From Acidimicrobiia bacterium (GTDB lineage Bacteria; Actinomycetota; Acidimicrobiia; Spongiisociales; ZC4RG35): a stretch of DNA of 64,000 bases. Shown here one piece after another: positions 1-64,000 of the stretch (positions are counted from its first letter, which is position 1; each line of letters starts with the position of its first letter). The stretch lies in NCBI GenBank assembly GCA_046756405.1, contig JBHHWH010000002.1, forward strand, positions 240-64,239, read 5' to 3'. A program made the position numbers and the translations under genes. The notes beneath the pieces were generated by a model. That model had not been told where the DNA came from. It saw only the letters and a program-made list of their open reading frames with translations, and ran no database searches.

Positions 1-78
1 ATGATGGCGCTGCTGGCACTGGTGTTGGCGGCCTCAGGTGTGTTGCTGCTGGTGGCCACACGCAAGGCTGAGGACTGA
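1..78 (+). CDS. Possible small hydrophobic peptide (MMALLALVLAASGVLLLVATRKAED) or C-terminal tail of a gene truncated by the window start
   Basis: In-frame ATG at nt 1 to TGA at 76-78. Single predicted TM-like segment. No homology recognised. The window edge prevents knowing the true start. Confidence 0.15.
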   Translation: MMALLALVLAASGVLLLVATRKAED

Positions 79-104
79 GAGCAGGTCCATCCCCTCCTAG
101 GAGA

Positions 105-128
105 GCCCCGGGAGTAACCTCCCGGGGC
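105..128 (+). promoter_or_regulatory. GC-rich hairpin (10-bp stem gccccgggag/ctcccggggc, loop taac) 7 nt upstream of the folC start codon
   Basis: Perfect inverted repeat read directly from the sequence, followed by tttccc then ATG. Could be a terminator or attenuator of the upstream gene, or a translational control element for folC. No obvious SD for folC. Confidence 0.3.
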
Positions 129-134
129 TTTCCC

Positions 135-1421
135 ATGGACTACTCGAATGCCCTCGCCTACCTAGATCGCCACATCGGTCATGGTGTGAAGCCCGGTCTC
201 GAACGTATCCGCAGCCTGTTGGAGGCCATGGGACATCCCGAGCAGGGCTATCCGATAGTCCACGTGGCGGGTACCAACGGCAAGACCTCCACCGCCCGGC
301 TATGCACCCTCCTCCTGATGGCCCATGGCTTGACCACCGGGGCCTATACCTCGCCCCATCTCCAGCGAGTCGAAGAGCGTCTCGCCGTCAACGGCCGGAC
401 AGCCACCGAAAAGGAGTTTGCCCTCGCCGTTTCGGATGTGGTGGCCTTTGCTGACCTCCTGGAGGGAAGAGGCGCCGAGCCGAACACCTACTTCGAGCTC
501 ACCACGGCCAGTGCCTTCGCCTTCTTCGCCGAACAAGCGGTGAACGCCGCCGTACTCGAGGTGGGTTTGGGGGGGAGGCTGGATGCCACCAATGTGGTCG
601 AAGCCGAAGTATGTGTGGTCACCACCATCGACATCGAGCACACCGAGTACCTGGGCGACGACCTTGCCTCAATCGCCGCTGAGAAGGTCGCCATCACGGA
701 TCCCGGCTCGATCCTCGTCAGCGGACCCCTTCCCGATCCGGCCTTCGAGGTCGCCAGGGAGAGAGCCAGAGAGTTGGGGATTCAGCACCGTCGGTTCGGT
801 GCCGACTTCTCCTTAGGAGAGATCCGGCGAGGGGTCGGAGGATGGATGGCGACGGTGCACGGAGCCGAGGCCGACTACGAAGAGGTCTTTCTTCCCCTCC
901 ATGGTCGCTATCAGCTCGTCAACCTGACTATCGCCCTGGCCGCAGCAGAGGCCCTGGTGGGTCGCAGGCTGGACCCGGAGGCGGTGAGGACCGCCGCCGC
1001 CGCCGCCACGATGCCAGGGAGGATGGAGCCGCTACCGGGAGCTCCGTTCGTCATGATGGACGGAGCCCACAACCCAGTCGGGGTAGCCACCCTGGTGGAG
1101 TCGCTACGCGAGGAATACCCCACCCACCGATGGCACCTCCTCCTCGGTGTGATGGGGGACAAGGACGTGGAACTGATGCTGGCCCACCTTGCGCCCCTCC
1201 TCGACGGGGTGGTGGCGACGGCCGTCGAGTCGAAGCGGGCGGTGCCTGCCGCTGAGGTGGCGGAGCGGGCCTTGGGTGTCGTGGACGTCCCGGTCCTGGC
1301 CTCGGAGTCCGTCGAAGAAGGTCTCGACATGGTTCGGGCTGAAGCCGGCCCCGACGGTTCGGTGTTGGTCACAGGCTCGCTCTATCTGGTGGGTGACGTT
1401 CGCTCTCTCCTCCTGGGCTGA
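135..1421 (+). CDS. folC: Bifunctional folylpolyglutamate synthase / dihydrofolate synthase
   Basis: 428 aa. Mur-ligase-type P-loop [10 protein letters not shown]. Family-typical N-terminus ([23 protein letters not shown]) and C-terminal domain. Confidence 0.9.
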
Positions 1422-1461
1422 CTCGCTCTCGCACCTCCACCCCGATACCGTGGCCCGTCTG

Positions 1462-1866
1462 ATGGCTACAGAACACACCTTCGTGATGGTTAAACCCGAC
1501 GGCGTGGCCCGGGGTCTAGTTGGAGAGGTGATCTCCCGTTTCGAACGCAAAGGCCTCCGTCTGGAGAAGATCCGAATGCTCCACATCGACGAGGCCCTAG
1601 CGCGGCGCCACTACGCCGAGCACTTAGACAAGCCATTCTTCCCCAGCCTGCTGGAGTTCATCACCTCGGGTCCGGTGGTGGCAATGGAGTGGTCGGGTGA
1701 GTCGGCGATCTCGGTGTGCCGGGCCCTCATGGGAGCCACCAACCCCGGGGAGGCGGCCCCGGGAACGATCCGTGGAGATTTCGGACTCGAGGTCACCCAA
1801 AACCTGGTCCACGGCTCCGACGGCCCCGAAAGCGCAGCCCGAGAACTCGAGTTGTTCTTCGGCTGA
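1462..1866 (+). CDS. ndk: Nucleoside diphosphate kinase
   Basis: 134 aa from internal ATG ([31 protein letters not shown]...). Classic NDK motifs NLVHGSD and TIRGDFG. The track ORF 1189..1866 carries an overlapping N-terminal extension that is not NDK-like. Confidence 0.9.
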
Positions 1867-1878
1867 CCCATACCAGGC

Positions 1879-1917
1879 GTGTGCAGTAGTGCCGCCTACA
1901 GCGGCACTACTGCACAC
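1879..1917 (+). terminator. Perfect 17-bp-stem hairpin (gtgtgcagtagtgccgc ctaca gcggcactactgcacac) downstream of ndk
   Basis: Perfect inverted repeat 13 nt after the ndk stop. No U-tract, which is common for high-GC intrinsic terminators. Lies between ndk and mreB. Confidence 0.5.
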
Positions 1918-1989
1918 GGATGAGACCTCCTATGGCAGAAGTCGCCAAGGGTCCCTACAATTTCCCGGTCTCTCCGGGAGCATCCCCTA

Positions 1990-3021
1990 ATGGCTGAAAC
2001 TCTCTTTTCCCTGGCTGGCCAGGACATGGCCATCGACCTGGGCACCGCCAACACCCTGGTGTACGTGCGCGGGCGAAGCATCGTCCTCAACGAACCCTCG
2101 GTGGTGGCGATCAACACCCAGAACAATAAGGCCCTGGCGGTCGGGATGGAAGCTAAGCGGATGATCGGAAGGACCCCGGCATCGATCACCGCGATTCGAC
2201 CACTTCGGGATGGTGTCATAGCCGACTTCGATATCACCGAGAAAATGCTTCGCTACTTCATCCAGAAGGTCCACCACCGTCGCTGGGCCCGTCCAAGGAT
2301 CGTGGTCTGTGTCCCTTCGGGGATCACTCCCGTGGAACGCCGGGCCGTGGAGGAGGCGGCCTACCACGCAGGAGCGCGGAGGGCCTACACGATCGAAGAA
2401 CCAATGGCCGCCGCTATCGGTTCCGGGCTTCCCATAGGCGAGCCATCGGGGTCGATGGTGGTGGACATCGGAGGAGGCACCACCGAGGTGGCGGTGATCT
2501 CCTTGGGAGGCATCGTGGTCTCACGCTCCATTCGGGTCGGGGGTGACGAGATGGACGCGGCGATCATCGACTGGATCAAGAAGGAACACAACGTGCTGGT
2601 CGGCGAGCGCACCGCCGAACAGCTCAAGATAGCCATCGGGTCCGCCTGGCCCTATGCCGACGAACCCGCCGCCGAGGTGAGGGGAAGGGACCTGGTCACC
2701 GGCCTACCGAAGACAATCCTCCTGTCCAGCCAGGAAGTACGCGAGGCGATTGAAGAGCCAACCCAGGCCGTTGTCGACGCTGTTAAGTACACCCTCGACA
2801 AGACCCCGCCGGAACTCGCCGCGGACATCGTCGAGAGGGGGATCGTCCTCACCGGGGGAGGGGCGCTGTTGATGGGTCTCGACCACCGACTGGCCCACGA
2901 GACGGGGATGCCCATCGTCACCGCGGCGAACCCGCTCCACTCGGTGGTGCTCGGCTCGGGCAAGTGTCTGGAGGAGTTCGACACCCTGCACGCGGTGTTG
3001 GCATCCTCAGCTCGGCCATGA
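1990..3021 (+). CDS. mreB: Rod shape-determining actin homolog MreB
   Basis: 343 aa. Actin-fold phosphate motifs ([25 protein letters not shown]). Followed by mreC and mreD. Confidence 0.95.
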
Positions 3022-3037
3022 GCCCCGCCGCTCCTTC

Positions 3038-3952
3038 ATGCTGAACCGCGAATCTCGAGACCGGACCCTGCCCACCCTCATCACACTGCTGGTACTGGGC
3101 GTGGTTCTCATGACCTACTCGGTACGCGTCTCAGGCGGCGGTGTCGTCGCCGTCCTGCGCTCGGGGACCCAGACCATCATGGCCCCCTTCCAAAAGGGGG
3201 TCGCCTACGTGCTCGGCCCGGTAGCCGACCTGGTCGACTCTCTAGGCGGGGTCGCCACCCTCCAGGAGGAGAACCTGGTGCTCCGCCGCGAGCTGGCCGA
3301 GGCCGAGGCGGCCCTCGTGGCCGTCCAGGACGAGGTCGCCCGGCTCCGGCTTCTGGAGCATCTCTACGACCTGGAGGCCGCGGGTAGCGAGCTGGGAAGG
3401 ACGGTGGCAAACGTGATCGGCAGGCCCGACGCCTTCGATGCTGCTCTGATCATCGACAAAGGATCCTCCGATGGGATCGCCCCCGGCCAGCCGGTCATCG
3501 ACACCAACGGATATGTGGTCGGCTCGGTCAAGACGGTGACCGGGGGTACCGCGACCATCGTCCCCATCGTCTCCGACCGACAGGGGGTGACGGTCATCGT
3601 GGGCAACCAGGTCGGCACCCTGCTCTCCCAGGTAGGGAGGGAGGAAATGCGCCTGGAGATCTTCGACGCCCGGGAGCCGGTCCTTGCAGGTGATCGGGTC
3701 CTGACGTCGGCCGTATCGGCACGGTTTCCGGCTGGTCTCCCCGTGGGAGAGGTGCTCAACGATGCCACGCCGACGGTGGGTAACCTCACCGCCCAGGTCG
3801 AGCCCTATGTAGATCCCGAGCTGCTGCGCATCGTCATCGTCCTCGCTTGGCCACCCGACCCGGTAGCTGCTGTGCTGGACGAAACGACCACGACCACAAC
3901 GACCTCTACCCTGCCCTCTACTACGACGTCCACCCACCCGGAGGAGGGCTGA
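3038..3952 (+). CDS. mreC: Rod shape-determining protein MreC (Thr-rich C-terminal tail)
   Basis: 304 aa. N-terminal TM, coiled-coil, then a beta-rich periplasmic domain. Sits between mreB and mreD. Stop overlaps the mreD start (ATGA). Confidence 0.85.
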   Translation: MLNRESRDRTLPTLITLLVLGVVLMTYSVRVSGGGVVAVLRSGTQTIMAPFQKGVAYVLGPVADLVDSLGGVATLQEENLVLRRELAEAEAALVAVQDEVARLRLLEHLYDLEAAGSELGRTVANVIGRPDAFDAALIIDKGSSDGIAPGQPVIDTNGYVVGSVKTVTGGTATIVPIVSDRQGVTVIVGNQVGTLLSQVGREEMRLEIFDAREPVLAGDRVLTSAVSARFPAGLPVGEVLNDATPTVGNLTAQVEPYVDPELLRIVIVLAWPPDPVAAVLDETTTTTTTSTLPSTTTSTHPEEG

Positions 3953-4455
3953 TGCACCTCCGAACCAGCCTGATCATCGGAGTGGTCCTCTTGGGAGCGG
4001 TGCTGGTGCAGACCACTCTCTTCGGCCAACTTCGGATCGTCTCGCCAGACTTGGTCTTGTTGGTGGCGATCCTGCTCACGTTGACCAGGATCCGTCCCGA
4101 GGCCATCCTGGGCATCGCTTTCGGTGCCGGACTGGTGGTCGACCTGCTCGGATCTTCTGTGCTGGGGCTTCGAGCCGTAGTGTTCAGCACCGTCGCCTAC
4201 GCTGCTATCCGTACCAGGGAGCAGGCCGAGATCGGTCGGCTGGCCACCGCCCTATGGGCTGGGGTGCTCTCTCTCGCCGGCGTGGTGATGCTGCTGGTCC
4301 TGGCGACCCTCTTCGGTCAGTCCAGCCTGCTGGGCCCCGACCTTGCCAGGAGTCTGTTAGTGGTGCCCGTGGCCAACCTCGTGCTGGCGGCACTTTTCGC
4401 TCCCGGTTTCGTACGATTGGTCGACCACGACACGACGGCTTACCGGTTCACATGA
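3952..4455 (+). CDS. mreD: Rod shape-determining protein MreD
   Basis: 167 aa polytopic membrane protein starting MHLRTSLIIGVVLLGAVLV. Position after mreC. ATG overlaps the mreC stop. The track ORF 3847.. has an upstream extension overlapping mreC. Confidence 0.7.
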   Translation: MHLRTSLIIGVVLLGAVLVQTTLFGQLRIVSPDLVLLVAILLTLTRIRPEAILGIAFGAGLVVDLLGSSVLGLRAVVFSTVAYAAIRTREQAEIGRLATALWAGVLSLAGVVMLLVLATLFGQSSLLGPDLARSLLVVPVANLVLAALFAPGFVRLVDHDTTAYRFT

Positions 4456-6437
4456 AGTTCTCAGTGCGCCTCAGCATCATCGGCCTGGTCTTCATCGTCA
4501 TGTTCTCCGTCGTCGGGCTGAGGCTGTGGTTCGTCCAGATCGCCGAAGGACCGGCCATCGCCCAAGCGGCGGAGAACCAAACCTGGCTGCACAAGGTCAG
4601 CTATGCCCCCCGGGGGGACATATACGACCGTAACGGGGTTCTCCTCGCCACGAGCCGCATGGTGCCGGCGGTGTTCGTCGATCGAACCTTCGTCGACCCC
4701 GACGAGAGGGAAGAGCTGATTCAGCGCCTCTCGGCGATCCTCGGGATAGACGCCGAGCAGTTGGATGCGATGTATGAGGAGGCGGGGATCAACGGACGCT
4801 TCAAGGTGGCCGCTGTCCCGACGGATCTGGCGTATCAGATAAACGAGCAGCTAGAAGAACTCCCCGGGGTCGAGATCGCCAAAGCACCCCAGCGGGTCTA
4901 CCTGTCCGGGCCCACCCTGGCCCATGTGGTCGGATATTTGGGCTCGGTTGGCGAAGAAGACCTGGAGAAACGTCCCGATCTGGATCCGAACCTGCGCATC
5001 GGCAAGCTGGGAGTAGAGGGGTATTACGACGAGCTACTCCAGGGGGCTTCGGGGGTTCTGGAATACCGGGTCTACCGGGGTGAGATCATCGACCAGAAAC
5101 CCCCAGTGGAGCCCGAGCAGGGCAGCTCGCTGATGCTCAGCGTCGACCTTCAGCTTCAGGAGCTGGTGGAGAGGGCCCTGGAGCAGGGGATCGAACTCTC
5201 CAACTCGATCAAGGACGAGAGGCGGGCCGAGGGTGACGAGGAGGTCTTCAACGTCACCGAGAGCGCGGCGGCGGTGGTGTTGGACGCCCAGACCTTCGAG
5301 GTGCTAGCCATGGCCTCGGTGCCCGATTTCGACCCTCAGCTCTTCGACCCTGGAATTAGTGATGAGCAGTGGGACGAACTACAGCGGATAAAGGCACTCA
5401 GCAATCTGGCCATCACCGCAGCGCCGCCAGCCTCGACCTTCAAGGCCATCACCTACACCGTATTCCAAGAAGAGGACCTTCCCCTTCCGGAGGGGATCGA
5501 AGGTGTGGACGTGGAGAACCGGTTGGTCAACTGTGATGGTCAGCTCGAGCTGCCCGACCTGGCCGATGGTTCGGCGCAGGTGAAGAAGGACTGGTACTAC
5601 AAGAGGTTCGATTTCGGGTGGAAGGACGTCGACGGGGCCCTGGAGGTTTCCTGCAACATCTTCTTCTGGAACGTTGGCCTGGGTACATGGCGGGCCTTCA
5701 AGGAGACCCCCCGGGAGAACATCCTCCAGGACTGGGCAAAGAGGCTCGGCTATGGAGTTCCGACCGGGGTGGACCTGGTCGGGGAGGCGGACGGTCAGGT
5801 GCCCACGCGGGAGCTGTTCGAGGAGCTGGCCGAGGAACAGCGGGCAACCGGCAAGGTGTTGCTACATCCCAGCCGTCTCGAACAGCCCAGCCCCTGGCTG
5901 GGCGGTGATCTGATGGACTTCGCCATCGGGCAAGGGTTCTTCACCGCTACGCCGCTCCAGGTGGCCGTCTCCTATGCCGCCGTGGTCAACGGAGGGATGG
6001 TCAAAGAGCCCCGGGTGGCCCGGGGCGTGGTCGCCCCCACCGGGGAGCTGGTGGAGGAGTTCACCGCGCCAGTGGTCCGGTTGGTCTCCATCTCGGAGGA
6101 GACCCGACGTGGACTACTCGACGGCCTCAACGCGGTGGTCAACATCAACGCCGGCACTCCGGACAGGGGCACAGCCTGGCGCGCCTTCGAAAACTTCGGA
6201 CCAGGCATCGACAACGTAGGCGGAAAGACCGGCACCAGCCAGCTCTCCAAGACCGAAGATCCCCACGCCTGGTTCGTGGGCGTGGCGCCGTTAGACAATC
6301 CCCGCTACATCGTGGTCGTGTTCATAAAGAATGGAGGCTCTGGTGGCGCGGTGGCTGCTCCCGTGGCGCGGCATATCCTCCAGTACCTGATGGGGAACGA
6401 GCCCACCCCAATAGTTGCTGGTGAGGTGGCGGACTGA
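4452..6437 (+). CDS. mrdA: Penicillin-binding protein 2 (elongasome transpeptidase)
   Basis: About 661 aa from the ATG overlapping the mreD stop (MKFSVRLSIIGLVF...). PBP dimerisation domain plus transpeptidase motifs STFK (PASTFKAI) and KTG (GGKTGTSQ). Upstream of rodA. Confidence 0.85.
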   Translation: MKFSVRLSIIGLVFIVMFSVVGLRLWFVQIAEGPAIAQAAENQTWLHKVSYAPRGDIYDRNGVLLATSRMVPAVFVDRTFVDPDEREELIQRLSAILGIDAEQLDAMYEEAGINGRFKVAAVPTDLAYQINEQLEELPGVEIAKAPQRVYLSGPTLAHVVGYLGSVGEEDLEKRPDLDPNLRIGKLGVEGYYDELLQGASGVLEYRVYRGEIIDQKPPVEPEQGSSLMLSVDLQLQELVERALEQGIELSNSIKDERRAEGDEEVFNVTESAAAVVLDAQTFEVLAMASVPDFDPQLFDPGISDEQWDELQRIKALSNLAITAAPPASTFKAITYTVFQEEDLPLPEGIEGVDVENRLVNCDGQLELPDLADGSAQVKKDWYYKRFDFGWKDVDGALEVSCNIFFWNVGLGTWRAFKETPRENILQDWAKRLGYGVPTGVDLVGEADGQVPTRELFEELAEEQRATGKVLLHPSRLEQPSPWLGGDLMDFAIGQGFFTATPLQVAVSYAAVVNGGMVKEPRVARGVVAPTGELVEEFTAPVVRLVSISEETRRGLLDGLNAVVNINAGTPDRGTAWRAFENFGPGIDNVGGKTGTSQLSKTEDPHAWFVGVAPLDNPRYIVVVFIKNGGSGGAVAAPVARHILQYLMGNEPTPIVAGEVAD

Positions 6438-7591
6438 TGACCCTCAAGACCCGCATCCGAGAAGTGGCGGTGGTCCGGCGGGACAACCGATCTGACCGAA
6501 TCCTCTTCGGAACCATGCTGGCCCTCTCTGGTTTTGGACTCTTGATGATCTACTCGGCCACCCGTAGCTCGGGAACCTTCTCGATGGAGCGGCAGATGGT
6601 CTTCGTGGCCGCCGGTCTCATCCTCTACTTCGTCGTTTCCAACATCGACTACCGGGAGTACAGGAGCCTTATCCCGGTGGCCTCGGCCATCACCCTTCTG
6701 GTCCTGCTTTTGGTGTTCCTCTTCGAGCCGGTGAACGGGGCCCAGCGCTGGATCGACCTGGGCTTTTTCAAGCTCCAGCCGGCGGAATTCGCCAAGGTGG
6801 TGGTGATCGTGGCCCTGGCAGGTCTGCTGTCGCCCCAGCATCGCGAGGAACTGGGACCGGGGTTCGTCACCTGGACCAAGGTGGCCCAGGCGATGGCGAT
6901 TGTGGCTATCCCGGCGATCTTCATCTACCGCCAACCCGACCTGGGGACGACCCTGGTGTTCGGCTTCATCCTGTTCGCCATGCTCTTTGTTGCCGGAGCC
7001 TCGTGGCGTCAGATGGTGGCCCTCGCCGTCACTGCGGCTGCAGGGGTGGCGGCGGTGTTGAGATTCGGCCTGCTCAGCGCCTACCAGATGAACCGGATCC
7101 GGGTGCTCTTCGACCCCACCATCGATCCCAGCGGCATCGGCTACAACCTGCGCCAGTCCAAGGCGGCGATCGGATCCGGTCAGCTCTTCGGCAAGGGGCT
7201 CTTCCAGCCGGGCACCCTTACCGACTTCCAGTATGTGCCCGAACAGGAGAACGACTTCATCTTCACTGCCGTCGGTGAACAACTCGGTTTCATCGGGGGG
7301 ATCCTGGTGCTGGCGGCCTTCGCGGTGATCATTTGGCGGCTTCTGGTTATCGCCGCCAACTCCAGGGACCGTTTCGGGGCCCTCATCGCCTCGGGCATCG
7401 CGGCGATGGTCATGTTCCACGTTTTCGTCAACATAGGAATGACCGTGGGGATCATGCCGGTTACCGGGCTGCCCCTCCCCTTCCTCAGCCAGGGCGGATC
7501 GTTCTATCTGGCCATGGCTCTAGCCCTGGGCATCGCCAACTCGATCTGGCTCATGCGGACTCCCGTGCCGGGCGAAAACCAGCTCGGCTGA
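6437..7591 (+). CDS. rodA: SEDS-family peptidoglycan glycosyltransferase RodA (FtsW/RodA/SpoVE)
   Basis: 384 aa, 10-TM SEDS protein. ATG overlaps the mrdA stop (ATGA). Canonical mrdA-rodA pairing. Confidence 0.9.
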   Translation: MTLKTRIREVAVVRRDNRSDRILFGTMLALSGFGLLMIYSATRSSGTFSMERQMVFVAAGLILYFVVSNIDYREYRSLIPVASAITLLVLLLVFLFEPVNGAQRWIDLGFFKLQPAEFAKVVVIVALAGLLSPQHREELGPGFVTWTKVAQAMAIVAIPAIFIYRQPDLGTTLVFGFILFAMLFVAGASWRQMVALAVTAAAGVAAVLRFGLLSAYQMNRIRVLFDPTIDPSGIGYNLRQSKAAIGSGQLFGKGLFQPGTLTDFQYVPEQENDFIFTAVGEQLGFIGGILVLAAFAVIIWRLLVIAANSRDRFGALIASGIAAMVMFHVFVNIGMTVGIMPVTGLPLPFLSQGGSFYLAMALALGIANSIWLMRTPVPGENQLG

Positions 7592-7610
7592 ACCGGTTAC
7601 GCTCGCCTCC

Positions 7611-8198
7611 ATGTTCCGACCCAGTCACACCGGATGGGTGGAGGTCATCTGCGGGCCGATGTTCTCCGGAAAGAGCGAAGAGCTGATCCGTCGTGTCACC
7701 CGCTCCAAGATCGCCCGGATCCCCGTCCAGGTCTTTAAGCCTCAACTCGACACCCGCTACTCGTCTGCCGAAGTCGTCTCCCACTCCGAGCTGAAGGTGG
7801 ACGCCCTTCCGGTGCGGGACTCCCTCGAACTGCTTAGGGCGGTACAGGACACGACCCAGGTGATCGGAATCGACGAGGGCCAGTTTTTCGACGGCGGGCT
7901 GGTGGAAGTCGTGGACAACCTGGCGGCTACCGGCAAGCAGGTGATCGTCGCCGGTCTCGACACCGACTACCTGCGCCGTCCCTTCGAGCCGATTCCTACC
8001 CTCTGCGATCGGGCCGAGTACGTGACCAAGATGCTGGCTGTTTGTCACCGCTGCGGCGGACCCGCTCTCTACACCCAGCGCTTGGTCCGCTCCGATGATC
8101 TGGTGGTGCTGGGCGCCCAGGATGCCTACGAGGCTCGCTGCCGCATGTGCTATGACCCGGAGGAGCCACAGCAGCCGGCGCTGGGCCTGGAGGAGTGA
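7611..8198 (+). CDS. tdk: Thymidine kinase
   Basis: 195 aa. P-loop GPMFSGKSEELIRR. C-terminal Zn-ribbon cysteines (CHRCGG...CRMC). Confidence 0.9.
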   Translation: MFRPSHTGWVEVICGPMFSGKSEELIRRVTRSKIARIPVQVFKPQLDTRYSSAEVVSHSELKVDALPVRDSLELLRAVQDTTQVIGIDEGQFFDGGLVEVVDNLAATGKQVIVAGLDTDYLRRPFEPIPTLCDRAEYVTKMLAVCHRCGGPALYTQRLVRSDDLVVLGAQDAYEARCRMCYDPEEPQQPALGLEE

Positions 8199-8441
8199 TC
8201 CGGCCAGTTCAGGGTGCCTGCTAGCCTGAGGTCTGCACGCGCACAGGCGCGACCCCCTTTTGCTCTTTCGGAGTGAACCGCTTTATGACCTTGAACGTCG
8301 CAGAAACGATGCAACTCATCCCCACAGGCCCGGCGACCACGGCCGGTGGCCGTGGTGGGTTGCACAGCCCAGGCGGCTTTCACCTATCCGCCCGCCAGGA
8401 TTCGGGCCTCCAAACATCGAATTCTCAGTGGAGTGAAAACC
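8199..8441 (+). promoter_or_regulatory. Long (about 243 nt) structured 5' leader upstream of rne
   Basis: No ORF with homology. Contains a hairpin ccacggc-cggtg-gccgtgg and an SD (ggagtgaaaacc) before the rne ATG. RNase E genes are known to have autoregulatory leaders in E. coli; by analogy only. Confidence 0.3.
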
Positions 8442-9986
8442 ATGGCTCTTTTCCATCGCAAGGGCCCCGAGATTGTTCGCAAGTCCACCTCGGAAGGCAC
8501 CGTCGAAGAACGCAAGATCGTCCGGGTTAGAGGAAAGAAGGTAGAGGTTCGGAGGGTAGAGGCACCCTCGCAGAAGAAGACCCGGGCCGACAAACGCCGC
8601 AAGAAGAAGACCCCCGACAAGTCATCCAACGGGATAGTCACCTCCCGAACTCGAACCCGCCGACCCGTTGACGACGAGATCATCGTCCCTACCGAATCGG
8701 CGAGGAAGCAGATGCTGGTGAGTGTCAGCCCTCACCAGACCCAGATTGTCATCCTGGAGGGCCCTGTCCTCGTCGAACACTATGTGGCCCGGGAGGACTC
8801 CAACTCAGTGGCGGGCAACATCTACCTGGCGGTGACCCGGAACGTTCTGCCGGGCATGGAGGCCGCCTTCCTTGACTTCGGCGCTTCCAAGAACGGGGTG
8901 CTCTACGCCTCGGACGTGGCAGTGCCGGGTAGGGAGGGCAACCGAAAGCCGCTGCGCATCGAAGAGGTCCTTTCCGAGGGCACCGAGGTTCTGGTCCAGG
9001 TCACAAAGGATGCGATGGGTGCCAAGGGCGCACGCCTCACCGGGACGCCGTCTCTTCCCGGCCGATACCTGGTTCTGGTTCCCAACTCGGACAACATCGG
9101 CATCAGCCGCCGCCTACCCGACTCGGACCGGAACCGCCTCCGCGACACCATCAACCGGGTCAAGCCCTCCGGGTACGGGGTGATCGTGCGCACGGCAGCG
9201 TTGTATGCCTCGCCGGAGGATCTCGCCGCGGACATCTCCCGCCTGGTCAAGGAATGGGAGCGGATCACGGAGGAGGCCGCCAAAGGGGGCGCTCCCCGCC
9301 TCATCTACAAGGAGCCCGATCTGCTCATAAAGGTCATCCGGGAGCACTTCACTCCAGACTTCCGCAAGCTGCTGATCGACGACGTCGAGGCCTACCACGC
9401 GGTGGTCGACTATCTCCATGCGACCGCTCCCGAGCTGGTCTCCAAGGTCCACCACTACCAGGACTCGATTCCTCTCTTCGACCGCTACCACGTCGAGGAC
9501 CAGCTCAAAAAGGCTCTGGACCGCAAGGTCTACCTGCCTTCGGGAGGCCACCTGGTCATCGACCGCACCGAGGCCCTGACGGTGATCGACGTCAACACCG
9601 GCAAGTTTGTCGGCTCCTCCAACCTGGAGGAGACGGTCCTCCAGAACAACCTGGAGGCGGCCGAGGAGATCGGCCGTCAGCTCCGGTTGCGCGACATCGG
9701 CGGGATCATCGTCATCGACTTCATCGACATGGAGTCGACGAAGAACCAACAGAAGGTGCTGCGCCGCCTGAAGGAGACCCTGGCCAAGGACAAGACCCGC
9801 ACCCAGGTCTTCGACGTCTCTCACCTCGGTCTGGTGGAGATGACCAGGAAGAACGTCTCCGCCGGTCTTCTCGAACAGTTCTCCCGAAAGTGCGAGCACT
9901 GTGCCGGGCGGGGGATCATCATCGATGAGTCGTTCCGTCCCACTCCGGTGTCGATGGAGGCGGCGGCCGCGGAGATGGAGCAGTGA
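8442..9986 (+). CDS. rne: RNase E/G-family endoribonuclease with Arg/Lys-rich N-terminal extension
   Basis: About 514 aa from internal ATG (MALFHRKG...). S1 domain, DNase-I-like and Zn-link regions (VIDFIDM, CEHCAGRG). Conserved rne-rplU-rpmA-obg neighbourhood. Confidence 0.85.
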   Translation: MALFHRKGPEIVRKSTSEGTVEERKIVRVRGKKVEVRRVEAPSQKKTRADKRRKKKTPDKSSNGIVTSRTRTRRPVDDEIIVPTESARKQMLVSVSPHQTQIVILEGPVLVEHYVAREDSNSVAGNIYLAVTRNVLPGMEAAFLDFGASKNGVLYASDVAVPGREGNRKPLRIEEVLSEGTEVLVQVTKDAMGAKGARLTGTPSLPGRYLVLVPNSDNIGISRRLPDSDRNRLRDTINRVKPSGYGVIVRTAALYASPEDLAADISRLVKEWERITEEAAKGGAPRLIYKEPDLLIKVIREHFTPDFRKLLIDDVEAYHAVVDYLHATAPELVSKVHHYQDSIPLFDRYHVEDQLKKALDRKVYLPSGGHLVIDRTEALTVIDVNTGKFVGSSNLEETVLQNNLEAAEEIGRQLRLRDIGGIIVIDFIDMESTKNQQKVLRRLKETLAKDKTRTQVFDVSHLGLVEMTRKNVSAGLLEQFSRKCEHCAGRGIIIDESFRPTPVSMEAAAAEMEQ

Positions 9987-10063
9987 GCGCCACGCTTTGC
10001 GCATCCCCGTCCAGTCGGTACCATTCAGGGTGAATTCCCCCTTTTTCGCAGAGAGGTTTTGTC

Positions 10064-10429
10064 ATGTACGCCATCATCCGGGCCGGCGGCAAGCAGGCCA
10101 AGGTCAAGTCGGGTGATGTCATCGACATCGAGCGTGTCAAAGGCGACGCTGAGGAGCTGACCTTCGCTCCGCTGCTGATCGTCGACGACAGCGGCGTCGC
10201 CGTCTCCGACCGCGATGTTCTGGCCGGAGCGACCGTCACCGCCAAGGTGATCGGCGAGACCATGGGCCCGAAGATCGACATCTTCAAATACAAGTCGAAG
10301 ACCGGCTACCGCCGGCGCCAGGGTCACCGCCAGAAGTACACCCAGATCGAGATCACCGGGATCAACCTGCCCGGGCAGGCCAAGAAGAAGTCCGCGGCGT
10401 CGAAGGCCGCGGCCTCGGAAGAGGAGTGA
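10064..10429 (+). CDS. rplU: 50S ribosomal protein L21
   Basis: MYAIIRAGGKQAKVKSGDVIDIERV... with a Lys/Ala-rich C-terminal tail. Confidence 0.95.
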   Translation: MYAIIRAGGKQAKVKSGDVIDIERVKGDAEELTFAPLLIVDDSGVAVSDRDVLAGATVTAKVIGETMGPKIDIFKYKSKTGYRRRQGHRQKYTQIEITGINLPGQAKKKSAASKAAASEEE

Positions 10430-10432
10430 TCG

Positions 10433-10687
10433 ATGTCTAAGACCAAAGCCGGAGGTTCCTCCAAGAACGGGCGCGAGTCCCACTCCAAGAGGCTGGGCGC
10501 CAAGGTGTTCGACGGCCAGGTGGTCCAGGCCGGAGCCATCCTGGTCCGTCAGCGTGGTACTCGCATCCACCCGGGGGACAACGTCGCCCGGGGAGGCGAC
10601 GACACCCTGTTCGCCACCGCCTCGGGCCGGGTCAAGTACGGGACGAAGGCCAACCGCCGCCTCGTCTCCGTTCTACCCGGCGAGTAG
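10433..10687 (+). CDS. rpmA: 50S ribosomal protein L27
   Basis: [29 protein letters not shown]... canonical L27. Confidence 0.95.
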
Positions 10688-10710
10688 GCCTTACCCCGAT
10701 CGGGGGTCCC

Positions 10711-11958
10711 ATGTTCGTTGACCGCGTCCGGGTTCATCTCCGCGGCGGGAACGGCGGCGCGGGCGTCGTTGCCTTCCAGAAGGTGAGGGGCAAGCCCAAA
10801 GGCAAGCCCACCGGCGGGAACGGGGGACCGGGGGGCTCGGTTATTCTCCGCGCCGACCCTTCAGTGGCCACCCTCCTCCGATACAAGCGCAACCCCCATC
10901 ATCAGGCGGGCCACGGGACCCACGGCGAAGGTGATCTGCGTCATGGAAAGGCGGGGAAAGACCTTGTACTGCCCGTGCCCCTGGGGACGGTGGTCATCGA
11001 TGAAGAGGGCACCGTGATCGCCGATCTCGTCGAGCCCGGCCAGGAGGTGGTCGCGGTGAGGGGAGGCCGAGGAGGGCTGGGCAACGCCGCCTTCGTTAGC
11101 CCCCACAATCGGGCCCCGTCCGTCGCCGAGCAGGGGGAGTACGGACGGGAAGCGTGGTTTGCCCTCGAGCTGAAGTTGGTGGCCGACGCCGCCCTCGTCG
11201 GGTTTCCCAACGCCGGGAAGTCCACCTTTATCTCCCGGGTCTCGGCTGCCAAGCCGAAGATCGCCGACTACCCCTTCACCACCCTCCAGCCCAATCTGGG
11301 AGTGGTAAGCCACGACGGCCGGGAGTTCGTCCTCGCCGACATCCCAGGCCTGATCGAAGGGGCGGCGCAGGGCAAGGGGCTGGGCCACGAGTTCTTGCGG
11401 CACACCGAACGAGCTGGGGTGCTTGTGGTGCTGCTGGACCCTTCCGAGACCCAGCTGGTGCCTCCTGAGCAACAGCTCGAGGTTCTGGTACGCGAGCTGT
11501 CCGAATACTCGCCTGAGCTCGCGGAACGGCCCCGGCTAGTGCTGGTCAACAAGGCCGACCTCGGGGGAGTGGAGGCGATCGCCGAGCGGTTGGGGGCGCT
11601 TCCCGTGTCCGCCCTCACCGGGGAGGGGCTGGACGGGGCCCTGCATGCGATCGCCGACCTGGTGGAGCAGGCAGAGCGGGAGGCCCCGGAGCGCAAGGGC
11701 TTCGTCCTCCATCGTCCCCTCGGACCCAGCTTCAGAGTCCACCGTGAAGAAGAGGCGTGGCGGGTAGAGGGGCAGGCTGCGGAGCGGGCGGTCCGCTTCG
11801 CCGACCTCACCAACCCGGAGGCAGCGGACCTTGCGGCCAGGCGGTTGGCCCGCCTCGGCGTCGAAGACGCCCTCCGTGCTGCCGGCGCCAAACCCGGCGA
11901 CGAAGTCCGCATCGGCGACCTCAGCTTCGAATTCAGCCAGGATCTGGAAGAGGAATAA
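10711..11958 (+). CDS. obg: GTPase Obg/CgtA
   Basis: Gly-rich Obg fold N-terminus (GGNGGAGVVAF...GGNGGPGGSVIL). G-domain motifs GFPNAGKST and DIPGLIEGA. C-terminal OCT domain. Confidence 0.95.
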   Translation: MFVDRVRVHLRGGNGGAGVVAFQKVRGKPKGKPTGGNGGPGGSVILRADPSVATLLRYKRNPHHQAGHGTHGEGDLRHGKAGKDLVLPVPLGTVVIDEEGTVIADLVEPGQEVVAVRGGRGGLGNAAFVSPHNRAPSVAEQGEYGREAWFALELKLVADAALVGFPNAGKSTFISRVSAAKPKIADYPFTTLQPNLGVVSHDGREFVLADIPGLIEGAAQGKGLGHEFLRHTERAGVLVVLLDPSETQLVPPEQQLEVLVRELSEYSPELAERPRLVLVNKADLGGVEAIAERLGALPVSALTGEGLDGALHAIADLVEQAEREAPERKGFVLHRPLGPSFRVHREEEAWRVEGQAAERAVRFADLTNPEAADLAARRLARLGVEDALRAAGAKPGDEVRIGDLSFEFSQDLEEE

Positions 11959-12071
11959 CGTTCTGTGGGGGTTTACGGACCGTTTTGGCCCGCAGACCCG
12001 CACAGAAAGTTATCCACAACCCTTCTGTGCGGGTTTACGGACCGTTTTGGCCCGCAGACCCGCACAGAACG
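11959..12071. repeat. Two tandem copies of a ~62-bp palindromic repeat unit filling the obg/trkH convergent intergenic region
   Basis: Copy A 11961-12007 and copy B 12023-12069. Each is ttctgtg(c/g)gggt-ttacggaccgttttggcccgcag-acccgcacagaa (12-bp stem), separated by agttatccacaaccc. Near-identical copies at 52146-52220 and 55299-55374. Confidence 0.8.
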
Positions 12072-12072
12072 A

Positions 12073-13566
12073 TTAGCGGCGCCAGAGGTCGCGGGTGAAG
12101 AGGACGAGCACGGGGAAGATTTCCAGGCGGCCGACGATCATCAGGCCCGAGAGCAACCACTTTGCCAGCTCGGGAAGGCCGGCGTAGGTCGCGGCCGGGC
12201 CCACCTGACCCAACCCAGGGCCTATGTTCCCGATGGAGGCGGCCACCGCCGAGGCGGCGGTCACCAGGTCGAGGCCTTCGCTGAGGTTGGCGTCGATGAA
12301 GGCCAGGGCGAAGGTCGAGGCCATGAACAGGAACATGTAGAACAGGAAGAACGACTGGATTGCCTCCACCACCGGTTCGTTGACCCTCTTGCCGCCGAAG
12401 CGGACGACGAAGATCCCCCGGGGGTGGACGAGACGACGGAGGTCGGCGAAGGCGGCCTTGCTCAGCACTCCAAGACGGAAGGTCTTGATTCCCCCGGCGG
12501 TCGAACCCGCCATGCCTCCGACGAACATCAAACCCATCACCATGATCTGTAGAGCGGGCCTCCAGGAGCCGAAGTCGGCAGAGGCGTATCCAGTCGTAGT
12601 CGTGATGGAGACCGTGTTGAAGGCGGCCTCCCTGATGGCCGCTTCGAGGCCAAGGTCGGCGAAAAGGCCTCCTGCGACGATGACGGTAGCGACAGCTGCG
12701 ATGGCCACATAGAGGCGGAACTCGGAGTTCCGCCAGTACTCCCCGGGCCGGGTAAGGGCCCGGAAGTGGAGTGCGAAGGACACCCCAGCAACGAACATGA
12801 AGAAGGTGATCACCCACTGGGTGTAGACGCTGAACCCAGCGATCGAAGTCGGCTCGGTACCGAATCCTCCGGTGGACATGGTGGTGAAGGAGTGGACCAC
12901 CGCCTGGAAGCCGGTCATGTCCCCCAGAGCCAGCATCACCACCTCGATCAGGGTTATGGCCGCGTAGACCAGCCACAGCCGTTTCGCCGTTTCCTGAACC
13001 CGGGGCGCAAGCCGGATGGGAGTGTGCCCGGGAGACTCGGCCTTCACCAGTTGCATGCCCCCGGTACCCAGCAAAGGGAGAATGGCCACGCCGAGGACTA
13101 TCACTCCCATGCCTCCCATCCACTGAGTCAGCGCCCTCCAGAAGGAGATACCCCGGGGGAGGGCACTGGGGTCGGGAACCACGGATGCACCGGTGGTGGT
13201 GAAACCCGAGGCGGTTTCGAAGACCGCATCCGAGACAGATGAAATCTCGCCGGTGAGCAGGTAGGGGAGAGCACCGAAGAGGGAGAAGACGAACCAGGCC
13301 ATTCCGACGGTGGCGAAGGCCTGTTTGACCGTGATCGTTTCGGGCTTGGGAACCAGACGGTGGCTGAGAAAGCCGGCGATGGCGGTGATGGCCGCGGCGA
13401 CGACCATGCCTGCCGCGTCGCCGCTCTCTCCGTAGAAGGTAGCGACGCCCGCCGAGATAGCCATCCCCAGGGCGACGAAGAGGAGCACCGAGCCGAGCAC
13501 GTAGGCGACGGTCTCGAGGAGTCTCCTCAAGGCCGAGCGGCTGGCCCGACTGTTGGTGTCGGTCAT
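12073..13566 (-). CDS. trkH: TrkH/KtrB-family K+ transporter membrane subunit
   Basis: 497 aa polytopic protein with repeated pore-loop GxG-like segments. Start overlaps the trkA stop (ATGA). Confidence 0.85.
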   Translation of the reverse strand: MTDTNSRASRSALRRLLETVAYVLGSVLLFVALGMAISAGVATFYGESGDAAGMVVAAAITAIAGFLSHRLVPKPETITVKQAFATVGMAWFVFSLFGALPYLLTGEISSVSDAVFETASGFTTTGASVVPDPSALPRGISFWRALTQWMGGMGVIVLGVAILPLLGTGGMQLVKAESPGHTPIRLAPRVQETAKRLWLVYAAITLIEVVMLALGDMTGFQAVVHSFTTMSTGGFGTEPTSIAGFSVYTQWVITFFMFVAGVSFALHFRALTRPGEYWRNSEFRLYVAIAAVATVIVAGGLFADLGLEAAIREAAFNTVSITTTTGYASADFGSWRPALQIMVMGLMFVGGMAGSTAGGIKTFRLGVLSKAAFADLRRLVHPRGIFVVRFGGKRVNEPVVEAIQSFFLFYMFLFMASTFALAFIDANLSEGLDLVTAASAVAASIGNIGPGLGQVGPAATYAGLPELAKWLLSGLMIVGRLEIFPVLVLFTRDLWRR

Positions 13567-14894
13567 GCGGTGAAGAGGGCCACCGACTCCTCGATGTCCC
13601 GGGGCAGAGCGAAGAAGATGATGCGATCTCCGGCACGGATGACCGTCGAACCGTCAGGAACGAAAGTGGTCCCGTTCCGGGAGATCCCGCCGATGATGAC
13701 CCCCAGGGGCAGTTCTAGATCGAGGAGGCTCTTGTCACACGCTGGGGAGCCGGATTGAACTTCGATCTCAATGGCCTCGGCGTCGGTGTCGGAGAAAGTA
13801 GCCACGTGTTCGATCTCTCCCTGGCGGACGAAGCGCAGGATGGCACTGGCCGCCATCAGACGCGACGAAACCGCGGCGTCGATCCCCAGTCCAGTGAGGA
13901 GGCTGACGTAGTCGATCCGATAGAACCGCGAGATGGTCATGCCGGCGCCGGTGGCCTTGCCCACGAGGCAGCCCAAGAGGTTGACCTCGTCCCATCCGGT
14001 AAGTCCCATGACGACGTCGCCTGGCCCCAGCTCCAGGTCGGACATCACCTGGGGGTCGGTGGGGTCGGCACAGATCACCAAGGCTTGAGGATGACGTGAA
14101 GCAAGCAGACTGCACCTGTCGTCACTGTGGTCGACGAGCACCACCGAGAGGCCGGCCTCTGCCATGGCATCGGCAGTCAGTTCGGCGAGCCTGGTCCCTC
14201 CGATGATTATCGCCCTATCGATGTTGCGACGCTCCAGGCCGAGGATGCGGAGACCGTCGTCGACGTGCTCGGAGGTTGTCATCAGCAGTGCGTGATCCCC
14301 CGGACGCACCAGGGTGTCACCATGGGCGACGACGGTCTGGCCGTCCCGTACCAGAGCAGCCACAACCCAGTCCCAATCCGCTTCCCTGGTCCTCAGCTTG
14401 CTCAGCCTGTATGTGGCTATGACGGCTCCAGGGCCCACGACGCCTCCCACCATCACCAGGTCGCCCCCGGCGAAGTTGATCAGCTCGCTGACACCGCCCA
14501 GGCCGACGATTCCCACCAGCTCTTCGGCCGCCGTTGCCGAAGGGTCGATGACGACGTCGACCCCGAGCCGGTCGGCGCCCTCGCGGATCTCCGGGTCTTC
14601 TATCCGAGCGATAGTGGTCTTGGCTCCCATCTCCTTGCCGGTGAAACAGGCCAGTACGTTGGCCCCGTCGGAGTTGGAGACGGCGATGAGCAGGTCGGCC
14701 CTGTGGACTCCGGCCTGTTCGAGGACGGAGGCGCTGGCCCCATTCCCATGGAGCACTAGTGCGTCCACGACTTCCTGGAACTGGGCAGCGCGGCGTTCAT
14801 CGTCCTCGATGACGATCACATCTTGTCCCTCGGAGGAGAGCCGCTCGGCGAGGTAAGAGCCCACGGCTCCGGCGCCCACGATGATTATCCGCAT
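13563..14894 (-). CDS. trkA: Trk system K+ uptake regulatory protein TrkA (two RCK_N + RCK_C repeats)
   Basis: 443 aa from internal ATG (MRIIIVGAGAVGSYLAERL). Second Rossmann repeat AIIIGGTRLA. The track ORF extends to 15065 with a non-homologous N-terminal extension. Confidence 0.85.
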   Translation of the reverse strand: MRIIIVGAGAVGSYLAERLSSEGQDVIVIEDDERRAAQFQEVVDALVLHGNGASASVLEQAGVHRADLLIAVSNSDGANVLACFTGKEMGAKTTIARIEDPEIREGADRLGVDVVIDPSATAAEELVGIVGLGGVSELINFAGGDLVMVGGVVGPGAVIATYRLSKLRTREADWDWVVAALVRDGQTVVAHGDTLVRPGDHALLMTTSEHVDDGLRILGLERRNIDRAIIIGGTRLAELTADAMAEAGLSVVLVDHSDDRCSLLASRHPQALVICADPTDPQVMSDLELGPGDVVMGLTGWDEVNLLGCLVGKATGAGMTISRFYRIDYVSLLTGLGIDAAVSSRLMAASAILRFVRQGEIEHVATFSDTDAEAIEIEVQSGSPACDKSLLDLELPLGVIIGGISRNGTTFVPDGSTVIRAGDRIIFFALPRDIEESVALFTA

Positions 14895-15023
14895 CTGCCT
14901 GCTGTCGCTTGTCGAGTTGGAGAGCCAGGGTAACCAGAGCGGGCGCCCAGCCACAGCCCAACGGCCGATATCTGGCCCAGAGGAGACAGCCCCGTACAAT
15001 GAGGGCGATCCCCAGGAGAGAAA

Positions 15024-15887
15024 TTGGAATTTGACACCCCTCAGGCGGTCGCTGAAGCGCTTCAAGCGGTCGACTACCTACCCGACGAACGTATCGCCCA
15101 GGTCGTTTTCCTGGCCGACCGCCTGGACAAACCAGTGCTGGTCGAAGGCCCGGCGGGCGTGGGCAAGACGGAGCTCGCCAAGGCTGTCGCCATGGTCACC
15201 GGCCGGCCGCTCATCCGACTCCAGTGCTACGAGGGCCTGGACGAGGCTAAGGCCCTCTACGAGTGGAACTACAAGAAGCAGCTCCTTCGTATCCAGGCTG
15301 ACGCCGACCACGACTGGGCCAGCATCAGCCATGACATCTTTACCGAGGAGTTCTTGCTGACGAGGCCGCTGTTGGAGGCCATCCGCTCCCGGGAGCCGGT
15401 GGTGCTCCTGATCGACGAGATCGACCGGGTGGAGGTGGAGACCGAGGCCCTTCTGCTGGAGGTCCTCTCCGACTTCCAGGTGTCGATCCCCGAGCTGGGG
15501 ACGATCACCGCCACCACGCAGCCATTGGTGTTCCTGACCTCGAACAACACGAGAGAGCTCAGTGAAGCCCTCAAGCGGCGCTGCCTGTTTCTCCACATCG
15601 ACTATCCGACTCCGGAGAGGGAGAGCGCCATCCTCGAGGCGCGGGTGCCGGGGCTATCACGGCATCTGGCCGAGCAGGTGGCGAAGGTGGCGCGCTCGAT
15701 CCGCCACCTCGATGTCAAGAAGGCACCCTCGGTCTCTGAGACCATCGACTGGGCTCGCACCCTTCTCGCCCTCTCGGTGGAGGAGGTCGACGAAGGGGTG
15801 CTGGGGGATACCCTTCATGTGCTGCTCAAGTACCAGACCGACATCGAGAAGGCTGCCAAGGAGCTGATCTCTCGATCCGAGGGCTAG
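15024..15887 (+). CDS. MoxR/CoxD-like AAA+ ATPase (AAA_5)
   Basis: Walker A GPAGVGKTELAKAV. Walker B LLIDEIDR. TTG start with a GGAGAG SD. Immediately followed by the VWA partner. Confidence 0.8.
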   Translation: MEFDTPQAVAEALQAVDYLPDERIAQVVFLADRLDKPVLVEGPAGVGKTELAKAVAMVTGRPLIRLQCYEGLDEAKALYEWNYKKQLLRIQADADHDWASISHDIFTEEFLLTRPLLEAIRSREPVVLLIDEIDRVEVETEALLLEVLSDFQVSIPELGTITATTQPLVFLTSNNTRELSEALKRRCLFLHIDYPTPERESAILEARVPGLSRHLAEQVAKVARSIRHLDVKKAPSVSETIDWARTLLALSVEEVDEGVLGDTLHVLLKYQTDIEKAAKELISRSEG

Positions 15888-15891
15888 GCCG

Positions 15892-17298
15892 GTGCTGACG
15901 GTCATCACCGGATTTATCGACGAGCTGCGGGCAGCGGGCGTTCCCGTCTCCATGGTGGAGGCCATCGACGCCATGAAGGCGGTGGAGGCGGTCGAGATCG
16001 GGCAGCGGGTTGCGCTCCGGGAGACGCTGCGGGCCACCCTCGTCAAGAACCTCCGTCACGAGAAGGCCTTCGACACCGCTTTCGACATCTACTTCTCGAC
16101 CCTGCCCGCCCTTGCTCCCCGAGGAGACGAAGAGCTGGTGGACCCGGCGGAGGCCCCGCCGGCCGAGGCGCCAGGCGGGTTCGATCTCGAAGATCTGGTG
16201 AACTCACTGCTCGAAGCCCTGGCCGACCTCGACGAGGAGGCACTGCGCCGGGGGGCGAGGACCGCGGTGGAACAGCTTGCCGGAATGGAGCCAGGGCGTC
16301 CCGTCGGCGGCACCTATTACCTGTACCGCACCCTGCGTCGTCTCGACCTGGCGCGGCTGGAGGATCTCCTTCGGGAGGCCCTTTTGGCCGATGAGGACCT
16401 GACCGACCTGGAAAGGCGGCTCCTCGAAGAGGAGGTGGAGGAGAGGTTGGAGCTGCTCCGCGAGGAGATCCAGGAAGAGATCCGGCGCCGCCTGGTGGCG
16501 GACCGGGGCAGGGAAGCTGTGGCCCGCACCCTGAGACGTCCCCTGATCGAAGACATCGACCTCATGCACGCCACCACCGCGGAGCTCGTCGAAATGGAGG
16601 CGGCCATAGGCCCGCTCACCCGCAAGCTCGCTGCCCGCCTCGCCCGACGCCGCCGCCGGCGATCGGGACGGCTCGACTTCCGCAGAACGGTCAGGCGCTC
16701 GCTGGCGACCGGCGGTGTGCCTGCCGACCCCCAGTTCCGCCACCCCCGACCTCACCGGCCAGAAGTGTGGCTGCTGTGCGACATCTCGGGGTCGATGGCC
16801 ACGTTCTCCCGGTTCACCCTCCAGTTCACCCATGCCATGTCCACCCACTTCTCCCGGCTTCGATCCTTCGCCTTCATCGACACCATCGACGAGGTCACCG
16901 ACTTCTTCGGGCCCGGGGTCGATTTCTCCAAGGCGGTCAACCGGATCACCACCGAAGCCAGGGTGGTCTGGCTCGACGGGCACTCCGATTACGGCAACTC
17001 CCTGGAACGTTTCCACCAGGAATATGGGTCCCAACTCACGCCGCGGACCACGGTGATCATCACCGGGGACGCCCGCAACAACTACCGGCCTCCCCGTGAC
17101 TCGGTCCTCGGGGACATCGCCCGCCAGGCCCGGGCCGTGCTGTGGCTGAACCCCGAGCCCGAGGCCTACTGGGACACGGGAGATTCGGTGATGTCCGCCT
17201 ACGGCAAGCATTGCACCTCGGCGTACGAGGTGAGAACCCTGCGGCAGCTCGAGGAATTCGTAGAAAATCTGGCACTGCCGAGACACTGGAATTCCTAA
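15892..17298 (+). CDS. VWA-domain protein, CoxE-like partner of the MoxR ATPase
   Basis: 468 aa. MIDAS-type motif DISGSM in the C-terminal VWA domain. Acidic/Arg-rich coiled-coil middle region. GTG start 4 nt after the coxD-like stop. Confidence 0.8.
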   Translation: MLTVITGFIDELRAAGVPVSMVEAIDAMKAVEAVEIGQRVALRETLRATLVKNLRHEKAFDTAFDIYFSTLPALAPRGDEELVDPAEAPPAEAPGGFDLEDLVNSLLEALADLDEEALRRGARTAVEQLAGMEPGRPVGGTYYLYRTLRRLDLARLEDLLREALLADEDLTDLERRLLEEEVEERLELLREEIQEEIRRRLVADRGREAVARTLRRPLIEDIDLMHATTAELVEMEAAIGPLTRKLAARLARRRRRRSGRLDFRRTVRRSLATGGVPADPQFRHPRPHRPEVWLLCDISGSMATFSRFTLQFTHAMSTHFSRLRSFAFIDTIDEVTDFFGPGVDFSKAVNRITTEARVVWLDGHSDYGNSLERFHQEYGSQLTPRTTVIITGDARNNYRPPRDSVLGDIARQARAVLWLNPEPEAYWDTGDSVMSAYGKHCTSAYEVRTLRQLEEFVENLALPRHWNS

Positions 17299-17369
17299 AC
17301 CCCGTGGTTTCCTGTGCCGATGATGCGGGTGAGGCCCACTCCCGGGCCATGGAGACTGAGGTGAATCAA

Positions 17370-17735
17370 ATGGGCTCACGCATACTCGTGGTGGAGGACT
17401 CGGCCGTCATTCGGCGGCTGATCGAAGTGTGTTTGAGGGCAGCCGATCTCGAGATCGTCACCCGAGACGAAGGAAAGTCCGGTCTCCATGCTGTCAGCTC
17501 TGAGTCACCCGATTTGGTGGTTCTCGACATCGGACTGCCAGGAATGGACGGATGGGAGGTGCTCGACCGCATCCGGCGCGATCCGGCGACAAAGGACCTA
17601 CCGGTTGTGGTCCTTACCGCCCACGCCGAAGAGGAGTCGAGGCGCCGGGCCAACGAGGGAGGCGCCGACGCCTTCGTGACCAAGCCCTTCCAGCCGAACG
17701 ACTTCAGGAGCACGGTCCTCTCCTTGCTCGAGTGA
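17370..17735 (+). CDS. Single-domain CheY-like response regulator receiver
   Basis: 121 aa. Receiver signature residues: acidic pocket (VVEDS), phospho-acceptor Asp in LVVLDIGLPGMDGWEV, T of LTAH, K of VTKPF. No output domain. Confidence 0.8.
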   Translation: MGSRILVVEDSAVIRRLIEVCLRAADLEIVTRDEGKSGLHAVSSESPDLVVLDIGLPGMDGWEVLDRIRRDPATKDLPVVVLTAHAEEESRRRANEGGADAFVTKPFQPNDFRSTVLSLLE

Positions 17736-17774
17736 GCTGCGGGTCCCGGCGGGGCTTCGCCTAATCTGCCGCCG

Positions 17775-20057
17775 GTGACCAGCGAACACACCATCCCCTC
17801 GTTCATCGGCGCCCGGGTTCAGCGCCGGGAAGACCCAGCCTTGATCAGCGGCGGCGCCAGCTACGTCGACGATATCGTTCCCACCGGAACCCTCCACCTC
17901 GCTCTGGTTCGATCCCCGTTCGCCCATGCCGAGATCACCGGCATCGACGTCAATGCGGCCCGGGAGGTCCCAGGGGTGTGGGCGATCATCACCCCCGACC
18001 AGGTGGCCGGTGTCTCCATGCCACCCACACCCAACCCGAAGCGGAACGTTCCCCGCCGCTACCCCCTCGTCCAGGGCAGGGCGCTGATGGTGGGCGATCC
18101 GGTAGTGGCTGTGGTCGCCGAGTCGGCGGCGGCCGCCCGGGACGCCGCCGACATGGTCTTCGTCGACTTCGAGCCCTTAGAGGTGGTCGGCGACGTGGAA
18201 GAGGCCATTGAGGCGCCCCCGATCCATCCTGACTTCGAATCCAACGTGGCCTACGACCGCTCCAAAGGCGACCGGGAGGCGTTCGACGCCCTGGACGGGT
18301 CCATTCGCCTTGCCGGTGTGGTGGAACACCCCAGGGTGGTCCCCGCTCCGATAGAGACACGGGCGATCCTCGCCGAGTGGAGGTCGGACGGGCTGACTGT
18401 CCACCTGTCCAGCCAGGCGCCGGCCCTCATGGCGGAACGTCTAGCTGAAGACTTCGACCTGCCCCAAACGGCGGTGCGGGTCATCACCCCCTTCGTCGGC
18501 GGCGGGTTCGGCTGCAAGTTCGACCTGGCCGAAGAGGAGTACCTGACCGTGATCGCTGCCCGAAGGACAGGACGCCCGGTCAAGTGGACCGAGACCCGAC
18601 GGGAACACATGCTGACCATCGGTCATGGCCGTGCCCAGCGGCATCGCTGGGAAGTGGTCGCCGACGAAGAAGGCCGCATAGAGGGCCTCTGGGTGGACAG
18701 CTTGATCGACCTCGGCTGTCGTCACCGCTACCTCTCCTTCATGGAGATCACTCCCCGGATGGGCACCGGCAACTACAGGGTCCCCGTCTACGGCTGGCGG
18801 ATGCGGGGAGTATGGACCAACCGGGCTCCTCGGGGCATCTACCGGGGGGCGGGCCGCCCCGAGGCGACCCTCACCGTCGAGCGGGTTGTGGAGGCGGTGG
18901 CCCGAGCCACCGGTCTCGACCCGGCGGAAGTGCGACGGCGCAACTTCATCCCTCCGGACGAATTCCCCTACGAGTCTTCGGGAGGGGGAGCCCTGGGCGG
19001 TTTCACCTACGACACCGGTGACTACCACAAGGCCCTGGACCGCCTCCTCGAGGTGGCCGACTATGAGGGTCTGCGCCGCTACCAGACGGAGGCCAGGGAG
19101 CAGGGGCGGATCGTCGGAATCGGCCTCTCCTCCTATGTGGAGGTCTGCGGATTTGAGAGCTGGGGGGCGGCCAGGATCCAGGTTCACTCCGACGGGTCGG
19201 TGACCGTTTTCGTCGAGACCCTCGACCAGGGTCAGGGCCACCGAACCTCCTTCGCTCAGATCGTGGCCTCGGTGCTAGGGCTGGAGGTGAGCCGGGTACG
19301 GATCGAGCAGGGCGACACCACAACCTCTCCCTACGGGTGGGGAACCTCGGGATCGAGATCGATAGCCCAGGGTGGTTCGGCGAGCTATGCCGCGGCGACC
19401 AAAGTGGCGGAGAAGGCGAGACGCATCGCCGCCCATCTCCTCGAGGCCTCGGATGCGGACATCATCCTCGCTGAGGGAAAGGCGACCGTGGCGGGCACGG
19501 ATGTATCAGTCGCCTGGGAGGAAGTGGTCCAGGCGGCGCTGGCGGGGAAGGTTCCCGAGGGGATGGAGCCAGGCCTCGACGACGAGGTCCATTTCCGTTC
19601 CGGCGGACTCAACTTCCCCTTCGGAACCCACCTTGCCGTGGTGGAGATCGACCCCGACACCGGGGCGGTGACCTTGGAGCGAATGTGGGCGGTGGACGAC
19701 GCCGGGAACATCATCAACCCGATGCTGGCCGAAGGTCAGCGCCACGGCGGGCTAGCCCAGGGGGTGGGTCAGGCGCTGTGGGAGATGGCCCGCTACGACG
19801 AGGACGGCAACCTGATGACCTCGTCGTTCATGGACTATCTGATCCCCACCGCCGGATCGTTGCCGTCGTTTCGTCTCGACGCCACCGTCACCCCCACCCC
19901 CACCAACCCCCAAGGAGCGAAGGGGATCGGCGAGGCCGGGGCCATCGGCTCCACCCCAGCGGTGGTCAACGCGGTATCCGATGCCCTCGACGGCGCCAAC
20001 GTCCAAATTCCCATCACCCCCGAGCAGGTCTGGAGAATCCTCCACTCGCGAACCTAA
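17775..20057 (+). CDS. Xanthine-dehydrogenase-family molybdopterin-binding large subunit, CoxL-like (form-II-type active-site loop)
   Basis: 760 aa. Two Mo-hydroxylase large-subunit domains. Loop GIYRGAGRPEA matches the AYRGAGR (form II) pattern, not the AYRCSFR motif of bona fide CO dehydrogenase. GTG start. Confidence 0.85.
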   Translation: MTSEHTIPSFIGARVQRREDPALISGGASYVDDIVPTGTLHLALVRSPFAHAEITGIDVNAAREVPGVWAIITPDQVAGVSMPPTPNPKRNVPRRYPLVQGRALMVGDPVVAVVAESAAAARDAADMVFVDFEPLEVVGDVEEAIEAPPIHPDFESNVAYDRSKGDREAFDALDGSIRLAGVVEHPRVVPAPIETRAILAEWRSDGLTVHLSSQAPALMAERLAEDFDLPQTAVRVITPFVGGGFGCKFDLAEEEYLTVIAARRTGRPVKWTETRREHMLTIGHGRAQRHRWEVVADEEGRIEGLWVDSLIDLGCRHRYLSFMEITPRMGTGNYRVPVYGWRMRGVWTNRAPRGIYRGAGRPEATLTVERVVEAVARATGLDPAEVRRRNFIPPDEFPYESSGGGALGGFTYDTGDYHKALDRLLEVADYEGLRRYQTEAREQGRIVGIGLSSYVEVCGFESWGAARIQVHSDGSVTVFVETLDQGQGHRTSFAQIVASVLGLEVSRVRIEQGDTTTSPYGWGTSGSRSIAQGGSASYAAATKVAEKARRIAAHLLEASDADIILAEGKATVAGTDVSVAWEEVVQAALAGKVPEGMEPGLDDEVHFRSGGLNFPFGTHLAVVEIDPDTGAVTLERMWAVDDAGNIINPMLAEGQRHGGLAQGVGQALWEMARYDEDGNLMTSSFMDYLIPTAGSLPSFRLDATVTPTPTNPQGAKGIGEAGAIGSTPAVVNAVSDALDGANVQIPITPEQVWRILHSRT

Positions 20058-20130
20058 TGCACCAGGGCCCGGATGCGGACCTTTGCGCAAACAGAACGAT
20101 CCGGTCGCCGGAAGCAGTGCTTCCGCCGGC

Positions 20131-21177
20131 TCAGAACTGGTCGAGGAACCCGAAGAACAGGCTGTTCCAGCGCTCCGCCGAGTCGAAGTGTGGGCCGTGG
20201 CCGGCGCCTTCGACGATCTCGCTCTGTACCGACCCGCCCTGATCGGTGTACCGGTCTAAGACCGCCCGTATCTGGGAGGCCATCGGCTGGGGCGGGTAGA
20301 CGTCGTCGCCCGGCCACCCCGGTACCACACCCAGCTTGCCCAGGTTCCCCATGTCCCAGGCAGACGCGTCGGAGACCACGATGTCGTCACTGCCGTGGGT
20401 CCAAAGGATCGGGGGCTTGGGGTCGATCTCTACGATCTCGTCCCAACGGCAGTACTTACCCGAGAGAGCATTGAGGATTCCTCTCGTGCCAGGGGCGAAG
20501 CCAGGCCAATTCTCCGAAGCGGTGAAGTCGCCCGGATAGCCCTCGTCGCCGATCAGCGTCTTGAAGATCTCGTCGAGGAGCATCTCCTCCCTGTCCGGCG
20601 GCTCCCGGTGAGTCGCAGCCCAGTAGGAGCTGTTCATCACCTTCCGGGGCGAGAAGTCGGACTCCTCGCTCCGGTCCTTGGCGGTGAGGCGTTCCACGAA
20701 CTCCGGGGCTACCCCGGCTCCACCGGTGCCGGCGAAGTCGTCGAAGCAGGGTGTCCCTTGGACATCCTTGGTTCCTCCGAAGCCGTAGGGCGATACCGGG
20801 TCGATGAAGGTCAGCGACGCCACCTCCTCGGGGTGGTCGATGGCATAGTGGGCGATGGCCGCGCCTCCAGTGGACCATCCCACCAGGTGCACCGGCCGGT
20901 CGATGCCCAGAGCCTGAACGAGGCTGTGGGTGTCGTCGGACCAATCTCGGAGGCCCCGGGTGGCGTCGAGGCCCAGGGGTTCGGTGTCTCCGAAGCCACG
21001 CATGTCGGGAGCAATGAACCGGTACCGACCAGGAGCGGCCTCCATGACATGTTCGAAGAAGCGCCCGGTGGCGAGGTTCCCATGGATCATCACCACGGGG
21101 ATGCCGTCTTCAGGGCCGGACTCGATGTAATGCATCCGAAGCCGGGAAGTGTCCTCGAAGTTGGATTGGACGGCCAT
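20131..21177 (-). CDS. Alpha/beta-fold hydrolase
   Basis: 348 aa from internal ATG (MAVQSNFEDTSRLRMHYIESG...) with strong SD (AAGGAGGAA). HG oxyanion-hole motif VVMIHGN. Nucleophile elbow GWSTGG. Confidence 0.7.
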   Translation of the reverse strand: MAVQSNFEDTSRLRMHYIESGPEDGIPVVMIHGNLATGRFFEHVMEAAPGRYRFIAPDMRGFGDTEPLGLDATRGLRDWSDDTHSLVQALGIDRPVHLVGWSTGGAAIAHYAIDHPEEVASLTFIDPVSPYGFGGTKDVQGTPCFDDFAGTGGAGVAPEFVERLTAKDRSEESDFSPRKVMNSSYWAATHREPPDREEMLLDEIFKTLIGDEGYPGDFTASENWPGFAPGTRGILNALSGKYCRWDEIVEIDPKPPILWTHGSDDIVVSDASAWDMGNLGKLGVVPGWPGDDVYPPQPMASQIRAVLDRYTDQGGSVQSEIVEGAGHGPHFDSAERWNSLFFGFLDQF

Positions 21178-21233
21178 CGCTTCCTCCTTGTCTCGGAGGG
21201 TGGAAACTAGTCGTCGCCTAGGAAGGGTCGAAA

Positions 21234-23266
<2,033 letters not shown>

Positions 23267-23350
23267 CGGCGAGTTCCTTTCATACCCCGCGAACCTAGCG
23301 CCAACCCTCTAGAAACCGTTATCCCGCGGCGATAGTTTCGCACGTGAGGG

Positions 23351-24019
23351 GTGATGATGTTCGCGCTTTTGGTCTCCGTCGTCTGTCTGACCGCCCCCGT
23401 GAACGGTCCCATCACCGCAGGCTATTCCCCTGCGTCGGAGCCGAGCCACTGGGGTGTGGACTATGCAGCCGGGTTTGGGCATCCGGTGCTCGCACCGACC
23501 TCGGGCGTGGTCACCTTTGCTGGCTCGGTGGCGGGGATGCTGTCGGTCACCATCCAGCCAGTGCCGGGGTTCAAGGTGTCGGTCTCCTACCTGTCTGAGA
23601 TCACGGTTGCTGAGGGTGCCTGGGTGAGGAGAGGCCAGGTCATCGGTGGGGCGGGTGCTCCCCACGGGGTACCCGGGGTGCACCTGTCCACGAGGATCGA
23701 CGGCCGATACATCGACCCAGCGACCCAGATGGGCTGTGTGCGCACCGACATCCCCCGGGCCCTGCGGCTGCTTCCACCTCCGCAGTCCTATCCTCGCACC
23801 CGTGCGCACCGGAATCCTCGGCGGGACCTTCGATCCCGTCCACATAGCTCACCTCCACGCCGGCGAGACAGCCCTCCACCAGGCTGGCCTCGACCGAGTG
23901 GTGTTCATCCCCGCCGGGGACCCCTGGCAGAAGGCAAGCCGGGGAGTCACCGAGGCCGCCCATCGGTTAGAGATGGTGCGCCTGGCCGCAGAAGGCGTCC
24001 CCGGGTTCGAAGTAGATGA
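23351..24019 (+). CDS. Secreted M23/LytM-family metallopeptidase (short); the 3' portion of the ORF is probably not coding in this frame
   Basis: Signal peptide MMMFALLVSVVCLTAPV. LytM motifs HWGVDYAAGFGHPVLAPTSGVV and PHGVPGVHLSTRIDGRYIDP. After about residue 130 the frame becomes Arg/Pro-rich low complexity and overlaps nadD. Confidence 0.6.
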   Translation: MMMFALLVSVVCLTAPVNGPITAGYSPASEPSHWGVDYAAGFGHPVLAPTSGVVTFAGSVAGMLSVTIQPVPGFKVSVSYLSEITVAEGAWVRRGQVIGGAGAPHGVPGVHLSTRIDGRYIDPATQMGCVRTDIPRALRLLPPPQSYPRTRAHRNPRRDLRSRPHSSPPRRRDSPPPGWPRPSGVHPRRGPLAEGKPGSHRGRPSVRDGAPGRRRRPRVRSR

Positions 24020-24422
24020 CCGGGAGGTGGCTCGGGAGGGGCCGACCTACACCGCCGATACCCTGGCCAGCTTTCCCGTTGACGAAGATCTCTTCCTCAT
24101 CCTCGGCGCCGACTCGGTTCTCGGCATCGAAACCTGGCATCGCTATGACGAGGTACTAGACCGGGTGACGGTGCTGGTCGCGCCCCGTCCCGGCTATGAC
24201 CCCGACGAGGTGCTGGCCCTTATCCCCGACGCGGTGATCCTGGAGATGGCACCGCTGGGAGTGCGAGGGACCGAGATTCGGGCCATGGCTCGGGAGGGAC
24301 GGCCGTTTCGGTTCCTGGTCACCGACACCGTCTACAGGTACATATTGGAGCAGAACCTCTACACCGATGCTCCCAAAGGCGATAGTGTGGGGGTCCCAGA
24401 GAAACCGGAGGAACAGTCGTAG
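23802..24422 (+). CDS. nadD: Nicotinate-nucleotide adenylyltransferase
   Basis: About 206 aa from in-frame GTG (VRTGILGGTFDPVHIAHL...). HxGH-type motif GGTFDPVHIAH. The track ORF 23646.. has a non-homologous N-terminal extension. Followed by rsfS as in many bacteria. Confidence 0.8.
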   Translation: MRTGILGGTFDPVHIAHLHAGETALHQAGLDRVVFIPAGDPWQKASRGVTEAAHRLEMVRLAAEGVPGFEVDDREVAREGPTYTADTLASFPVDEDLFLILGADSVLGIETWHRYDEVLDRVTVLVAPRPGYDPDEVLALIPDAVILEMAPLGVRGTEIRAMAREGRPFRFLVTDTVYRYILEQNLYTDAPKGDSVGVPEKPEEQS

Positions 24423-24445
24423 AGCAGAGTGTCGAACTGGCCCGG

Positions 24446-24787
24446 ATGGCCGCCGATGCCATCTTCGCCAAGAAAGGAACCGACATCGTCCTGCTCGACG
24501 TCGAGGCGGTGTTCCTGCTCTCGGACATCTTCGTGATAGCCACCGGCACTTCGCGCCCTCATGTGCAGGCCCTCGCCGACCATGTGGAAGAGAAGCTCAA
24601 GGAGGGGGCGGGAGTAAAGCCCTTGCGGGTCGAGGGGCGGTCTGAGGCCGAGTGGGTGCTGATCGACTACGGGGACATCATCGTCCATCTGTTTCAGGAG
24701 CCGGCACGGGAGTACTACTCGCTGGAGCGGTTGTGGGGCGACTCGGAGCGGGTGAGGTGGGAGGAGCCCGCGGTCACCGACCGGTGA
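24446..24787 (+). CDS. rsfS: Ribosomal silencing factor RsfS (Iojap)
   Basis: 113 aa: KKGTDIVLLDV...IFVIATGTSRPHVQALADHVEEKLKE...WVLIDYGDIIVHLFQEPAREYYSLERLWGD. Confidence 0.85.
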   Translation: MAADAIFAKKGTDIVLLDVEAVFLLSDIFVIATGTSRPHVQALADHVEEKLKEGAGVKPLRVEGRSEAEWVLIDYGDIIVHLFQEPAREYYSLERLWGDSERVRWEEPAVTDR

Positions 24788-24833
24788 GCGTTTCACCTTG
24801 ACGCCCACGACGCCGTAGAATCTCACTTCACTC

Positions 24834-24907
24834 GGGGCTGTAGCTCAGTTCGGCAGAGCACTTGACTGGCAGTCAAGGGGTCAGGGGTTCAAATCCCCTC
24901 AGCTCCA
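24834..24907 (+). tRNA. tRNA-Ala (anticodon GGC)
   Basis: Cloverleaf read by hand: acceptor GGGGCTG/CAGCTCC with the G3-U70 pair diagnostic of tRNA-Ala. D-arm GCTCAGTTCGGCAGAGC. Anticodon loop CTGGCAG. T-arm GGGGTTCAAATCCCC. CCA not encoded intact. Confidence 0.85.
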
Positions 24908-25025
24908 CCCAAACTCCTCGTCTCAGCGATTCACAAGCCGTCCTCTCTCCCGTCGGCCCTCGGTGCTAGCTTCGACCGGGTCCACCATGGCCTGAAACAG
25001 GGCGTCGCCACGTCCCGGAGGAGCA

Positions 25026-26702
25026 ATGACACCGAACCCAACCCCTTCTATGGCTCTTATCCAAGCGGGTTGGGATGCCGTTGCCCGGTCGGCGTGGGTC
25101 GAGGCGCGGGGACACTTCGAAGCGGCCCTCGCTGAGACTGAGACGCCGGAAGCGTTGGAGGGCTTGGGGATTGCGGCTTGGTTCCTAGATGACGCCGCCA
25201 CCGTCTTTGGGGCGCGAGAAGCTGCGTACCGCCTCTATCGGGAGCGCGGCGATCATCAGGCGGCGGCGCGCCTGGCAGCCTTTTTGGCTATGGACTACGG
25301 CATGCTTCGCGGTGAGGTTGCAGTGTCGCAGGGCTGGTTCCAAAGGGCGGAGCGGCTGCTCGATGGAACAGGGCCTACTCCGGAGAGCGGATTTCTTGCA
25401 CTGCTTGCCGGGGTTATGGCGATCGACTACGCGAACGACACTGTTACAGCCCGCCAGGCCGCGGTGCAGGTCATTGATATCGGCCGAGCGCTGGGGATCA
25501 CCGATCTCGAGATGGTCGGCCTGGCGTTGGAGGGCATCGCCATGGTGAGCAACGGCCAGGTGGAGGAGGGGATGCGGCGCCTCGACGAGGCCACCGTGGC
25601 AGCCATCGGCGGCGAGATGGAGGACCCGCTGATGATCGGCCTCACCTCCTGTTACATGATGTTCGCCTGTGAGCGTGTCCGAGATTTTGACCGCGCCGCA
25701 CAGTGGTGCGAGAGGGTCAAGGAGTATTGCCGGCGAGTCGGGCTGCGGTTCCTGCTCTCGATCTGTCGGGCCCACTATGCCTCCATCCTCATCACCCGTG
25801 GCCAATGGGCGGACGCCGAAAAGGAACTCGTTCCAGTGGTGGAGGAGATGGTCAAAACCATGCCCGGCATCGCCCACGACGGAGTCATTCGCCTGGCCGA
25901 CCTCCGGCTTCGCCAGGGGAGATTGGAGGAAGCTGACGGCTTGCTGTCACAGGCCGACTCCCATGCCTTCGGTCAGCTGGGGCTGGCGGCGGTCGCCCTC
26001 GAGCGAGGTGACCCCAGCGCCGCCTCGGACCTGTCAGAACGGTGCCTACGCCGAGTCCCCGAGGAAAACGTCACCGAGCGGGCCGCAGGCATCGAGATCC
26101 TCGTTAGGGCAAGGGCGGCCTTGGGCGACGTTGCCGGGGCGAGGGAAGCTCTGGTGGAGCTTCGGGCGGTGGCAGAGCTTGTGGGCACGCCCCTGCTCGT
26201 GGCGGCGGCGAAGGCCGCCGAGGGCGTTGTGGCCGCGGCGAGTAGTGACCATGATCGGGCACGCCGGTTGCTAGAAGATGCAGTCGACCTCTATCGGGGA
26301 CAGCACGCCCTCTATGACGAAGCGCGGGCGAGGATGGATTTGGCACGCTCCCTCGAGGCCGTCGGACTCGGGGCGAAGGCGGTCCGAGAATGCGAACAGG
26401 CCCTAACGACTTTCGGCGAGGTCGGCGCCGGACTCGACGCCGAACGAGCCGGGAATCTGGCCGCAGAGCTGCGGCAGACGGCTTCTGCTGACGATGCACC
26501 TGGCGTTACCGGCCCGCTCACGGCTCGGGAGGTGGAGGTTCTGGGCCTCGTGGCAGACGGCCTGTCCAATAGGGAGATAGCCGCTCGCCTCGTGCTGTCT
26601 GAACACACCGTGAAACGGCACATGTCGAACATCCTCACCAAACTCGGTGTTGGTTCTCGGGCAGCCGCCGTGGCCAGGGCCTCCCGCGACTCCATCCTCT
26701 AG
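25026..26702 (+). CDS. LuxR-family transcriptional regulator with large N-terminal TPR-like/alpha-helical domain
   Basis: 558 aa. C-terminal HTH_LuxR ([45 protein letters not shown]). N-terminal Ala/Leu-rich helical repeats. Good SD (GGAGGAG). Confidence 0.8.
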
Positions 26703-26846
26703 CCGCCGGAGTCCTGGAGGCGACCGTTGAGAGGATGGCCCAGACGGGCCATTTCCCCCGACCCGGTTGGAAATGGCCCGCATGGGCGAAGCCGGCAGAG
26801 GTTTCGTTGCGTACTTTGACCATCGTTGGAGGCAAGGAGGAATGTC

Positions 26847-27293
26847 ATGCCGAGCATGGAAGTGAGCGAGATCGTCGAACGACCCGTCGCAGAGGTCTGG
26901 GCGTACATCGAGGACCCCCGCAACGAAACCGAGTGGCAGTCGGCCGCCCGGGAGCGCGAGCTGCTGGACGACGGCGAGATAGGCAAAGGAACCCGGTACC
27001 GCGGGGTCGATGGCTTTCTCGGCCGGCGACTCACCTTCGTGTGGGAGGTGACCGAATATGACCCTGAGGACCGTCTGGTGATCCAAGCGACAGAGGGCCC
27101 GATGGAAACCCAGTTCGCCTTCGAGCTGACACCGGTAGACGGAGGCACCAAGGTCACCTACGGCGGTGAGGCAGAAAACGGGTTCGGCGGACTCTTCGGG
27201 AGGCTCCTCGACCCAGTCGTCACGGGAATCTTCCAGCGGGAATCGCAGAACGACCTTGCCAAGCTCAAGGCGATCCTCGAGGCCAATTCGTAG
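26847..27293 (+). CDS. SRPBCC (polyketide-cyclase/START-like; CoxG-type fold) protein
   Basis: 148 aa from the ATG 7 nt after the AGGAGG SD. Typical SRPBCC pattern (VERPVAEVWAYIEDPRNETEWQ ... G). The track ORF begins at an upstream TTG. Confidence 0.7.
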   Translation: MPSMEVSEIVERPVAEVWAYIEDPRNETEWQSAARERELLDDGEIGKGTRYRGVDGFLGRRLTFVWEVTEYDPEDRLVIQATEGPMETQFAFELTPVDGGTKVTYGGEAENGFGGLFGRLLDPVVTGIFQRESQNDLAKLKAILEANS

Positions 27294-27326
27294 TCAGCGA
27301 GCCCTTGGGAACAACAGGAAACGATT

Positions 27327-28142
27327 GTGCAAGAGATGATGTCACAGAAGTCAGTGATGCAGGGTCGGCTCTGGAGTGCCCGAGCGGGGGACTGGGCGGA
27401 GACCCTGGAGGGACCCCAAGGATGGGGGATCCCCCTTTATAAACTAGTGCTTGATAGGGCCGACATCGGTCCTGGGGCGGCTGTCCTGGATGTGGGCTGC
27501 GGCGCCGGACGGTTCGTCAGGATGGCTGCCGACCGGGGGGCGACAGTGGCCGGTATCGATGCCGCGGAGGCCATGGTGGCGATCGCCCGGGAGCGCACCC
27601 CCGACGGCGACTTCCGTCTCGGTGACATGGAAGCGCTGCCCTGGGATGCAGCCACTTTCGACACCGTGACCGCCTTCAGCGCGCTCCAGTTCGCCACGGA
27701 CACAGGCAAAGCGCTGGGGGAAGCCGGGCGCGTGACTCGGAAGAATGGACGGATCGTCGTTGCGGTTCCGGGACCACCCGAGGACTCGGAGTTCACCCCG
27801 TTCATGATGGCGCTCCAGCCACTTATGCCGCCGCCGCCACCCGGGACAGCTTCAAGGGGGGATCCTTTCGCCCTTTCGGAGCCGCGGAAACTAGAAGAGC
27901 TGCTTCGCCACGCCGGACTGACGCCGCGAGAGGCCGGAAAGGTCGACTGTCCAATGGAGTTCGTAGACCAGGAAACGATGCTTGCGGGGATGCTTGCCGC
28001 AGGGCCGGCTGTCCTGGCAATCCAAAACGTAGGCGAGGAGGAGGTGCGCCGTGCCGCGATCCGGTCACTGGCTCCCTTCAGAAGCGCCGCTGGCGGCTAC
28101 CGACTGGAGAACACCTTCCAATACCACGTCGCCACGACTTGA
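27327..28142 (+). CDS. Class I SAM-dependent methyltransferase (Methyltransf_11-like)
   Basis: SAM motif I VLDVGCGAGRF. Post-I acidic residue GIDAAEAM. Start ambiguous: GTG 27327, or ATG 27336 or 27339. Confidence 0.75.
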   Translation: MQEMMSQKSVMQGRLWSARAGDWAETLEGPQGWGIPLYKLVLDRADIGPGAAVLDVGCGAGRFVRMAADRGATVAGIDAAEAMVAIARERTPDGDFRLGDMEALPWDAATFDTVTAFSALQFATDTGKALGEAGRVTRKNGRIVVAVPGPPEDSEFTPFMMALQPLMPPPPPGTASRGDPFALSEPRKLEELLRHAGLTPREAGKVDCPMEFVDQETMLAGMLAAGPAVLAIQNVGEEEVRRAAIRSLAPFRSAAGGYRLENTFQYHVATT

Positions 28143-28194
28143 GCCAGAGACGTGATCCTGAGCGCGGCATGATCGCTGACTGAGCGGAGGCCCT

Positions 28195-28860
28195 ATGGCT
28201 GGGTGTTGCAGTCTCGCCGACTATGGACAGGTCTTCAGCTCCCGGCAGGCGCGCTGGGACGCATGGAGATATGCAAGAAGGGGGCTCGGCTGGGCGCCTG
28301 GCCGGACCGTTGATCTGTTTAGGGATCGGGTCATAGACGGCGCTTCTCTGCTTGAGATAGGCGGTGGCATCGGAGACCTTCAGGTGGAGCTGCTGCGGCT
28401 AGGGGTGACTAGGGCGGTCTCGGTCGAGCTTTCACCCTCCTACGAGGAGACCGCGACAAGAATCCTGCGAGACGCCGGATTCGACACCGCGGTGACGCGA
28501 CTGACCGGGGACTTCATCGATATGTACGACCGCGTAGAGCGTGCCGACCTTGTGGTCATGCACAACGTTCTCTGTTGCTATCCGGATATGCGCCGCCTGG
28601 TTGAAGCCGCAGCGGAAAAGACCAGGAACTACTTGATTGTTAGCTACCCGCGCAACACATGGTGGCTGCGTGCCGCGGCCAAGACAATGAATCACGTCTG
28701 GTATCGGCGGGTACGGCGGTGCGACTTCAGGTTTTTCATCCACCCACCGGCCGAAGTCCGCCGAGCTGCGCTCTCCGCCGGCCTGAACCTGTTACATAGA
28801 GAGCGCAGCGTAGGAGACCATCTGGAGGTTTTTCGGAGGGGGGTCGATGCGACGACCTGA
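28195..28860 (+). CDS. Putative SAM-dependent methyltransferase-like protein
   Basis: 221 aa. Glycine-rich motif LLEIGGGIGDL followed by the acidic VSVELSP pattern. Good SD (GGAGG) 5 nt upstream. No closer family assignable by eye. Confidence 0.5.
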   Translation: MAGCCSLADYGQVFSSRQARWDAWRYARRGLGWAPGRTVDLFRDRVIDGASLLEIGGGIGDLQVELLRLGVTRAVSVELSPSYEETATRILRDAGFDTAVTRLTGDFIDMYDRVERADLVVMHNVLCCYPDMRRLVEAAAEKTRNYLIVSYPRNTWWLRAAAKTMNHVWYRRVRRCDFRFFIHPPAEVRRAALSAGLNLLHRERSVGDHLEVFRRGVDATT

Positions 28861-28892
28861 GCGAGGCACCGAACGACCGACAGGGTCGATCC

Positions 28893-28915
28893 GGCTCCCG
28901 TCGAGCCCTTTTTCT
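28893..28915 (+). terminator. Weak intrinsic-terminator candidate (ggctc-ccgtc-gagcc followed by CTTTTTCT)
   Basis: 5-bp GC stem plus T5 tract 30 nt downstream of the methyltransferase-like stop. Lies in the convergent gap before the EAL gene. Confidence 0.3.
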
Positions 28916-29021
28916 ACTGGCTGACGATGACACCAGCCTGCCGAGGTCCGCGGGTGTTCGGGCGATTTGGTCCCCATAGCCTCGAACCGCCCCCACCTCG
29001 TTTCACACCGTGTGGGCTCCT

Positions 29022-29816
29022 TTAAGCATCCACGTCGGGTCCGGTCCTCACTGGTCTGGACAGGGAGTTCCCCTGTACGAGCCGTACCCCGAGGTCATAG
29101 AGGGTCTGGACATCCGCGACGTTTTCTACGCGTTCGGCGATAAGGCGGATGCCCCACTCTTTGCACCAGGTCGCTGCTTCGGCTAGATCGACCTGGGCCA
29201 TAGGGTCATCAATCAGTCCTGAGATCACGTCTACCTTCGCAAAGTCGGGACGAAGATCGGTCAACGTTGGGTGCCAAGCGGACAAGCTTCCAAGGGGAAT
29301 GTCATCGATTGCCACCAGAGCCCCTGCTCCCCGCAACTGGAAGACGAACTCTTGGCATGCTCGGTTGAAGACCAAAGGCGCAGAAATGTCGCAGACGAGG
29401 CGACTAGACAACTCTGGCAGCACTCGTTTCGCCAGATCAAGGGCGACCGGCGGCGATGCGTTGAGAAACAGCAGTGACTCGGTGAGCATCCGCGGTGGTG
29501 CCTGCACCGCTCTCATGGCGGCGGTGATCTCAAGATCTCGGGATAGTTCCATGTCCGAGGCGACCCGGAACCACAGGCCAGCCGGGATGGCGGCGTCGGC
29601 CGGAAAACGGGCCAGTGCTTCGTAGCCGTGGATCCTCGGTATCCCTCCATGCAGCCCGAATACGGGCTGGAAGACTATGTCGACCGAGCCTTCGGCGATG
29701 ACACTCGGTAGCAGCATGCGAACCTTACGTTCCCACTGCCAATACCGAGCGAGGGCCAGCAGGTCGGCCTGTGACCCCGACGTCTGATGGAGCTGTTCCG
29801 GTACCGAGGATTCCAC
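29022..29816 (-). CDS. Standalone EAL-domain protein with degenerate DDFGTG motif
   Basis: EAL signature present (HGYEALARF). The DDFGTG position reads AIDDIPLG. A C-terminal (E/Q)xLVQG-like stretch (VRLVQGNSLSRPV) follows. GTG start; an in-frame ATG at 29717 is an alternative. Confidence 0.75.
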   Translation of the reverse strand: MESSVPEQLHQTSGSQADLLALARYWQWERKVRMLLPSVIAEGSVDIVFQPVFGLHGGIPRIHGYEALARFPADAAIPAGLWFRVASDMELSRDLEITAAMRAVQAPPRMLTESLLFLNASPPVALDLAKRVLPELSSRLVCDISAPLVFNRACQEFVFQLRGAGALVAIDDIPLGSLSAWHPTLTDLRPDFAKVDVISGLIDDPMAQVDLAEAATWCKEWGIRLIAERVENVADVQTLYDLGVRLVQGNSLSRPVRTGPDVDA

Positions 29817-29963
29817 TGTCAGCGGTATCGACTCAAAGGGGAAAATCCTTGAGCCGGACCGATGATGTCGCCGGTCTCAGTGACTGATCCGCCTCGCCCC
29901 AGCAGGACGTGGATCCAGGTGCCCAGTACTATTATTAAACGTAGTAGTCAGACGGGATTGGCC

Positions 29964-30797
29964 ATGGTGGATCAGAGCCTCCTGCTCGTCCTTGTGCTGG
30001 CCCTCGCCGCCGCGGTCGCGGGGATAGCCGCCGTCGTTCGCGATCGCCCGCGACCCCAAACCCCGGAGCGGGTTCCCACGGGTGGGTCACCCCAAGTTCA
30101 CTTGCCGCCGTCGACTGAACCGAAGAGCTTGGAGCAGCCGGCTCCGAAGCCGGTGAAGTTTCATAGACCCTCTGTGGGGGACCGCGAGGGTCTTGGCCGC
30201 GGTGGCGCTCAGCGGGTCATCGAAGTCCCTCCCGAAGAAGCAGGACTCACCAGGCGTCGTTTCCTAAACCGTGCCACAGCCACGTTCTTCGGGACGTATC
30301 TCGCCCTCTTAGGGTCTTCGATGCTCTCGTTCTTCTGGCCCAGGCTGACCGGTGGTTTCGGCACCAAGGTAGATGTCGGGCCGATTGCCGACATCAATAC
30401 CCAGTTGATCGCCTCTGACGGGAGGTCTTCCTTCGTGGAGATACCCGAGGCGCGCGCCTACATCGTCCCCGTCACCAAAGAGCAGCTAGAGGCCTCCCAG
30501 TTTGCAGGACAGGACCTGGAGGTCGATGGGGTGATGGCGCTGTGGTGGCGCTGTGTCCACCTCGGATGCAAGACCCCGTGGTGCGCCAGCTCGATTGGAT
30601 TCGAGTGCCCGTGTCATGGATCGAGGTACACGCTGCTCGGAGAGTATGCGGCCGGTCCTGCACCCCGTAACCTGGACCGCTTCGTCGTTTCGTTGACCGA
30701 GGACCGCCGTCTCATCGTGGACACCTCTTCCATCGTCCAGACCCCCAGGGCACCCAAGCACGCGGTGCCGTACCCTCAGGGCCCGACCTGCGTGTGA
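29964..30797 (+). CDS. bc1/b6f-type Rieske [2Fe-2S] protein with N-terminal TM helix and internal twin-arginine motif (QcrA-like)
   Basis: Box I CVHLGC and box II CPCHGS with the extra disulfide cysteines typical of bc-complex Rieske proteins. Tat-like RRRFLNRATA precedes a second hydrophobic helix. Start uncertain (track ORF from 29862). Confidence 0.8.
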   Translation: MVDQSLLLVLVLALAAAVAGIAAVVRDRPRPQTPERVPTGGSPQVHLPPSTEPKSLEQPAPKPVKFHRPSVGDREGLGRGGAQRVIEVPPEEAGLTRRRFLNRATATFFGTYLALLGSSMLSFFWPRLTGGFGTKVDVGPIADINTQLIASDGRSSFVEIPEARAYIVPVTKEQLEASQFAGQDLEVDGVMALWWRCVHLGCKTPWCASSIGFECPCHGSRYTLLGEYAAGPAPRNLDRFVVSLTEDRRLIVDTSSIVQTPRAPKHAVPYPQGPTCV

Positions 30798-30993
30798 TCC
30801 CTGGGGCGGCCTGCCGGGGTTGACTCCTCATGGATTGTCGCCTCAGGCTCGCCTTTCCCCTACTGGCCGTCCTCCATCGCGAAATCTCCTAGTAGTCGAC
30901 CTCCAGGTGGCGGCGTCTGATCGTTTTCCGTCCCTTGAGTCCTAGTGTTGGTGGCGATGCAGAAGCCGTTTCCGGGACGAGCAGGCGGACAGA

Positions 30994-32649
30994 TTGAGTC
31001 TGCGTAGCACCGTCCTCTCGCGACTTCGCAACGGCTCCTTTGATGTACTTGTCGTAGGTGGGGGGATCAACGGGGCGGTTTCGGCTGCGGTTCTGGCGGG
31101 GCGGGGAGCGAATGTGGCTCTGGTGGACCGGGGAGACTTCGGGGGGTTCACCAGTCAGGAGTCTTCGAATCTGGTCTGGGGCGGGATCAAGTACTTGGAG
31201 ACCTACGAGCTTCTTCTGGTGCGGAGGCTGTGCCGGTCCCGGAACCGTCTGGTGGAGGCCTTTCCGGACAACGTGAGGCCGATCGGGTTCTTGGCGACCC
31301 TCGACGAGAAGTCACCTCATCGGCTGTGGCTGGCAGCTCTGGGCACCTACCTCTATTGGGCCATTGGCAGTTTCAAGACCCACCATCCTCGGGTGCTAAG
31401 CGCCAGGGACATTGCCGAGTTGGAACCGGTGATAGACACTTCGTCGTCTGTCGGTGGAGTCGAGTATTACGACGCCTATCTGGCCGATAATGACTCTAGG
31501 TTCGTGTTCGGCTTCGTCAGGTCGGCGCTCGATGCCGGGGCCAGTGCTGCCAACTATGTGGAAGTGGTGGCGGCGGAGTTCGGCGACGGCCGGTGGAGGG
31601 TGACCCTGCGCGACGTGGAGGAGGGTGGGGAGCCGTTCCGCTGTACCGCCCGGGTCCTGATTAATGCCGCCGGGCCGTTTGTCACCGACCTGAACCAGAT
31701 GCTCGGGATAACGACGGGACACACCCTGGTCTACTCCAAAGGGATCCACCTCATCGTTCCCCAGATCACTTCCAACCGGAGGGTCCTCGCCTTCTACGAC
31801 GACACCCAGCGGCTGTTCTACGTGATCCCGATGGGTAGAAGGTCGGTCATCGGCACCACCGACACCCGGGTCGATACCCCCTACACAGAGGTGACGGCCG
31901 AGGACCGCGCTCTTCTTCTCGGCCAGATCAACGCTCGGCTTGTTCTGGACCGGCCCCTCACCGAAGACGATGTGATCGCCGATCGGAGCGGGGTGAGACC
32001 TCTGGTGGTTCAAGCGGACCGGGAGGTGGGCGACGACATCGACTGGACCAAGCTGTCACGCAAACATGTGATCGAAGCCGACTCCGACCGCAGTGTGATC
32101 ACCATCCTCGGAGGCAAACTCACCGACTGTCTCAACGTCGGCGAGGAAGTGGCGGAATGTGTAGAGGAGTTGAACATCCCCTTGGAACCGGACACCCAGA
32201 CCTGGTACGGGGAACCGGCTCCAGCCACACGGGAAGAGTTCTTCCGCCAGGCACGTCTGATGCACCTGGACGACCTGCGCCCCGACCCGAACCTGGAGCC
32301 GGTTTCGGAGCGCCTATGGCGCCGGTATGGGCGTCGTGCCTTCGCCATGCTCGACGAGATCCGCAACGATCCCAGGATGGGGGAGGACATCATCGAGAAA
32401 GCCGACTATCTGAGAGTAGAGCTGCATCAGGCTGCCGAGACGGAGATGGTGACCAGGCTGGAAGATTTCCTGCGGCGTCGCTCCAAGATCACCCAGGTGG
32501 TCCCCGAAGAGGAGGTTCTGGCATCTCCGGGCCTTGACGAGGCTGTGGAGATCCTCTTTGGTGATGACGCCGAGCAGAAACTGGAGGAGTTCCTCAGCGA
32601 TCACGACCTGACGCGCAGCAGGTCGAGCGATGGCACCGACAAGGGGTGA
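30994..32649 (+). CDS. glpD: FAD-dependent glycerol-3-phosphate dehydrogenase
   Basis: 551 aa. FAD-binding motif DVLVVGGGINGAVSA. GlpD-family middle and C-terminal domains. TTG start as given by the track. Confidence 0.85.
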   Translation: MSLRSTVLSRLRNGSFDVLVVGGGINGAVSAAVLAGRGANVALVDRGDFGGFTSQESSNLVWGGIKYLETYELLLVRRLCRSRNRLVEAFPDNVRPIGFLATLDEKSPHRLWLAALGTYLYWAIGSFKTHHPRVLSARDIAELEPVIDTSSSVGGVEYYDAYLADNDSRFVFGFVRSALDAGASAANYVEVVAAEFGDGRWRVTLRDVEEGGEPFRCTARVLINAAGPFVTDLNQMLGITTGHTLVYSKGIHLIVPQITSNRRVLAFYDDTQRLFYVIPMGRRSVIGTTDTRVDTPYTEVTAEDRALLLGQINARLVLDRPLTEDDVIADRSGVRPLVVQADREVGDDIDWTKLSRKHVIEADSDRSVITILGGKLTDCLNVGEEVAECVEELNIPLEPDTQTWYGEPAPATREEFFRQARLMHLDDLRPDPNLEPVSERLWRRYGRRAFAMLDEIRNDPRMGEDIIEKADYLRVELHQAAETEMVTRLEDFLRRRSKITQVVPEEEVLASPGLDEAVEILFGDDAEQKLEEFLSDHDLTRSRSSDGTDKG

Positions 32650-33045
32650 TTGACGGGGCGGGGAGACCCTCGGCGTAGTCCGGTTAACGTGAGCCCGTGT
32701 TGTGGATCAAGAGGATCCTCGCCGCTGTCGTGGTTCGTCCAGAACGAGGTCGACCAAGGTCGCAAGGATCTCAACTTCTCTGAATGGCAGCGACCCCAGG
32801 AGGGGGGCGAGGCCGCGGAGACGGTGTGGGAGGGTTCAATGCCTCCTCTCCTCTACCAGTGGACCTGATCTCGCCTCACCGATGCCGAGATGGAAGCTCT
32901 AGCCGCCGGCCTGACGGCGACGCTCGGTGACGAAAACGACAGCGATGGCGGACCGGAAAACGAGAAGGAGAGAGACGAAGACGACTAGCAGCACCGGATC
33001 AGGAGTGAGTCAGCCAGGTCACGGTCAGGCCCCCGAGGTTGGCTG

Positions 33046-33708
33046 ATGGGCTCGGGTCTAACCCCGGAGCGGGCCCGCTCGGTCTACGACCGGATCGGCC
33101 AGCTCCAGGACTGGCAGAGCTTCTACGAGTCGAAGGCGCTCAACGAGCTGATCATCCACGGGGAGTTCGACTCAGCTCGCGCCGTCTTCGAGCTGGGATG
33201 TGGAACCGGGGCCTTCGCCGAGCGCCTCCTCCGCCATCACCTTCCCCTCGACGCCAGCTACGTCGGCGTCGACGTGAGCGACACGATGGTTCGCCTAGCG
33301 GAGGCACGGCTGGAGGAGTGGCCGGATCGATGCCGGATCGTCCAAACCGACGGTCGGCTGCCGTTACCCGGAAGCGACGCCTCGTTCGACCGATTCATAG
33401 CCACCTACGTCTTCGACCTTCTCCCCGAGGACTACGCCGGGGAGATACTGGACGAAGCGAGGAGGCTTCTCACCGCTGACGGGCTGCTGTGTGCCGCGTC
33501 CCTTACCCGCGGTAGGAAGCCGGCGGAAAAGGCCCTCTGCACCGCATGGGAGTGGGTCGCGAAGCGGTCACCGGCCCTGCTCGGTGGGTGCCGTCCGATA
33601 GAACTCGGCCAGTACCTCGGCCCCAGCTGGGAGATCCTCTATCGCACGGTTGTCTCCGCCTTCGCCGTACCTACCGAGGTGGTCATAGCCAGGCCCGGGC
33701 ACAGTTAG
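33046..33708 (+). CDS. Class I SAM-dependent methyltransferase
   Basis: Motif I VFELGCGTGAF. Motif II/III region (DRFIATYVFDLL, GLLCAAS). Confidence 0.75.
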   Translation: MGSGLTPERARSVYDRIGQLQDWQSFYESKALNELIIHGEFDSARAVFELGCGTGAFAERLLRHHLPLDASYVGVDVSDTMVRLAEARLEEWPDRCRIVQTDGRLPLPGSDASFDRFIATYVFDLLPEDYAGEILDEARRLLTADGLLCAASLTRGRKPAEKALCTAWEWVAKRSPALLGGCRPIELGQYLGPSWEILYRTVVSAFAVPTEVVIARPGHS

Positions 33709-34883
33709 CCGCTTCGCTCCATCGTGGTGATCGTCTCGGCCACGCCGCCCAGCTCCGGATGAAGCCCAGCCACCTGGGCAGCCAGCTCGTTGAGTTCGCG
33801 GAGAGGGTCCTCCGCGGTTAACGCGACGATCTCGAAGGTCGGCGCGGCGACCTCCGCTTTCCCGATGGGTTGTCGCACCAGGAAGAGGGCCAGCTCCGAC
33901 AAGGCCCGGGACATCAGCCGGTAGAGGCGGTCCACCAGATCTGACTTGTCCTCCCGCGGACTGAACAGCTCGGCGAGGGTGAGGTAGGTGTAGCCGTAGC
34001 AGCCGTTGAACAGGTCCGACACCGGCCGAAGCTCCTCCGGGTAGTCCGCGGTGCGGGGGTTGGTTGGGACCGGCCGCACCGGGCCGAGGGGAGATTCGCC
34101 GTCGACGATCTGTGCCAGCTTGTGGTAGTGGGTCAGCTCCTGATGGGAGGGGTCAGTCCATCTTTCGGTGCTCAGGCCCTCACCTTGGTGGACGATGACT
34201 TCGATGGTGGCGAGGGCACTGTCGACCCCGTCTACGAGTATCAGACCGCCACTGTCGGCGGCGTCGAATTCGACTGGCGCGTAGAAGGCAGGGTCTGACA
34301 GCTGGCGTTCCGGTTGCGGGTCGGCGAAGAGGTCGTGTCGCTTCGAAAGTTCAACGATGCCTACTTCCAGGGCATGGTAGAACTGGCCAAGGGTTTCGTA
34401 GGCATCGGGTTCGGGTGGGGCGCCGTGAACTTCGGGCTGCTCTATTCGCATCAGCACCTCCCGGATCATCTCTGTCGAGCACGGCTCGAGGTTGAGTTCA
34501 AGGAGCGGCTGGTGGTGCGGCAGGAGACCCGGGTAGGTGGGCAGAAGCGCCGTTGTATCGAAGCGAGGTTCGCCGCCCATGGCTGTCAGCAGGTTGGCGG
34601 CGAGAACGGCGTGGAGCATCTCCTCGGTGACGATGCTTCTGATGAGGAGCGCCGCTTCCGACCTTTGGTCCTCGATCGAGTACATGGCGAACAGGTAGGG
34701 CGGGATTGTCGAGAGTTCGACCTGGATGGCCAGCTCCAGGTGAGAGCGCAGGTCCTGGGGGGTGTTGATCGGCAAGGGGTCCCTCTTGTAAGGGCTCGAA
34801 ATGTAGCCTGTCGGCGGACGCTCCCATCGGATACGAACTGCATGCGGGTCAAGGGCTTGTTGGACGACTGGCCGCAGCGGCAC
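33705..34883 (-). CDS. Ferritin-like-domain protein (PF12902-type; ELSTIPPYLFAMYSI motif); true N-terminus uncertain, possibly fused upstream
   Basis: 392 aa as tracked from a GTG. Conserved ferritin-like signature (LELAIQVELSTIPPYLFAMYSI ... EEMLHA). No stop separates it from the upstream CDGSH-like frame except by frame change. Confidence 0.65.
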   Translation of the reverse strand: MPLRPVVQQALDPHAVRIRWERPPTGYISSPYKRDPLPINTPQDLRSHLELAIQVELSTIPPYLFAMYSIEDQRSEAALLIRSIVTEEMLHAVLAANLLTAMGGEPRFDTTALLPTYPGLLPHHQPLLELNLEPCSTEMIREVLMRIEQPEVHGAPPEPDAYETLGQFYHALEVGIVELSKRHDLFADPQPERQLSDPAFYAPVEFDAADSGGLILVDGVDSALATIEVIVHQGEGLSTERWTDPSHQELTHYHKLAQIVDGESPLGPVRPVPTNPRTADYPEELRPVSDLFNGCYGYTYLTLAELFSPREDKSDLVDRLYRLMSRALSELALFLVRQPIGKAEVAAPTFEIVALTAEDPLRELNELAAQVAGLHPELGGVAETITTMERSG

Positions 34884-35044
34884 AGCCAGAAAGGGGCGGT
34901 GGCCGGGATCGGCTCGTCGACAGCCCAGGTCTCGGGCTCTCCCAAGGGAGAACGGACGATGTGCTCGGGGGTGAGGGGAAGGTCGGCGCGGACCTCGTAG
35001 GGCCCGTCCCGGGTGATAACGATGTCGTATTCGATTTCGAACAT
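34814..35044 (-). pseudogene. CDGSH-type iron-sulfur-domain-like N-terminal segment with degenerate motif; frame runs into and overlaps the ferritin-like gene
   Basis: MFEIEYDIVITRDGPYEV ... LCRCGQSSNKP matches the bacterial CDGSH fold (GPYxV ... CRCGxSxNKPFCDGSH). The distal FCDGSH reads LTRMQFVSDGSV (third Cys and His lost, 5-aa insertion). The tracked ORF continues to 34586 as composition-biased sequence overlapping the ferritin-like CDS. Confidence 0.4.
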
Positions 35045-35099
35045 GCGCCTTACCGGGACCCTATTCGCCGGAGGCGCCGTCGGCCCGGGCTGGATCGTC

Positions 35100-36068
35100 T
35101 CAGGCGCCAGCGAGCTCTTCGAGGGCCCGGCTGACGAACACCGGCACCATCTTCTTGCGGTAGCGGGAGGTGAGATCGGTATTCGCCAGAGGGCGCGCCA
35201 GCACCCTCGCCTCTTCCGCCGCGACGGTGATGGCCTCCTCGTTCAGAGAGCTCCCCACCAGGGCCTCTTCAGCCTTGGGGACCCGCAGCGGCGCGGAGGT
35301 GATGGCACCCAACACGATCCGGGCTCCGGCGCAGGTCCCGTCTGCAAAGCGGAGCGCGGCGGCGACGCCCAGGATGGGGAAGTCGACGCTGCCCCGACGC
35401 CTCAGCTTGTGGTAGGTGGCTCGTAGGTCAGGCTGGTGGGGGATGGTCACCTCGGTGAGCACCTCGTCGGGCGCCTTTACATGATGGGCCATCCCGTCGT
35501 TCTGGTAGAGGCCCTCGACAGGAAGGGTGCGCCGACCTCCAGGACCCACCAGGGTGACCGAGGCTTCCAGGGCTACCATCACCGGTGCCAGATCCGATGA
35601 GCTGACCGCCCAACAGTGTTTCTTCGCAGGGGCCACCCAGCAGGTGTCACCACCCGCCTTCAGACAAGGCTCGGCCGCCTGACGCCACAGGTCGGGGACG
35701 TTGAGCCAGTCACAGCGGGTATCCACTAGGAGGTTTCCGCCCACGGTCCCCTGGTTGCGTATCTGGGGGGTGGCCACCGACCCTGCTGCCTTGCTCACCA
35801 CCGCCGGAACCCGCGGGTCCTGAGAGACCTCGACGAGGGTGGTGAGGGCCCCGATCCGGATCGTGCCCTCGTCGTCGACCGTCACCCCCCTCATGTCGGG
35901 TACACGCCGCAGGGATACGATCACCGAGGCTGGATGCTGGCGCCGCTTCAGGTTGGGCACCAGGTCAGTACCGCCGGCGGCCAGCACGGCCCCATCGGTG
36001 CCGAGCATCTCGACGGCCTCCTCGACGGTGGTGGGGGTGGCGTGGCGGAGGGGAGGAAGGCGGAGCAT
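35100..36068 (-). CDS. FAD-binding medium subunit of xanthine-dehydrogenase-family enzyme with HcrB-type 4-Cys insertion (predicted [4Fe-4S])
   Basis: 322 aa. FAD-binding domain (AAGGTDL..., ATPQIRNQGTVGGNL). Insertion C119-x15-C135-x7-C143-x8-C152 (TRCDWLNVPDLWRQAAEPCLKAGGDTCWVAPAKKHCW) is absent from CoxM/XdhB-type subunits. Confidence 0.8.
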   Translation of the reverse strand: MLRLPPLRHATPTTVEEAVEMLGTDGAVLAAGGTDLVPNLKRRQHPASVIVSLRRVPDMRGVTVDDEGTIRIGALTTLVEVSQDPRVPAVVSKAAGSVATPQIRNQGTVGGNLLVDTRCDWLNVPDLWRQAAEPCLKAGGDTCWVAPAKKHCWAVSSSDLAPVMVALEASVTLVGPGGRRTLPVEGLYQNDGMAHHVKAPDEVLTEVTIPHQPDLRATYHKLRRRGSVDFPILGVAAALRFADGTCAGARIVLGAITSAPLRVPKAEEALVGSSLNEEAITVAAEEARVLARPLANTDLTSRYRKKMVPVFVSRALEELAGA

Positions 36069-38443
36069 CAGGCTTTGGCCCTCTCTGCCGGCGGTTCCAC
36101 CCGCAGTGGAGGCCGGAACTCGTAGGGAGGGATCCCGTCGGGCCCATAACGGCCGGGACCGCCCCGCTCGCGATCCCGCAGGGCGGAGAGGACGTAGTCG
36201 GGTCGGACCGGGACCTCGTCGACGCGGATCCCGAGGGCGTCGTAGACGGCGTTCACCACTGCCGGAATCACTGGAAGAAGGGGTCCTTGGCCTACCTCCT
36301 TGGCGCCGAAGGGACCCTCCGGGTCGAGGGATTCGACGAGGATCGACTCCACGGGGGGCATCTCCAGGACGGTGGGGATCTTGTAGTCGAGGAGGGATGG
36401 TCCCTTGTGCAGGGCACCTTTAAAGGCCTGCTCCTCCATGAGCACTTCACCCAGGGCCATATGGACGCTGCCTTCTATCTGGCCCTTGACCAGCAGCGGG
36501 TTGATGGCCCGGCCGATGTCGTGGGCCAGCCAGATCCTTCGCACCGACACCATCCCGGTCTCGGCGTCACAGTCCACCCGGGCTACGCAGGCCGCATAGG
36601 AGTAGGCGGGGGAGGGTCCCACTCCAGCACCCTTGTAGTCGCCTTTGATTCCCTCCGGTGGCCGGTAGGTTCCGGAGGTGACCAGGAGTCCATGGTGGGC
36701 TTCGGCGATCCGTACCGCCTCCGCCCAGGAAAGCTCTTTCTCACCGGCCCTCACCGCCCCCTTGCCGATGTCGACCTCATCGACGGCGAGGTCGAACTCT
36801 TTGGCCACGGCCGCCACCACCAAATCGGCGAGCTTGGCGGCGGCTTCGAGGGCGGCGTTGCCGGCCATGAAGGTCACCCGACTGGAGTAGGAGCCGAGGT
36901 CGATGGGAGTCAGATCGGTGTCAGCGGTGATCACCGCCAGCTCCGACGGATCCAGGCCGAGCACCTCACCGATCACCGTGGCCAGCATCGTCGTCGAACC
37001 CTGCCCACAGTCGGCGGCCATGGAATAGACGGTGACGCCGCCCCCCCGATCGACCTTGAGCATCACCTCCGACTGGGGCATGTCGTTGAAGTAGATGGGG
37101 AGTCCTGCCCCGGACAGGTAGCAGCCGACGGCCAACCCAACCCCCTGCCCTTCGGGAAGGCTGCGGTGTTTGCCGGAAAAGTCCGAGGCCTCCACCACCC
37201 GGTCGATGCACTCGGCGAGTCCGGTGGAGGTGATACGGAGGTGGTTGACGGTCCTGGTGAACGGTTCGACCAGATTGCGTCTCCGGATCGTCACCGGGTC
37301 GAGTCCCAAGTCCTCGGCAGCCTTGTCGAGGTGAGCTTCGAGGGCGAAGCGGGGCTGAGGGGTGCCGTGGCCGCGTTTAGGTCCGCAGGCCGGCTTGTTG
37401 GTGAACACCCGCACCCCTTGGAAGCGGTAGGCGGGAATCTTGTAGGTGGTGGTCTGGAGCTGGCCGGTGTAGAGGAGAGAGGCCGCTCCGTAGCTCCCGT
37501 AGGCGCCGCCGTCGACGAAGCTCTTGAACCACATGGCGGTGATCTCACCAACGTCGGTGAAACCGGTCTTCACCCACATCAGCACCGGATGCCGACCCCG
37601 ATGGGCGTAGAAGACCTCCTCCCGGGTGAGGATGATCTTCACCGGACGGCCGGTGATCAGAGCCATCTTGGCGGCGACGAACTCGTGGGAGAAAACGTCG
37701 GTCTTACCGCCGAAACCGCCGCCGGTGAGGCAGGCGGTGACCCGGATTCTGCCTTCAGGCATCTCCAGGACCTGGGCGAGGAGACGATGCAGGTAGTGGG
37801 GGACCTGAGTGGAGGAGTAAAGGTGAAGGCGCTGGTCGTCGCCGACGCGGGCCACCGCCCCGTGGGTTTCCAAGGCGGCGTGGTTGGAGCCCTGGTAGAA
37901 GAAGACATCCTCCCGGATGTGGTCGGCGATCTCGAAGCCGAAGTCAACATCTCCGAACTCGAGGGACACCTCCCGGTGACGGTTGTTGGCGGGCCCCTCC
38001 CGGTGGATGGGCTCATCGACTATTTCCAGGGCCTCGTCGATCGTGGTGACGGCGGGAAGGTCCTCGTAGGTGACTTCGATGAGATCGACCGCCTGCTCGG
38101 CGAGGTCGGGGTCGTCGGCGGCCACCGCGGCTACCGGGTCGCCGACATGACGGACCTTGTCGACAGCCAGGGCGTGCTCGTCCTGGCTCACCGGCAGCAG
38201 GCCGAAGCCGGCAGGCAGGTCCGCACCGGTCAACACGACGTGGACACCGTCGAGGGCCTCTGCCGCGGAGGCGTCGATGCTGACGATGCGGGCGTGGGCC
38301 TTCGGGGAGCGGAGGATCTTTCCGTAGAGCATCCCCGGATAGGAGATGTCGTCCACATACCGGGCCGTTCCCGTCGTCTGGGCGAGGGCGTCTACCCGGG
38401 GCGCTGGCCGGCCGACGATGCCACGGCGGGGTTCGGCGCTCAT
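36068..38443 (-). CDS. Molybdopterin-binding large subunit of xanthine-dehydrogenase-family enzyme (HcrA-like)
   Basis: 791 aa. Ald_Xan_dh_C and Ald_Xan_dh_C2 domain architecture. Start overlaps the upstream small-subunit stop. Stop codon abuts the FAD-subunit start codon. Confidence 0.85.
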   Translation of the reverse strand: MSAEPRRGIVGRPAPRVDALAQTTGTARYVDDISYPGMLYGKILRSPKAHARIVSIDASAAEALDGVHVVLTGADLPAGFGLLPVSQDEHALAVDKVRHVGDPVAAVAADDPDLAEQAVDLIEVTYEDLPAVTTIDEALEIVDEPIHREGPANNRHREVSLEFGDVDFGFEIADHIREDVFFYQGSNHAALETHGAVARVGDDQRLHLYSSTQVPHYLHRLLAQVLEMPEGRIRVTACLTGGGFGGKTDVFSHEFVAAKMALITGRPVKIILTREEVFYAHRGRHPVLMWVKTGFTDVGEITAMWFKSFVDGGAYGSYGAASLLYTGQLQTTTYKIPAYRFQGVRVFTNKPACGPKRGHGTPQPRFALEAHLDKAAEDLGLDPVTIRRRNLVEPFTRTVNHLRITSTGLAECIDRVVEASDFSGKHRSLPEGQGVGLAVGCYLSGAGLPIYFNDMPQSEVMLKVDRGGGVTVYSMAADCGQGSTTMLATVIGEVLGLDPSELAVITADTDLTPIDLGSYSSRVTFMAGNAALEAAAKLADLVVAAVAKEFDLAVDEVDIGKGAVRAGEKELSWAEAVRIAEAHHGLLVTSGTYRPPEGIKGDYKGAGVGPSPAYSYAACVARVDCDAETGMVSVRRIWLAHDIGRAINPLLVKGQIEGSVHMALGEVLMEEQAFKGALHKGPSLLDYKIPTVLEMPPVESILVESLDPEGPFGAKEVGQGPLLPVIPAVVNAVYDALGIRVDEVPVRPDYVLSALRDRERGGPGRYGPDGIPPYEFRPPLRVEPPAERAKA

Positions 38444-38904
38444 CGCTCCTCCGCGGCGACAGCGCTAATCGCCCGGATGATGGGCAGGTAGCCGGTGCAG
38501 CGGCACATGTTGCCCGAAATAGTTTCGGCGATAGTCTCCTCGGAGGGGTGGGGATCGGTGTCGAGGAGGGCCTTGGCAGTGAGGATCATCGCTGGAGTGC
38601 AGTAGCCGCACTGGGCGGCTCCGTATTCGCCGAAGGTGAGCTGGAGGGGGTGGGGCCGGGAGACCGAGCCGATGCCCTCGATGGTGGTGATCTCTTCACC
38701 GCCCACGTCGAGGGTGAGGGTGAGACAGGACAGGATCGGTGTCCCGTCCACCAGGACGGTGCAGGCGCTGCATTCACCCAGTTCGCACCCGTGCTTGGTG
38801 CCGGTGAGCCCGAGATCCTCCCGTAGGGTCTCGAGGAGGGTCCGGTGGGGGGCCACAAAGAGCCGGCGGGCGACACCGTTGACCGTCAGGCTGACTGGCT
38901 CCAT
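38440..38904 (-). CDS. [2Fe-2S]-binding small subunit of xanthine-dehydrogenase-family enzyme (HcrC/CoxS-like)
   Basis: About 154 aa from the ATG with a GGGAGAG SD (MEPVSLTVNG...). Plant-type ferredoxin cysteines CELGECSACTV. Second-cluster motif QCGYCTP...CRCTGY. Confidence 0.85.
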   Translation of the reverse strand: MEPVSLTVNGVARRLFVAPHRTLLETLREDLGLTGTKHGCELGECSACTVLVDGTPILSCLTLTLDVGGEEITTIEGIGSVSRPHPLQLTFGEYGAAQCGYCTPAMILTAKALLDTDPHPSEETIAETISGNMCRCTGYLPIIRAISAVAAEER

Positions 38905-39029
38905 CGTCTCTCCCAGTGACATCAACCCATCGTATCGCACCGTCCCGGCCTCTCCGGAGGGAGACAGGGCGCGGGGGCAGGGGAGACGGCCTCCTTCTGC
39001 ATCCCCCAGCTTCCCACAATCGTCCCTTT

Positions 39030-39043
39030 GGCACCCGGGTGCC
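39030..39043. promoter_or_regulatory. Perfect 14-bp palindrome GGCACCCGGGTGCC in the divergent promoter region between the hcrC-like and PaaK-like genes
   Basis: Read directly from the sequence. Located 34 nt upstream of the PaaK-like ATG and about 130 nt upstream of the hcrC-like start. Candidate dimeric-regulator operator. Confidence 0.3.
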
Positions 39044-39076
39044 GGTCCAGGGTTGCCCGTATTATCCGGAGGTCTG

Positions 39077-40372
39077 ATGGGTTTCTTCGACCGCCATACC
39101 GAGACGACGTCCAGGGCTGGGCTTCGCGATGTCCAATTCGTCAGGCTGGCCGAACTGCTGGCGACCGTTTACGGACGGAACCGGTTCTACACCGACAAGA
39201 TGGACCGAGCCGGGGTCACACCGGACACCGTCCGATCCTTGGAGGACCTGGCCACGCTGCCGTTCACCACCAAGGAGGAACTGGTCGCCGCGGCGGAGCA
39301 GTCGCCTCCCTTCGGAACCAACCTGACCTTCCCCGAAGACGCCTACACCCGGATCCACCAGACCTCGGGCACGACGGGCCGGCCCCTCAAGGTGGTGGAC
39401 ACCGAAGAGAGCTGGGACTGGTGGGGGAGGTGCTGGGGGTATGTGCTCTCCGGTGCCGGTGTCACCGCCACCGACCGTCTGTTCCTGCCCTTCTCCTTCG
39501 GGCCGTTCATCGGTTTCTGGGCCGCAGTCGAAGGAGCCAGGGAGGTAGGCGCCCTGCTGATCCCCGGCGGGGGAGCCGACTCCGTTCAGCGGCTGCACCT
39601 CATCGAAGAGCTGGGGGTGACCGCTCTGTGCGCCACCCCGACCTACGCCCTTCGCCTTGCCGAGGTCGCCCGAGCTGAGGGCGTGGACACGGCGGAGCTT
39701 CCGGTGAGACGGCTCGTCCTGGCCGGAGAGCCGGGGGCCCTGGTGCCGGAAATCAGGCGCCGCATCGAATCTGCCTGGGGGGCGGAGTGCTACGACCATG
39801 CGGGAGCTTCCGAGGTGGGAGCCCACAGCTTCGAGTGTGAGGCCCGCACCGGCGGAACCCATGTGATCGAATCGGAGTTCATCGTCGAGGTGGTGGATCC
39901 GGCCGACCTCCGGCCGGTCCAGGCCGGTGGGGAGGGTGAGCTGGTCATAACCAACCTGGGACGGGTGGGCTTTCCCGTGATCCGCTACCGCACCGGCGAC
40001 CTGGTGCGGTTGAACACCGATCCCTGCGAATGTGGGCGGACCTTCGCCAGGTTCGACGGGGGGATACTGGGGAGGGCCGACGACATGGTCGTGGTTCGGG
40101 GAGTGAACGTCTTCCCCAGTGCTATCGAGAATCTGATCCGTCAGGTGGATGCGGTGGAGGAGTATCAGGTCACCGTCTCCCGGGGCTCCGACCTGGCCAG
40201 TCTGTCAATCGCCATCGAAGTGGGCGAAGGGGCTGACGCGGAAGCAGCCCGGCATGCGGTAGCCAGGAACATACAGAACGAGCTGGCCCTACGACCCGAG
40301 GTGACTGTCGTTGCATCTGACAGCCTTCCCCGGTTCGAACTCAAGGCCCGCCGGTTCCATCTCGTCGACTAG
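39077..40372 (+). CDS. Phenylacetate-CoA ligase (PaaK)/coenzyme F390 synthetase-family adenylating enzyme
   Basis: 431 aa from the ATG with a GGAGG SD. PaaK-family adenylation core (IHQTSGTTGRPLKVVDT). Family-typical length and domain order. The track ORF 38636.. has a non-homologous N-terminal extension. Confidence 0.8.
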   Translation: MGFFDRHTETTSRAGLRDVQFVRLAELLATVYGRNRFYTDKMDRAGVTPDTVRSLEDLATLPFTTKEELVAAAEQSPPFGTNLTFPEDAYTRIHQTSGTTGRPLKVVDTEESWDWWGRCWGYVLSGAGVTATDRLFLPFSFGPFIGFWAAVEGAREVGALLIPGGGADSVQRLHLIEELGVTALCATPTYALRLAEVARAEGVDTAELPVRRLVLAGEPGALVPEIRRRIESAWGAECYDHAGASEVGAHSFECEARTGGTHVIESEFIVEVVDPADLRPVQAGGEGELVITNLGRVGFPVIRYRTGDLVRLNTDPCECGRTFARFDGGILGRADDMVVVRGVNVFPSAIENLIRQVDAVEEYQVTVSRGSDLASLSIAIEVGEGADAEAARHAVARNIQNELALRPEVTVVASDSLPRFELKARRFHLVD

Positions 40373-40379
40373 TGGGTTT

Positions 40380-41504
40380 TCAGAACTCGATCACCTGACG
40401 CAGGGCTTCGCCGTCGGCGAGCCGGTCTAAGGCAACGTTGATGTCGTCGAGGCTGATGGTGTGGGAGACGAGCCTGTCGGCCGGCAGTTGCCCGCGCTGG
40501 TAGAGATCGATGAAGTAGGGGACGTCCCGGGAAGTGACACAGGAGCCGAGGTAGCTGCCCTTGATGGTCACTCCCTTGACTACCAGTTCCGCCAGCCGAA
40601 GCTGGTGGAAGTCGGAGGGTCCGGCCAGGCCGAGGACGGTGACGGTGCCTCCCCGGCGAACCAGGCCCATCGCCAGCTCGAATCCCTCCACGGTACCGGA
40701 GGCCTCGATGGCGTGGTCTACTCCGCCCGCCGTCTCAGCAACAACCTGGTCGACCGTCTCCTCGCCGGCTTCCAGGGCGTCGGTAGCACCCATGGTGAGG
40801 GCGGGGGAGAGCTTCTCCTCCAGAAGGTCGATGGCAATGATCCCGCCGGCTCCGGCAGCCCTGGCACCGACGATGGCGGACAGTCCCACGGCACCCAGGC
40901 CGATGACCGCCACCGAGTCGTGTTCGCTGACCCCGGCGGTGTTGAGGGATGTGCCTGCCCCGCAGAGGACGGCGCAGCCGAAAACGGTGATGTCTCGGGC
41001 GGGGAGACCTGGAGGTACCTTCACCACCGAAGGTTCGGCCACCAGGGTGTACTCGGCGAAGGCTGCCACCCCCATGTGGTGGTGGATCTTCTCGCCCCTG
41101 TGAGTCAGCCGGGTTCCCCCGGTGAGCAGCTCACCTCTCTGATTGGCCGCGCCTCCCTCTTCGCACAGCCACGCTTCGCCGGCGCGGCAGCGGGTGCAAC
41201 GCCCGCATTGGGGCAGGTAGACCAGCACCACGCCGTCGCCCGGGGCGAGGCCGGCCACGCCTGGCCCTACCTCAACCACCTCCCCAGCGGCCTCGTGGCC
41301 TATCACCATCGGCAGTGGCCAGACCCGGGTGCCGTTTACTACCGAAAGATCGGAACGGCACAGGCTGGCCGCCTCCACCCTGACCAGCACCTCTCCGGGT
41401 CCGGGGTCCGGAAGTTCCAGTTCGACGATCTCCAGGGGACGCGAATCAACGTAGGGCCGGGGCAGGCCCCGCGCCCGTAGCAGGGCTCCTCGGAAGCTGA
41501 TCAT
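40380..41504 (-). CDS. Zinc-dependent alcohol dehydrogenase (MDR family)
   Basis: 374 aa. Catalytic Zn motif GHEAAGEVVEVG. Structural Zn cysteines CGRCTRCRAGEAWLC. Rossmann motif IGLGAVGLSAIVGA. Confidence 0.85.
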   Translation of the reverse strand: MISFRGALLRARGLPRPYVDSRPLEIVELELPDPGPGEVLVRVEAASLCRSDLSVVNGTRVWPLPMVIGHEAAGEVVEVGPGVAGLAPGDGVVLVYLPQCGRCTRCRAGEAWLCEEGGAANQRGELLTGGTRLTHRGEKIHHHMGVAAFAEYTLVAEPSVVKVPPGLPARDITVFGCAVLCGAGTSLNTAGVSEHDSVAVIGLGAVGLSAIVGARAAGAGGIIAIDLLEEKLSPALTMGATDALEAGEETVDQVVAETAGGVDHAIEASGTVEGFELAMGLVRRGGTVTVLGLAGPSDFHQLRLAELVVKGVTIKGSYLGSCVTSRDVPYFIDLYQRGQLPADRLVSHTISLDDINVALDRLADGEALRQVIEF

Positions 41505-41649
41505 GACACTGCTCCTTTGGCAGGCTGCATCGTTACCTCAGCCTGCCACAGCGGGGCGGCTGCTGTCAGAATCGGCTTCACACGGCGCTCTGTTCCGGCG
41601 ATTCCCACCGAATAGAACAGGGGTGACTTGGACGCCGCCCGAGGAAGGT

Positions 41650-42432
41650 TCAATCGGTCTGGCATACGCTGCGGATGAACTCCACCGTCGCCCGCCGTGT
41701 CTCCTCAGGTCGGGAGAGATGGGGAGAATGGCCGCAGTTCTCAAGCTCGAGCCGCTGCACCGGACCCGATGCGCGCTGTTCGATCATGTCGACGTGGGCG
41801 ATAGTCCCATAGTCGTCGTCCAGGCCCTGGACCAGCAGGATGGGACAGTCGATCCTCGAGAGGAGACTTTCGATGTTCCAGCTCTGAAACTCCGGGTGGA
41901 GCCACACGTCGTGCCAGGCGAAGAACGTTGCCGCCGGATCGCGGTGGTACTTGCCCAGCTTGGCGATGAGTTCACTCCGCTGAGGCTCGCGGCCCATCTC
42001 CCTTATCTTGACCAGGCCGTATTCCTCGACGAAGACATGCGGCGCCAGAAGGACCAGGGCGGTGACCGGATGATGGGCGGCGTGGACGAGAGCGATGGAG
42101 GCTCCGTCGGAGTGACCCACGAGGATGGGACTCGAGATGTCGAGGCTATCGAGCAACGGCGGCAGCACCTCCAGCGCCTCCCGGTCGAAGAAGTCGACGG
42201 GACGGGGTCCCGGGGGAGCCTCCGACCAGCCGTGGCCGCTCCTGCTGTACACCACACCCTTGTGGCCTGTAGCTGCGACCACGTCGTCGGGAAAGCTCCT
42301 CCACAGCTCGATGGAGCCGAGGCCCTCATGAAGGAAGACCAGCGCCGGTTCGGCTCCTTCCCGGTTCTTGATCACGTACTCGAGCCGGCGGCCGGCCACT
42401 TCCAGCAGCGAAGCCCCTTGATGTTGCGACAC
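41650..42432 (-). CDS. Alpha/beta-fold hydrolase
   Basis: 260 aa. HG motif LVFLHEGLGS. Nucleophile elbow VGHSDGAS. C-terminal His in GHSPHL. GTG start. Confidence 0.7.
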   Translation of the reverse strand: MSQHQGASLLEVAGRRLEYVIKNREGAEPALVFLHEGLGSIELWRSFPDDVVAATGHKGVVYSRSGHGWSEAPPGPRPVDFFDREALEVLPPLLDSLDISSPILVGHSDGASIALVHAAHHPVTALVLLAPHVFVEEYGLVKIREMGREPQRSELIAKLGKYHRDPAATFFAWHDVWLHPEFQSWNIESLLSRIDCPILLVQGLDDDYGTIAHVDMIEQRASGPVQRLELENCGHSPHLSRPEETRRATVEFIRSVCQTD

Positions 42433-42497
42433 CGCCGAGAGACTAAATTCGACAGCGGAGAAAGAACGTCACCAGACCCGGTCGAGGAGGAGCAACC

Positions 42498-44024
42498 ATG
42501 CAGATTGGACCCAACACCAGCACGCTGATCGACGGATGGCTCGAAGCCGGCAGGGGCTCCGAGATGGCCCTCATCACCGGGGACGACCAACCCTGGACTG
42601 CAGAGGAGCTGTACGCCGCGGTGTGCAATGTCGCCGCCCGTCTCGCCGAGGCCGGTGTGCGACGTGAGGACCGAATCCTCATGGTCCTGGACGACACTCC
42701 GGCCTTTCCCGCCACCTTCCTCGGCGCCATGCGGATCGGTGCGGTGCCGATCCCTACCAACTTCCTTGCCCGGCCCGACGATTTCGGTTACTTCCTCGAC
42801 GACTCCGAGGCGGTGGCCGCGGTGGTCGACCGCGTCTTCCTGGAAAAGGTCGGTCCCCAGGTGACAGCCCGCCCCAATGTCAAGCTCGTCGTCGCCAACG
42901 GGGATGCTCCCGACGGCGCCGAGTCCCTGGACGAGTGGATGGCCTCCGCCGCCGGCGATGTGGCTCCGGTCCCCACGGCGTCGGACGACATGGCCTTCTG
43001 GCTGTACTCATCGGGTTCCACAGGAGTTCCCAAGGGGGTGGTTCACCGCCATTCGGCAATAGCGGCCACCTGCTCCAACTACGCGGTGCCCGTGCTCGGC
43101 ATCAACGAAGAGGACACCGCCTTCTCCTCCACCAAGATGTTCCACGCTTACGGGCTGGGCAACAACCTCAGCTTTCCCCTCTGGTCGGGGGCGACCTCCG
43201 TTTACATGACCGGCCGTCCCACCCCGGATCGGGTACTCGATAGGGTTCGCACCCGCCGCCCCACCCTCCTCTTTTCCGTCCCTGCCCTCTACAACGGGAT
43301 GCTCGCCGACCCTGGCTTCGACGACGTGGACTGGTCTGTGGTGCGTCTTGGGATCTCCGCCGCCGAGCCGCTGCCGCCGGAGATCTGGCGTCAGTTCCAC
43401 GACCGCACCGGGATCGAGATTCTCGACGGTATCGGCTCGACCGAGATGCTCCACATCTACGTTTCCAACCGTGCCGGAGCGGTTCGACCCGGGACCTCAG
43501 GCACATCCTGCCCCGGATACGAGGTGAAGATCCTCAACACCGAAGGGGAACCGGCCGAGGTCGGCGAACCAGGCGAGATGTGGGTTAGCGGTCCCTCCCG
43601 GCTGCTCCAGTACTGGAACCAACCGCAACGCAACGAGGAGAAGATCCGCGACGGATGGTTCCTCTCCGGGGACCGCTACGTCGAAGACGAAAACGGGTAC
43701 TTCACCTACCTGGGTCGGGTCGACGACATGATGAAGATCGGGGGTCTGTGGGTGAGTCCCATCGAGATCGAGAACCGGCTCATGGAACACGAGGCCGTCC
43801 ACGAGGCGGCGGTGGTGTCGGTGAACATCGACAATCGCTCCCGGATCAAGGCGTTCGTGATCCTCAACGATGGTCACCAGGGAGGACAGGATCTCACCGC
43901 CGAACTCCAGGAGTGGTGCAAGGCGGCCCTCCAGCGCTACCAGTTCCCTCACCTGGTCGAATACGTTGACGATTTCCCCCGGACCGCCACGGGAAAGATC
44001 CAGCGGTTCAAGCTGAGGGAGTAG
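42498..44024 (+). CDS. Aryl-CoA ligase of the benzoate-CoA ligase family (4-hydroxybenzoate/benzoate-CoA ligase-like, ANL superfamily)
   Basis: 508 aa. AMP-binding motifs YSSGSTGVPKGVVH and GIGSTE. Conserved Lys in the C-terminal subdomain (TATGKIQR). Strong SD (GGAGGAG). Overall N-terminal pattern resembles BadA/HbaA-type ligases. Confidence 0.8.
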   Translation: MQIGPNTSTLIDGWLEAGRGSEMALITGDDQPWTAEELYAAVCNVAARLAEAGVRREDRILMVLDDTPAFPATFLGAMRIGAVPIPTNFLARPDDFGYFLDDSEAVAAVVDRVFLEKVGPQVTARPNVKLVVANGDAPDGAESLDEWMASAAGDVAPVPTASDDMAFWLYSSGSTGVPKGVVHRHSAIAATCSNYAVPVLGINEEDTAFSSTKMFHAYGLGNNLSFPLWSGATSVYMTGRPTPDRVLDRVRTRRPTLLFSVPALYNGMLADPGFDDVDWSVVRLGISAAEPLPPEIWRQFHDRTGIEILDGIGSTEMLHIYVSNRAGAVRPGTSGTSCPGYEVKILNTEGEPAEVGEPGEMWVSGPSRLLQYWNQPQRNEEKIRDGWFLSGDRYVEDENGYFTYLGRVDDMMKIGGLWVSPIEIENRLMEHEAVHEAAVVSVNIDNRSRIKAFVILNDGHQGGQDLTAELQEWCKAALQRYQFPHLVEYVDDFPRTATGKIQRFKLRE

Positions 44025-45003
44025 ATCCGGGCGGGTTTTCCCTGCGGAACCACGACGCCACGGTGGCCACCAAGCCCCGCTTGAACCCCAGGAAGATGGC
44101 GACGATCAGCGAGCCGTACAGCACCACCCTTAGCTGGGTGAGGTCGGCCATCAGCTCGTCGATGATGGTGAAAGTACCGGCGCCGATCACCGGCCCGAGC
44201 AGGGTCCCGATGCCGCCGAAGGCGATCATGACCAACACTCGGATGTCCACACTGCCGAAGGCGTAGGTGGAGGGGCCGATGAAGCCCTCCACGTGGGCGA
44301 AGAGGGCTCCCGCCAGCCCGATCATCGCCGAGCCGATGATCCCTGCATAGATGCGGTAGCGCGCCACGTTTACCCCGGCCAGCTCGGCAGCCTCTTCGTC
44401 GTCACGGAGGGCGCGGAAGGCCCAGCCGAGGTGGGAGCGGTGCAGAACCTGGTAGATGATCAGGTAGGCGACCACCAGGCCCACGAAGAGGTAGTAGGGG
44501 GGAACCTGTTCCCGGAGGAAGGTGTCGGCGCCTGTGGAGACCCTTAGTCCGGTCTCCCCACCCGTGAGGTCGCGTTGGCCGAGGATGAACTGCTCAAAGG
44601 CCAGGGAGAAGGCGAGGGTGACGATGCCTACGAAGATCGCCTCGAGAGAGCGCCTCACGGATATCCAACTGAACGAGCCTCCGAAGGCCCCGGCGAGAAC
44701 CGTTCCCATCACCATGGTGACCGTCATTGGCAATCCGAAGCGGTCGGAGAGGATCACCGAGGTGTATCCGCCGATCCCCGCCAGGGCTCCGACGCAAAGG
44801 AAGAGCTGGCCGGTGCTCCCGAAAATGATGTTGAAAGCGACGGCGTAGGCGGCAAACAGGGCGCCGGACACGGCGAGTCCCATCATCACCCGAGAGTCCC
44901 CGAAACGAAGCGGGACCAGCGCCAACAGGACGCCGGTTGCGAGCGCGGGTACCAAGGCCCGCATCAGCGACTTCTCCGCTCTCGGCACAGATACGACGGT
45001 CAT
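44008..45003 (-). CDS. Branched-chain-amino-acid-type (Liv/HAAT) ABC transporter permease, LivM-like
   Basis: 331 aa polytopic protein. HAAT-family permease in an operon with LivH/LivF/LivG/SBP homologs. Confidence 0.8.
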   Translation of the reverse strand: MTVVSVPRAEKSLMRALVPALATGVLLALVPLRFGDSRVMMGLAVSGALFAAYAVAFNIIFGSTGQLFLCVGALAGIGGYTSVILSDRFGLPMTVTMVMGTVLAGAFGGSFSWISVRRSLEAIFVGIVTLAFSLAFEQFILGQRDLTGGETGLRVSTGADTFLREQVPPYYLFVGLVVAYLIIYQVLHRSHLGWAFRALRDDEEAAELAGVNVARYRIYAGIIGSAMIGLAGALFAHVEGFIGPSTYAFGSVDIRVLVMIAFGGIGTLLGPVIGAGTFTIIDELMADLTQLRVVLYGSLIVAIFLGFKRGLVATVASWFRRENPPGSTPSA

Positions 45004-45863
45004 TCGCGGTGCCCCAGGAGTCCGGCTGGGCGAACCAGGATCGTCACTGCCGCGGCCGTGAGAAGAACGATGGTGGTGATGTACGTCCCGACGTAGAACG
45101 AGCTGATCGTGTTCACAACCCCGAGGAGGACGCCGGCGAGGAAAGTGCCGGCGACACTTCCGAGCCCGCCGATCACCGCGACGATCAGCGCGAGGATGGT
45201 GAAGCTGATCCCGGCGGTGACTCCCACGGGGGCAGTCATGGAGCGTGTTACGGCCACCAGTCCCGCGAGGACGCCGCTCAGAATGAAGATGAGTGTCCGC
45301 ACCGAGGCCGGGTTGATCCCAACGAGCCGCGCACCCTCTTCATCCTGAATGACCGATCGGACCGCCCGTCCCGTGGTGGAGTAGCGGAAGAAGGCCACCA
45401 ACAGGATCGCCGCCATGAGAGCGATGGCCGCGGCCAGGAGACCGCCAGCCCGCATCGGGATGCCTAGGACAGTGATAGGACCACCACCAACGGCGATGTT
45501 TATCCGTAGGGTGGTGAGGGGGAACCGCCACACCAGGAGCCCATCAATAGTGATGCCCACACCAAGGGTGAGGAGGAGGCTGAGCAGCACCCTGGATTCG
45601 CCTCGCTCGCGGTATACGGGTCGCATCAGAGTCGAATCGAGGATCAACCCGATTACGCCTCCGATCGCCAGTCCCAGTGTTACCGCGGCGACGGTGGGTA
45701 TCCCGGCGTTGATGGCCACGGCCGCAGCGGTGGCTGCTACGACGGCGATCTGGCCGTGAGCCAGGTTGAGTACGCCGCCGAGACCGTAGACCAGGGTGAG
45801 GCCCACTCCGAGAAGACCAAACTGGAGCCCGAGGACAACGCCGTCCAGAAGGACTGCCCTCAT
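45000..45863 (-). CDS. Liv/HAAT-type ABC transporter permease, LivH-like
   Basis: 287 aa polytopic protein. Overlaps neighbours by 4 nt at both ends. Confidence 0.8.
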   Translation of the reverse strand: MRAVLLDGVVLGLQFGLLGVGLTLVYGLGGVLNLAHGQIAVVAATAAAVAINAGIPTVAAVTLGLAIGGVIGLILDSTLMRPVYRERGESRVLLSLLLTLGVGITIDGLLVWRFPLTTLRINIAVGGGPITVLGIPMRAGGLLAAAIALMAAILLVAFFRYSTTGRAVRSVIQDEEGARLVGINPASVRTLIFILSGVLAGLVAVTRSMTAPVGVTAGISFTILALIVAVIGGLGSVAGTFLAGVLLGVVNTISSFYVGTYITTIVLLTAAAVTILVRPAGLLGHRE

Positions 45864-46558
45864 GCGATACCCAGATAGGCTCGCTGCACTTCCGGATTCT
45901 CCTCGAGCTCGGGAGCCGATCCCTCCAACTGGATGCGACCGTTCTCGAGGACATAGCCTCTGTCGGCGAGGCTGAGCGCCAGGGGTACTTGCTGTTCGGC
46001 GACTAGCAGGGTCAGTCCCTGGGCCTTGAGACGGGTCAGGGCGGCGTAGGCCTCTGCCGCCAGCTTGGGGGCGAGCCCCGTCGTGGGTTCGTCCAGCATC
46101 ATCAGCTTCGGCTTCGACATCAGGCCGCGACCGACGGCAAGCATCTGCTGCTCGCCCCCGCTCATGGTTCCAGCGCGTTGACGGCGACGCTCCTTGAGAC
46201 GAGGGAACAGGTCGTAGACAAGGTCGAAGGACCCGGCCTCGGGCTTGTCGGGATAGGCGCCGAGGGCCAGATTCTCCTCGACGGTCATGTGGGGGAAGAG
46301 ATGTCTCTCTGCGGGCACGTAGGCGACTCCGCGCCGCGAGATGAGGTGGGCGGGGACCCCAGAGATGTCGGTGCCAGCGAATACGACCCTGCCCCGGCTC
46401 GCCATGATCAGCCCGCAGACGGCCCTGAAGAGAGTCGTCTTCCCGGCGCCATTGGAGCCGATGATGGTGACGGCCTCACCGCTCTGCACCGAGATCGAGA
46501 CGTTGTGTACTACATCATCGCCGAAGTAGCCGGCTGACAGCCCGGTTACCTCAAGCAC
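45860..46558 (-). CDS. Liv/HAAT-type ABC transporter ATP-binding protein, LivF-like
   Basis: Walker A GSNGAGKTT. ABC signature SGGEQQ. Walker B LMMLDEP. Confidence 0.85.
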   Translation of the reverse strand: MLEVTGLSAGYFGDDVVHNVSISVQSGEAVTIIGSNGAGKTTLFRAVCGLIMASRGRVVFAGTDISGVPAHLISRRGVAYVPAERHLFPHMTVEENLALGAYPDKPEAGSFDLVYDLFPRLKERRRQRAGTMSGGEQQMLAVGRGLMSKPKLMMLDEPTTGLAPKLAAEAYAALTRLKAQGLTLLVAEQQVPLALSLADRGYVLENGRIQLEGSAPELEENPEVQRAYLGIA

Positions 46559-47294
46559 CGGTCTGCGCCTCGGTTCCCAGGTACGCGGCGATCACCGACG
46601 GATCACGCATGACCTCATGGGGGGTTCCTTCTGCCAACACCCGCCCGAAGTCGAGCACCACCGCTCGCTCCGCTAGGTCCATCACTGCCTTCATCACATG
46701 TTCCACCCAGATCACCGTCACACCAAGCTGGTCGCGGATGGTACGCACGATCTCAATGGAGGCCGTCAGCTCGGTGTCGTTGAGCCCGGCCATTACCTCG
46801 TCGAGGAGTAGTAGCCGTGGGTGGCCGGAAATGGCCCGGGCCAGCTCCAGGAAGCGCTGATCATGGAGGTTGAGGGTTGAAACTGGGTGGCGGGCACGGT
46901 GGTCGAGTCCGACGAAACTCAGAGCCTCCGCAGCCCGATCCCTCGCGTCGTCCTCGTTAAGGAGGCCCTCGGGGCCACCGAACATGGCGCCCAGCAGCAC
47001 GTTCTCTTCGACGGTTAGTGAAGAGAAGGTCTTGGGCGTCTGGAGTACGGTGGCTATTCCCAGGTGGCGGGTTCGATGGGGAAGGGAACCAACCAGGTTT
47101 CTCCCTTGGAAGAGGATCCGTCCGGCCGTGGGCGTGTCGAGCCCGGCAATGAGTTTCAGCAGCGTGCTCTTGCCAGCCCCGTTGGGGCCGACGATGGCGA
47201 GGATCTCGCCATCATCGACCTCAAGGGTCACGCCGTCTACGGCCGGGAGGCCGCCGAACCTCTTCTCGACGGCCTCCAGAGCCAGGACGGCCAC
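46551..47294 (-). CDS. Liv/HAAT-type ABC transporter ATP-binding protein, LivG-like
   Basis: Walker A GPNGAGKST. Walker B LLLLDEVMAGL. C-terminal LivG-type extension. Confidence 0.85.
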   Translation of the reverse strand: MAVLALEAVEKRFGGLPAVDGVTLEVDDGEILAIVGPNGAGKSTLLKLIAGLDTPTAGRILFQGRNLVGSLPHRTRHLGIATVLQTPKTFSSLTVEENVLLGAMFGGPEGLLNEDDARDRAAEALSFVGLDHRARHPVSTLNLHDQRFLELARAISGHPRLLLLDEVMAGLNDTELTASIEIVRTIRDQLGVTVIWVEHVMKAVMDLAERAVVLDFGRVLAEGTPHEVMRDPSVIAAYLGTEAQTGA

Positions 47295-47306
47295 GTTCTC
47301 TACTTC

Positions 47307-48596
47307 CTAACCCTCAGGGACATAGGGCTTGAGGGGGTCGGAATGGATCAGCAGCTCGGGCCACCAATCACCAGCGTCGTTGACCCCTTCGGGGGCCCCG
47401 GTAGCCCTCATGATGACGAACGTTGGCTGAGCCTTGGCCAACTCTCCCCATTCGGTCCACGCCATCTCAAAGGCGTACCCCGGCAGGTTGTAGCTCTGGC
47501 CGTGCAGGTACTCGGCGATGGCCACCGGGTCGGGGCCGACGTTGGCGATGGCGTCGGCCACCATGGTCACGATCCCATAGCCGGCGACAGCGTCATCCTC
47601 CATGAAGACGTTGTCCGAAAACGCCAGGTAGCGCCGGGCCAGATCCTGGTAGCTCTCACTGTCGTAGTCAGCGCAGCCGAAGTCGGCGAAGCGGTCCACC
47701 GCAGCTTCGGCAGCTCCCCCACCCATGATCAGTGAAAGTGGGAACCAAGCCCCGGCTACGGGCACGTCGAATCCGAGGTCGGCGGATTGGACGGTGATTG
47801 CGCCCGCCCCTGGCGGGTGGCCGGTCACGGCAATCATCTCCGGGCCGAACTCGTTGAGGCTCCTCAGGTAGGTGGTGAAGTCGGTTTCGCCGATGGGTGC
47901 GACCTCGATCTGTACCTCGATGTCGCTTCCTTCAAAGGAGCTGAGCAGGGCGGCCTCGATGGCTCGACCCCAGCCGTAGTCGGCAATGATCGCACCGATC
48001 TTCGTGGCTCCGTTTTGGTCTGCCCACTGTCGGATCGGCCCCATAGTCATCGGCGCCGCGGGAAGGCAGGTGCGGAAGGTGTAGCGGCTGTCCCGGGTAA
48101 GGATCGCTCCCGAGCCCGCTTTCACCAGGAAGAGTGGCACCTGGAGTTCTTCAGCGGCGATGGAGGTGTTGAGTCCGACATCGCTGGATATCGGACCACC
48201 GGCTGCGACGACGCCGTCCTCGACCATCCTCTCCAGGGCTTTGACAGCCTCCTCGGCGTTGGACTGGGTGTCGGCCTCAACGAGGACCAGCTTGTGACCG
48301 TTGGCACCACCAGCGGCGTTGATTTCCTCGACTGCCATGCGCATCCCGTCGGCCACTGAGACGCCCCAAGGGGCGAAGGTGGCAGTGAGAGAAGTCAGGA
48401 GGCCGATCTTGATGTCCTCCTTCGGGGCCTCGGTCGTCGCGGCCGCCGGCTCCTCGGCAGCCTTCGTCGTCGGGGTCGCCGGAGCGGGGCCCTCCGTCGT
48501 GGCGGCTGGCTCCTCCGTGGTGGTGGCACAGGCCGCGACGACGAGGGCCATCGCCGTCAGTAGCACGGACCCCTTGATCCAGTTTCGTATCCTCAC
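47307..48596 (-). CDS. Liv/HAAT-type ABC transporter periplasmic substrate-binding lipoprotein
   Basis: 429 aa. Lipobox LVVAAC. Ala/Thr/Pro-rich linker, then a type-I periplasmic binding fold. Strong SD (AAAGGAGGAA). Confidence 0.8.
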   Translation of the reverse strand: MRIRNWIKGSVLLTAMALVVAACATTTEEPAATTEGPAPATPTTKAAEEPAAATTEAPKEDIKIGLLTSLTATFAPWGVSVADGMRMAVEEINAAGGANGHKLVLVEADTQSNAEEAVKALERMVEDGVVAAGGPISSDVGLNTSIAAEELQVPLFLVKAGSGAILTRDSRYTFRTCLPAAPMTMGPIRQWADQNGATKIGAIIADYGWGRAIEAALLSSFEGSDIEVQIEVAPIGETDFTTYLRSLNEFGPEMIAVTGHPPGAGAITVQSADLGFDVPVAGAWFPLSLIMGGGAAEAAVDRFADFGCADYDSESYQDLARRYLAFSDNVFMEDDAVAGYGIVTMVADAIANVGPDPVAIAEYLHGQSYNLPGYAFEMAWTEWGELAKAQPTFVIMRATGAPEGVNDAGDWWPELLIHSDPLKPYVPEG

Positions 48597-48747
48597 TTCG
48601 TTCCTCCTTTATAGGCCAGTGGGGATCGGATCCCGGCCCGGGAGAGCTCGCTCTCGGCCCGGGGATCGTCACCCCTGGCATGCACGGAGCCTATCAAGAC
48701 CAGCTCCGGAGCGAGGCTCAGTTGTCGGCCCTTTTCGTGTGATGCGT

Positions 48748-48760
48748 TTGGCTTAGCCAA
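48748..48760. promoter_or_regulatory. 13-bp palindrome TTGGCT-T-AGCCAA in the promoter region upstream of the Liv-type operon
   Basis: Read directly from the sequence. Lies about 150 nt upstream of the SBP start, in a 340-nt non-coding gap. Confidence 0.25.
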
Positions 48761-48935
48761 CCGCGCCTTGTGGGCAGTCGGAGGGGTTCTCTCTCCGAAG
48801 GGCCTGGGGGTGTGCGATCTTTTCCTCTAGCTGACAGCGCCTGGCCCTGGGCACGATGTGAATAGTCTCACAAGCGCGGTCCCGAGGCTGTACAAGCCGG
48901 CTTCGCGACGACCACCTGTAGTCGGGTCTGCTGAT

Positions 48936-49421
48936 TTAAGGGGTAACGCTTACCTCTGCCTCTATCTCGACCGGAATCCCGAAGGGAAGCGATGCCATGC
49001 CCACCGCGGAGCGGGCGTGCCGTCCCACTTCGGGGCCGAACATCTCGAGGATGAGGTCGGAGAAGCCGTTGATCACCGTCGGCTGGCGGTCGAACCCCGC
49101 CGTCGAGTTGACCATCCCGAAAACCCGAAGCCAGCCGGTGATGCGGTCGAGGGTGCCTAGGGCCCGTTGGAGGGAACCCAGCATCGACAGTGCGGTGAGC
49201 CGGGCGGCTTCGACGGCCTCGGCGATGGTGACCTCTGATTCCACTTGACCGAAGGGTGGAGCAAGCCTCCCGTCGGGAGCCTGAGGTCCGTGCCCGGAGA
49301 CAAAGGCGCGCTCACCCCTGACGTTGACGAAGGCGAAGGGGAGGACCACCCCCGCAGGAACCTTGACCTCTGGAGGGAGGATCAGCCCCAGTTCAGTCAG
49401 GCGGTCGTCTATCCGGCCCAT
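48936..49421 (-). CDS. RidA/YjgF/TdcF-family reactive-intermediate deaminase-like protein
   Basis: 161 aa. Family pattern ...AFVSGHGPQ...ARSAVGMASLPFGIPVEIEAEV. Confidence 0.8.
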   Translation of the reverse strand: MGRIDDRLTELGLILPPEVKVPAGVVLPFAFVNVRGERAFVSGHGPQAPDGRLAPPFGQVESEVTIAEAVEAARLTALSMLGSLQRALGTLDRITGWLRVFGMVNSTAGFDRQPTVINGFSDLILEMFGPEVGRHARSAVGMASLPFGIPVEIEAEVSVTP

Positions 49422-49426
49422 GCAGT

Positions 49427-50128
49427 TCAGGGCCGGCCAAACTTGCGGGCGAACTTGGCGGCGGCGTTCTCCAGGATTGGCTTTCCGTGACCGAACACGG
49501 CCGCTTCAAAGTCGAGGCCACCGAGCTTGCGCAGACTGCGGCTGCCCTCCTCCAGGTCGTTGTAGCCCAGCATGTAGTTGAGGCCCATGACGTTCCCAGC
49601 CGCGTCCCCGGTGAACAGCAGCCTCCGGTCCCTCCTCCACAGCAGAGAGACATGACCGGCAGTGTGGCCCGGAGTGTGAATCACTTCGAGGCCCCCGGCA
49701 ATGCTGAGGACGACTCCGTCGCCAAGCGAAGCCTGGGGCTCGAAAGCCGGGAACTCGTAGGGCTTGCTGCCGATGAGGAGCTTGAACAGGATCTTGTTCA
49801 TAAGGCCGGGCCCAGGTTTCATCGTCTGGTGGATGATTCCGGCGCGGGCCACGTCGGTGTCTCCAGGATGGATGGCTACCGGAATGGTGCCTCGCGAAAA
49901 GTGTTTGGCACTGCCCAGGTGATCGGGATGGGCATGGGTGATGATTATGTGGGTGAGCTGGGAGGGGTCCGCGCCGATGGAGTGCATGTCCTTTTCGATC
50001 GCGGGGGCGTGCTTGGGGTAGCCGGTGTCGATGAGAGCAAGGCCGCGGTCTCCGTCATCTACAAGGAAGGCGTTTACCCCCTGGTAGGAGAGCTGGTAGA
50101 GACCTTCGACCACTTGCCTGATTGTCAT
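49427..50128 (-). CDS. MBL-fold metallo-hydrolase
   Basis: 233 aa. HxHxDH motif ITHAHPDHLGS. Downstream His/Asp ligands (HTPGHTAGH). Confidence 0.8.
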   Translation of the reverse strand: MTIRQVVEGLYQLSYQGVNAFLVDDGDRGLALIDTGYPKHAPAIEKDMHSIGADPSQLTHIIITHAHPDHLGSAKHFSRGTIPVAIHPGDTDVARAGIIHQTMKPGPGLMNKILFKLLIGSKPYEFPAFEPQASLGDGVVLSIAGGLEVIHTPGHTAGHVSLLWRRDRRLLFTGDAAGNVMGLNYMLGYNDLEEGSRSLRKLGGLDFEAAVFGHGKPILENAAAKFARKFGRP

Positions 50129-50143
50129 GGTTGCTCCCTTCGT

Positions 50144-50974
50144 CTATGCGGAGTCTCGCAGGAACCGAGCGACGATGTCGTTCCATACTGTGGCCCTCTC
50201 GAAGTACGGGGAGTGGCCGGTGTTCTCCACGACGGCTAGTCGACTTCCCGGTATGAGACGGGTGGCGGACTCGATCAGCGAAGGCGGGAAGATGGGGTCT
50301 TTCTCACCGACGACGAACAGGGTTGGTGCTTCCACTTCGCCGGCCCGGCTGGTGTGGTCGGTGGACATCAGCAGCGGCATGATCGTCTCGGGAGCCGGGG
50401 GATCGGTGAGGCTGCCGAGCTGGGTGTAGAGGAAGGCCTGGGCCAGGTCCTCGGTGAGCAACTGGGTGCCCACGGCTGGATGGAAACCCAGGGGCCACTC
50501 GTCGGGCGGCGGCGCGGCGGCTACCACCTGGGCGTATTCGCTGAGCACCTGGTGGATCTCGGGGGTGAAGAGCCCGGCGGTGGTGTCGGCGAGGACCAGG
50601 GACAGGGCGCGGTCGGGGTGGTCGATGGCGAAGCCGAGGGCGGACCAGCCTCCCATGGACTGGCCCACGATGTGAGCCCGGGAGATCTCAAGATGGTCGA
50701 GGACCGCGGCTAGGTCACGGGCCGCGGGTACCGGCCCTAGTTCGCCAGTGATGGCCGAGGAGCGTCCGAACCCACGCTGGTCCCAGGTCACAACGCGGTA
50801 TTCGCAGGCGAGGGAGGCCACCTGCTGGTACCACACGGCGTGACTCCCACCCATGCCATGGCCGAAGACCACCGTCTGCTCACCCTTCCCCCAACATTCG
50901 AAGTAGACCTGCTCGCCTTCGGAGGCAACGAAGCCACGGATAGACACGCGCGGAGAGGGTAGATCAGGCTGCAC
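50144..50974 (-). CDS. Alpha/beta-fold hydrolase, 3-oxoadipate enol-lactonase-like
   Basis: 276 aa. HG motif VVFGHGMGGS. Nucleophile elbow VGQSMGG. Overall PcaD-like layout; substrate not assignable. Confidence 0.7.
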   Translation of the reverse strand: MQPDLPSPRVSIRGFVASEGEQVYFECWGKGEQTVVFGHGMGGSHAVWYQQVASLACEYRVVTWDQRGFGRSSAITGELGPVPAARDLAAVLDHLEISRAHIVGQSMGGWSALGFAIDHPDRALSLVLADTTAGLFTPEIHQVLSEYAQVVAAAPPPDEWPLGFHPAVGTQLLTEDLAQAFLYTQLGSLTDPPAPETIMPLLMSTDHTSRAGEVEAPTLFVVGEKDPIFPPSLIESATRLIPGSRLAVVENTGHSPYFERATVWNDIVARFLRDSA

Positions 50975-51173
50975 CTCGGGGCTGTGGGGCGCTGCAGCAG
51001 ACCTAGGTCCTGGCTGTCCGCGCGGAGGAAGGTGATGAACGGCCCTACCCCCCTCGATGAAGGTCCGGCGACCCCGAACTCTGGCGCAGCTTCGGGATGG
51101 AATGGAAGGAGCACATCAGTTGGGCCCCTTTCTCAACAGGGTCGCCCCAATCATCGGAGGAGTGAGAGGGTCA

Positions 51174-51410
51174 ATGACAGAGAAACGTCCTCCACACGAA
51201 GAGCCCCGGTCGGCGTTACCACCGGAACTGGCTGAGCTAGGTCTTGAAGACAAGCCCGATGGGCCCGGCGCGGCGGCCATGGTCGCCGCAGGGCTCAGCA
51301 TTCTCATCATGGGCCTGTTCACCCTGCTCAGTGAGATTTCGGAGGGGGTCCACGAGTTCCTCGCGGCCTTCGACTTCGGTGTGGGTGTAGGGCCACTGGG
51401 GCCGGCATAG
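51174..51410 (+). CDS. Hypothetical small membrane protein (78 aa, single TM)
   Basis: ATG preceded by a GGAGGAGTGAGAGGG SD. Hydrophobic segment MVAAGLSILIMGLFTLL. No homology recognised. The tracked ORF 51057.. is longer. Confidence 0.3.
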   Translation: MTEKRPPHEEPRSALPPELAELGLEDKPDGPGAAAMVAAGLSILIMGLFTLLSEISEGVHEFLAAFDFGVGVGPLGPA

Positions 51411-51496
51411 GCGTATTGGCGTTCATGATCGCCTGGCTCTTCCTCAATCGCCTCCTCGCCCCTATGGCTGGCGGTCCCGGCGTCTCCGTGGACCGC

Positions 51497-51895
51497 TTAG
51501 TCGCGAAGCTGGTCGGCCGCCTCCACTTCAGCGGCCAGGCGGTCCAGGTCGGCGATGCCCGGATCGTGGGTCCATACCTCCAGGCCCGCCTGCAGATCGG
51601 CGTAGCGTTTCGCCTGTTCGGGGGTTGCCCGCACCGTGATCGGTACGTCTTCGGGAAGGGACTCTTTGTACTTCTTGAGGATCGCCCGGTGCTGGGGCCG
51701 GTCCAAGTCGAGGAGGAACACCACTCCGTGGGCGCCATCTGCCTTCGGACAGCCTTTCCCGGCGAGGATGGGGCACAGGCTCTTTGGGGGCGGACCATGG
51801 CAGACGATCACGGAATGGCCGAGGCTCTCCAAGAAGTCGACATCGACACTTTCGTCGGCCGGAATGTCCACTAAAACCGCACCTGGCTCGGACAT
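51497..51895 (-). CDS. Hypothetical protein (132 aa, Cys/Pro-containing motif CHGPPPKSLCPILAGKGCPKADGAHG)
   Basis: Clean ATG start. Codon usage consistent with the genome. No family recognised by eye. Confidence 0.4.
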   Translation of the reverse strand: MSEPGAVLVDIPADESVDVDFLESLGHSVIVCHGPPPKSLCPILAGKGCPKADGAHGVVFLLDLDRPQHRAILKKYKESLPEDVPITVRATPEQAKRYADLQAGLEVWTHDPGIADLDRLAAEVEAADQLRD

Positions 51896-52145
51896 CCGTG
51901 CCTCCCTTCTCTACTCTTTCAACTTGCCTGACCCGATGGGGCACCGGCAAGGGTCCGAGGGCCCGGGACCGTTAGCCAGGGGTGCAGGAAAACGGATCAG
52001 CCGGGCTGGCTTGGGTGTCCTTGTGGACAAGGGTTCAAGACGGGGCGGGGACTACCAGGCGAGCTCGTCGCAGCTGGCTGTGCCCTGCAACTCGATCTGC
52101 AGGGTGGCATGGGCTATCCCGTGGGAAGCCAGGAGTTCGCGGGCC

Positions 52146-52220
52146 CACACGGAACGTTTTCCACAGACTTTCTGTGCGGGTTTACGGACCGTTTTGGCCT
52201 GAAGACCCGCACGGAACGGT
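52146..52220. repeat. Copy of the palindromic interspersed repeat (1.2 units), immediately 3' of the histidine-kinase stop codon
   Basis: cacacggaacgttttccacagac-TTTCTGTGCGGGTTTACGGACCGTTTTGGCCTGAAGACCCGCACGGAAcgg. Near-identical to 55299-55374 and to both copies at 11959-12071. Confidence 0.8.
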
Positions 52221-52228
52221 TTGTCGGC

Positions 52229-53791
52229 CTAGCCGTTGTGGTGCGCCGTGATCAGATAGAGGGAGAACTCAACTCCGTCGGGTACCTTTCGATAGAGCAC
52301 ATCCCCGCCCATCTGCCGCGCGAAGAGACGAGCGTTGGCGAGTCCGACCCCCATGTAGGGGGCCTGGCCGGGATCCGTGGGGATGGCGGCATACTTCTCG
52401 AATAGGAGTCTCTCTTCGGCGTCGGGACCTGGCCCGTTGTCCTTGACTACGAGCTCGGCCCAGTTCTCTCCCGACCGCGTCTCCACGGTGATGGCCGGCC
52501 CGCCATGTTCGATGGCGTTGCTGAGTAGCTCATACACGATCTGTCCTACCATGGTCGGGTTCGCATGGGCCCAGGTCTCTCTGACCGCCAGAGTGATCCG
52601 GGCTCTGCTGGCCGGATCTACCTCATTGACGACCTCGGCGGCGATCGCAGCCAGATCGAGCAGTGACAGCCCTGTGGTGGCCCCCCAGGAATATCCCCGA
52701 GAGGCGATCAAGATCTCTTGGAACACTCTGTTGAGTCGCTTGGCCTCGCTCCTGAGAAGTCCGATCTGCTCCCTCCGATCGACCTCGTCCAACTTCTCCC
52801 ACTCTTCCTCCAGCAGCTCAGAGAAGCCGATCACACCGGTTAGGGGGGTGCGGATTCGATGGGCCACCGACTCGAGGAAGGCGTCCCTGGAATGGATGTG
52901 CCGGCGGAGACGCTCTTCTAGCTCGATTGTCTTAGTTCTGTCTATGAGAGCAATCAGCACCCGGGAGTAGTCGTCGAAGCCTTCGAGGCGCCCAGCGATC
53001 CAGAACAGGTAGAGGTGAATCGGATCGCCTCTGAGCGTTCGCCCGATGAAACTGGCCTCGAAGTCGGTCTGGCCCTCTGTCACGGCGACGATCTGGTCGC
53101 GAAGGATCTTCCGGGAGCTGGTAGTTAATTGATCAACAGCCAGACTTCCCATGAGATCTTCGGGAGACTGGGCGTCGAGGAGATCGGCAGCGGCAGCATT
53201 GGCGGCTACCACCTTGATCAAGCTGGCGGCGAAGTGAACTTCGGAAGGATTCGCATCCAAGTAGGCACCGACATCGGTGATACCGGCTGCTTCGAGTTCC
53301 TCGACCCACTCCAGCACCTCCGAGAAGTCCTCTACCAGGAGAGCATGGGGTGTCCGGTCGAACATGGATGTGCTCAGTTTCAGAGCATGTTGCAAGGCCT
53401 GCGCGGCTTTCCACGACGCTGTTATGTCGATTAGAGCCCCTTCGGCGCCCACGATCTCCCCGTCGGACCCGACCACAGCACGGCCTACGTCCTGGACCCA
53501 GATATGACGCCCCGAGTAGTGCTTGAGCCCGACGACCCGGTCTGACACCACACCCGTCTCGAAGAGTTCAGCAAGCCAGGCCTTCCGCTCTGCAGGATCT
53601 TGGTAGAGGCTCTCCAAGGGGACCTCTCTCAGGGTCCGCAAGTCAGGAAACCCCAGCAGATCCACCAAGGCGGTGTTTGCGAACTCGATGACGCCACTTA
53701 TGGAAGTCCGGTAGAGGGGTACTGGGAAGTTCGGAGCCTCGAGCGTCAGTGACCTATTGACGCCTAGTCCGGGATCCTGGTGCTCATCCAT
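52229..53791 (-). CDS. PAS-domain sensor histidine kinase (cytoplasmic; no TM segments evident)
   Basis: 520 aa. Two PAS-like regions. HisKA H-box ESVAHRIRTPLTGVIGFSELL. HATPase_c N and G boxes (LLSNAIEHG, VKDNGPGP). Start overlaps the EAL gene stop by 8 nt. Confidence 0.8.
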   Translation of the reverse strand: MDEHQDPGLGVNRSLTLEAPNFPVPLYRTSISGVIEFANTALVDLLGFPDLRTLREVPLESLYQDPAERKAWLAELFETGVVSDRVVGLKHYSGRHIWVQDVGRAVVGSDGEIVGAEGALIDITASWKAAQALQHALKLSTSMFDRTPHALLVEDFSEVLEWVEELEAAGITDVGAYLDANPSEVHFAASLIKVVAANAAAADLLDAQSPEDLMGSLAVDQLTTSSRKILRDQIVAVTEGQTDFEASFIGRTLRGDPIHLYLFWIAGRLEGFDDYSRVLIALIDRTKTIELEERLRRHIHSRDAFLESVAHRIRTPLTGVIGFSELLEEEWEKLDEVDRREQIGLLRSEAKRLNRVFQEILIASRGYSWGATTGLSLLDLAAIAAEVVNEVDPASRARITLAVRETWAHANPTMVGQIVYELLSNAIEHGGPAITVETRSGENWAELVVKDNGPGPDAEERLLFEKYAAIPTDPGQAPYMGVGLANARLFARQMGGDVLYRKVPDGVEFSLYLITAHHNG

Positions 53792-55091
53792 GGCCGTCTC
53801 GGGTCACGAAGTCGGTTATGGCGTCGTCCGGCATGGGGCGGCCCAACAGGAATCCCTGGGCTCCGTCGAATCCGGCGGCCCTGACCAGTGCAAGCTGGTG
53901 GGATGTCTCGACACCCTCGGCATAGCAAGTAGGCACAAGATCGTGTAGGGCGGCGACGAGCTGGCCAAGGTAGGTGTCGACCTGTAGGCCTCGTTGCGGC
54001 CTGCCCCTGATGACGGACCCATCGAGCTTGATGGAGTCGAGGGGCAATCGCTGGGCCGCGGCCAGATTTGAATACCCGGTTCCGAAGTCGTCCAGAGAGA
54101 GGCCGAACCCCCGCTCCTTCAGTGTGGTAAGAGCGTCGTTCGCCGTCGGGTCGAAACCGACTCGCTCGGTCACCTCGATCACAATCGAACCATCGGGTAG
54201 TCCGTGACCTGAGGGCGCGTGGCTCAGGAGAGAGTCGAGGGCAGCCTCGTGCAGCTGCTTGGGGGAGACGTTGACGTGGATGTTGGGGGGTGCTGGCAGA
54301 TCGTCGTGCCAAGCTTTGGCCAGAGCGATGGTCCGGTCGAGGACCAGGTTTCCGAGGGCTCCGATAACCCCTCGTTCCTCTGCAATGGCCACAATCCGCC
54401 CAACATCAATCAGTCGGGAAGTGAGCGATGGCCAGCGCACCAGCGCCTCGGCGGCGAGGACCCGAGGATCGGATAGCGAAACGATCGGCTGATACCACAC
54501 CTCCATTTCGGACTCGTCGAGCAGAGACGAGTTGAGGGCCCTCAACGCATGCTGCCGCCTCTTCTCCTCGAGCTGTGTTCGCTCGTCGAGCATGTGGATT
54601 CGATCGGCTGTCAAGCGTGCCCGCTGCATAGCGTCCCGCACGGCGGGAAGCAGTCCTCCGGGTCGGGAACGAAGCGAGGTCGACAGACTCGCGCCGACGG
54701 ACACTTCTGGGAAGAAGGGGGCTTCAGGAGGACCTAGAGGGCGTTCTAGGGCGTCGCGAATCCGTCTGGCAGCTTCGCGGACTTCCTCCCAACCAGTGAC
54801 ATCACGCAGAGACACAGCCCAGGTGTGTGCATCGAGCCTCTCTCGGGTGTCAGTGGGGTAGATGAGCCGGGACAGCCTCCGGTCTAGTTCCTCGGCCCGC
54901 TCCGGGGCAGTACCAGCCCCATCCAGGTTGTGTACGCCGGCCACCACCAGACCTACGTGTAGTCCCGAGGCGCTGTGCGCCCAAGCGTCCACGTCCTCGG
55001 CGAGCAGTGTGTCGAACTTGGCTGTCTGACGGGCCCTGCCGGAGTCCGATCTGACGAAGTGTGGTCCCGGACGTGACTTGTGTTCGTCCAA
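53784..55091 (-). CDS. Degenerate-GGDEF plus EAL-domain c-di-GMP phosphodiesterase
   Basis: 435 aa. N-terminal GGDEF-like fold without the GG(D/E)EF motif. Intact EAL signatures: EALVRW, N (NVSP), E (EVTE), DDFGTGYS, K, E, Q (AQGFLLGRP). TTG start with a GGGAGTGGAG SD. Confidence 0.8.
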   Translation of the reverse strand: MDEHKSRPGPHFVRSDSGRARQTAKFDTLLAEDVDAWAHSASGLHVGLVVAGVHNLDGAGTAPERAEELDRRLSRLIYPTDTRERLDAHTWAVSLRDVTGWEEVREAARRIRDALERPLGPPEAPFFPEVSVGASLSTSLRSRPGGLLPAVRDAMQRARLTADRIHMLDERTQLEEKRRQHALRALNSSLLDESEMEVWYQPIVSLSDPRVLAAEALVRWPSLTSRLIDVGRIVAIAEERGVIGALGNLVLDRTIALAKAWHDDLPAPPNIHVNVSPKQLHEAALDSLLSHAPSGHGLPDGSIVIEVTERVGFDPTANDALTTLKERGFGLSLDDFGTGYSNLAAAQRLPLDSIKLDGSVIRGRPQRGLQVDTYLGQLVAALHDLVPTCYAEGVETSHQLALVRAAGFDGAQGFLLGRPMPDDAITDFVTRDGHG

Positions 55092-55214
55092 CGATAATCT
55101 CCACTCCCATGAAGACGAGGATGTCGGTTGCAGGGCCGCCCTCTCTCGTTACGCGAGAGTCACAGGCTCAGTGCTTGGGGGCCCCTTTAGCAGCAGTAAG
55201 CATTGGAATAAATT

Positions 55215-55231
55215 CTAGTAAGCAGTACTAG
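55215..55231. promoter_or_regulatory. AT-rich promoter region with palindrome CTAGTA-agcag-TACTAG upstream of the EAL/HK operon
   Basis: Locally AT-rich stretch (55190-55235) in an otherwise GC-rich genome. 6-bp inverted arms with 5-nt spacer. Direct repeat agtaagca x2. Confidence 0.25.
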
Positions 55232-55298
55232 AGGGCACAAACGGCCAGCTCAAAGCGGCGTTGACTTGTGCTCGAATCAAGCCCTCTGCTTCAGCAGG

Positions 55299-55374
55299 CC
55301 CACACGGAACGTTTTCCACAGACTTTCTGTGCGGGTTTACGGACCGTTTTGGCCTGAAGACCCGCACGGAACGG
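55299..55374. repeat. Copy of the palindromic interspersed repeat (1.2 units), ending exactly at the hbd stop codon
   Basis: cccacacggaacgttttccacagac-TTTCTGTGCGGGTTTACGGACCGTTTTGGCCTGAAGACCCGCACGGAAcgg. Differs from the 52146-52220 copy by only a few terminal bases. Confidence 0.8.
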
Positions 55375-56226
55375 TTAGTGGTCGTAGAAGCCGCGGCCTG
55401 TCTTCTTGCCCAACAGTCCCGCTTCGACCATCCGGGAAAGGAGCGGGGGGGAGGCGTATAGGGGCTCCTTATACTCCTCGTAGAGAACGTCGGCGACGTA
55501 CTTGGTGGTGTCCAGCCCCACGAAGTCCGCCAGCTCCAACGGACCCATCGGGTAGTTGGCCCCCAGCCTCATCGCGGTGTCGATGTCCTCCTTGGAGGCA
55601 ACACCCGCCTCGTACATGCGGATCGCCGCCAGCATGTAGGGAATCAGCAGCATGTTGACGATGAACCCGGCACGATCCTTGGCCCGAACCACGGTCTTGC
55701 CGAGGCTCTCGGCGAAGGCCTGGGCCCTGTCGGCGACGCTGGGGTCGGTCTGGACGGTGGTGACCAGCTCCACGAGGGCCATCACCGGGACCGGGTTGAA
55801 GAAGTGCATCCCCACGACATGTCCCGGCCTCTGGGTGACCGCGGCGAGGCGAGTGAGGGGAATCGACGAAGTGTTGGAGGCGAGGATCGCATCCCGATCA
55901 CTGACCACCTCGTCGAGGTCGGAGAAGAGCTTCTTCTTCAGTTCCTCGTTCTCGGTGGCCGCCTCGATGACGATCTGACGGTCCGCCTGCTCGGCGAAGT
56001 TGGTGGTGATCGTTATCCGGGCCTTGATCTCATCCGCAGCGGCCCTGTCCAGCTTCCCCCTTTCCACTGCTCGGGATAAGGATTTGTCGATTCTCGCCAT
56101 GGCCGCTTCAGCCGCTTCAGGGCTGATCTCATGGACGATGACGTCTGCTCCCACCTTGGCGCACACCTCGGCGATGCCGGACCCCATCAGCCCGCCTCCG
56201 ACGACTCCAACTCGTTCGATACTCAA
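55375..56226 (-). CDS. 3-hydroxyacyl-CoA / 3-hydroxybutyryl-CoA dehydrogenase
   Basis: About 283 aa from TTG preceded by an AAGGAGGT SD (SIERVGVVGGGLMGSGIA...). NAD Rossmann motif and C-terminal 3HCDH domain (NTSSIPLT, GMHFFNPVPVM). The track ORF has an upstream extension. Confidence 0.85.
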   Translation of the reverse strand: MSIERVGVVGGGLMGSGIAEVCAKVGADVIVHEISPEAAEAAMARIDKSLSRAVERGKLDRAAADEIKARITITTNFAEQADRQIVIEAATENEELKKKLFSDLDEVVSDRDAILASNTSSIPLTRLAAVTQRPGHVVGMHFFNPVPVMALVELVTTVQTDPSVADRAQAFAESLGKTVVRAKDRAGFIVNMLLIPYMLAAIRMYEAGVASKEDIDTAMRLGANYPMGPLELADFVGLDTTKYVADVLYEEYKEPLYASPPLLSRMVEAGLLGKKTGRGFYDH

Positions 56227-56419
56227 GACCACCTCCTTGATGTCACCCAGCGATGATTGTCGGCGCGACCGAGGACTGCCAACCGGCACCTCTTGCTTCC
56301 GGGAAGATCTGTGGCCGGCCCGCACACAACCCTCGTGGGGCTATCGTTCCCCGGATGGAGACGTCCGTCCTGCCACGGGGTGTGACGGACGGTGCCTGAC
56401 GTCTAACTAGGGAGACAGA

Positions 56420-58138
56420 ATGAAAGGACTAAAGGCGAGATATCTCGCGCTGATCGGCGTCTTCGCGCTCGTCGTAGCCGCGTGTGGTCAGACTGCTGAG
56501 CCCGCGGAGACGACGGCCGAGGCGCCCGCCGCTGCGCCTACGACAGCCGCTCCGGCGCCCACGCCTGCGCCCACGGAGGGAGCCGAGGAGACGGTTCTCA
56601 TCATCGGCACCACCGACGCCATCTCGAGCCTCGACGGTTCGGATGCCTACGCGGTGCACGACTGGGAGCTGCTGAAGAACGTCGGCGAAGGTCTGCTGAT
56701 CTGGGAGCCGGGCACGGGTGACAAGCTGATGCCGGGAGCAGCCGAGGACTTCGGTACCTTCAGCGACGACGGTCTCAGCTACACGATCAAGCTCAAGGAA
56801 GGCCTGGTGTTCGGCGACGGGACCCCCCTGACTGCCCAGGCCTACGCCGACCAGATCAACACCAGGTTGCTGGTGCTGGAAGGCTCGGGTGGAGTGGGGC
56901 CGGCCTTGGGCCAGCCCTATGTGGAGAGCGTCGAGGCTCTGGACGATCTCACGATCAAGTTCAACCTCACTGACACGTGGGGGTTCTTCGAGCAGTTGCT
57001 GGCCGGGGCTCCATACATCCCGCTCAACCCCACCCAGTTCCCCACCGGTGCGGGAGCGGAGCTTGTCGAATTCCCCGACCCACCGATCTACGGCAACGGT
57101 CCCTACTACATCGAGAGTTATACGATCGGCGAGCAGACCGTCCTCAAGGCGAACCCGCTTTATCAGGGAGTCCGTACCCCCAACGTAGACACGGTGATCA
57201 TCCGCTACTTCGGTAGCCCCCAGGCGATGGCCGAGGCCGTTCAGTCCGGTGAGATCGACGTGGCGTGGCGGATCCTCGGACCTGAGCTCCTCGACCAGGT
57301 GGAGGCCGCCGGCCTCAACGTGCAGACGATCTCCGGTGGTGCGATTCGCTACCTGATCGTCAACCACGCCGAGGGCTTCCCGGGTGCAGACCCCAACGTG
57401 GCCAAGGCCCTAGCGACCTTGATCGACCGCGATGACCTGTCCGACCGGGTGTTCGGTGGCCGTGTCGAGCCTCTCTACTCGCAGGTGCCCCCGGGATTCC
57501 TGGGAGCCACCGAGGTCTTCGACACCATGTACGGCGCTCCGGACGTGGACGCGGCCCTCGCGTTGCTGGCGGCGGCGGGTTACACGCCTGACAGCCCGCT
57601 TCAGCTAGAGCTCTGGTACCCGCCGGAGCACTACGGAGGCACCGTGGCCGACGCCATGCAGGTTCTCGAGGAACAGCTCGAAACAGGCGGCGCCATCGAG
57701 GTGGAGCTGAAGGCCCAGGAGTGGTCGACCTACGTGGGAGCCGTCATCGGCGGGGCCGATTACCCGGTCTCGCTGCTGGGTTGGTTCTACGACTATCCGG
57801 ACCCGGACAACTACATCTCCCCCTTCGTCCAGAACGGCGGACTGGGGACGATGGTGACCGATCCGGACACCGGTGCAGGGATCAACGCCAAGGCCCAGGA
57901 GCTGGTGGACAAGCTGGCCCAAGCAGCCTCCTCCGGTGACCAGGCCGAGCGTGAGGCCCTCTATCGGGAGATCCAGGAGATCTACGCCGATCTGGTCGTG
58001 ACGATCCCGCTGTGGTTCGAAGCTGAACACGTCGTCTACCGCGACGGCATCAGTGGAGACACCGCCTTTGGCGAGGCCGACAAGCTGAACATCGGTCCCA
58101 CGATCGAGTTCAACTACGCGACGGTCAACAAAGGCTGA
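56420..58138 (+). CDS. ABC transporter substrate-binding lipoprotein, family 5 (Dpp/Opp/Nik-type)
   Basis: 572 aa. Lipobox LVVAAC. Ala/Pro/Thr-rich linker. SBP_bac_5 fold. Confidence 0.85.
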   Translation: MKGLKARYLALIGVFALVVAACGQTAEPAETTAEAPAAAPTTAAPAPTPAPTEGAEETVLIIGTTDAISSLDGSDAYAVHDWELLKNVGEGLLIWEPGTGDKLMPGAAEDFGTFSDDGLSYTIKLKEGLVFGDGTPLTAQAYADQINTRLLVLEGSGGVGPALGQPYVESVEALDDLTIKFNLTDTWGFFEQLLAGAPYIPLNPTQFPTGAGAELVEFPDPPIYGNGPYYIESYTIGEQTVLKANPLYQGVRTPNVDTVIIRYFGSPQAMAEAVQSGEIDVAWRILGPELLDQVEAAGLNVQTISGGAIRYLIVNHAEGFPGADPNVAKALATLIDRDDLSDRVFGGRVEPLYSQVPPGFLGATEVFDTMYGAPDVDAALALLAAAGYTPDSPLQLELWYPPEHYGGTVADAMQVLEEQLETGGAIEVELKAQEWSTYVGAVIGGADYPVSLLGWFYDYPDPDNYISPFVQNGGLGTMVTDPDTGAGINAKAQELVDKLAQAASSGDQAEREALYREIQEIYADLVVTIPLWFEAEHVVYRDGISGDTAFGEADKLNIGPTIEFNYATVNKG

Positions 58139-58218
58139 TCCCAACAAGTAGGTGAAGAGAGGGGGGCGGGTCTGACCCGCTCCCCTCTCTGGCACCTCTC
58201 CGACCTACTTAGGCTGAA

Positions 58219-59322
58219 TTGAGCATGCATCCCCTGGCGATCACATTCCTGATCATCGGCGTCCCGGCGCTGCTAGCTCTCATCTACATCTACGTGAGAG
58301 GGTCGTCGGCGCTGCGTCGCTACGTGACCACCCGCATCGTGCTCACCCTCCCCATGATCCTCATCCTCGCCAGCGTGGTCTTCTTCGTGCTCCGGGTGCT
58401 CCCCGGTGACCCGGTGACCTCATCCCTCGGACCTAAGGGCTCTCCCGAGGTCAAAGAGCAGCTCCGAGAGAACCTGGGGCTAAATGACCCCATCCTCGTT
58501 CAGTACGTCAGGTTCCTAGGCGATGTGGTCACCCTCGACTTCGGCACCGCCATGACCAGCGGTCAGCGCCCCATCGCCGACGAGCTGGGCGAGAAGTTCC
58601 CCGCCACTCTCGAGTTGATAGTGCCCGCATCGATTGTCGCCCTGGTGGTGGGCATCTCTATGGGTGCCGTCGCCGCGGTACGGCGAAAACAGCCCGTTGA
58701 CTACGGACTCAGGCTCTACAGCGTGGTCATCTACGCCATGCCCGTCTTCTGGCTCGGGCTCATCCTCCAGCTCGTGTTCGGCGTCTGGCTGGGTTGGGCG
58801 CCGACCGGAGGTCGGATAGACGCCATCATCGGCTCTGACCTGCCACGGGTGACCAACCTCCTGGTGATCGACTCCGTCCTGGCAGGCGACTGGGAGGCGC
58901 TCCGCAGCGTGTTCGGGCACATGATCCTCCCCGCGGTGACCCTGGGCCTGATCCTGTCGGGGGTCTTCTTGCGCCTGACCCGGATCAACGTGATCGAAGT
59001 CGCCCAGGAGGACTACATAGCCGCGGCCCGGGCCAGGGGTATTCGCGAATTCGTCGTCCGCTACAAGCACTCCCTGAAGAACGCCATGATCCCGGTGATC
59101 ACCCTGATCGGGCTTCAGGTGGCGATCCTGTTAGGCGGAGCAGTACTCACCGAGACCGTGTTCTCCTGGCCCGGTATGGGCCGTTACCTGGTAGAACGTA
59201 TCGGATCGCGGGACTTCACCGCCGTTCAGAGCACCGTCGCCATGTTCGCCATGTTCGTTGCGCTGATCAGCCTGGCAGTGGACATAGTCTACTCGCTGCT
59301 CGACCCGAGGGTCCGGTACTGA
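58219..59322 (+). CDS. ABC transporter permease, DppB/OppB-like
   Basis: 367 aa, 6-TM BPD_transp_1 permease. EAA-like loop region (YIAAARARGIRE). Confidence 0.85.
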   Translation: MSMHPLAITFLIIGVPALLALIYIYVRGSSALRRYVTTRIVLTLPMILILASVVFFVLRVLPGDPVTSSLGPKGSPEVKEQLRENLGLNDPILVQYVRFLGDVVTLDFGTAMTSGQRPIADELGEKFPATLELIVPASIVALVVGISMGAVAAVRRKQPVDYGLRLYSVVIYAMPVFWLGLILQLVFGVWLGWAPTGGRIDAIIGSDLPRVTNLLVIDSVLAGDWEALRSVFGHMILPAVTLGLILSGVFLRLTRINVIEVAQEDYIAAARARGIREFVVRYKHSLKNAMIPVITLIGLQVAILLGGAVLTETVFSWPGMGRYLVERIGSRDFTAVQSTVAMFAMFVALISLAVDIVYSLLDPRVRY

Positions 59323-60590
59323 TGGCTGTCGAACTCGAGCCGCGTCGGGACCAGGACCAGGAGCAGTGGCAGCTAGATCTGGAAAAGGTTGGCCTGGTGC
59401 GGCGTCTCCTGGCCGGACGCAAGTGGTACGGAGCCGACTGGTGGTTCGTGGCCATCGCCTCTGCCATGGTCACGATGTTCTTTTTCGTGGCGGCTTTCCC
59501 CGATGTCCTCGCTCCCCATGACCCGACCGAGCAGGTGGGGCCGCGATTCCTGGCACCGGGGGAGGTACCCGATCAGGACGTCATGATTCTGCCCGTTGGG
59601 GTGGAGGTTTCCGCCCTTGCTGACCTCGCCGGAGAGGAGCGGATCCCGACGGGAGTGGTGCGGGGAGCCCATTCCTCTCAGACTATCCGCGACGAAGCGG
59701 ACCGGGTGACCGAGGAGCTGAAGGCGGCCGGGGACGACCGGCGGGTTCGGCTGCGCATCATCCGCTACGACACGTTGGAGGAGACCCTCGACGGGCTCAA
59801 GGACGGGGAGACCGCCGTGGTGGCAGCATCCCTGAAGGAGTTTCAGACCGTGGCCGACACCTACCCCGAGCTCTACGTCGCCGGGCCGATCCATCCTGAG
59901 ACGGGTAGCGGTCTCAGCTTCTTCATGGGAACCAACCAGATCGGCCAGGATGTATGGAGCCGTGTGCTGTGGGGCGCCCGGGTCTCGCTGATCATCGGGT
60001 TTGCTTCCGCGGTGGTGTCAGTGGTCTTCGGTGTTCCCCTGGGTCTCCTCGCTGGGTTCCGGGGAGGCCGCTTCGACCGGGCGATGACCATGTTCATGGA
60101 CAGTCTCTACGCCTTTCCCGGGCTCATCCTCGCCATCGCCATCACCGCGGTCCTCGGTCCGTCCGTCCTCAACATCATCCTCGCCATCGCGGTGCTCTAC
60201 GTGCCGACGTACTACCGGATCGTGCGCGGCCAGACCCTGTCCACCAAGGAAAGCCTCTACGTGGAGGCGGCGACCAGCCTCGGCGCCAAAACCCGCACCA
60301 TCCTGGTCAAGTACATCTATCCGAATGTGATCCCGTCGGTGGCGATCATCTTCTCGGTCAATGTCGCCGACGCCATCCTCACCGGCGCCGGGCTGTCCTT
60401 CCTGGGTCTGGGCCTTCCGCCGACCATTCCTGACTGGGGTATCGACATCTCTCGTGGTGTCACCTCGATGCAGACGGCGTGGTGGATCATCACCTTTCCT
60501 GGCGTAGCCGTGGTGCTGGTGGTGCTGGCATTCACCCTGCTGGGGGAGGGGCTGATGGAGATCTTCAACCCGAAGTTGCGTGACCGATGA
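59322..60590 (+). CDS. ABC transporter permease, DppC/OppC-like, with ~150-aa periplasmic insertion after TM1
   Basis: 422 aa. C-terminal 270 aa are a canonical DppC core (LWGARVSLIIGF..., EAA loop VEAATSLGAKTRT). ATG overlaps the upstream stop. Confidence 0.85.
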   Translation: MAVELEPRRDQDQEQWQLDLEKVGLVRRLLAGRKWYGADWWFVAIASAMVTMFFFVAAFPDVLAPHDPTEQVGPRFLAPGEVPDQDVMILPVGVEVSALADLAGEERIPTGVVRGAHSSQTIRDEADRVTEELKAAGDDRRVRLRIIRYDTLEETLDGLKDGETAVVAASLKEFQTVADTYPELYVAGPIHPETGSGLSFFMGTNQIGQDVWSRVLWGARVSLIIGFASAVVSVVFGVPLGLLAGFRGGRFDRAMTMFMDSLYAFPGLILAIAITAVLGPSVLNIILAIAVLYVPTYYRIVRGQTLSTKESLYVEAATSLGAKTRTILVKYIYPNVIPSVAIIFSVNVADAILTGAGLSFLGLGLPPTIPDWGIDISRGVTSMQTAWWIITFPGVAVVLVVLAFTLLGEGLMEIFNPKLRDR

Positions 60591-61585
60591 GCTATCAGCC
60601 GCTGCTCTCGATCCGCAATCTGGTCGTGGAGTACAAGACCAGGTCGGGGAGTGTCTCCGCCGTTCGTGGCGTCGACCTTGACGTCCGTCGGGGCGAGATA
60701 CTGGGCCTGGTAGGAGAGTCAGGGTGTGGCAAGTCGACACTAGGGAAGGCGCTTCTTCGCATGCCCCCCGGCCACATCGCCTCCGGGGAGATGATCTTCG
60801 ACGGCATCGACCTGGCCCGGCTGAGCGAACGGGAGTTGATGAGGGACATCCGAGGTGCCCGGATTGGCATGGTCTTCCAGGACCCGATGACCTCTCTCAA
60901 CCCGGTGCAGAGCATCGTCGACCATCTGATCGAAACCATCCGTACCCACCAACCGCATGTTTCACCCAGCCAAGCCCGGGAGAAGGTGGAAGCCCTAGTG
61001 GACCGTCTCGGCATCAGGGCGGCTCGCATCGACGACTACCCCCATCAGTTCTCCGGCGGGATGCGTCAGAGGATCATGATCGCCCTGGCCCTGGCCCTCC
61101 AGGCTGACCTAGTTATCGCCGACGAGCCCACCACCGCCCTCGATGTGATCGTGGAGGCCCAGTTCCTCGATCTCCTCCGTGAACTCCGTGCCGAGTTCGA
61201 TCTCACCATCATCCTCATAACCCACAACATCGGCGTGGTGGCCGAGATCGCCGACAGGGTTGCGGTCATGTACGCCGGGAAGATCGTCGAGTTGGCTCCC
61301 GTCCATGAGCTCTTCGGGGAGACCAAACACCCCTACAGCCAGGGCCTCCTCAGGTCGGTGCCATCCATCGAGCTGGACAGCACCGACCTCTACAAGATGG
61401 AGGGGGCGCCGCCGAGCCTGTTCAACATCCCTCCCGGATGTTCGTTCAATCCCCGATGTCCCCATGCCATGCCCATCTGCTCGGAGAGGACCCCTGGGCT
61501 CTTACCGGCGGAGGGCAACCCCGAACACTTGGCAGCGTGCTGGCTCTACCAGGAGAGTCCCGTCCAAGCTCAGGAGCCTGTTTGA
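60587..61585 (+). CDS. ABC transporter ATP-binding protein, DppD/OppD-like
   Basis: Walker A GESGCGKST. Signature FSGGMRQR. Walker B LVIADEPTTALD. C-terminal oligopeptide-ABC Cys motif (CSFNPRCPHAMPIC). Confidence 0.85.
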   Translation: MSYQPLLSIRNLVVEYKTRSGSVSAVRGVDLDVRRGEILGLVGESGCGKSTLGKALLRMPPGHIASGEMIFDGIDLARLSERELMRDIRGARIGMVFQDPMTSLNPVQSIVDHLIETIRTHQPHVSPSQAREKVEALVDRLGIRAARIDDYPHQFSGGMRQRIMIALALALQADLVIADEPTTALDVIVEAQFLDLLRELRAEFDLTIILITHNIGVVAEIADRVAVMYAGKIVELAPVHELFGETKHPYSQGLLRSVPSIELDSTDLYKMEGAPPSLFNIPPGCSFNPRCPHAMPICSERTPGLLPAEGNPEHLAACWLYQESPVQAQEPV

Positions 61586-62646
61586 TGGCCAGCCAGACCG
61601 AGAACCTCGTCGAGCTGAGACACCTGAAGAAGTGGTTTCCGGTCCAGCAGGGCCTGATCGCCGCGCTGCTATCCCGGGGACACAAGGACTATGTACGCGC
61701 CGTGGACGGCATCGACCTCGAGATCCGACGGGGTGAGGTGTTGGGCCTGGTGGGCGAGTCGGGCTCGGGCAAGTCGACGGTAGGGCGGCTGGTGCTCCGG
61801 CTCCTCGATCCCACCGAAGGCAGCGTGATCCTCGACGGTCAGGACCTGGCAGCGCTGACCAGCGAGGAACTTCGGGTCGCCAGGAGAAAGATGCAGGTCG
61901 TCTTCCAGGACCCCCTTGCCTCCCTCAATCCGAGGATGAAGATCGGAGAAGCGATCGAGCACCCCGCCAAGATCCACATGCCGGAGCTCTCGGCGGAGGA
62001 GAGAAGGCAGCTCGTGCTCGACCTTCTGGAAGAGGTGGGCCTGAACCCACCGGAGTTCTTCTATGACAAATTTCCCCACCAGATCTCAGGAGGGCAGAGA
62101 CAGAGGATCGTGATCGCCAGGGCACTGATCACCCGCCCCGAGCTGATCGTGGCCGACGAGCCGATCGCCATGGCCGACGTGTCGGTTCAGTCGCTGCTCC
62201 TCGACCTGATGGTCAAGCTCAAGAAACAGTTCCATCTCACATACCTGTTCATCACCCACGACCTGGCCACCACCAAGTACATCTGCGATCGCATCGCCAT
62301 CATGTACCTGGGGAAGATCGTCGAAGTGGGGACGCTCCAGGAAGTCTTCTCCCGTCCCCAGCATCCCTACACCCGGGCGCTCCTGGCTGCGGTGCCGGTA
62401 CCCGATCCGCGGCACCGGCGCACCGAGCCCCTTCCCAGAGGGGAGATCCCCAACCCGATCAACCCTCCCTCCGGATGCCGTTTCCATCCTCGGTGCCCCA
62501 TCGCCCTCGAAGGGGTGTGCGACGTGATCGAGCCGGAGCTGAGACCCATGCCGGGAGGCATCGACCATGCCGCCTCCTGTCATCTTCGCACCGGCGACTA
62601 CACCCAACGCGACCCGGAAAGAGCCGCCGAGACCTCCCCTTCCTAG
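61585..62646 (+). CDS. ABC transporter ATP-binding protein, DppF/OppF-like
   Basis: 353 aa from the ATG overlapping the upstream stop ([14 protein letters not shown]...). Walker [10 protein letters not shown]. Signature ISGGQRQR. Walker [14 protein letters not shown]-terminal CRFHPRCP motif. Confidence 0.85.
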
Positions 62647-63176
62647 GAGAGCCGCCGGCCTTCGAAACGTCCCGCCAGCCCCCGGAAGAAGGCGGGAATG
62701 TTTATGTAGACCAACCGTTCCCAGTCGACTATCGCGATGAACAACGCGGTGAGGAAGGGAGCCCACCAGGCCGGAGGCCGGTCGGTCCAAAGCAGGTAGA
62801 GGAACGGGCCGTAACCGAGGACCTGGAGGAGCATGCCCGCCGCGGTGTTGCCCACCAGGAAGAGCACTCCGAGGATGACCGCGAGTCCAATCCCCGCCAG
62901 GGGCGCGATCACGCCCAGACCCACCAGGCCCAGCACCAGGGCGAGTCCAACCAGAGTGTCGGCGGCGAGGTCCCAGTCTCCAAGGCGAGTCTCGGCATCG
63001 GAGCTCCGGGCCAGCCGGCCGTCGGCGAAATCCGACGTCCAGGCCACCGAAAGGAGCAGCGCGGCGGCGGTGAGCGAACCCGACCAGACGACTGGAACGA
63101 GCAGGGCGGCGATGACCACCCTCCCCAACGTGAGGGCGTCGGCTCCCTTCGCCCGGGGGTCTCCACCGGGTTCCAT
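62643..63176 (-). CDS. CDP-alcohol phosphatidyltransferase-family membrane protein
   Basis: 177 aa. Signature D-x2-DG-x2-AR...G-x3-D-x3-D ([25 protein letters not shown]). Multiple TM helices. Confidence 0.75.
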
Positions 63177-63243
63177 GACCCTTATTCAAGCCCATCGAGA
63201 TTGGGTTGAGATGGAGATGGGGCCCATTACCCTCACGGGTTCA

Positions 63244-64000
63244 ATGTCGTACGACCACAAAGCCATCGAAGCCAAGTGGCAGGAGATCTGGGAAGGAGAA
63301 CGGGTCTTCTACGTGAAAGAGGATCCGTCGAAGCCAAAGTTCTACAACCTATGCATGTACCCGTATCCCTCCGGGGCTCTCCATCAGGGGCACGTGCGCA
63401 ACTACACCTTCGGGGACCTGCTCACCCGTTACAAGAAGATGCAGGGCTTCCATGTCCTCTCGCCCATGGGTTGGGACAGCTTCGGCCTGCCCGCCGAGAA
63501 CGCCGCCATCGACAGGGGCATTCATCCCAGACCCAACACCGAGGCTCAGATCGAGACGATGACCCAGCAGATAAAGCAGCTGGGAGCGATGTACGACTGG
63601 GACCGGGAGCTCGCTGCCCACGACCCCTTCTATTACCGATGGGACCAGTGGCTGTTCCTGGAGATGTACCAAAGAGGCCTGGCCTATAAGGCCGAGGCGC
63701 CGGTCAACTGGTGCCCTAAGGATCAGACGGTTCTCGCCAACGAGCAGGTGATCGACGGCCTCTGCGAACGGTGCGACACTCCCGTGGAGAAGCGGATGCT
63801 CTCCCAGTGGTTCTTCAAGATCACCGACTACGCCGACCGTCTCCTCGACGATCTGGAGAAGCTGGAGCACTGGCCGGAGCGGGTCCGGGTTATGCAGCAC
63901 AACTGGATCGGACGTTCCGAAGGCGCCATCTTCACCATCGAGGTGGACGGAGGTGGGTCTTTCGACGTGTTCACCACCCGACCGGACACGGTCTTCGGGA
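63244..64000 (+). CDS. leuS: Leucyl-tRNA synthetase, N-terminal part (truncated by window end)
   Basis: [24 protein letters not shown]..., HIGH motif region [16 protein letters not shown], and the editing-domain junction. No stop before nt 64000. An in-frame ATG at 63211 is an alternative start. Confidence 0.85.

Follow-up and report, generated by a model that had tools for sequence, protein, structure and literature searches.

We propose, with a probability of about 0.6, that a palindromic repeat scattered through the 64-kb window (the whole stretch of 64,000 nucleotides analysed here) from an uncultured member of the Acidimicrobiia is a lineage-restricted, dispersed extragenic palindrome similar to REP/REPIN or TRIT elements, which supplies hairpins to gene ends and is a hot spot of rearrangement. 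Among known elements it belongs most naturally with the dispersed gene-end palindromes of the REP/TRIT kind, as a further lineage-restricted example. All copies are extragenic and palindromic, and the window holds four copies of the 47-nt palindrome core at three loci, all written on the plus strand, against none expected by chance in 100 shuffles. The interspersed palindromic family abutting stop codons that had been described in the first-pass annotation of this DNA is therefore real.

The core has the consensus TTCTGTG[C/G]GGGT-TTACGGACCGTTTTGGCC[C/T]G[C/A]AG-ACCCGCAC[A/G]GAA. In the window copies two 12-nt arms, TTCTGTGCGGGT and ACCCGCACAGAA, enclose a 23-nt loop, and each full copy has a CG on the 5' side of its left arm, directly adjoining it. 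A 15-nt spacer is optional; with the spacer, the tandem period is 62 nt. The copies of the window, none of which is assigned to a strand, are the following.

11961 to 12007, no strand: hairpin copy W2, with arms TTCTGTGGGGGT/ACCCGCACAGAA and one G.G mismatch, 2 nt past the obg stop codon (TAA, 11956-11958).
12008 to 12022, no strand: 15-nt spacer between the tandem units, AGTTATCCACAACCC, holding TTATCCACA at 12010-12018.
12023 to 12069, no strand: hairpin copy W1, with a perfect 12-bp stem, ending 3 nt before the trkH stop codon (TTA on the plus strand, 12073-12075).
52139 to 52222, no strand: copy W3, with a right-arm remnant at 52143-52154, a spacer at 52155-52169 holding TTTTCCACA at 52157-52165, and the hairpin at 52170-52216.
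55294 to 55377, no strand: copy W4, with a right-arm remnant at 55298-55309, a spacer at 55310-55324 holding TTTTCCACA at 55312-55320, and the hairpin at 55325-55371.

W2 and W1 form a tandem pair that fills the 114-nt convergent gap between obg and trkH (11959-12072), as had been noted earlier, and the spacer at 12008-12022 doubles as the loop of an alternative hairpin made by the flanking right and left arms. W3 and W4 share one structure, namely a degenerate right-arm remnant, the 15-nt spacer and a full hairpin, and are identical at 83 of 84 positions over 52139-52222 and 55294-55377. Repeats had been recognised at both loci, from 52146 and 55299 onwards; the similarity is wider than those limits and covers the full 84 nt. 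The 12-bp stem had been described as perfect or containing G-U pairs. This is correct for W1, which is perfect, and fails for W2, whose G.G mismatch is neither. The A-to-G change in the right arm of the hairpins starting at 52170 and 55325 does give a G-U wobble, on the plus-strand RNA only; on the minus strand it is a C.A mismatch.

The copies lie at the ends of the following genes or bracket them.

10711 to 11958, plus strand: obg (GTP1_OBG, DUF1967), whose stop codon adjoins the tandem pair.
12073 to 13566, minus strand: trkH, whose TAA stop codon adjoins the tandem pair.
52229 to 53791, minus strand: histidine kinase with the Pfam architecture PAS-PAS-HisKA-HATPase, second gene of the module bracketed by W3 and W4; GC3 0.725.
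53784 to 55091, minus strand: EAL-domain protein by Pfam, first gene of the bracketed module, given as its longest ORF (the true start may be later); GC3 0.70.
55375 to 56226, minus strand: hbd, 3-hydroxybutyryl-CoA dehydrogenase, in the 283-aa form of its homologues (the longest ORF, 316 aa, is over-extended).

The hairpin starts 2 nt after the stop codon of obg, 3 nt after those of trkH and hbd, 7 nt after that of a cation-efflux gene in relatives and 12 nt after that of the histidine kinase, in gaps of 114-340 nt. A start within 0-10 nt of a stop codon, as first reported, thus applies to obg, trkH and hbd and not to the kinase. W3 follows the kinase stop codon (52229-52231) and precedes the next minus-strand ORF (51497-51895) by about 245 nt; likewise, W4 follows the hbd stop codon (55375-55377) and precedes the EAL gene by about 200 nt. 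At the three co-directional loci the intergenic gap is about 280-340 nt, and by our own estimate such positions would arise under uniform placement with a probability of about 0.05 per locus. Beyond the 5' CG, no target-site duplication of the kind that marks MITEs was found in the flanks of 10 copies. TAA is the stop codon of obg, trkH and hbd, and only 8 of the 49 window ORFs end in TAA. In addition, trkH ends in TAA in all element-bearing relatives and in TGA in two relatives without the element. In these small numbers, the pattern hints either at targeted insertion beside stop codons or at an element that supplies the stop itself. Other gene ends of the window carry unique strong hairpins, part with and part without T-rich tails, indicating that the repeat occupies the usual gene-end hairpin niche.

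The TrkH of the window is identical to a protein listed by NCBI for an Acidimicrobiia MAG, encoded there on a 64,976-bp contig. Relatives were compared over the trkH and hbd loci of a graded set, about 195 kb of comparable DNA, from which a copy number per genome is an extrapolation. The element is found 3 nt past the trkH stop codon in relatives whose TrkH is 88% (L005), 84% (L018) and 81% (L006 and L007) identical, and also at the trkH 3' site of the metagenome contig L004. L006 and L007 hold one unit at this site versus two in the window. The 81% relatives L013 and L014 have an additional locus, the one after the cation-efflux gene, where the arms are perfect and the loop is unrelated. No element was found at trkH in relatives with TrkH identity of 80% or less and different synteny (L008-L011). 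Presence at 81-88% and absence at 80% or below confine the family to a narrow clade, as far as sampled. As relatives become phylogenetically more distant, their trkH-site loop resembles that of the window less, with matches at about 22/23, 19/23 and 15/24 positions as read from the alignment, which fits vertical descent from one old insertion.

The copies around the module have a different history. The W3/W4 loop is identical at 20 of 23 positions to the trkH copy of the same genome, W3 and W4 are closest to each other, and the repeat was not found downstream of hbd in the 87-88% relative L012. The mutual closeness, the shared truncated end and the absence from L012 indicate that they are recent intragenomic duplicates. 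Copies of this family arise within the lineage by duplication of a whole segment including its truncated end, and they persist at orthologous sites well beyond synonymous-site saturation. Smaller and decayed forms were also found. In the 92% hbd relative L015, a 26-nt mini palindrome, TTCTGGGGTGAATTGGACCCTCAGAA, lies 3 nt after a TAA at the same hbd position, with arm ends that match the family. The identical 26-mer occurs in L004 upstream of a gene start, and L004 has a degenerate copy as well.

An alignment of ten copies revealed that the 12-nt arms are essentially invariant and that the loop keeps a length of 23-24 nt with a drifting sequence. Compared with the window, the four-fold sites of trkH have identities of 0.53 in L005, 0.58 in L018 and 0.48 in L006, and the arm positions agree at 24 of 24 in each. 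Covariation across copies, put forward earlier as a check on the hairpin, did not appear, the extended helix having compensatory changes at 0 of its 20 pairs. Each of the six substitutions in the arms disrupts a pair, and shuffled controls perform at least equally well. Identical arms, no compensatory change and pair-breaking substitutions together indicate that the sequence, and not merely the fold, is maintained. A site recognised by a protein, or a family homogenised among its copies, would be expected to show such a pattern, and an RNA helix selected for pairing would not.

RNA folding of eight copies favoured the minus (trkH-sense) strand in W1, W2, L003a, L004, L005 and L006 and the plus strand in W3 and W4. 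The minus-strand RNA of W1 folds at -39.8 kcal/mol with an additional 8-bp inner stem, and the trkH-strand preference arises from G-U pairs in the inner stem. One consistent RNA sense strand was considered and rejected, given the opposite preference of W3 and W4 and an inner stem that the variants disrupt and do not compensate. The orientation of the parts is not fixed either, and in L003 the spacer is inverted relative to the loop.

Based on these comparisons, we propose how the element might work. The unit is a loop of 23-24 nt enclosed by two inverted 12-nt arms of invariant sequence, in most cases with a CG before them, and the 15-nt spacer permits arrays of 62-nt period. The arms may be invariant since a trans-acting factor recognises their sequence, or since the many copies are continually homogenised; candidate factors would be an HUH/RAYT-type transposase or recombinase, or else a protein that binds nucleic acids. 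A start 2-3 nt past the stop codon, together with the CG flank and the lack of target duplication, would fit targeted insertion next to stop codons; alternatively, copies may be retained only where a hairpin is tolerated or useful. When transcribed, the hairpin (-22 to -40 kcal/mol) most likely serves as a U-tract-independent gene-end element, which would stop 3' exonucleases and, where units converge or follow one another, cause transcription to pause or insulate it.

Purely selfish miniature elements of the MITE or REPIN type would need no host function and would lie after stop codons since they are harmless there or since their transposase targets a stop-proximal motif. We regard this as rather unlikely. 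It agrees with near-identical copies at unrelated loci that have a truncated end in common, with arm changes that break pairs and are never compensated, with degenerate copies such as that of L004, with the narrow clade range and with the targeting of copies by IS elements. The CG 5' of every full copy and the missing target duplication fit insertion by an HUH-type enzyme. However, the trkH copy keeps 24 of 24 arm positions while synonymous sites are saturated, and an unselected insertion should decay unless refreshed. The window ORFs scanned and the fetched loci revealed neither a parent IS nor a RAYT, and the 47-nt unit is shorter than typical MITEs. Tolerance would explain exclusion from promoters, but not positions 12 nt or less from the stop codon where the gaps span about 280-340 nt. 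Against our main reading, too, selfish repeats do not usually persist as the trkH copy has across saturated divergence, a retention that could instead reflect purely vertical functional conservation.

Our preferred reading, a dispersed gene-end palindrome with hot-spot behaviour, places the repeat close to the REP, REPIN and BIME elements of Proteobacteria, which are mobilised by RAYT. Both are short palindromes outside genes whose inverted arms, conserved in sequence, enclose a spacer, and both have a mosaic or tandem arrangement that includes a spacer motif. BIME-1 carries an IHF site, and REPs stabilise mRNA 3' ends. REPs also show long vertical persistence, a trait shared with the repeat, and are documented targets of IS110-family elements; other IS elements insert into them as well. 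The geometry of two 12-nt arms around a 23-24-nt loop is that of a REPIN doublet, although the arms themselves are not palindromic. The repeat differs further in that its units stack in direct rather than alternating orientation and in having the CG flank instead of a conserved GTAG-type 5' tetranucleotide. No Y1_Tnp (RAYT) gene was found in the gene tables of the fetched loci (about 195 kb) or among the 18 window ORFs scanned with Pfam.

Two other families of short repeats share part of these properties. With MITEs such as the Correia elements of Neisseria, RUP and ERIC, the repeat has in common terminal inverted repeats, a short variable interior and intergenic placement, and MITEs can supply terminators or stop codons. 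It differs from them in its shorter 47-nt unit and in that neither a target-site duplication nor a parent IS with matching ends was seen; the two IS elements in L003 have ends that differ from the repeat arms. MIRUs of Mycobacterium are tandem units of 40-100 nt in intergenic gaps, abutting stop or start codons and variable in copy number. They resemble the repeat in belonging to Actinomycetota and in their variable tandem number (two units in the window, one in L006 and L007), whereas MIRUs are non-palindromic and are placed inside operons, not where transcription units end.

The copies are best read as hot spots for IS insertion, recombination and assembly breaks. On the metagenome contig L003, the loop of one copy is interrupted by an rve-type IS, whose terminal inverted repeats measure about 48 nt, and a second copy has an IS110-family IS immediately next to it. 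A guide segment of the IS110-family element complementary to the repeat was sought and dropped, as the two share no more than the 12-nt GACCCGCACAGA, which flanks the IS on either side and allows no interpretation. L003 and L004 have one flank in common up to the repeat and then diverge, and the cause is either a rearrangement between strains or a fork that the assembly made at the repeat. Five short contigs (L002, L005, L015, L017 and L018) end in or at repeats, and one such contig, from the sample of the window itself, is exactly the EAL-kinase segment between W3 and W4. Breaks of this kind indicate that assemblers treat the repeat as multi-copy. The repeats break short-read MAG assemblies and mark synteny breakpoints and IS insertion sites.

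W3 and W4 were correctly seen before as direct repeats bracketing the histidine kinase (52229-53791) and EAL (53784-55091) genes, and a mobilisable cassette or a MITE had been offered as alternatives. The mutual closeness of the flanking copies and the end of synteny at the repeat speak for that suggestion, and the lack of a target duplication, parent IS or integrase, with a single informative relative, speaks against it. As a cassette, the EAL-kinase pair with one repeat would have integrated by a crossover with a repeat downstream of hbd, leaving direct repeats as the borders of a swappable unit, and the near-identity of W3 and W4 (83/84) fits this. In L012, colinearity with the window (84.5% nucleotide identity over 6.6 kb) ends exactly at the hbd stop codon, which is where the repeat starts. 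The corresponding position of L012 holds a non-orthologous kinase/EAL pair, about 30% identical and in opposite orientation, with no repeat. The copy adjacent to trkH coincides with a synteny break in L004. In addition, the EAL (0.70) and kinase (0.725) genes have the lowest GC3 of the 49 ORFs that pass a GC3 > 0.70 filter (mean 0.806).

Nevertheless, we consider the cassette quite improbable. No integrase or recombinase lies nearby, the copies at obg/trkH and after the cation-efflux gene bracket nothing, and the surroundings of hbd vary on both sides in other relatives whether repeats are present or not. A second low-GC3 island at 27.3-30.8 kb is free of repeats and equally low, and GC3 was therefore rejected as proof of a foreign EAL-kinase module. 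Gene conversion between copies 3 kb apart would equally give near-identity. The repeat does share with integron attC sites an imperfect palindrome directly 3' of ORFs and the direct orientation on both sides of a module; however, its arm ends, CGTTCTG...CAGAACG as read from the sequence, do not fit the core sites RYYYAAC/GTTRRRY, and no integron integrase was found near the EAL-kinase module. Two other explanations of this region were rejected. L012 does not hold an inverted form of the module between repeats, as its kinase and EAL genes are different genes, and the segment at 50974-52138, which contains two small ORFs without a Pfam match, gave no tblastn match as a remnant of the L012-type module.

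The gene-end role in our main reading raises the question of termination. No U-tract or T-run follows the hairpin on either strand at any copy, as had been observed before, and a scan for canonical intrinsic terminators, in which a 7-9-nt U-tract comes directly after a GC-rich hairpin, called no site at any copy. The likeness to the terminator-associated motif of mycobacteria proposed in the first-pass annotation is apt, both being palindromic, sequence-conserved, placed at stop codons and clade-restricted. This motif, TRIT (Tuberculosis Rho-independent terminator), was described in Mycobacterium together with RNIE (PMC3152330). It comprises 147 sequence-conserved palindromic copies with a very narrow distribution at stop codons and is restricted to the genus, and its authors suspected a factor that binds the conserved stem (PMC3152330). 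The repeat likewise is a palindrome of conserved sequence, keeps to a narrow range at stop codons and has no U-tract. Both are multi-copy palindromes able to act both ways, lack a canonical U-tract and occupy one actinobacterial clade each, TRIT being strongly conserved in sequence and structure; this comparison is drawn on the described properties. The two differ in taxon, TRIT being reported only in Mycobacterium and the repeat in uncultured Acidimicrobiia. TRIT also lies mostly inside the coding sequence (around -8), whereas the repeat copies start 2-12 nt after the stop codon. In Term-seq of M. tuberculosis, each of the predicted terminator sets, TRIT included, overlaps only 2-4% of the mapped 3' ends, which renders the terminator label insecure even for TRIT. 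A terminator function of the acidimicrobial repeat is at most plausible, and termination may not be what TRIT-like elements do.

How Actinomycetota end their transcripts without U-tract terminators is still debated, and sequence-conserved palindromes at stop codons have been reported so far only as TRIT in Mycobacterium. A second such family in a distant, uncultured actinobacterial class would make this kind of gene-end element wider than one genus. The invariant arms point to a recognising factor and thus provide a comparative handle on the transcript-end problem. With uncultured organisms and a familiar kind of element, the finding is useful rather than surprising. In a stronger version, the arms would be the recognition site of a dedicated trans-acting factor, giving a second, independent and non-mycobacterial case of sequence-specific elements of the TRIT type that need no U-tract, with the sites also serving as recombination or insertion points where signalling modules (EAL-kinase) are exchanged downstream of hbd and a DnaA box providing a further contact with a host protein; we hold this combination to be a long shot.

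The DnaA-box-like motif concerns the spacers, in which TTATCCACA and TTTTCCACA match the consensus TTWTNCACA, a consensus that may differ for Acidimicrobiia. It occurs three times in the 64-kb window, each time within a repeat, versus about 0.9 expected by our own base-composition estimate. That the repeats are DNA sites for protein binding, for instance DnaA-titrating sites with the box presented between inverted arms, would account for all three window boxes lying inside repeats, for the recurrence of TTATCCACA, inverted, in the spacer of L003 and for a spacer that varies more outside the box than within it. However, all boxes derive from one ancestral unit and are not independent occurrences, a spacer is missing from the single copy in L006 and L007, and the box is not matched by GGTTGTCGCTAG, the spacer-like flank in L014. 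The match was also recognised post hoc. This explanation appears very improbable, and we treat the box as an unexplained detail rather than as evidence of function. Ordinary, vertically inherited intrinsic terminators that resemble one another by coincidence, with no dispersed family behind them, would explain strong hairpins directly after stop codons, including those in the convergent gap, and the orthologous conservation of the trkH copy, but are hardly credible, as identity over 47-84 nt at unrelated loci cannot come from convergence and contradicts this reading, U-tracts and covariation are missing, and a close relative lacks the hbd and kinase copies.

The family also appears new with respect to the collections searched, as claimed at first, with no match in Rfam or in a plasmid collection. 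Rfam has no TRIT family; at gathering thresholds it detected only a tRNA-Ala elsewhere in the window, and in E-value mode it gave only miRNA-hairpin noise far below threshold; blastn with the repeat found no match in the plasmid collection. A scan of a genome collection with a loop-based 19-mer returned one chance match without the arms, in a Planctomycetes MAG, and a metagenome scan with a loop-based 20-mer returned two contigs of one sample. These public scans used the loop, the variable part of the repeat, as a pattern that was too specific, the arms being the conserved part. Viral contigs, searched with an arms pattern, gave 0 matches. The recurring pseudo-peptides that the repeat had been said to produce are present in the six-frame translation. 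A search with them against a collection of 5.8 billion proteins yielded 21 candidates, none of which scored. The repeats give open pseudo-ORFs in all three plus-strand frames, which could mislead gene callers.

In all three genes whose stop codon lies 2-3 nt from a hairpin of the repeat, that stop codon is TAA:
11956-11958, stop of obg
12073-12075, stop of trkH
55375-55377, stop of hbd
TAA is used by 8 of the 49 ORFs in the window, and the stop of trkH is TGA in two relatives without the element. The stop codon may be involved in the element itself or in its target site. The longest hbd ORF (55375-56325, 316 aa) is over-extended; as the close homologues are all 282-284 residues long, the true start is placed near 56226.

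The DnaA-box consensus TTWTNCACA has three matches in the whole window, all of them within spacers of the repeat:
12010-12018, repeat spacer
52157-52165, repeat spacer
55312-55320, repeat spacer
In L003, a metagenome contig carrying copies of the repeat, the same box (1438-1448) has the opposite orientation with respect to the hairpin loop, as though the stretch enclosed by the inverted arms were able to flip.

The same contig holds two insertion sequences (126-1390 and 1497-2750), in or beside copies of the repeat. The loop of one copy is interrupted by an rve/IS481-like insertion sequence with a transposase of 391 aa and terminal inverted repeats of about 48 nt. Another copy is followed by an IS110-family insertion sequence encoding a DEDD transposase of 355 aa, with GACCCGCACAGA on both of its flanks.

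A mini palindrome of 26 nt, TTCTGGGGTGAATTGGACCCTCAGAA, was found identical in two different assemblies and is absent from the window. In L015, the relative 92% identical at hbd, it lies at 980-1005, 3 nt after the hbd stop, the site occupied by the large element in the window. In L004, another contig with a repeat copy, it lies at 1576-1601, and a gene starts 22 nt downstream of it. A 27-nt unit, GGCTTCTCATCGGGTCTCGGGTTTCTC, occurs twice in tandem in L012 (8851-8915), the hbd-locus relative without the repeat there, at the start of its EAL gene and just before the contig end.

A unique and very strong hairpin at about 58150-58200, just after the SBP_bac_5 gene, has a 16-bp G/C-rich stem, a folding energy of about -42 kcal/mol and no T-tract, and exemplifies the non-repeat gene-end hairpins of the source genome.

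The island 27327-30797 is atypical in composition, with a GC3 of 0.68-0.73 versus a window mean of 0.81, and no repeats flank it. It contains:
two methyltransferases
29022-29816, minus strand, a second EAL-domain gene
a Rieske-domain protein

Between the alpha/beta hydrolase gene and the repeat, a stretch of about 1.1 kb (50975-52138) has two small ORFs only:
51057-51410, plus strand, no Pfam match
51497-51895, minus strand, no Pfam match
Their GC pattern by codon position suggests that both are coding.

Follow-up and report, generated by a model that had tools for sequence, protein, structure and literature searches.

HcrCAB-type enzymes take a hydroxyl group off 4-hydroxybenzoyl-CoA in the breakdown of aromatic compounds. 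The locus described here, located on a contig of an Acidimicrobiia MAG (large-subunit accession MFQ5522043.1), raises the question of whether its three-subunit molybdoenzyme performs this reaction. The analyzed stretch, hereafter the window, comprised 64,000 nucleotides. The earlier note had placed three genes in the order hcrC-hcrA-hcrB on the minus strand (38904-35100), surrounded by two aryl-CoA ligases, a Zn-dependent alcohol dehydrogenase, an alpha/beta hydrolase and a five-gene Liv importer. The gene order was confirmed, with every gene at the coordinates below, and the surrounding genes were confirmed by Pfam, NCBIfam and PDB matches:

35100-36068, minus strand: HcrB-like FAD subunit, 322 aa, with a 4-Cys [4Fe-4S]-type loop (Pfam FAD_binding_5, CO_deh_flav_C)
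36068-38443, minus strand: HcrA-like molybdopterin (Mo) large subunit, 791 aa (Pfam Ald_Xan_dh_C, MoCoBD_1, MoCoBD_2)
38440-38904, minus strand: HcrC-like small subunit, 154 aa (Pfam Fer2 and Fer2_2; two [2Fe-2S] binding motifs)
39077-40372, plus strand: PaaK-family aryl/arylacetate-CoA ligase, divergent from hcrC (Pfam AMP-binding, AMP-binding_C_2)
40380-41504, minus strand: Zn-dependent alcohol dehydrogenase (Pfam ADH_N, ADH_zinc_N)
41650-42432, minus strand: alpha/beta-fold hydrolase, 260 aa (Pfam Abhydrolase_6, Abhydrolase_1)
42498-44024, plus strand: benzoate-CoA-ligase-family aryl-CoA ligase, 508 aa (TIGR02262 above cut-off)
44008-45003, minus strand: Liv/HAAT-type ABC permease (Pfam BPD_transp_2)
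45000-45863, minus strand: second Liv/HAAT-type ABC permease (Pfam BPD_transp_2)
45860-46558, minus strand: Liv-type ABC ATPase, LivF-like (Pfam ABC_tran)
46551-47294, minus strand: Liv-type ABC ATPase, LivG-like (Pfam ABC_tran, BCA_ABC_TP_C)
47307-48596, minus strand: Liv-type periplasmic solute-binding protein (Pfam Peripla_BP_6)

A longer plus-strand ORF lying over the hydrolase (41503-42528) was rejected as spurious; it matched no Pfam or NCBIfam family and was atypical in composition. Aerobic-type genes encoding GlpD, a Rieske protein and a CoxL-like protein were also found in the window.

The products of the three genes are predicted to form a cytoplasmic molybdenum-flavin-iron-sulfur enzyme in the HcrCAB (4-hydroxybenzoyl-CoA reductase) lineage, and profiles and alignments bore out the assignment to an HcrCAB-type three-subunit molybdoenzyme with an HcrB-type 4-Cys loop. 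The small subunit, read from the ATG at 38904 and thus of the same length as its close homologs, opened straight with the ferredoxin fold; the eight cysteines that make up both cluster motifs were visible in its translation, and a Tat-type leader was not. All three subunits scored below the NCBI HcrCAB equivalog cut-offs: 160 bits for the small subunit with the HcrC model TIGR03193 (NCBIfam; cut-off 257.8), 845.5 bits for the large subunit with the HcrA model TIGR03194 (cut-off 994.55; next best XdhA, 522) and 254.5 bits, in a single stretch, for the FAD subunit with TIGR03195 (cut-off 404.55). With the Thauera enzyme, the only one characterised biochemically, the alpha subunit shared 43.6% and the beta subunit 36.9% identity. 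The large subunit is far nearer to HcrA (PDB 1RM6) than to other solved relatives by both sequence (1RM6_A, 620 bits; next PDB chain, 284) and predicted fold (best match of the AlphaFold model 1RM6, TM 0.84-0.88, E = 1.6e-76; CODH, 1e-58).

Cysteines C119, C135, C143 and C152 of the FAD subunit were verified in position and aligned without gaps with Cys122/138/146/155 of Thauera HcrB (PDB 1RM6_B); all four were kept in 73 of 73 aligned FAD subunits (window, Thauera HcrB and 71 locus homologs). The loop had been described as absent from ordinary CoxM/XdhB subunits. This held, the CoxM/XdhB-type match being obtained as two pieces only. In PaoB (5G5G_B) and 5Y6Q_B, however, both from aerobic aldehyde oxidoreductases, a related Cys loop is present, so that the loop by itself is no proof of reductive direction. 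An oxidative enzyme would be a PaoABC-like aldehyde oxidoreductase or an aromatic hydroxylase with oxygen-tolerant acceptors, the aldehyde coming from the adjacent alcohol dehydrogenase. The related loop in PaoB and in the FAD subunit of the Methylobacillus aldehyde oxidase, the alcohol or aldehyde dehydrogenase genes adjoining the operon in the window and in Armatimonadota MAG locus L088, and the aerobic-type genes of the window are consistent with such a role. It is nevertheless quite improbable: PaoC matched the large subunit at 203 bits versus 620 for HcrA, the small subunit has no visible Tat-type leader, the large subunit lacks the Glu on which hydroxylation and aldehyde oxidation depend, and the operon is consistently linked to CoA ligases and benzoyl-CoA genes.

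The missing Glu, in the active site, is the new point of the analysis. Gln719 of the large subunit aligned with the family's catalytic Glu (Thauera E726). All 77 locus homologs (77 of 77) had Gln at this position, as did 239 of the 240 database homologs; in the last of these the motif was not found. The enzyme is thus a member of a distinct, widespread Gln clade in which the catalytic Glu is replaced, with sister groups that retain Glu. The clade fell in a neighbour-joining tree within an HcrA-like superclade that includes Thauera HcrA. NCBI names its members only "xanthine dehydrogenase family protein" and the Glu-type relatives HcrA; the members seen here came from MAGs and metagenomes only, none of them from a cultured or tested organism. 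The Glu is described as essential in XDH-family enzymes (PMC11760930), and its absence argues against an oxidative hydroxylase role. Its loss might also mark a relic that is catalytically dead or serves electron transfer only, which is highly improbable, since Gln719, Gln213, the GGGFG motif, Arg357-Gly358, all Fe-S cysteines and the FAD domain were invariant or nearly so over about ten phylum-level groups, and the operon structure was kept in essentially all loci of sufficient length.

The clade-wide replacement suggests that the Mo chemistry, and possibly the substrate, may differ from those of the Thauera enzyme, and it adds weight to the earlier reservation that a compound other than 4-hydroxybenzoyl-CoA may be the substrate. 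It is possible, though rather unlikely, that the Gln clade reductively strips another aryl-CoA substituent, with benzoyl-CoA still the product; among the candidate reactions are removal of the amino group from 4- or 2-aminobenzoyl-CoA and of a hydroxyl group from 3-hydroxybenzoyl-CoA or protocatechuoyl-CoA. The sub-cut-off scores, the 43.6% identity to Thauera HcrA, the clade-wide exchange of Glu for Gln beside Mo, together with a Tyr348-to-Phe change and a C-terminal extension, and the two unlike ligases, one of them PaaK-type, all fit this, as do the aniline/4-aminobenzoate-induced Hcr-like proteins of Desulfatiglans anilini, a proposed 4-aminobenzoyl-CoA reductase (PMC7500099). However, direct evidence points to no particular alternative, marker genes for aniline, anthranilate and resorcinol were not seen in the relatives' neighbourhoods examined, and IOR and PaaK-like neighbours suit the known tyrosine/4-hydroxyphenylacetate route, whose end product is 4-hydroxybenzoyl-CoA.

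Neighbourhoods were compared in 80 loci related to the Hcr-like operon. In close Acidimicrobiia relatives (about 65-80% identity), the operon adjoined genes for BoxB/BoxC, class-I benzoyl-CoA reductase-like proteins, Had/Oah/Dch and 2-oxoacid:ferredoxin oxidoreductases (BoxC 862 bits, cut-off 712; BoxB 830, 499; Had 469, 339; Oah 559, 464). Of the 48 loci that spanned 15 kb or more, 20 had a benzoyl-CoA pathway marker within 10 kb of the operon, and ferredoxin-reducing IOR/2-oxoacid oxidoreductases were adjacent in nine loci and in L089. Genes bcr and box were earlier reported in sediment Acidimicrobiia (PMC12008989). Thus, the view that a reductive enzyme is unexpected in this host was not supported. 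Within the 64-kb window itself, box, bcr/bam, dch/had/oah, ferredoxin and 2-oxoacid:ferredoxin oxidoreductase genes were not found.

In some relatives the operon stood behind boxC-boxB under a benzoyl-CoA-type regulator, which would fit an enzyme that works at the level of benzoyl-CoA or later in the pathway and counts against the 4-hydroxybenzoyl-CoA reading. The complex might then reduce the BoxB epoxidase in BoxA's stead or take the oxygen off 2,3-epoxybenzoyl-CoA to return benzoyl-CoA. Gene hcrC was directly 3' of boxB and co-directional in seven loci (L001, L002, L004, L005, L008, L033 and L055; Acidimicrobiia and Acidobacteriota-type MAGs), a total of 16 loci had box genes no more than 10 kb away, BoxR-type regulators flanked the box genes on the upstream side, no box-linked locus had a BoxA-like ORF with the 2x[4Fe-4S] motif, and a general-base Glu would be dispensable for oxygen-atom abstraction. 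Such a partnership is improbable, however: the window has no box genes, seven loci (L003, L010, L017, L018, L020, L050 and L062) link the operon to bcr/dch/had/oah only, Betaproteobacteria MAGs have a BCL-hcrCAB unit divergent from their box genes, the presence of BoxD next to the L064 operon (687 bits, cut-off 444) indicates that the enzyme is no substitute for the aldehyde dehydrogenase, and BoxA may be encoded elsewhere in these genomes.

The module itself was also conserved. The PaaK-family ligase, which scored under the PaaK equivalog cut-offs and matched phenylacetate-CoA ligase 4R1L best in the PDB, had homologs (about 52-67% identity) adjoining Hcr-like operons in 12 of the 80 loci and in L088 (56%). 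The other ligase reached 530 bits with TIGR02262 (cut-off 375), with benzoate-CoA ligases 2V7B and 4EAT as best PDB matches; BCL-family ligases (about 41-46% identity) were near Hcr-like operons in 12 of 80 loci. Homologs of both permeases and of the LivF-like ATPase were found beside the operon in L014 and L025, of the LivG-like ATPase in L004, L014 and L025, and of the solute-binding protein (59-61% identity), next to ligases and the operon, in L002, L004, L005 and L025; L088 and L089 had Liv-type permease genes by Pfam annotation. The module of Liv, both ligase types and HcrCAB recurs in other phyla, for example in L088, which combines Liv, aldehyde dehydrogenase, BCL-type ligase, HcrCAB and PaaK-like ligase genes. 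The Zn-dependent alcohol dehydrogenase (top NCBIfam matches NDMA- and mycothiol-dependent types, all under cut-off) had a 76% identical copy near the operon in L005. The hydrolase showed only weak PcaD-like similarity, and its absence from the 80 loci makes it only loosely part of the module.

The CDGSH-like ORF (34586-35044) and the ferritin-like gene downstream had been proposed as redox partners or repair factors, which found no support. Both were absent from all 80 loci. The ORF reads CRCGQSSNKPLTRMQFVSDGSV, two cluster ligands, the third Cys and the His, are missing from its degenerate motif, it overlaps the ferritin-like gene by 190 nt, and the NCBI accession numbers run on consecutively, so that no called protein fits in at this place. 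The start of the ferritin-like gene was corrected from 34883 to the TTG at 34775 (356 aa, MPINTPQDL...); its homologs were free-standing proteins (about 325-373 aa), and the single further gene context inspected was unrelated. Both genes are bystanders, not partners of the molybdoenzyme.

From these data, we infer the substrate, reaction direction and electron donor as follows. We lean towards a ferredoxin-dependent aryl-CoA reductase yielding benzoyl-CoA, probably from 4-hydroxybenzoyl-CoA. An aromatic acid would enter via the Liv-type importer and be converted to its CoA thioester by one of the two ligases; the enzyme would then reductively remove a substituent from the ring (most likely the para-hydroxyl of 4-hydroxybenzoyl-CoA), and the benzoyl-CoA formed would pass to the central box or bcr pathways, whose genes would lie in other parts of the genome. 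Electrons would run, as in Thauera, from reduced ferredoxin through the [4Fe-4S] cluster of the FAD subunit, FAD and two [2Fe-2S] clusters to Mo. Counting against a 4-hydroxybenzoyl-CoA reductase are the sub-cut-off scores, the modest identity, Gln for Glu, the window free of pathway genes and a clade whose members seen here came from no cultured or tested organism. This branch is large and unstudied.

The 4-hydroxybenzoate ligase of the known Hcr systems is BCL-type, whereas the most conserved ligase partner here is PaaK-type, which also weighs against the favoured reading; and Thauera HcrA keeps the active-site Glu, whereas the Acidimicrobiia enzyme has Gln in its place.

The hcr-like operon of the window comprises three minus-strand genes that overlap or abut, and their order, hcrC-hcrA-hcrB with three subunits, as established from ORFs and Pfam/NCBIfam matches, is the pattern of 4-HBCR (the reductase of 4-hydroxybenzoyl-CoA).

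Genes of the hcr-like operon and its flanking module, with the basis of assignment in brackets
38440-38904, minus strand: small subunit, double [2Fe-2S], 154 aa (ORF and Pfam/NCBIfam)
36068-38443, minus strand: molybdopterin-binding large subunit, 791 aa (ORF and Pfam/NCBIfam)
35100-36068, minus strand: FAD subunit, 322 aa (ORF and Pfam/NCBIfam)
39077-40372, plus strand: PaaK-family ligase, divergent from the small-subunit gene (profile matches)
40380-41504, minus strand: Zn-alcohol dehydrogenase (profile matches)
41650-42432, minus strand: alpha/beta hydrolase (profile matches)
42498-44024, plus strand: benzoate-CoA-ligase (BCL)-family ligase (TIGR02262, 530 bits, above the cut-off)
44008-48596, minus strand: five Liv/HAAT transporter genes (profile matches)

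The HcrCAB-type genes, four-Cys loop and flanking module described in the earlier note were borne out, with small corrections of coordinates. The large subunit (MFQ5522043.1) is named by NCBI just 'xanthine dehydrogenase family protein molybdopterin-binding subunit'. A promoter/terminator scan of the operon yielded nothing informative, and no genes of the aerobic benzoyl-CoA pathway (box) or of benzoyl-CoA reductase and the downstream steps (bcr, dch, had, oah) were found within the 64-kb window, where the ligases are present. Taken alone, the window is a modest result, namely, an Hcr-type reductase in a module for the uptake and activation of aromatic acids, plus two neighbours without relation to it. 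An ORF at 41503-42528 (plus strand, 341 aa), lying opposite the alpha/beta hydrolase gene (41650-42432, minus strand), matches no family, is of unusual composition and looks like a spurious high-GC shadow ORF.

The FAD subunit was covered by the HcrB model as a single full-length stretch, whereas the XdhB, CoxM and PucC models matched it in two pieces around an insertion. Within this insertion, as the earlier note had supposed, C119, C135, C143 and C152 fell on Cys122, Cys138, Cys146 and Cys155 of Thauera aromatica HcrB (1RM6_B) in a gapless alignment, with the same spacing C-x15-C-x7-C-x8-C in both proteins, and the four cysteines were kept in 73 of 73 aligned sequences (71 locus homologs together with the window and Thauera HcrB). 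The loop is a putative extra [4Fe-4S] site of the FAD subunit. It should be noted that PaoB and 5Y6Q_B, from aerobic aldehyde oxidoreductases, have a related Cys-rich insertion, with a different spacing and with gaps needed for its alignment; consequently, the loop alone is no proof of the reductive direction. The large subunit contains the Ald_Xan_dh_C and MoCoBD_1/2 domains (Pfam) that belong to the family of xanthine oxidase (XO) and scored 845.5 bits with the HcrA model versus 522 bits with the next model; among solved chains, it scored 620 bits with 1RM6_A and 284 bits with the next chain. An AlphaFold2 model of this subunit, based on 64 members of the clade (mean pLDDT 78.6; confidence was low in stretches that include the GGGFG and RGHG motif loops), returned 1RM6 first in Foldseek (TM-score 0.84-0.88, E = 1.6e-76, against 1e-58 for CO dehydrogenase). 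Gln213, the GGGFG motif and Arg357-Gly358 were invariant across the clade of Hcr-like large subunits in which Gln stands at the position of the catalytic Glu (the Gln clade), and Gln213 and Arg357 are taken here as the equivalents of XO Q767 and XO R880. By architecture, loop, sequence and predicted fold, the window enzyme is classed as a member of the Hcr lineage.

All three subunits scored below the cut-offs of the curated models: 845.5 bits against 994.55 for HcrA (TIGR03194), 254.5 against 404.55 for HcrB (TIGR03195) and 160.1 against 257.8 for HcrC (TIGR03193). The active-site motif is GAKEAS-E726-GML in the Thauera enzyme versus GAKEVG-Q719-GPL in the window. On these two counts, its scores with the curated models and the residue at the active site, the enzyme is, judging by its sequence, no plain HcrCAB ortholog. 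The Gln719 codon lies at 36287-36289 of the gene 36068-38443 (minus strand), and the motif of the clade is GAKE[VAC]GQGPL. Gln719 aligned with the Glu found at the active site of nicotinate dehydrogenase, 6-hydroxypseudooxynicotine dehydrogenase, a mycobacterial CoxL and a Desulfovibrio aldehyde oxidoreductase (AOR), and occupies the position equivalent to bovine XO E1261, the general-base Glu that hydroxylation requires; the active-site Glu has been called essential in XDH-family enzymes (PMC11760930). At the 726 position, Gln stood in all 77 homologs obtained from 80 genome loci; of 240 homologs from the database, 239 had it, and in the remaining one the motif was not found. Among 50%-identity cluster representatives, Glu was kept in all 17 other Hcr-like sequences and in 107 of 115 general XO family members. 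Further markers of the clade were a Tyr348-to-Phe change and a C-terminal extension of ~25 residues with an invariant Arg; the Glu of 'GAKE' (E716) was invariant in the clade and common to Thauera, whereas most general family members sampled had 'GAKG'. The NCBI pipeline names Glu-type relatives HcrA, but not the Gln clade.

Neighbour joining without bootstrap grouped the Gln sequences into one clade, with Glu-type sisters, inside an Hcr-like superclade that also holds Thauera HcrA. This nesting agrees with the Hcr affinity put forward in the earlier note. The Glu-to-Gln change in these predicted proteins argues strongly against a role as an oxidative hydroxylase or aldehyde oxidase, and the lost general-base Glu could mark another reaction at Mo. 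We consider it improbable that the Gln-type enzymes are a functionally distinct XO subfamily with a different Mo reaction (removal of a non-hydroxyl group or, in the many box operons in which no boxA was found, direct abstraction of the epoxide oxygen or electron delivery to BoxB); if this were true, the aerobic and anaerobic benzoyl-CoA pathways would be linked under low oxygen. For the question of how the family switches from oxygen insertion to oxygen removal (PNAS 2025, PMC12771579), the Gln clade represents a natural experiment, being large and strongly conserved, with the whole Hcr cofactor chain and Gln always in place of the catalytic Glu.

The 80 loci were all from MAGs of about 10 phylum-level groups, including Acidimicrobiia, Armatimonadota, Bipolaricaulota, Fraserbacteria, Chloroflexota, Dormibacterota, Rokubacteria, Acidobacteriota, Planctomycetota, Gemmatimonadota and Proteobacteria, and none belonged to a cultured organism. 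A betaproteobacterial Gln-type query likewise gave only MAG or metagenome matches among its best 120, and a plasmid search for cultured relatives gave nothing above 37% identity. Among MAGs from soil and sediment (Acidimicrobiia, Dormibacterota, Rokubacteria, Acidobacteriota and Burkholderiales), the clade is common, and it is often tied to the oxygen-dependent box pathway; a hybrid phenolic-acid route may thus lie behind genes currently annotated as 'HcrA' or 'xanthine dehydrogenase family protein'.

Of the 80 loci, essentially all that were of sufficient length kept the hcrC-A-B order. Neighbours were counted by tblastn with defined queries and from precomputed gene calls.

Neighbours of the Hcr-like operons in the 80 loci (homologs of queries from loci L081 and L086, E at most 1e-10, coverage at least 50%)
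BoxC: 16 of 80 loci
BoxB: 14 of 80 loci
Bcr subunits: 7-8 of 80 loci
Had: 8 of 80 loci
Oah-like hydratase: 15 of 80 loci (7 at 60% identity or more)
KGOR/IOR-type 2-oxoacid:ferredoxin oxidoreductases: 9 of 80 loci
BCL-family ligase: 16 of 80 loci (14 at 50% identity or more)
PaaK-like ligase: 14 of 80 loci (13 at 50% identity or more)

With the window ligases as queries, the PaaK-like ligase was found in 12 loci (52-67% identity) and the BCL-family ligase also in 12 (41-46% identity). Of the loci, 48 reached 15 kb or more, and 20 of these had a benzoyl-CoA marker within 10 kb. In the related locus L081 (81% identity), one strand carries LivG, LivK, the PaaK-like ligase and the BCL-type ligase; the opposite strand carries, in order, BoxC, BoxB, HcrCAB, Had, Oah and Dch; and a class-I benzoyl-CoA reductase-like BcrCBAD set with a TetR gene follows on the first strand. 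The scores with the curated models were 862 bits for BoxC (cut-off 712), 830 for BoxB (499), 469 for Had (339) and 559 for Oah (464). L088, from Armatimonadota, contains Liv genes, an aldehyde dehydrogenase, a BCL-type ligase, IclR, HcrCAB and, with 56% identity to the window's own, a PaaK-like ligase; this is the window's module in another phylum. In the divergent Gln-type locus L089, HcrCAB, a LeuCD-like dehydratase, a PaaK-like ligase, an isopropylmalate-synthase-like gene, IOR (alpha subunit 669 bits, cut-off 651) and a second 2-oxoacid oxidoreductase form one run, with Liv and Had/ECH genes nearby. Thus, the common denominator of the loci is benzoyl-CoA metabolism, aryl-CoA formation and ferredoxin-reducing enzymes. 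The earlier note regarded a reductive enzyme as unexpected in this host; given the benzoyl-CoA genes of its relatives and the bcr and box genes already reported in sediment Acidimicrobiia (PMC12008989), an Acidimicrobiia host is unsurprising.

In two divergent Gln-type lineages (L089, 13284-22301, and L082, 204-6549), Hcr adjoins an isopropylmalate-synthase-like gene, IOR and a second, three-subunit 2-oxoacid oxidoreductase, an arrangement that may correspond to aromatic 2-oxoacid chain-shortening or a tyrosine route. On a soil Burkholderiales-type contig (L087, 7454-13476), the small- and large-subunit genes are split by epimerase/3beta-HSD-like and Amidohydro_2 (aromatic decarboxylase family) genes and are followed by genes for a PQQ dehydrogenase and a cytochrome c.

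The most economical reading, which we hold to be slightly favoured over its competitors taken together, is that of a peripheral aryl-CoA reductase that would convert a substituted benzoyl-CoA into benzoyl-CoA, with 4-hydroxybenzoyl-CoA as the default substrate. As in Thauera, reduced ferredoxin would donate the electrons, which would travel first to the [4Fe-4S] cluster of HcrB, next to FAD and then via both [2Fe-2S] clusters to Mo. The anaerobic tyrosine/4-hydroxyphenylacetate route of Thauera and Aromatoleum ends in 4-hydroxybenzoyl-CoA, and the IOR and PaaK-like neighbours fit this route. The Glu-to-Gln change leaves room for another leaving group at Mo, as proposed for the Hcr-like proteins of Desulfatiglans anilini. 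A minority view is a box-coupled role, in which the enzyme would abstract the oxygen atom from 2,3-epoxybenzoyl-CoA or supply electrons to BoxB. This view is kept alive by the position of hcrC directly after boxB in seven loci (L001, L002, L004, L005, L008, L033 and L055), which have operons of the form boxC-boxB-hcrCAB, by a BoxR-type regulator (HTH plus shikimate-kinase-like) that lies upstream of the box genes in both of the loci inspected for it, and by the box-linked loci, in none of which an ORF resembling BoxA and bearing a 2x[4Fe-4S] motif was found within 10 kb. In L064, L067 and L080, the box genes are divergent from the Hcr-like operon. Replacement of BoxD, that is, oxidation of the CoA-bound semialdehyde, was rejected, since a bona fide BoxD adjoins the operon in L064 and the catalytic Glu is missing.

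Downstream of the Hcr-like genes, the ferritin-like gene (33705-34775) matched PF12902 with 173 bits over model positions 1-220 of 221; it starts with TTG at 34775, encodes 356 aa and matches MFQ5522041.1, and its listed homologs are stand-alone proteins of ~325-373 aa. The CDGSH-like ORF (34586-35044, minus strand) scored 30.2 against a Pfam cut-off of 29.5 over model positions 1-42 of 48 (PF09360). The CDGSH motif, C-X-C-X2-(S/T)-X3-P-X-C-D-G-(S/A/T)-H, provides three Cys and one His ligands, whereas the ORF reads CRCGQSSNKPLTRMQFVSDGSV and, without the third Cys and the His, is two cluster ligands short. It enters the ferritin-like gene by 190 nt in a different frame, and no CDGSH protein was called between the NCBI accessions ending in 41, 42 and 43 (ferritin-like, FAD and Mo proteins, respectively). 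The region is 100% identical in the independent contig L085 (Logan assembly), where no gene was called either, and this rules out an assembly error. A frameshifted CDGSH-ferritin-like fusion was rejected, as the ferritin-like homologs all start with MPI(N/D/E)TP and have no CDGSH domain. The CDGSH-like piece is most likely a decayed remnant.

Neither gene had any tblastn match in the 80 Hcr-like loci, even without the coverage filter, and in the single other genome context examined the ferritin-like gene stood among unrelated genes. The two genes are bystanders. Thus, the arrangement of Hcr-like, CDGSH-like and ferritin-like genes with two ligases does not recur in relatives (CDGSH/ferritin-like in 0 of 80 loci), and the role of redox partners or repair factors suggested for the two genes falls away, the CDGSH-like ORF being degenerate as well; from the interpretation in the earlier note, membership of the Hcr lineage was retained, whereas the partner genes and the unexpected host were not.

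Elsewhere in the window, a second molybdopterin large subunit (17775-20057, plus strand) had its best matches, all below the cut-offs, to glyceraldehyde dehydrogenase alpha and CODH group 5. It is preceded by genes for a MoxR/CoxD-like AAA ATPase, a CoxE-like VWA protein and a response regulator (the whole stretch 15024-20057, plus strand) and has no adjoining FAD or Fe-S subunit genes, which makes it an orphan CoxL-like gene. Two tandem glyceraldehyde-3-phosphate dehydrogenase paralogs of 336 and 341 aa lie at 21234-23266 (minus strand). Past the solute-binding gene, 48936-50974 (minus strand) encodes a YjgF/RidA-like protein, a metallo-beta-lactamase-fold protein and a PcaD-like alpha/beta hydrolase (128 bits, below the cut-off); these genes were absent from the related loci and, for this reason, are probably not part of the module.

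Of the known systems, E. coli PaoABC (5G5G) shares the three subunits and a Cys-rich insertion at the same place of the FAD subunit, which binds a [4Fe-4S] cluster. PaoABC differs in being periplasmic and oxidative, with the catalytic Glu present and another Cys spacing, and the window large subunit is distant from it. Assignment of the window enzyme to the PaoABC type was rejected (278.6 bits with the PaoC model, whose cut-off is 1180, and 203 bits with 5G5G_C), as was PaoABC-type export, the window small subunit starting directly with the ferredoxin fold.

The urolithin C 9-dehydroxylase Ucd/Ucdh of Enterocloster is a reductive dehydroxylase of the XO family (PMC11760930, PMC12771579), ~33% identical to 4-HBCR (PMC12771579). 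The phenol on which it acts lies para to a carbonyl that withdraws electrons, and so reductive chemistry in the family is broader than 4-HBCR (PMC11760930, PMC12771579). By its description, Ucd is set apart from the window enzyme, keeping the Glu (E741) and having no [4Fe-4S] loop (PMC11760930); its donor is NADH and its substrate is not a CoA ester. In Desulfatiglans anilini, Hcr homologs in an aryl-CoA ligase context were proposed, on proteomics only, to be a 4-aminobenzoyl-CoA reductase, that is, to act on a non-hydroxyl leaving group (PMC7500099).

Closest among the known systems are Thauera HcrCAB (1RM6/1SB3), the best match in sequence and fold, and R. palustris HbaBCD, to which the Gln clade is likened at the level of genes. 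Common to both sides are the C-A-B order, the three subunits, the two [2Fe-2S] motifs, the FAD-subunit loop, the 'GAKE' signature before the active-site residue and the link to an aryl-CoA ligase, with benzoyl-CoA pathway genes linked in the relatives of the window. The window enzyme differs from that of Thauera in its identity of 43.6% (alpha) and 36.9% (beta), in Gln719 for Glu726, in Phe for Tyr348 and in ~25 extra C-terminal residues, while in the Gln clade the ligase partner, unlike in Thauera and HbaBCD, is usually of the PaaK type and the operon often stands within box operons.
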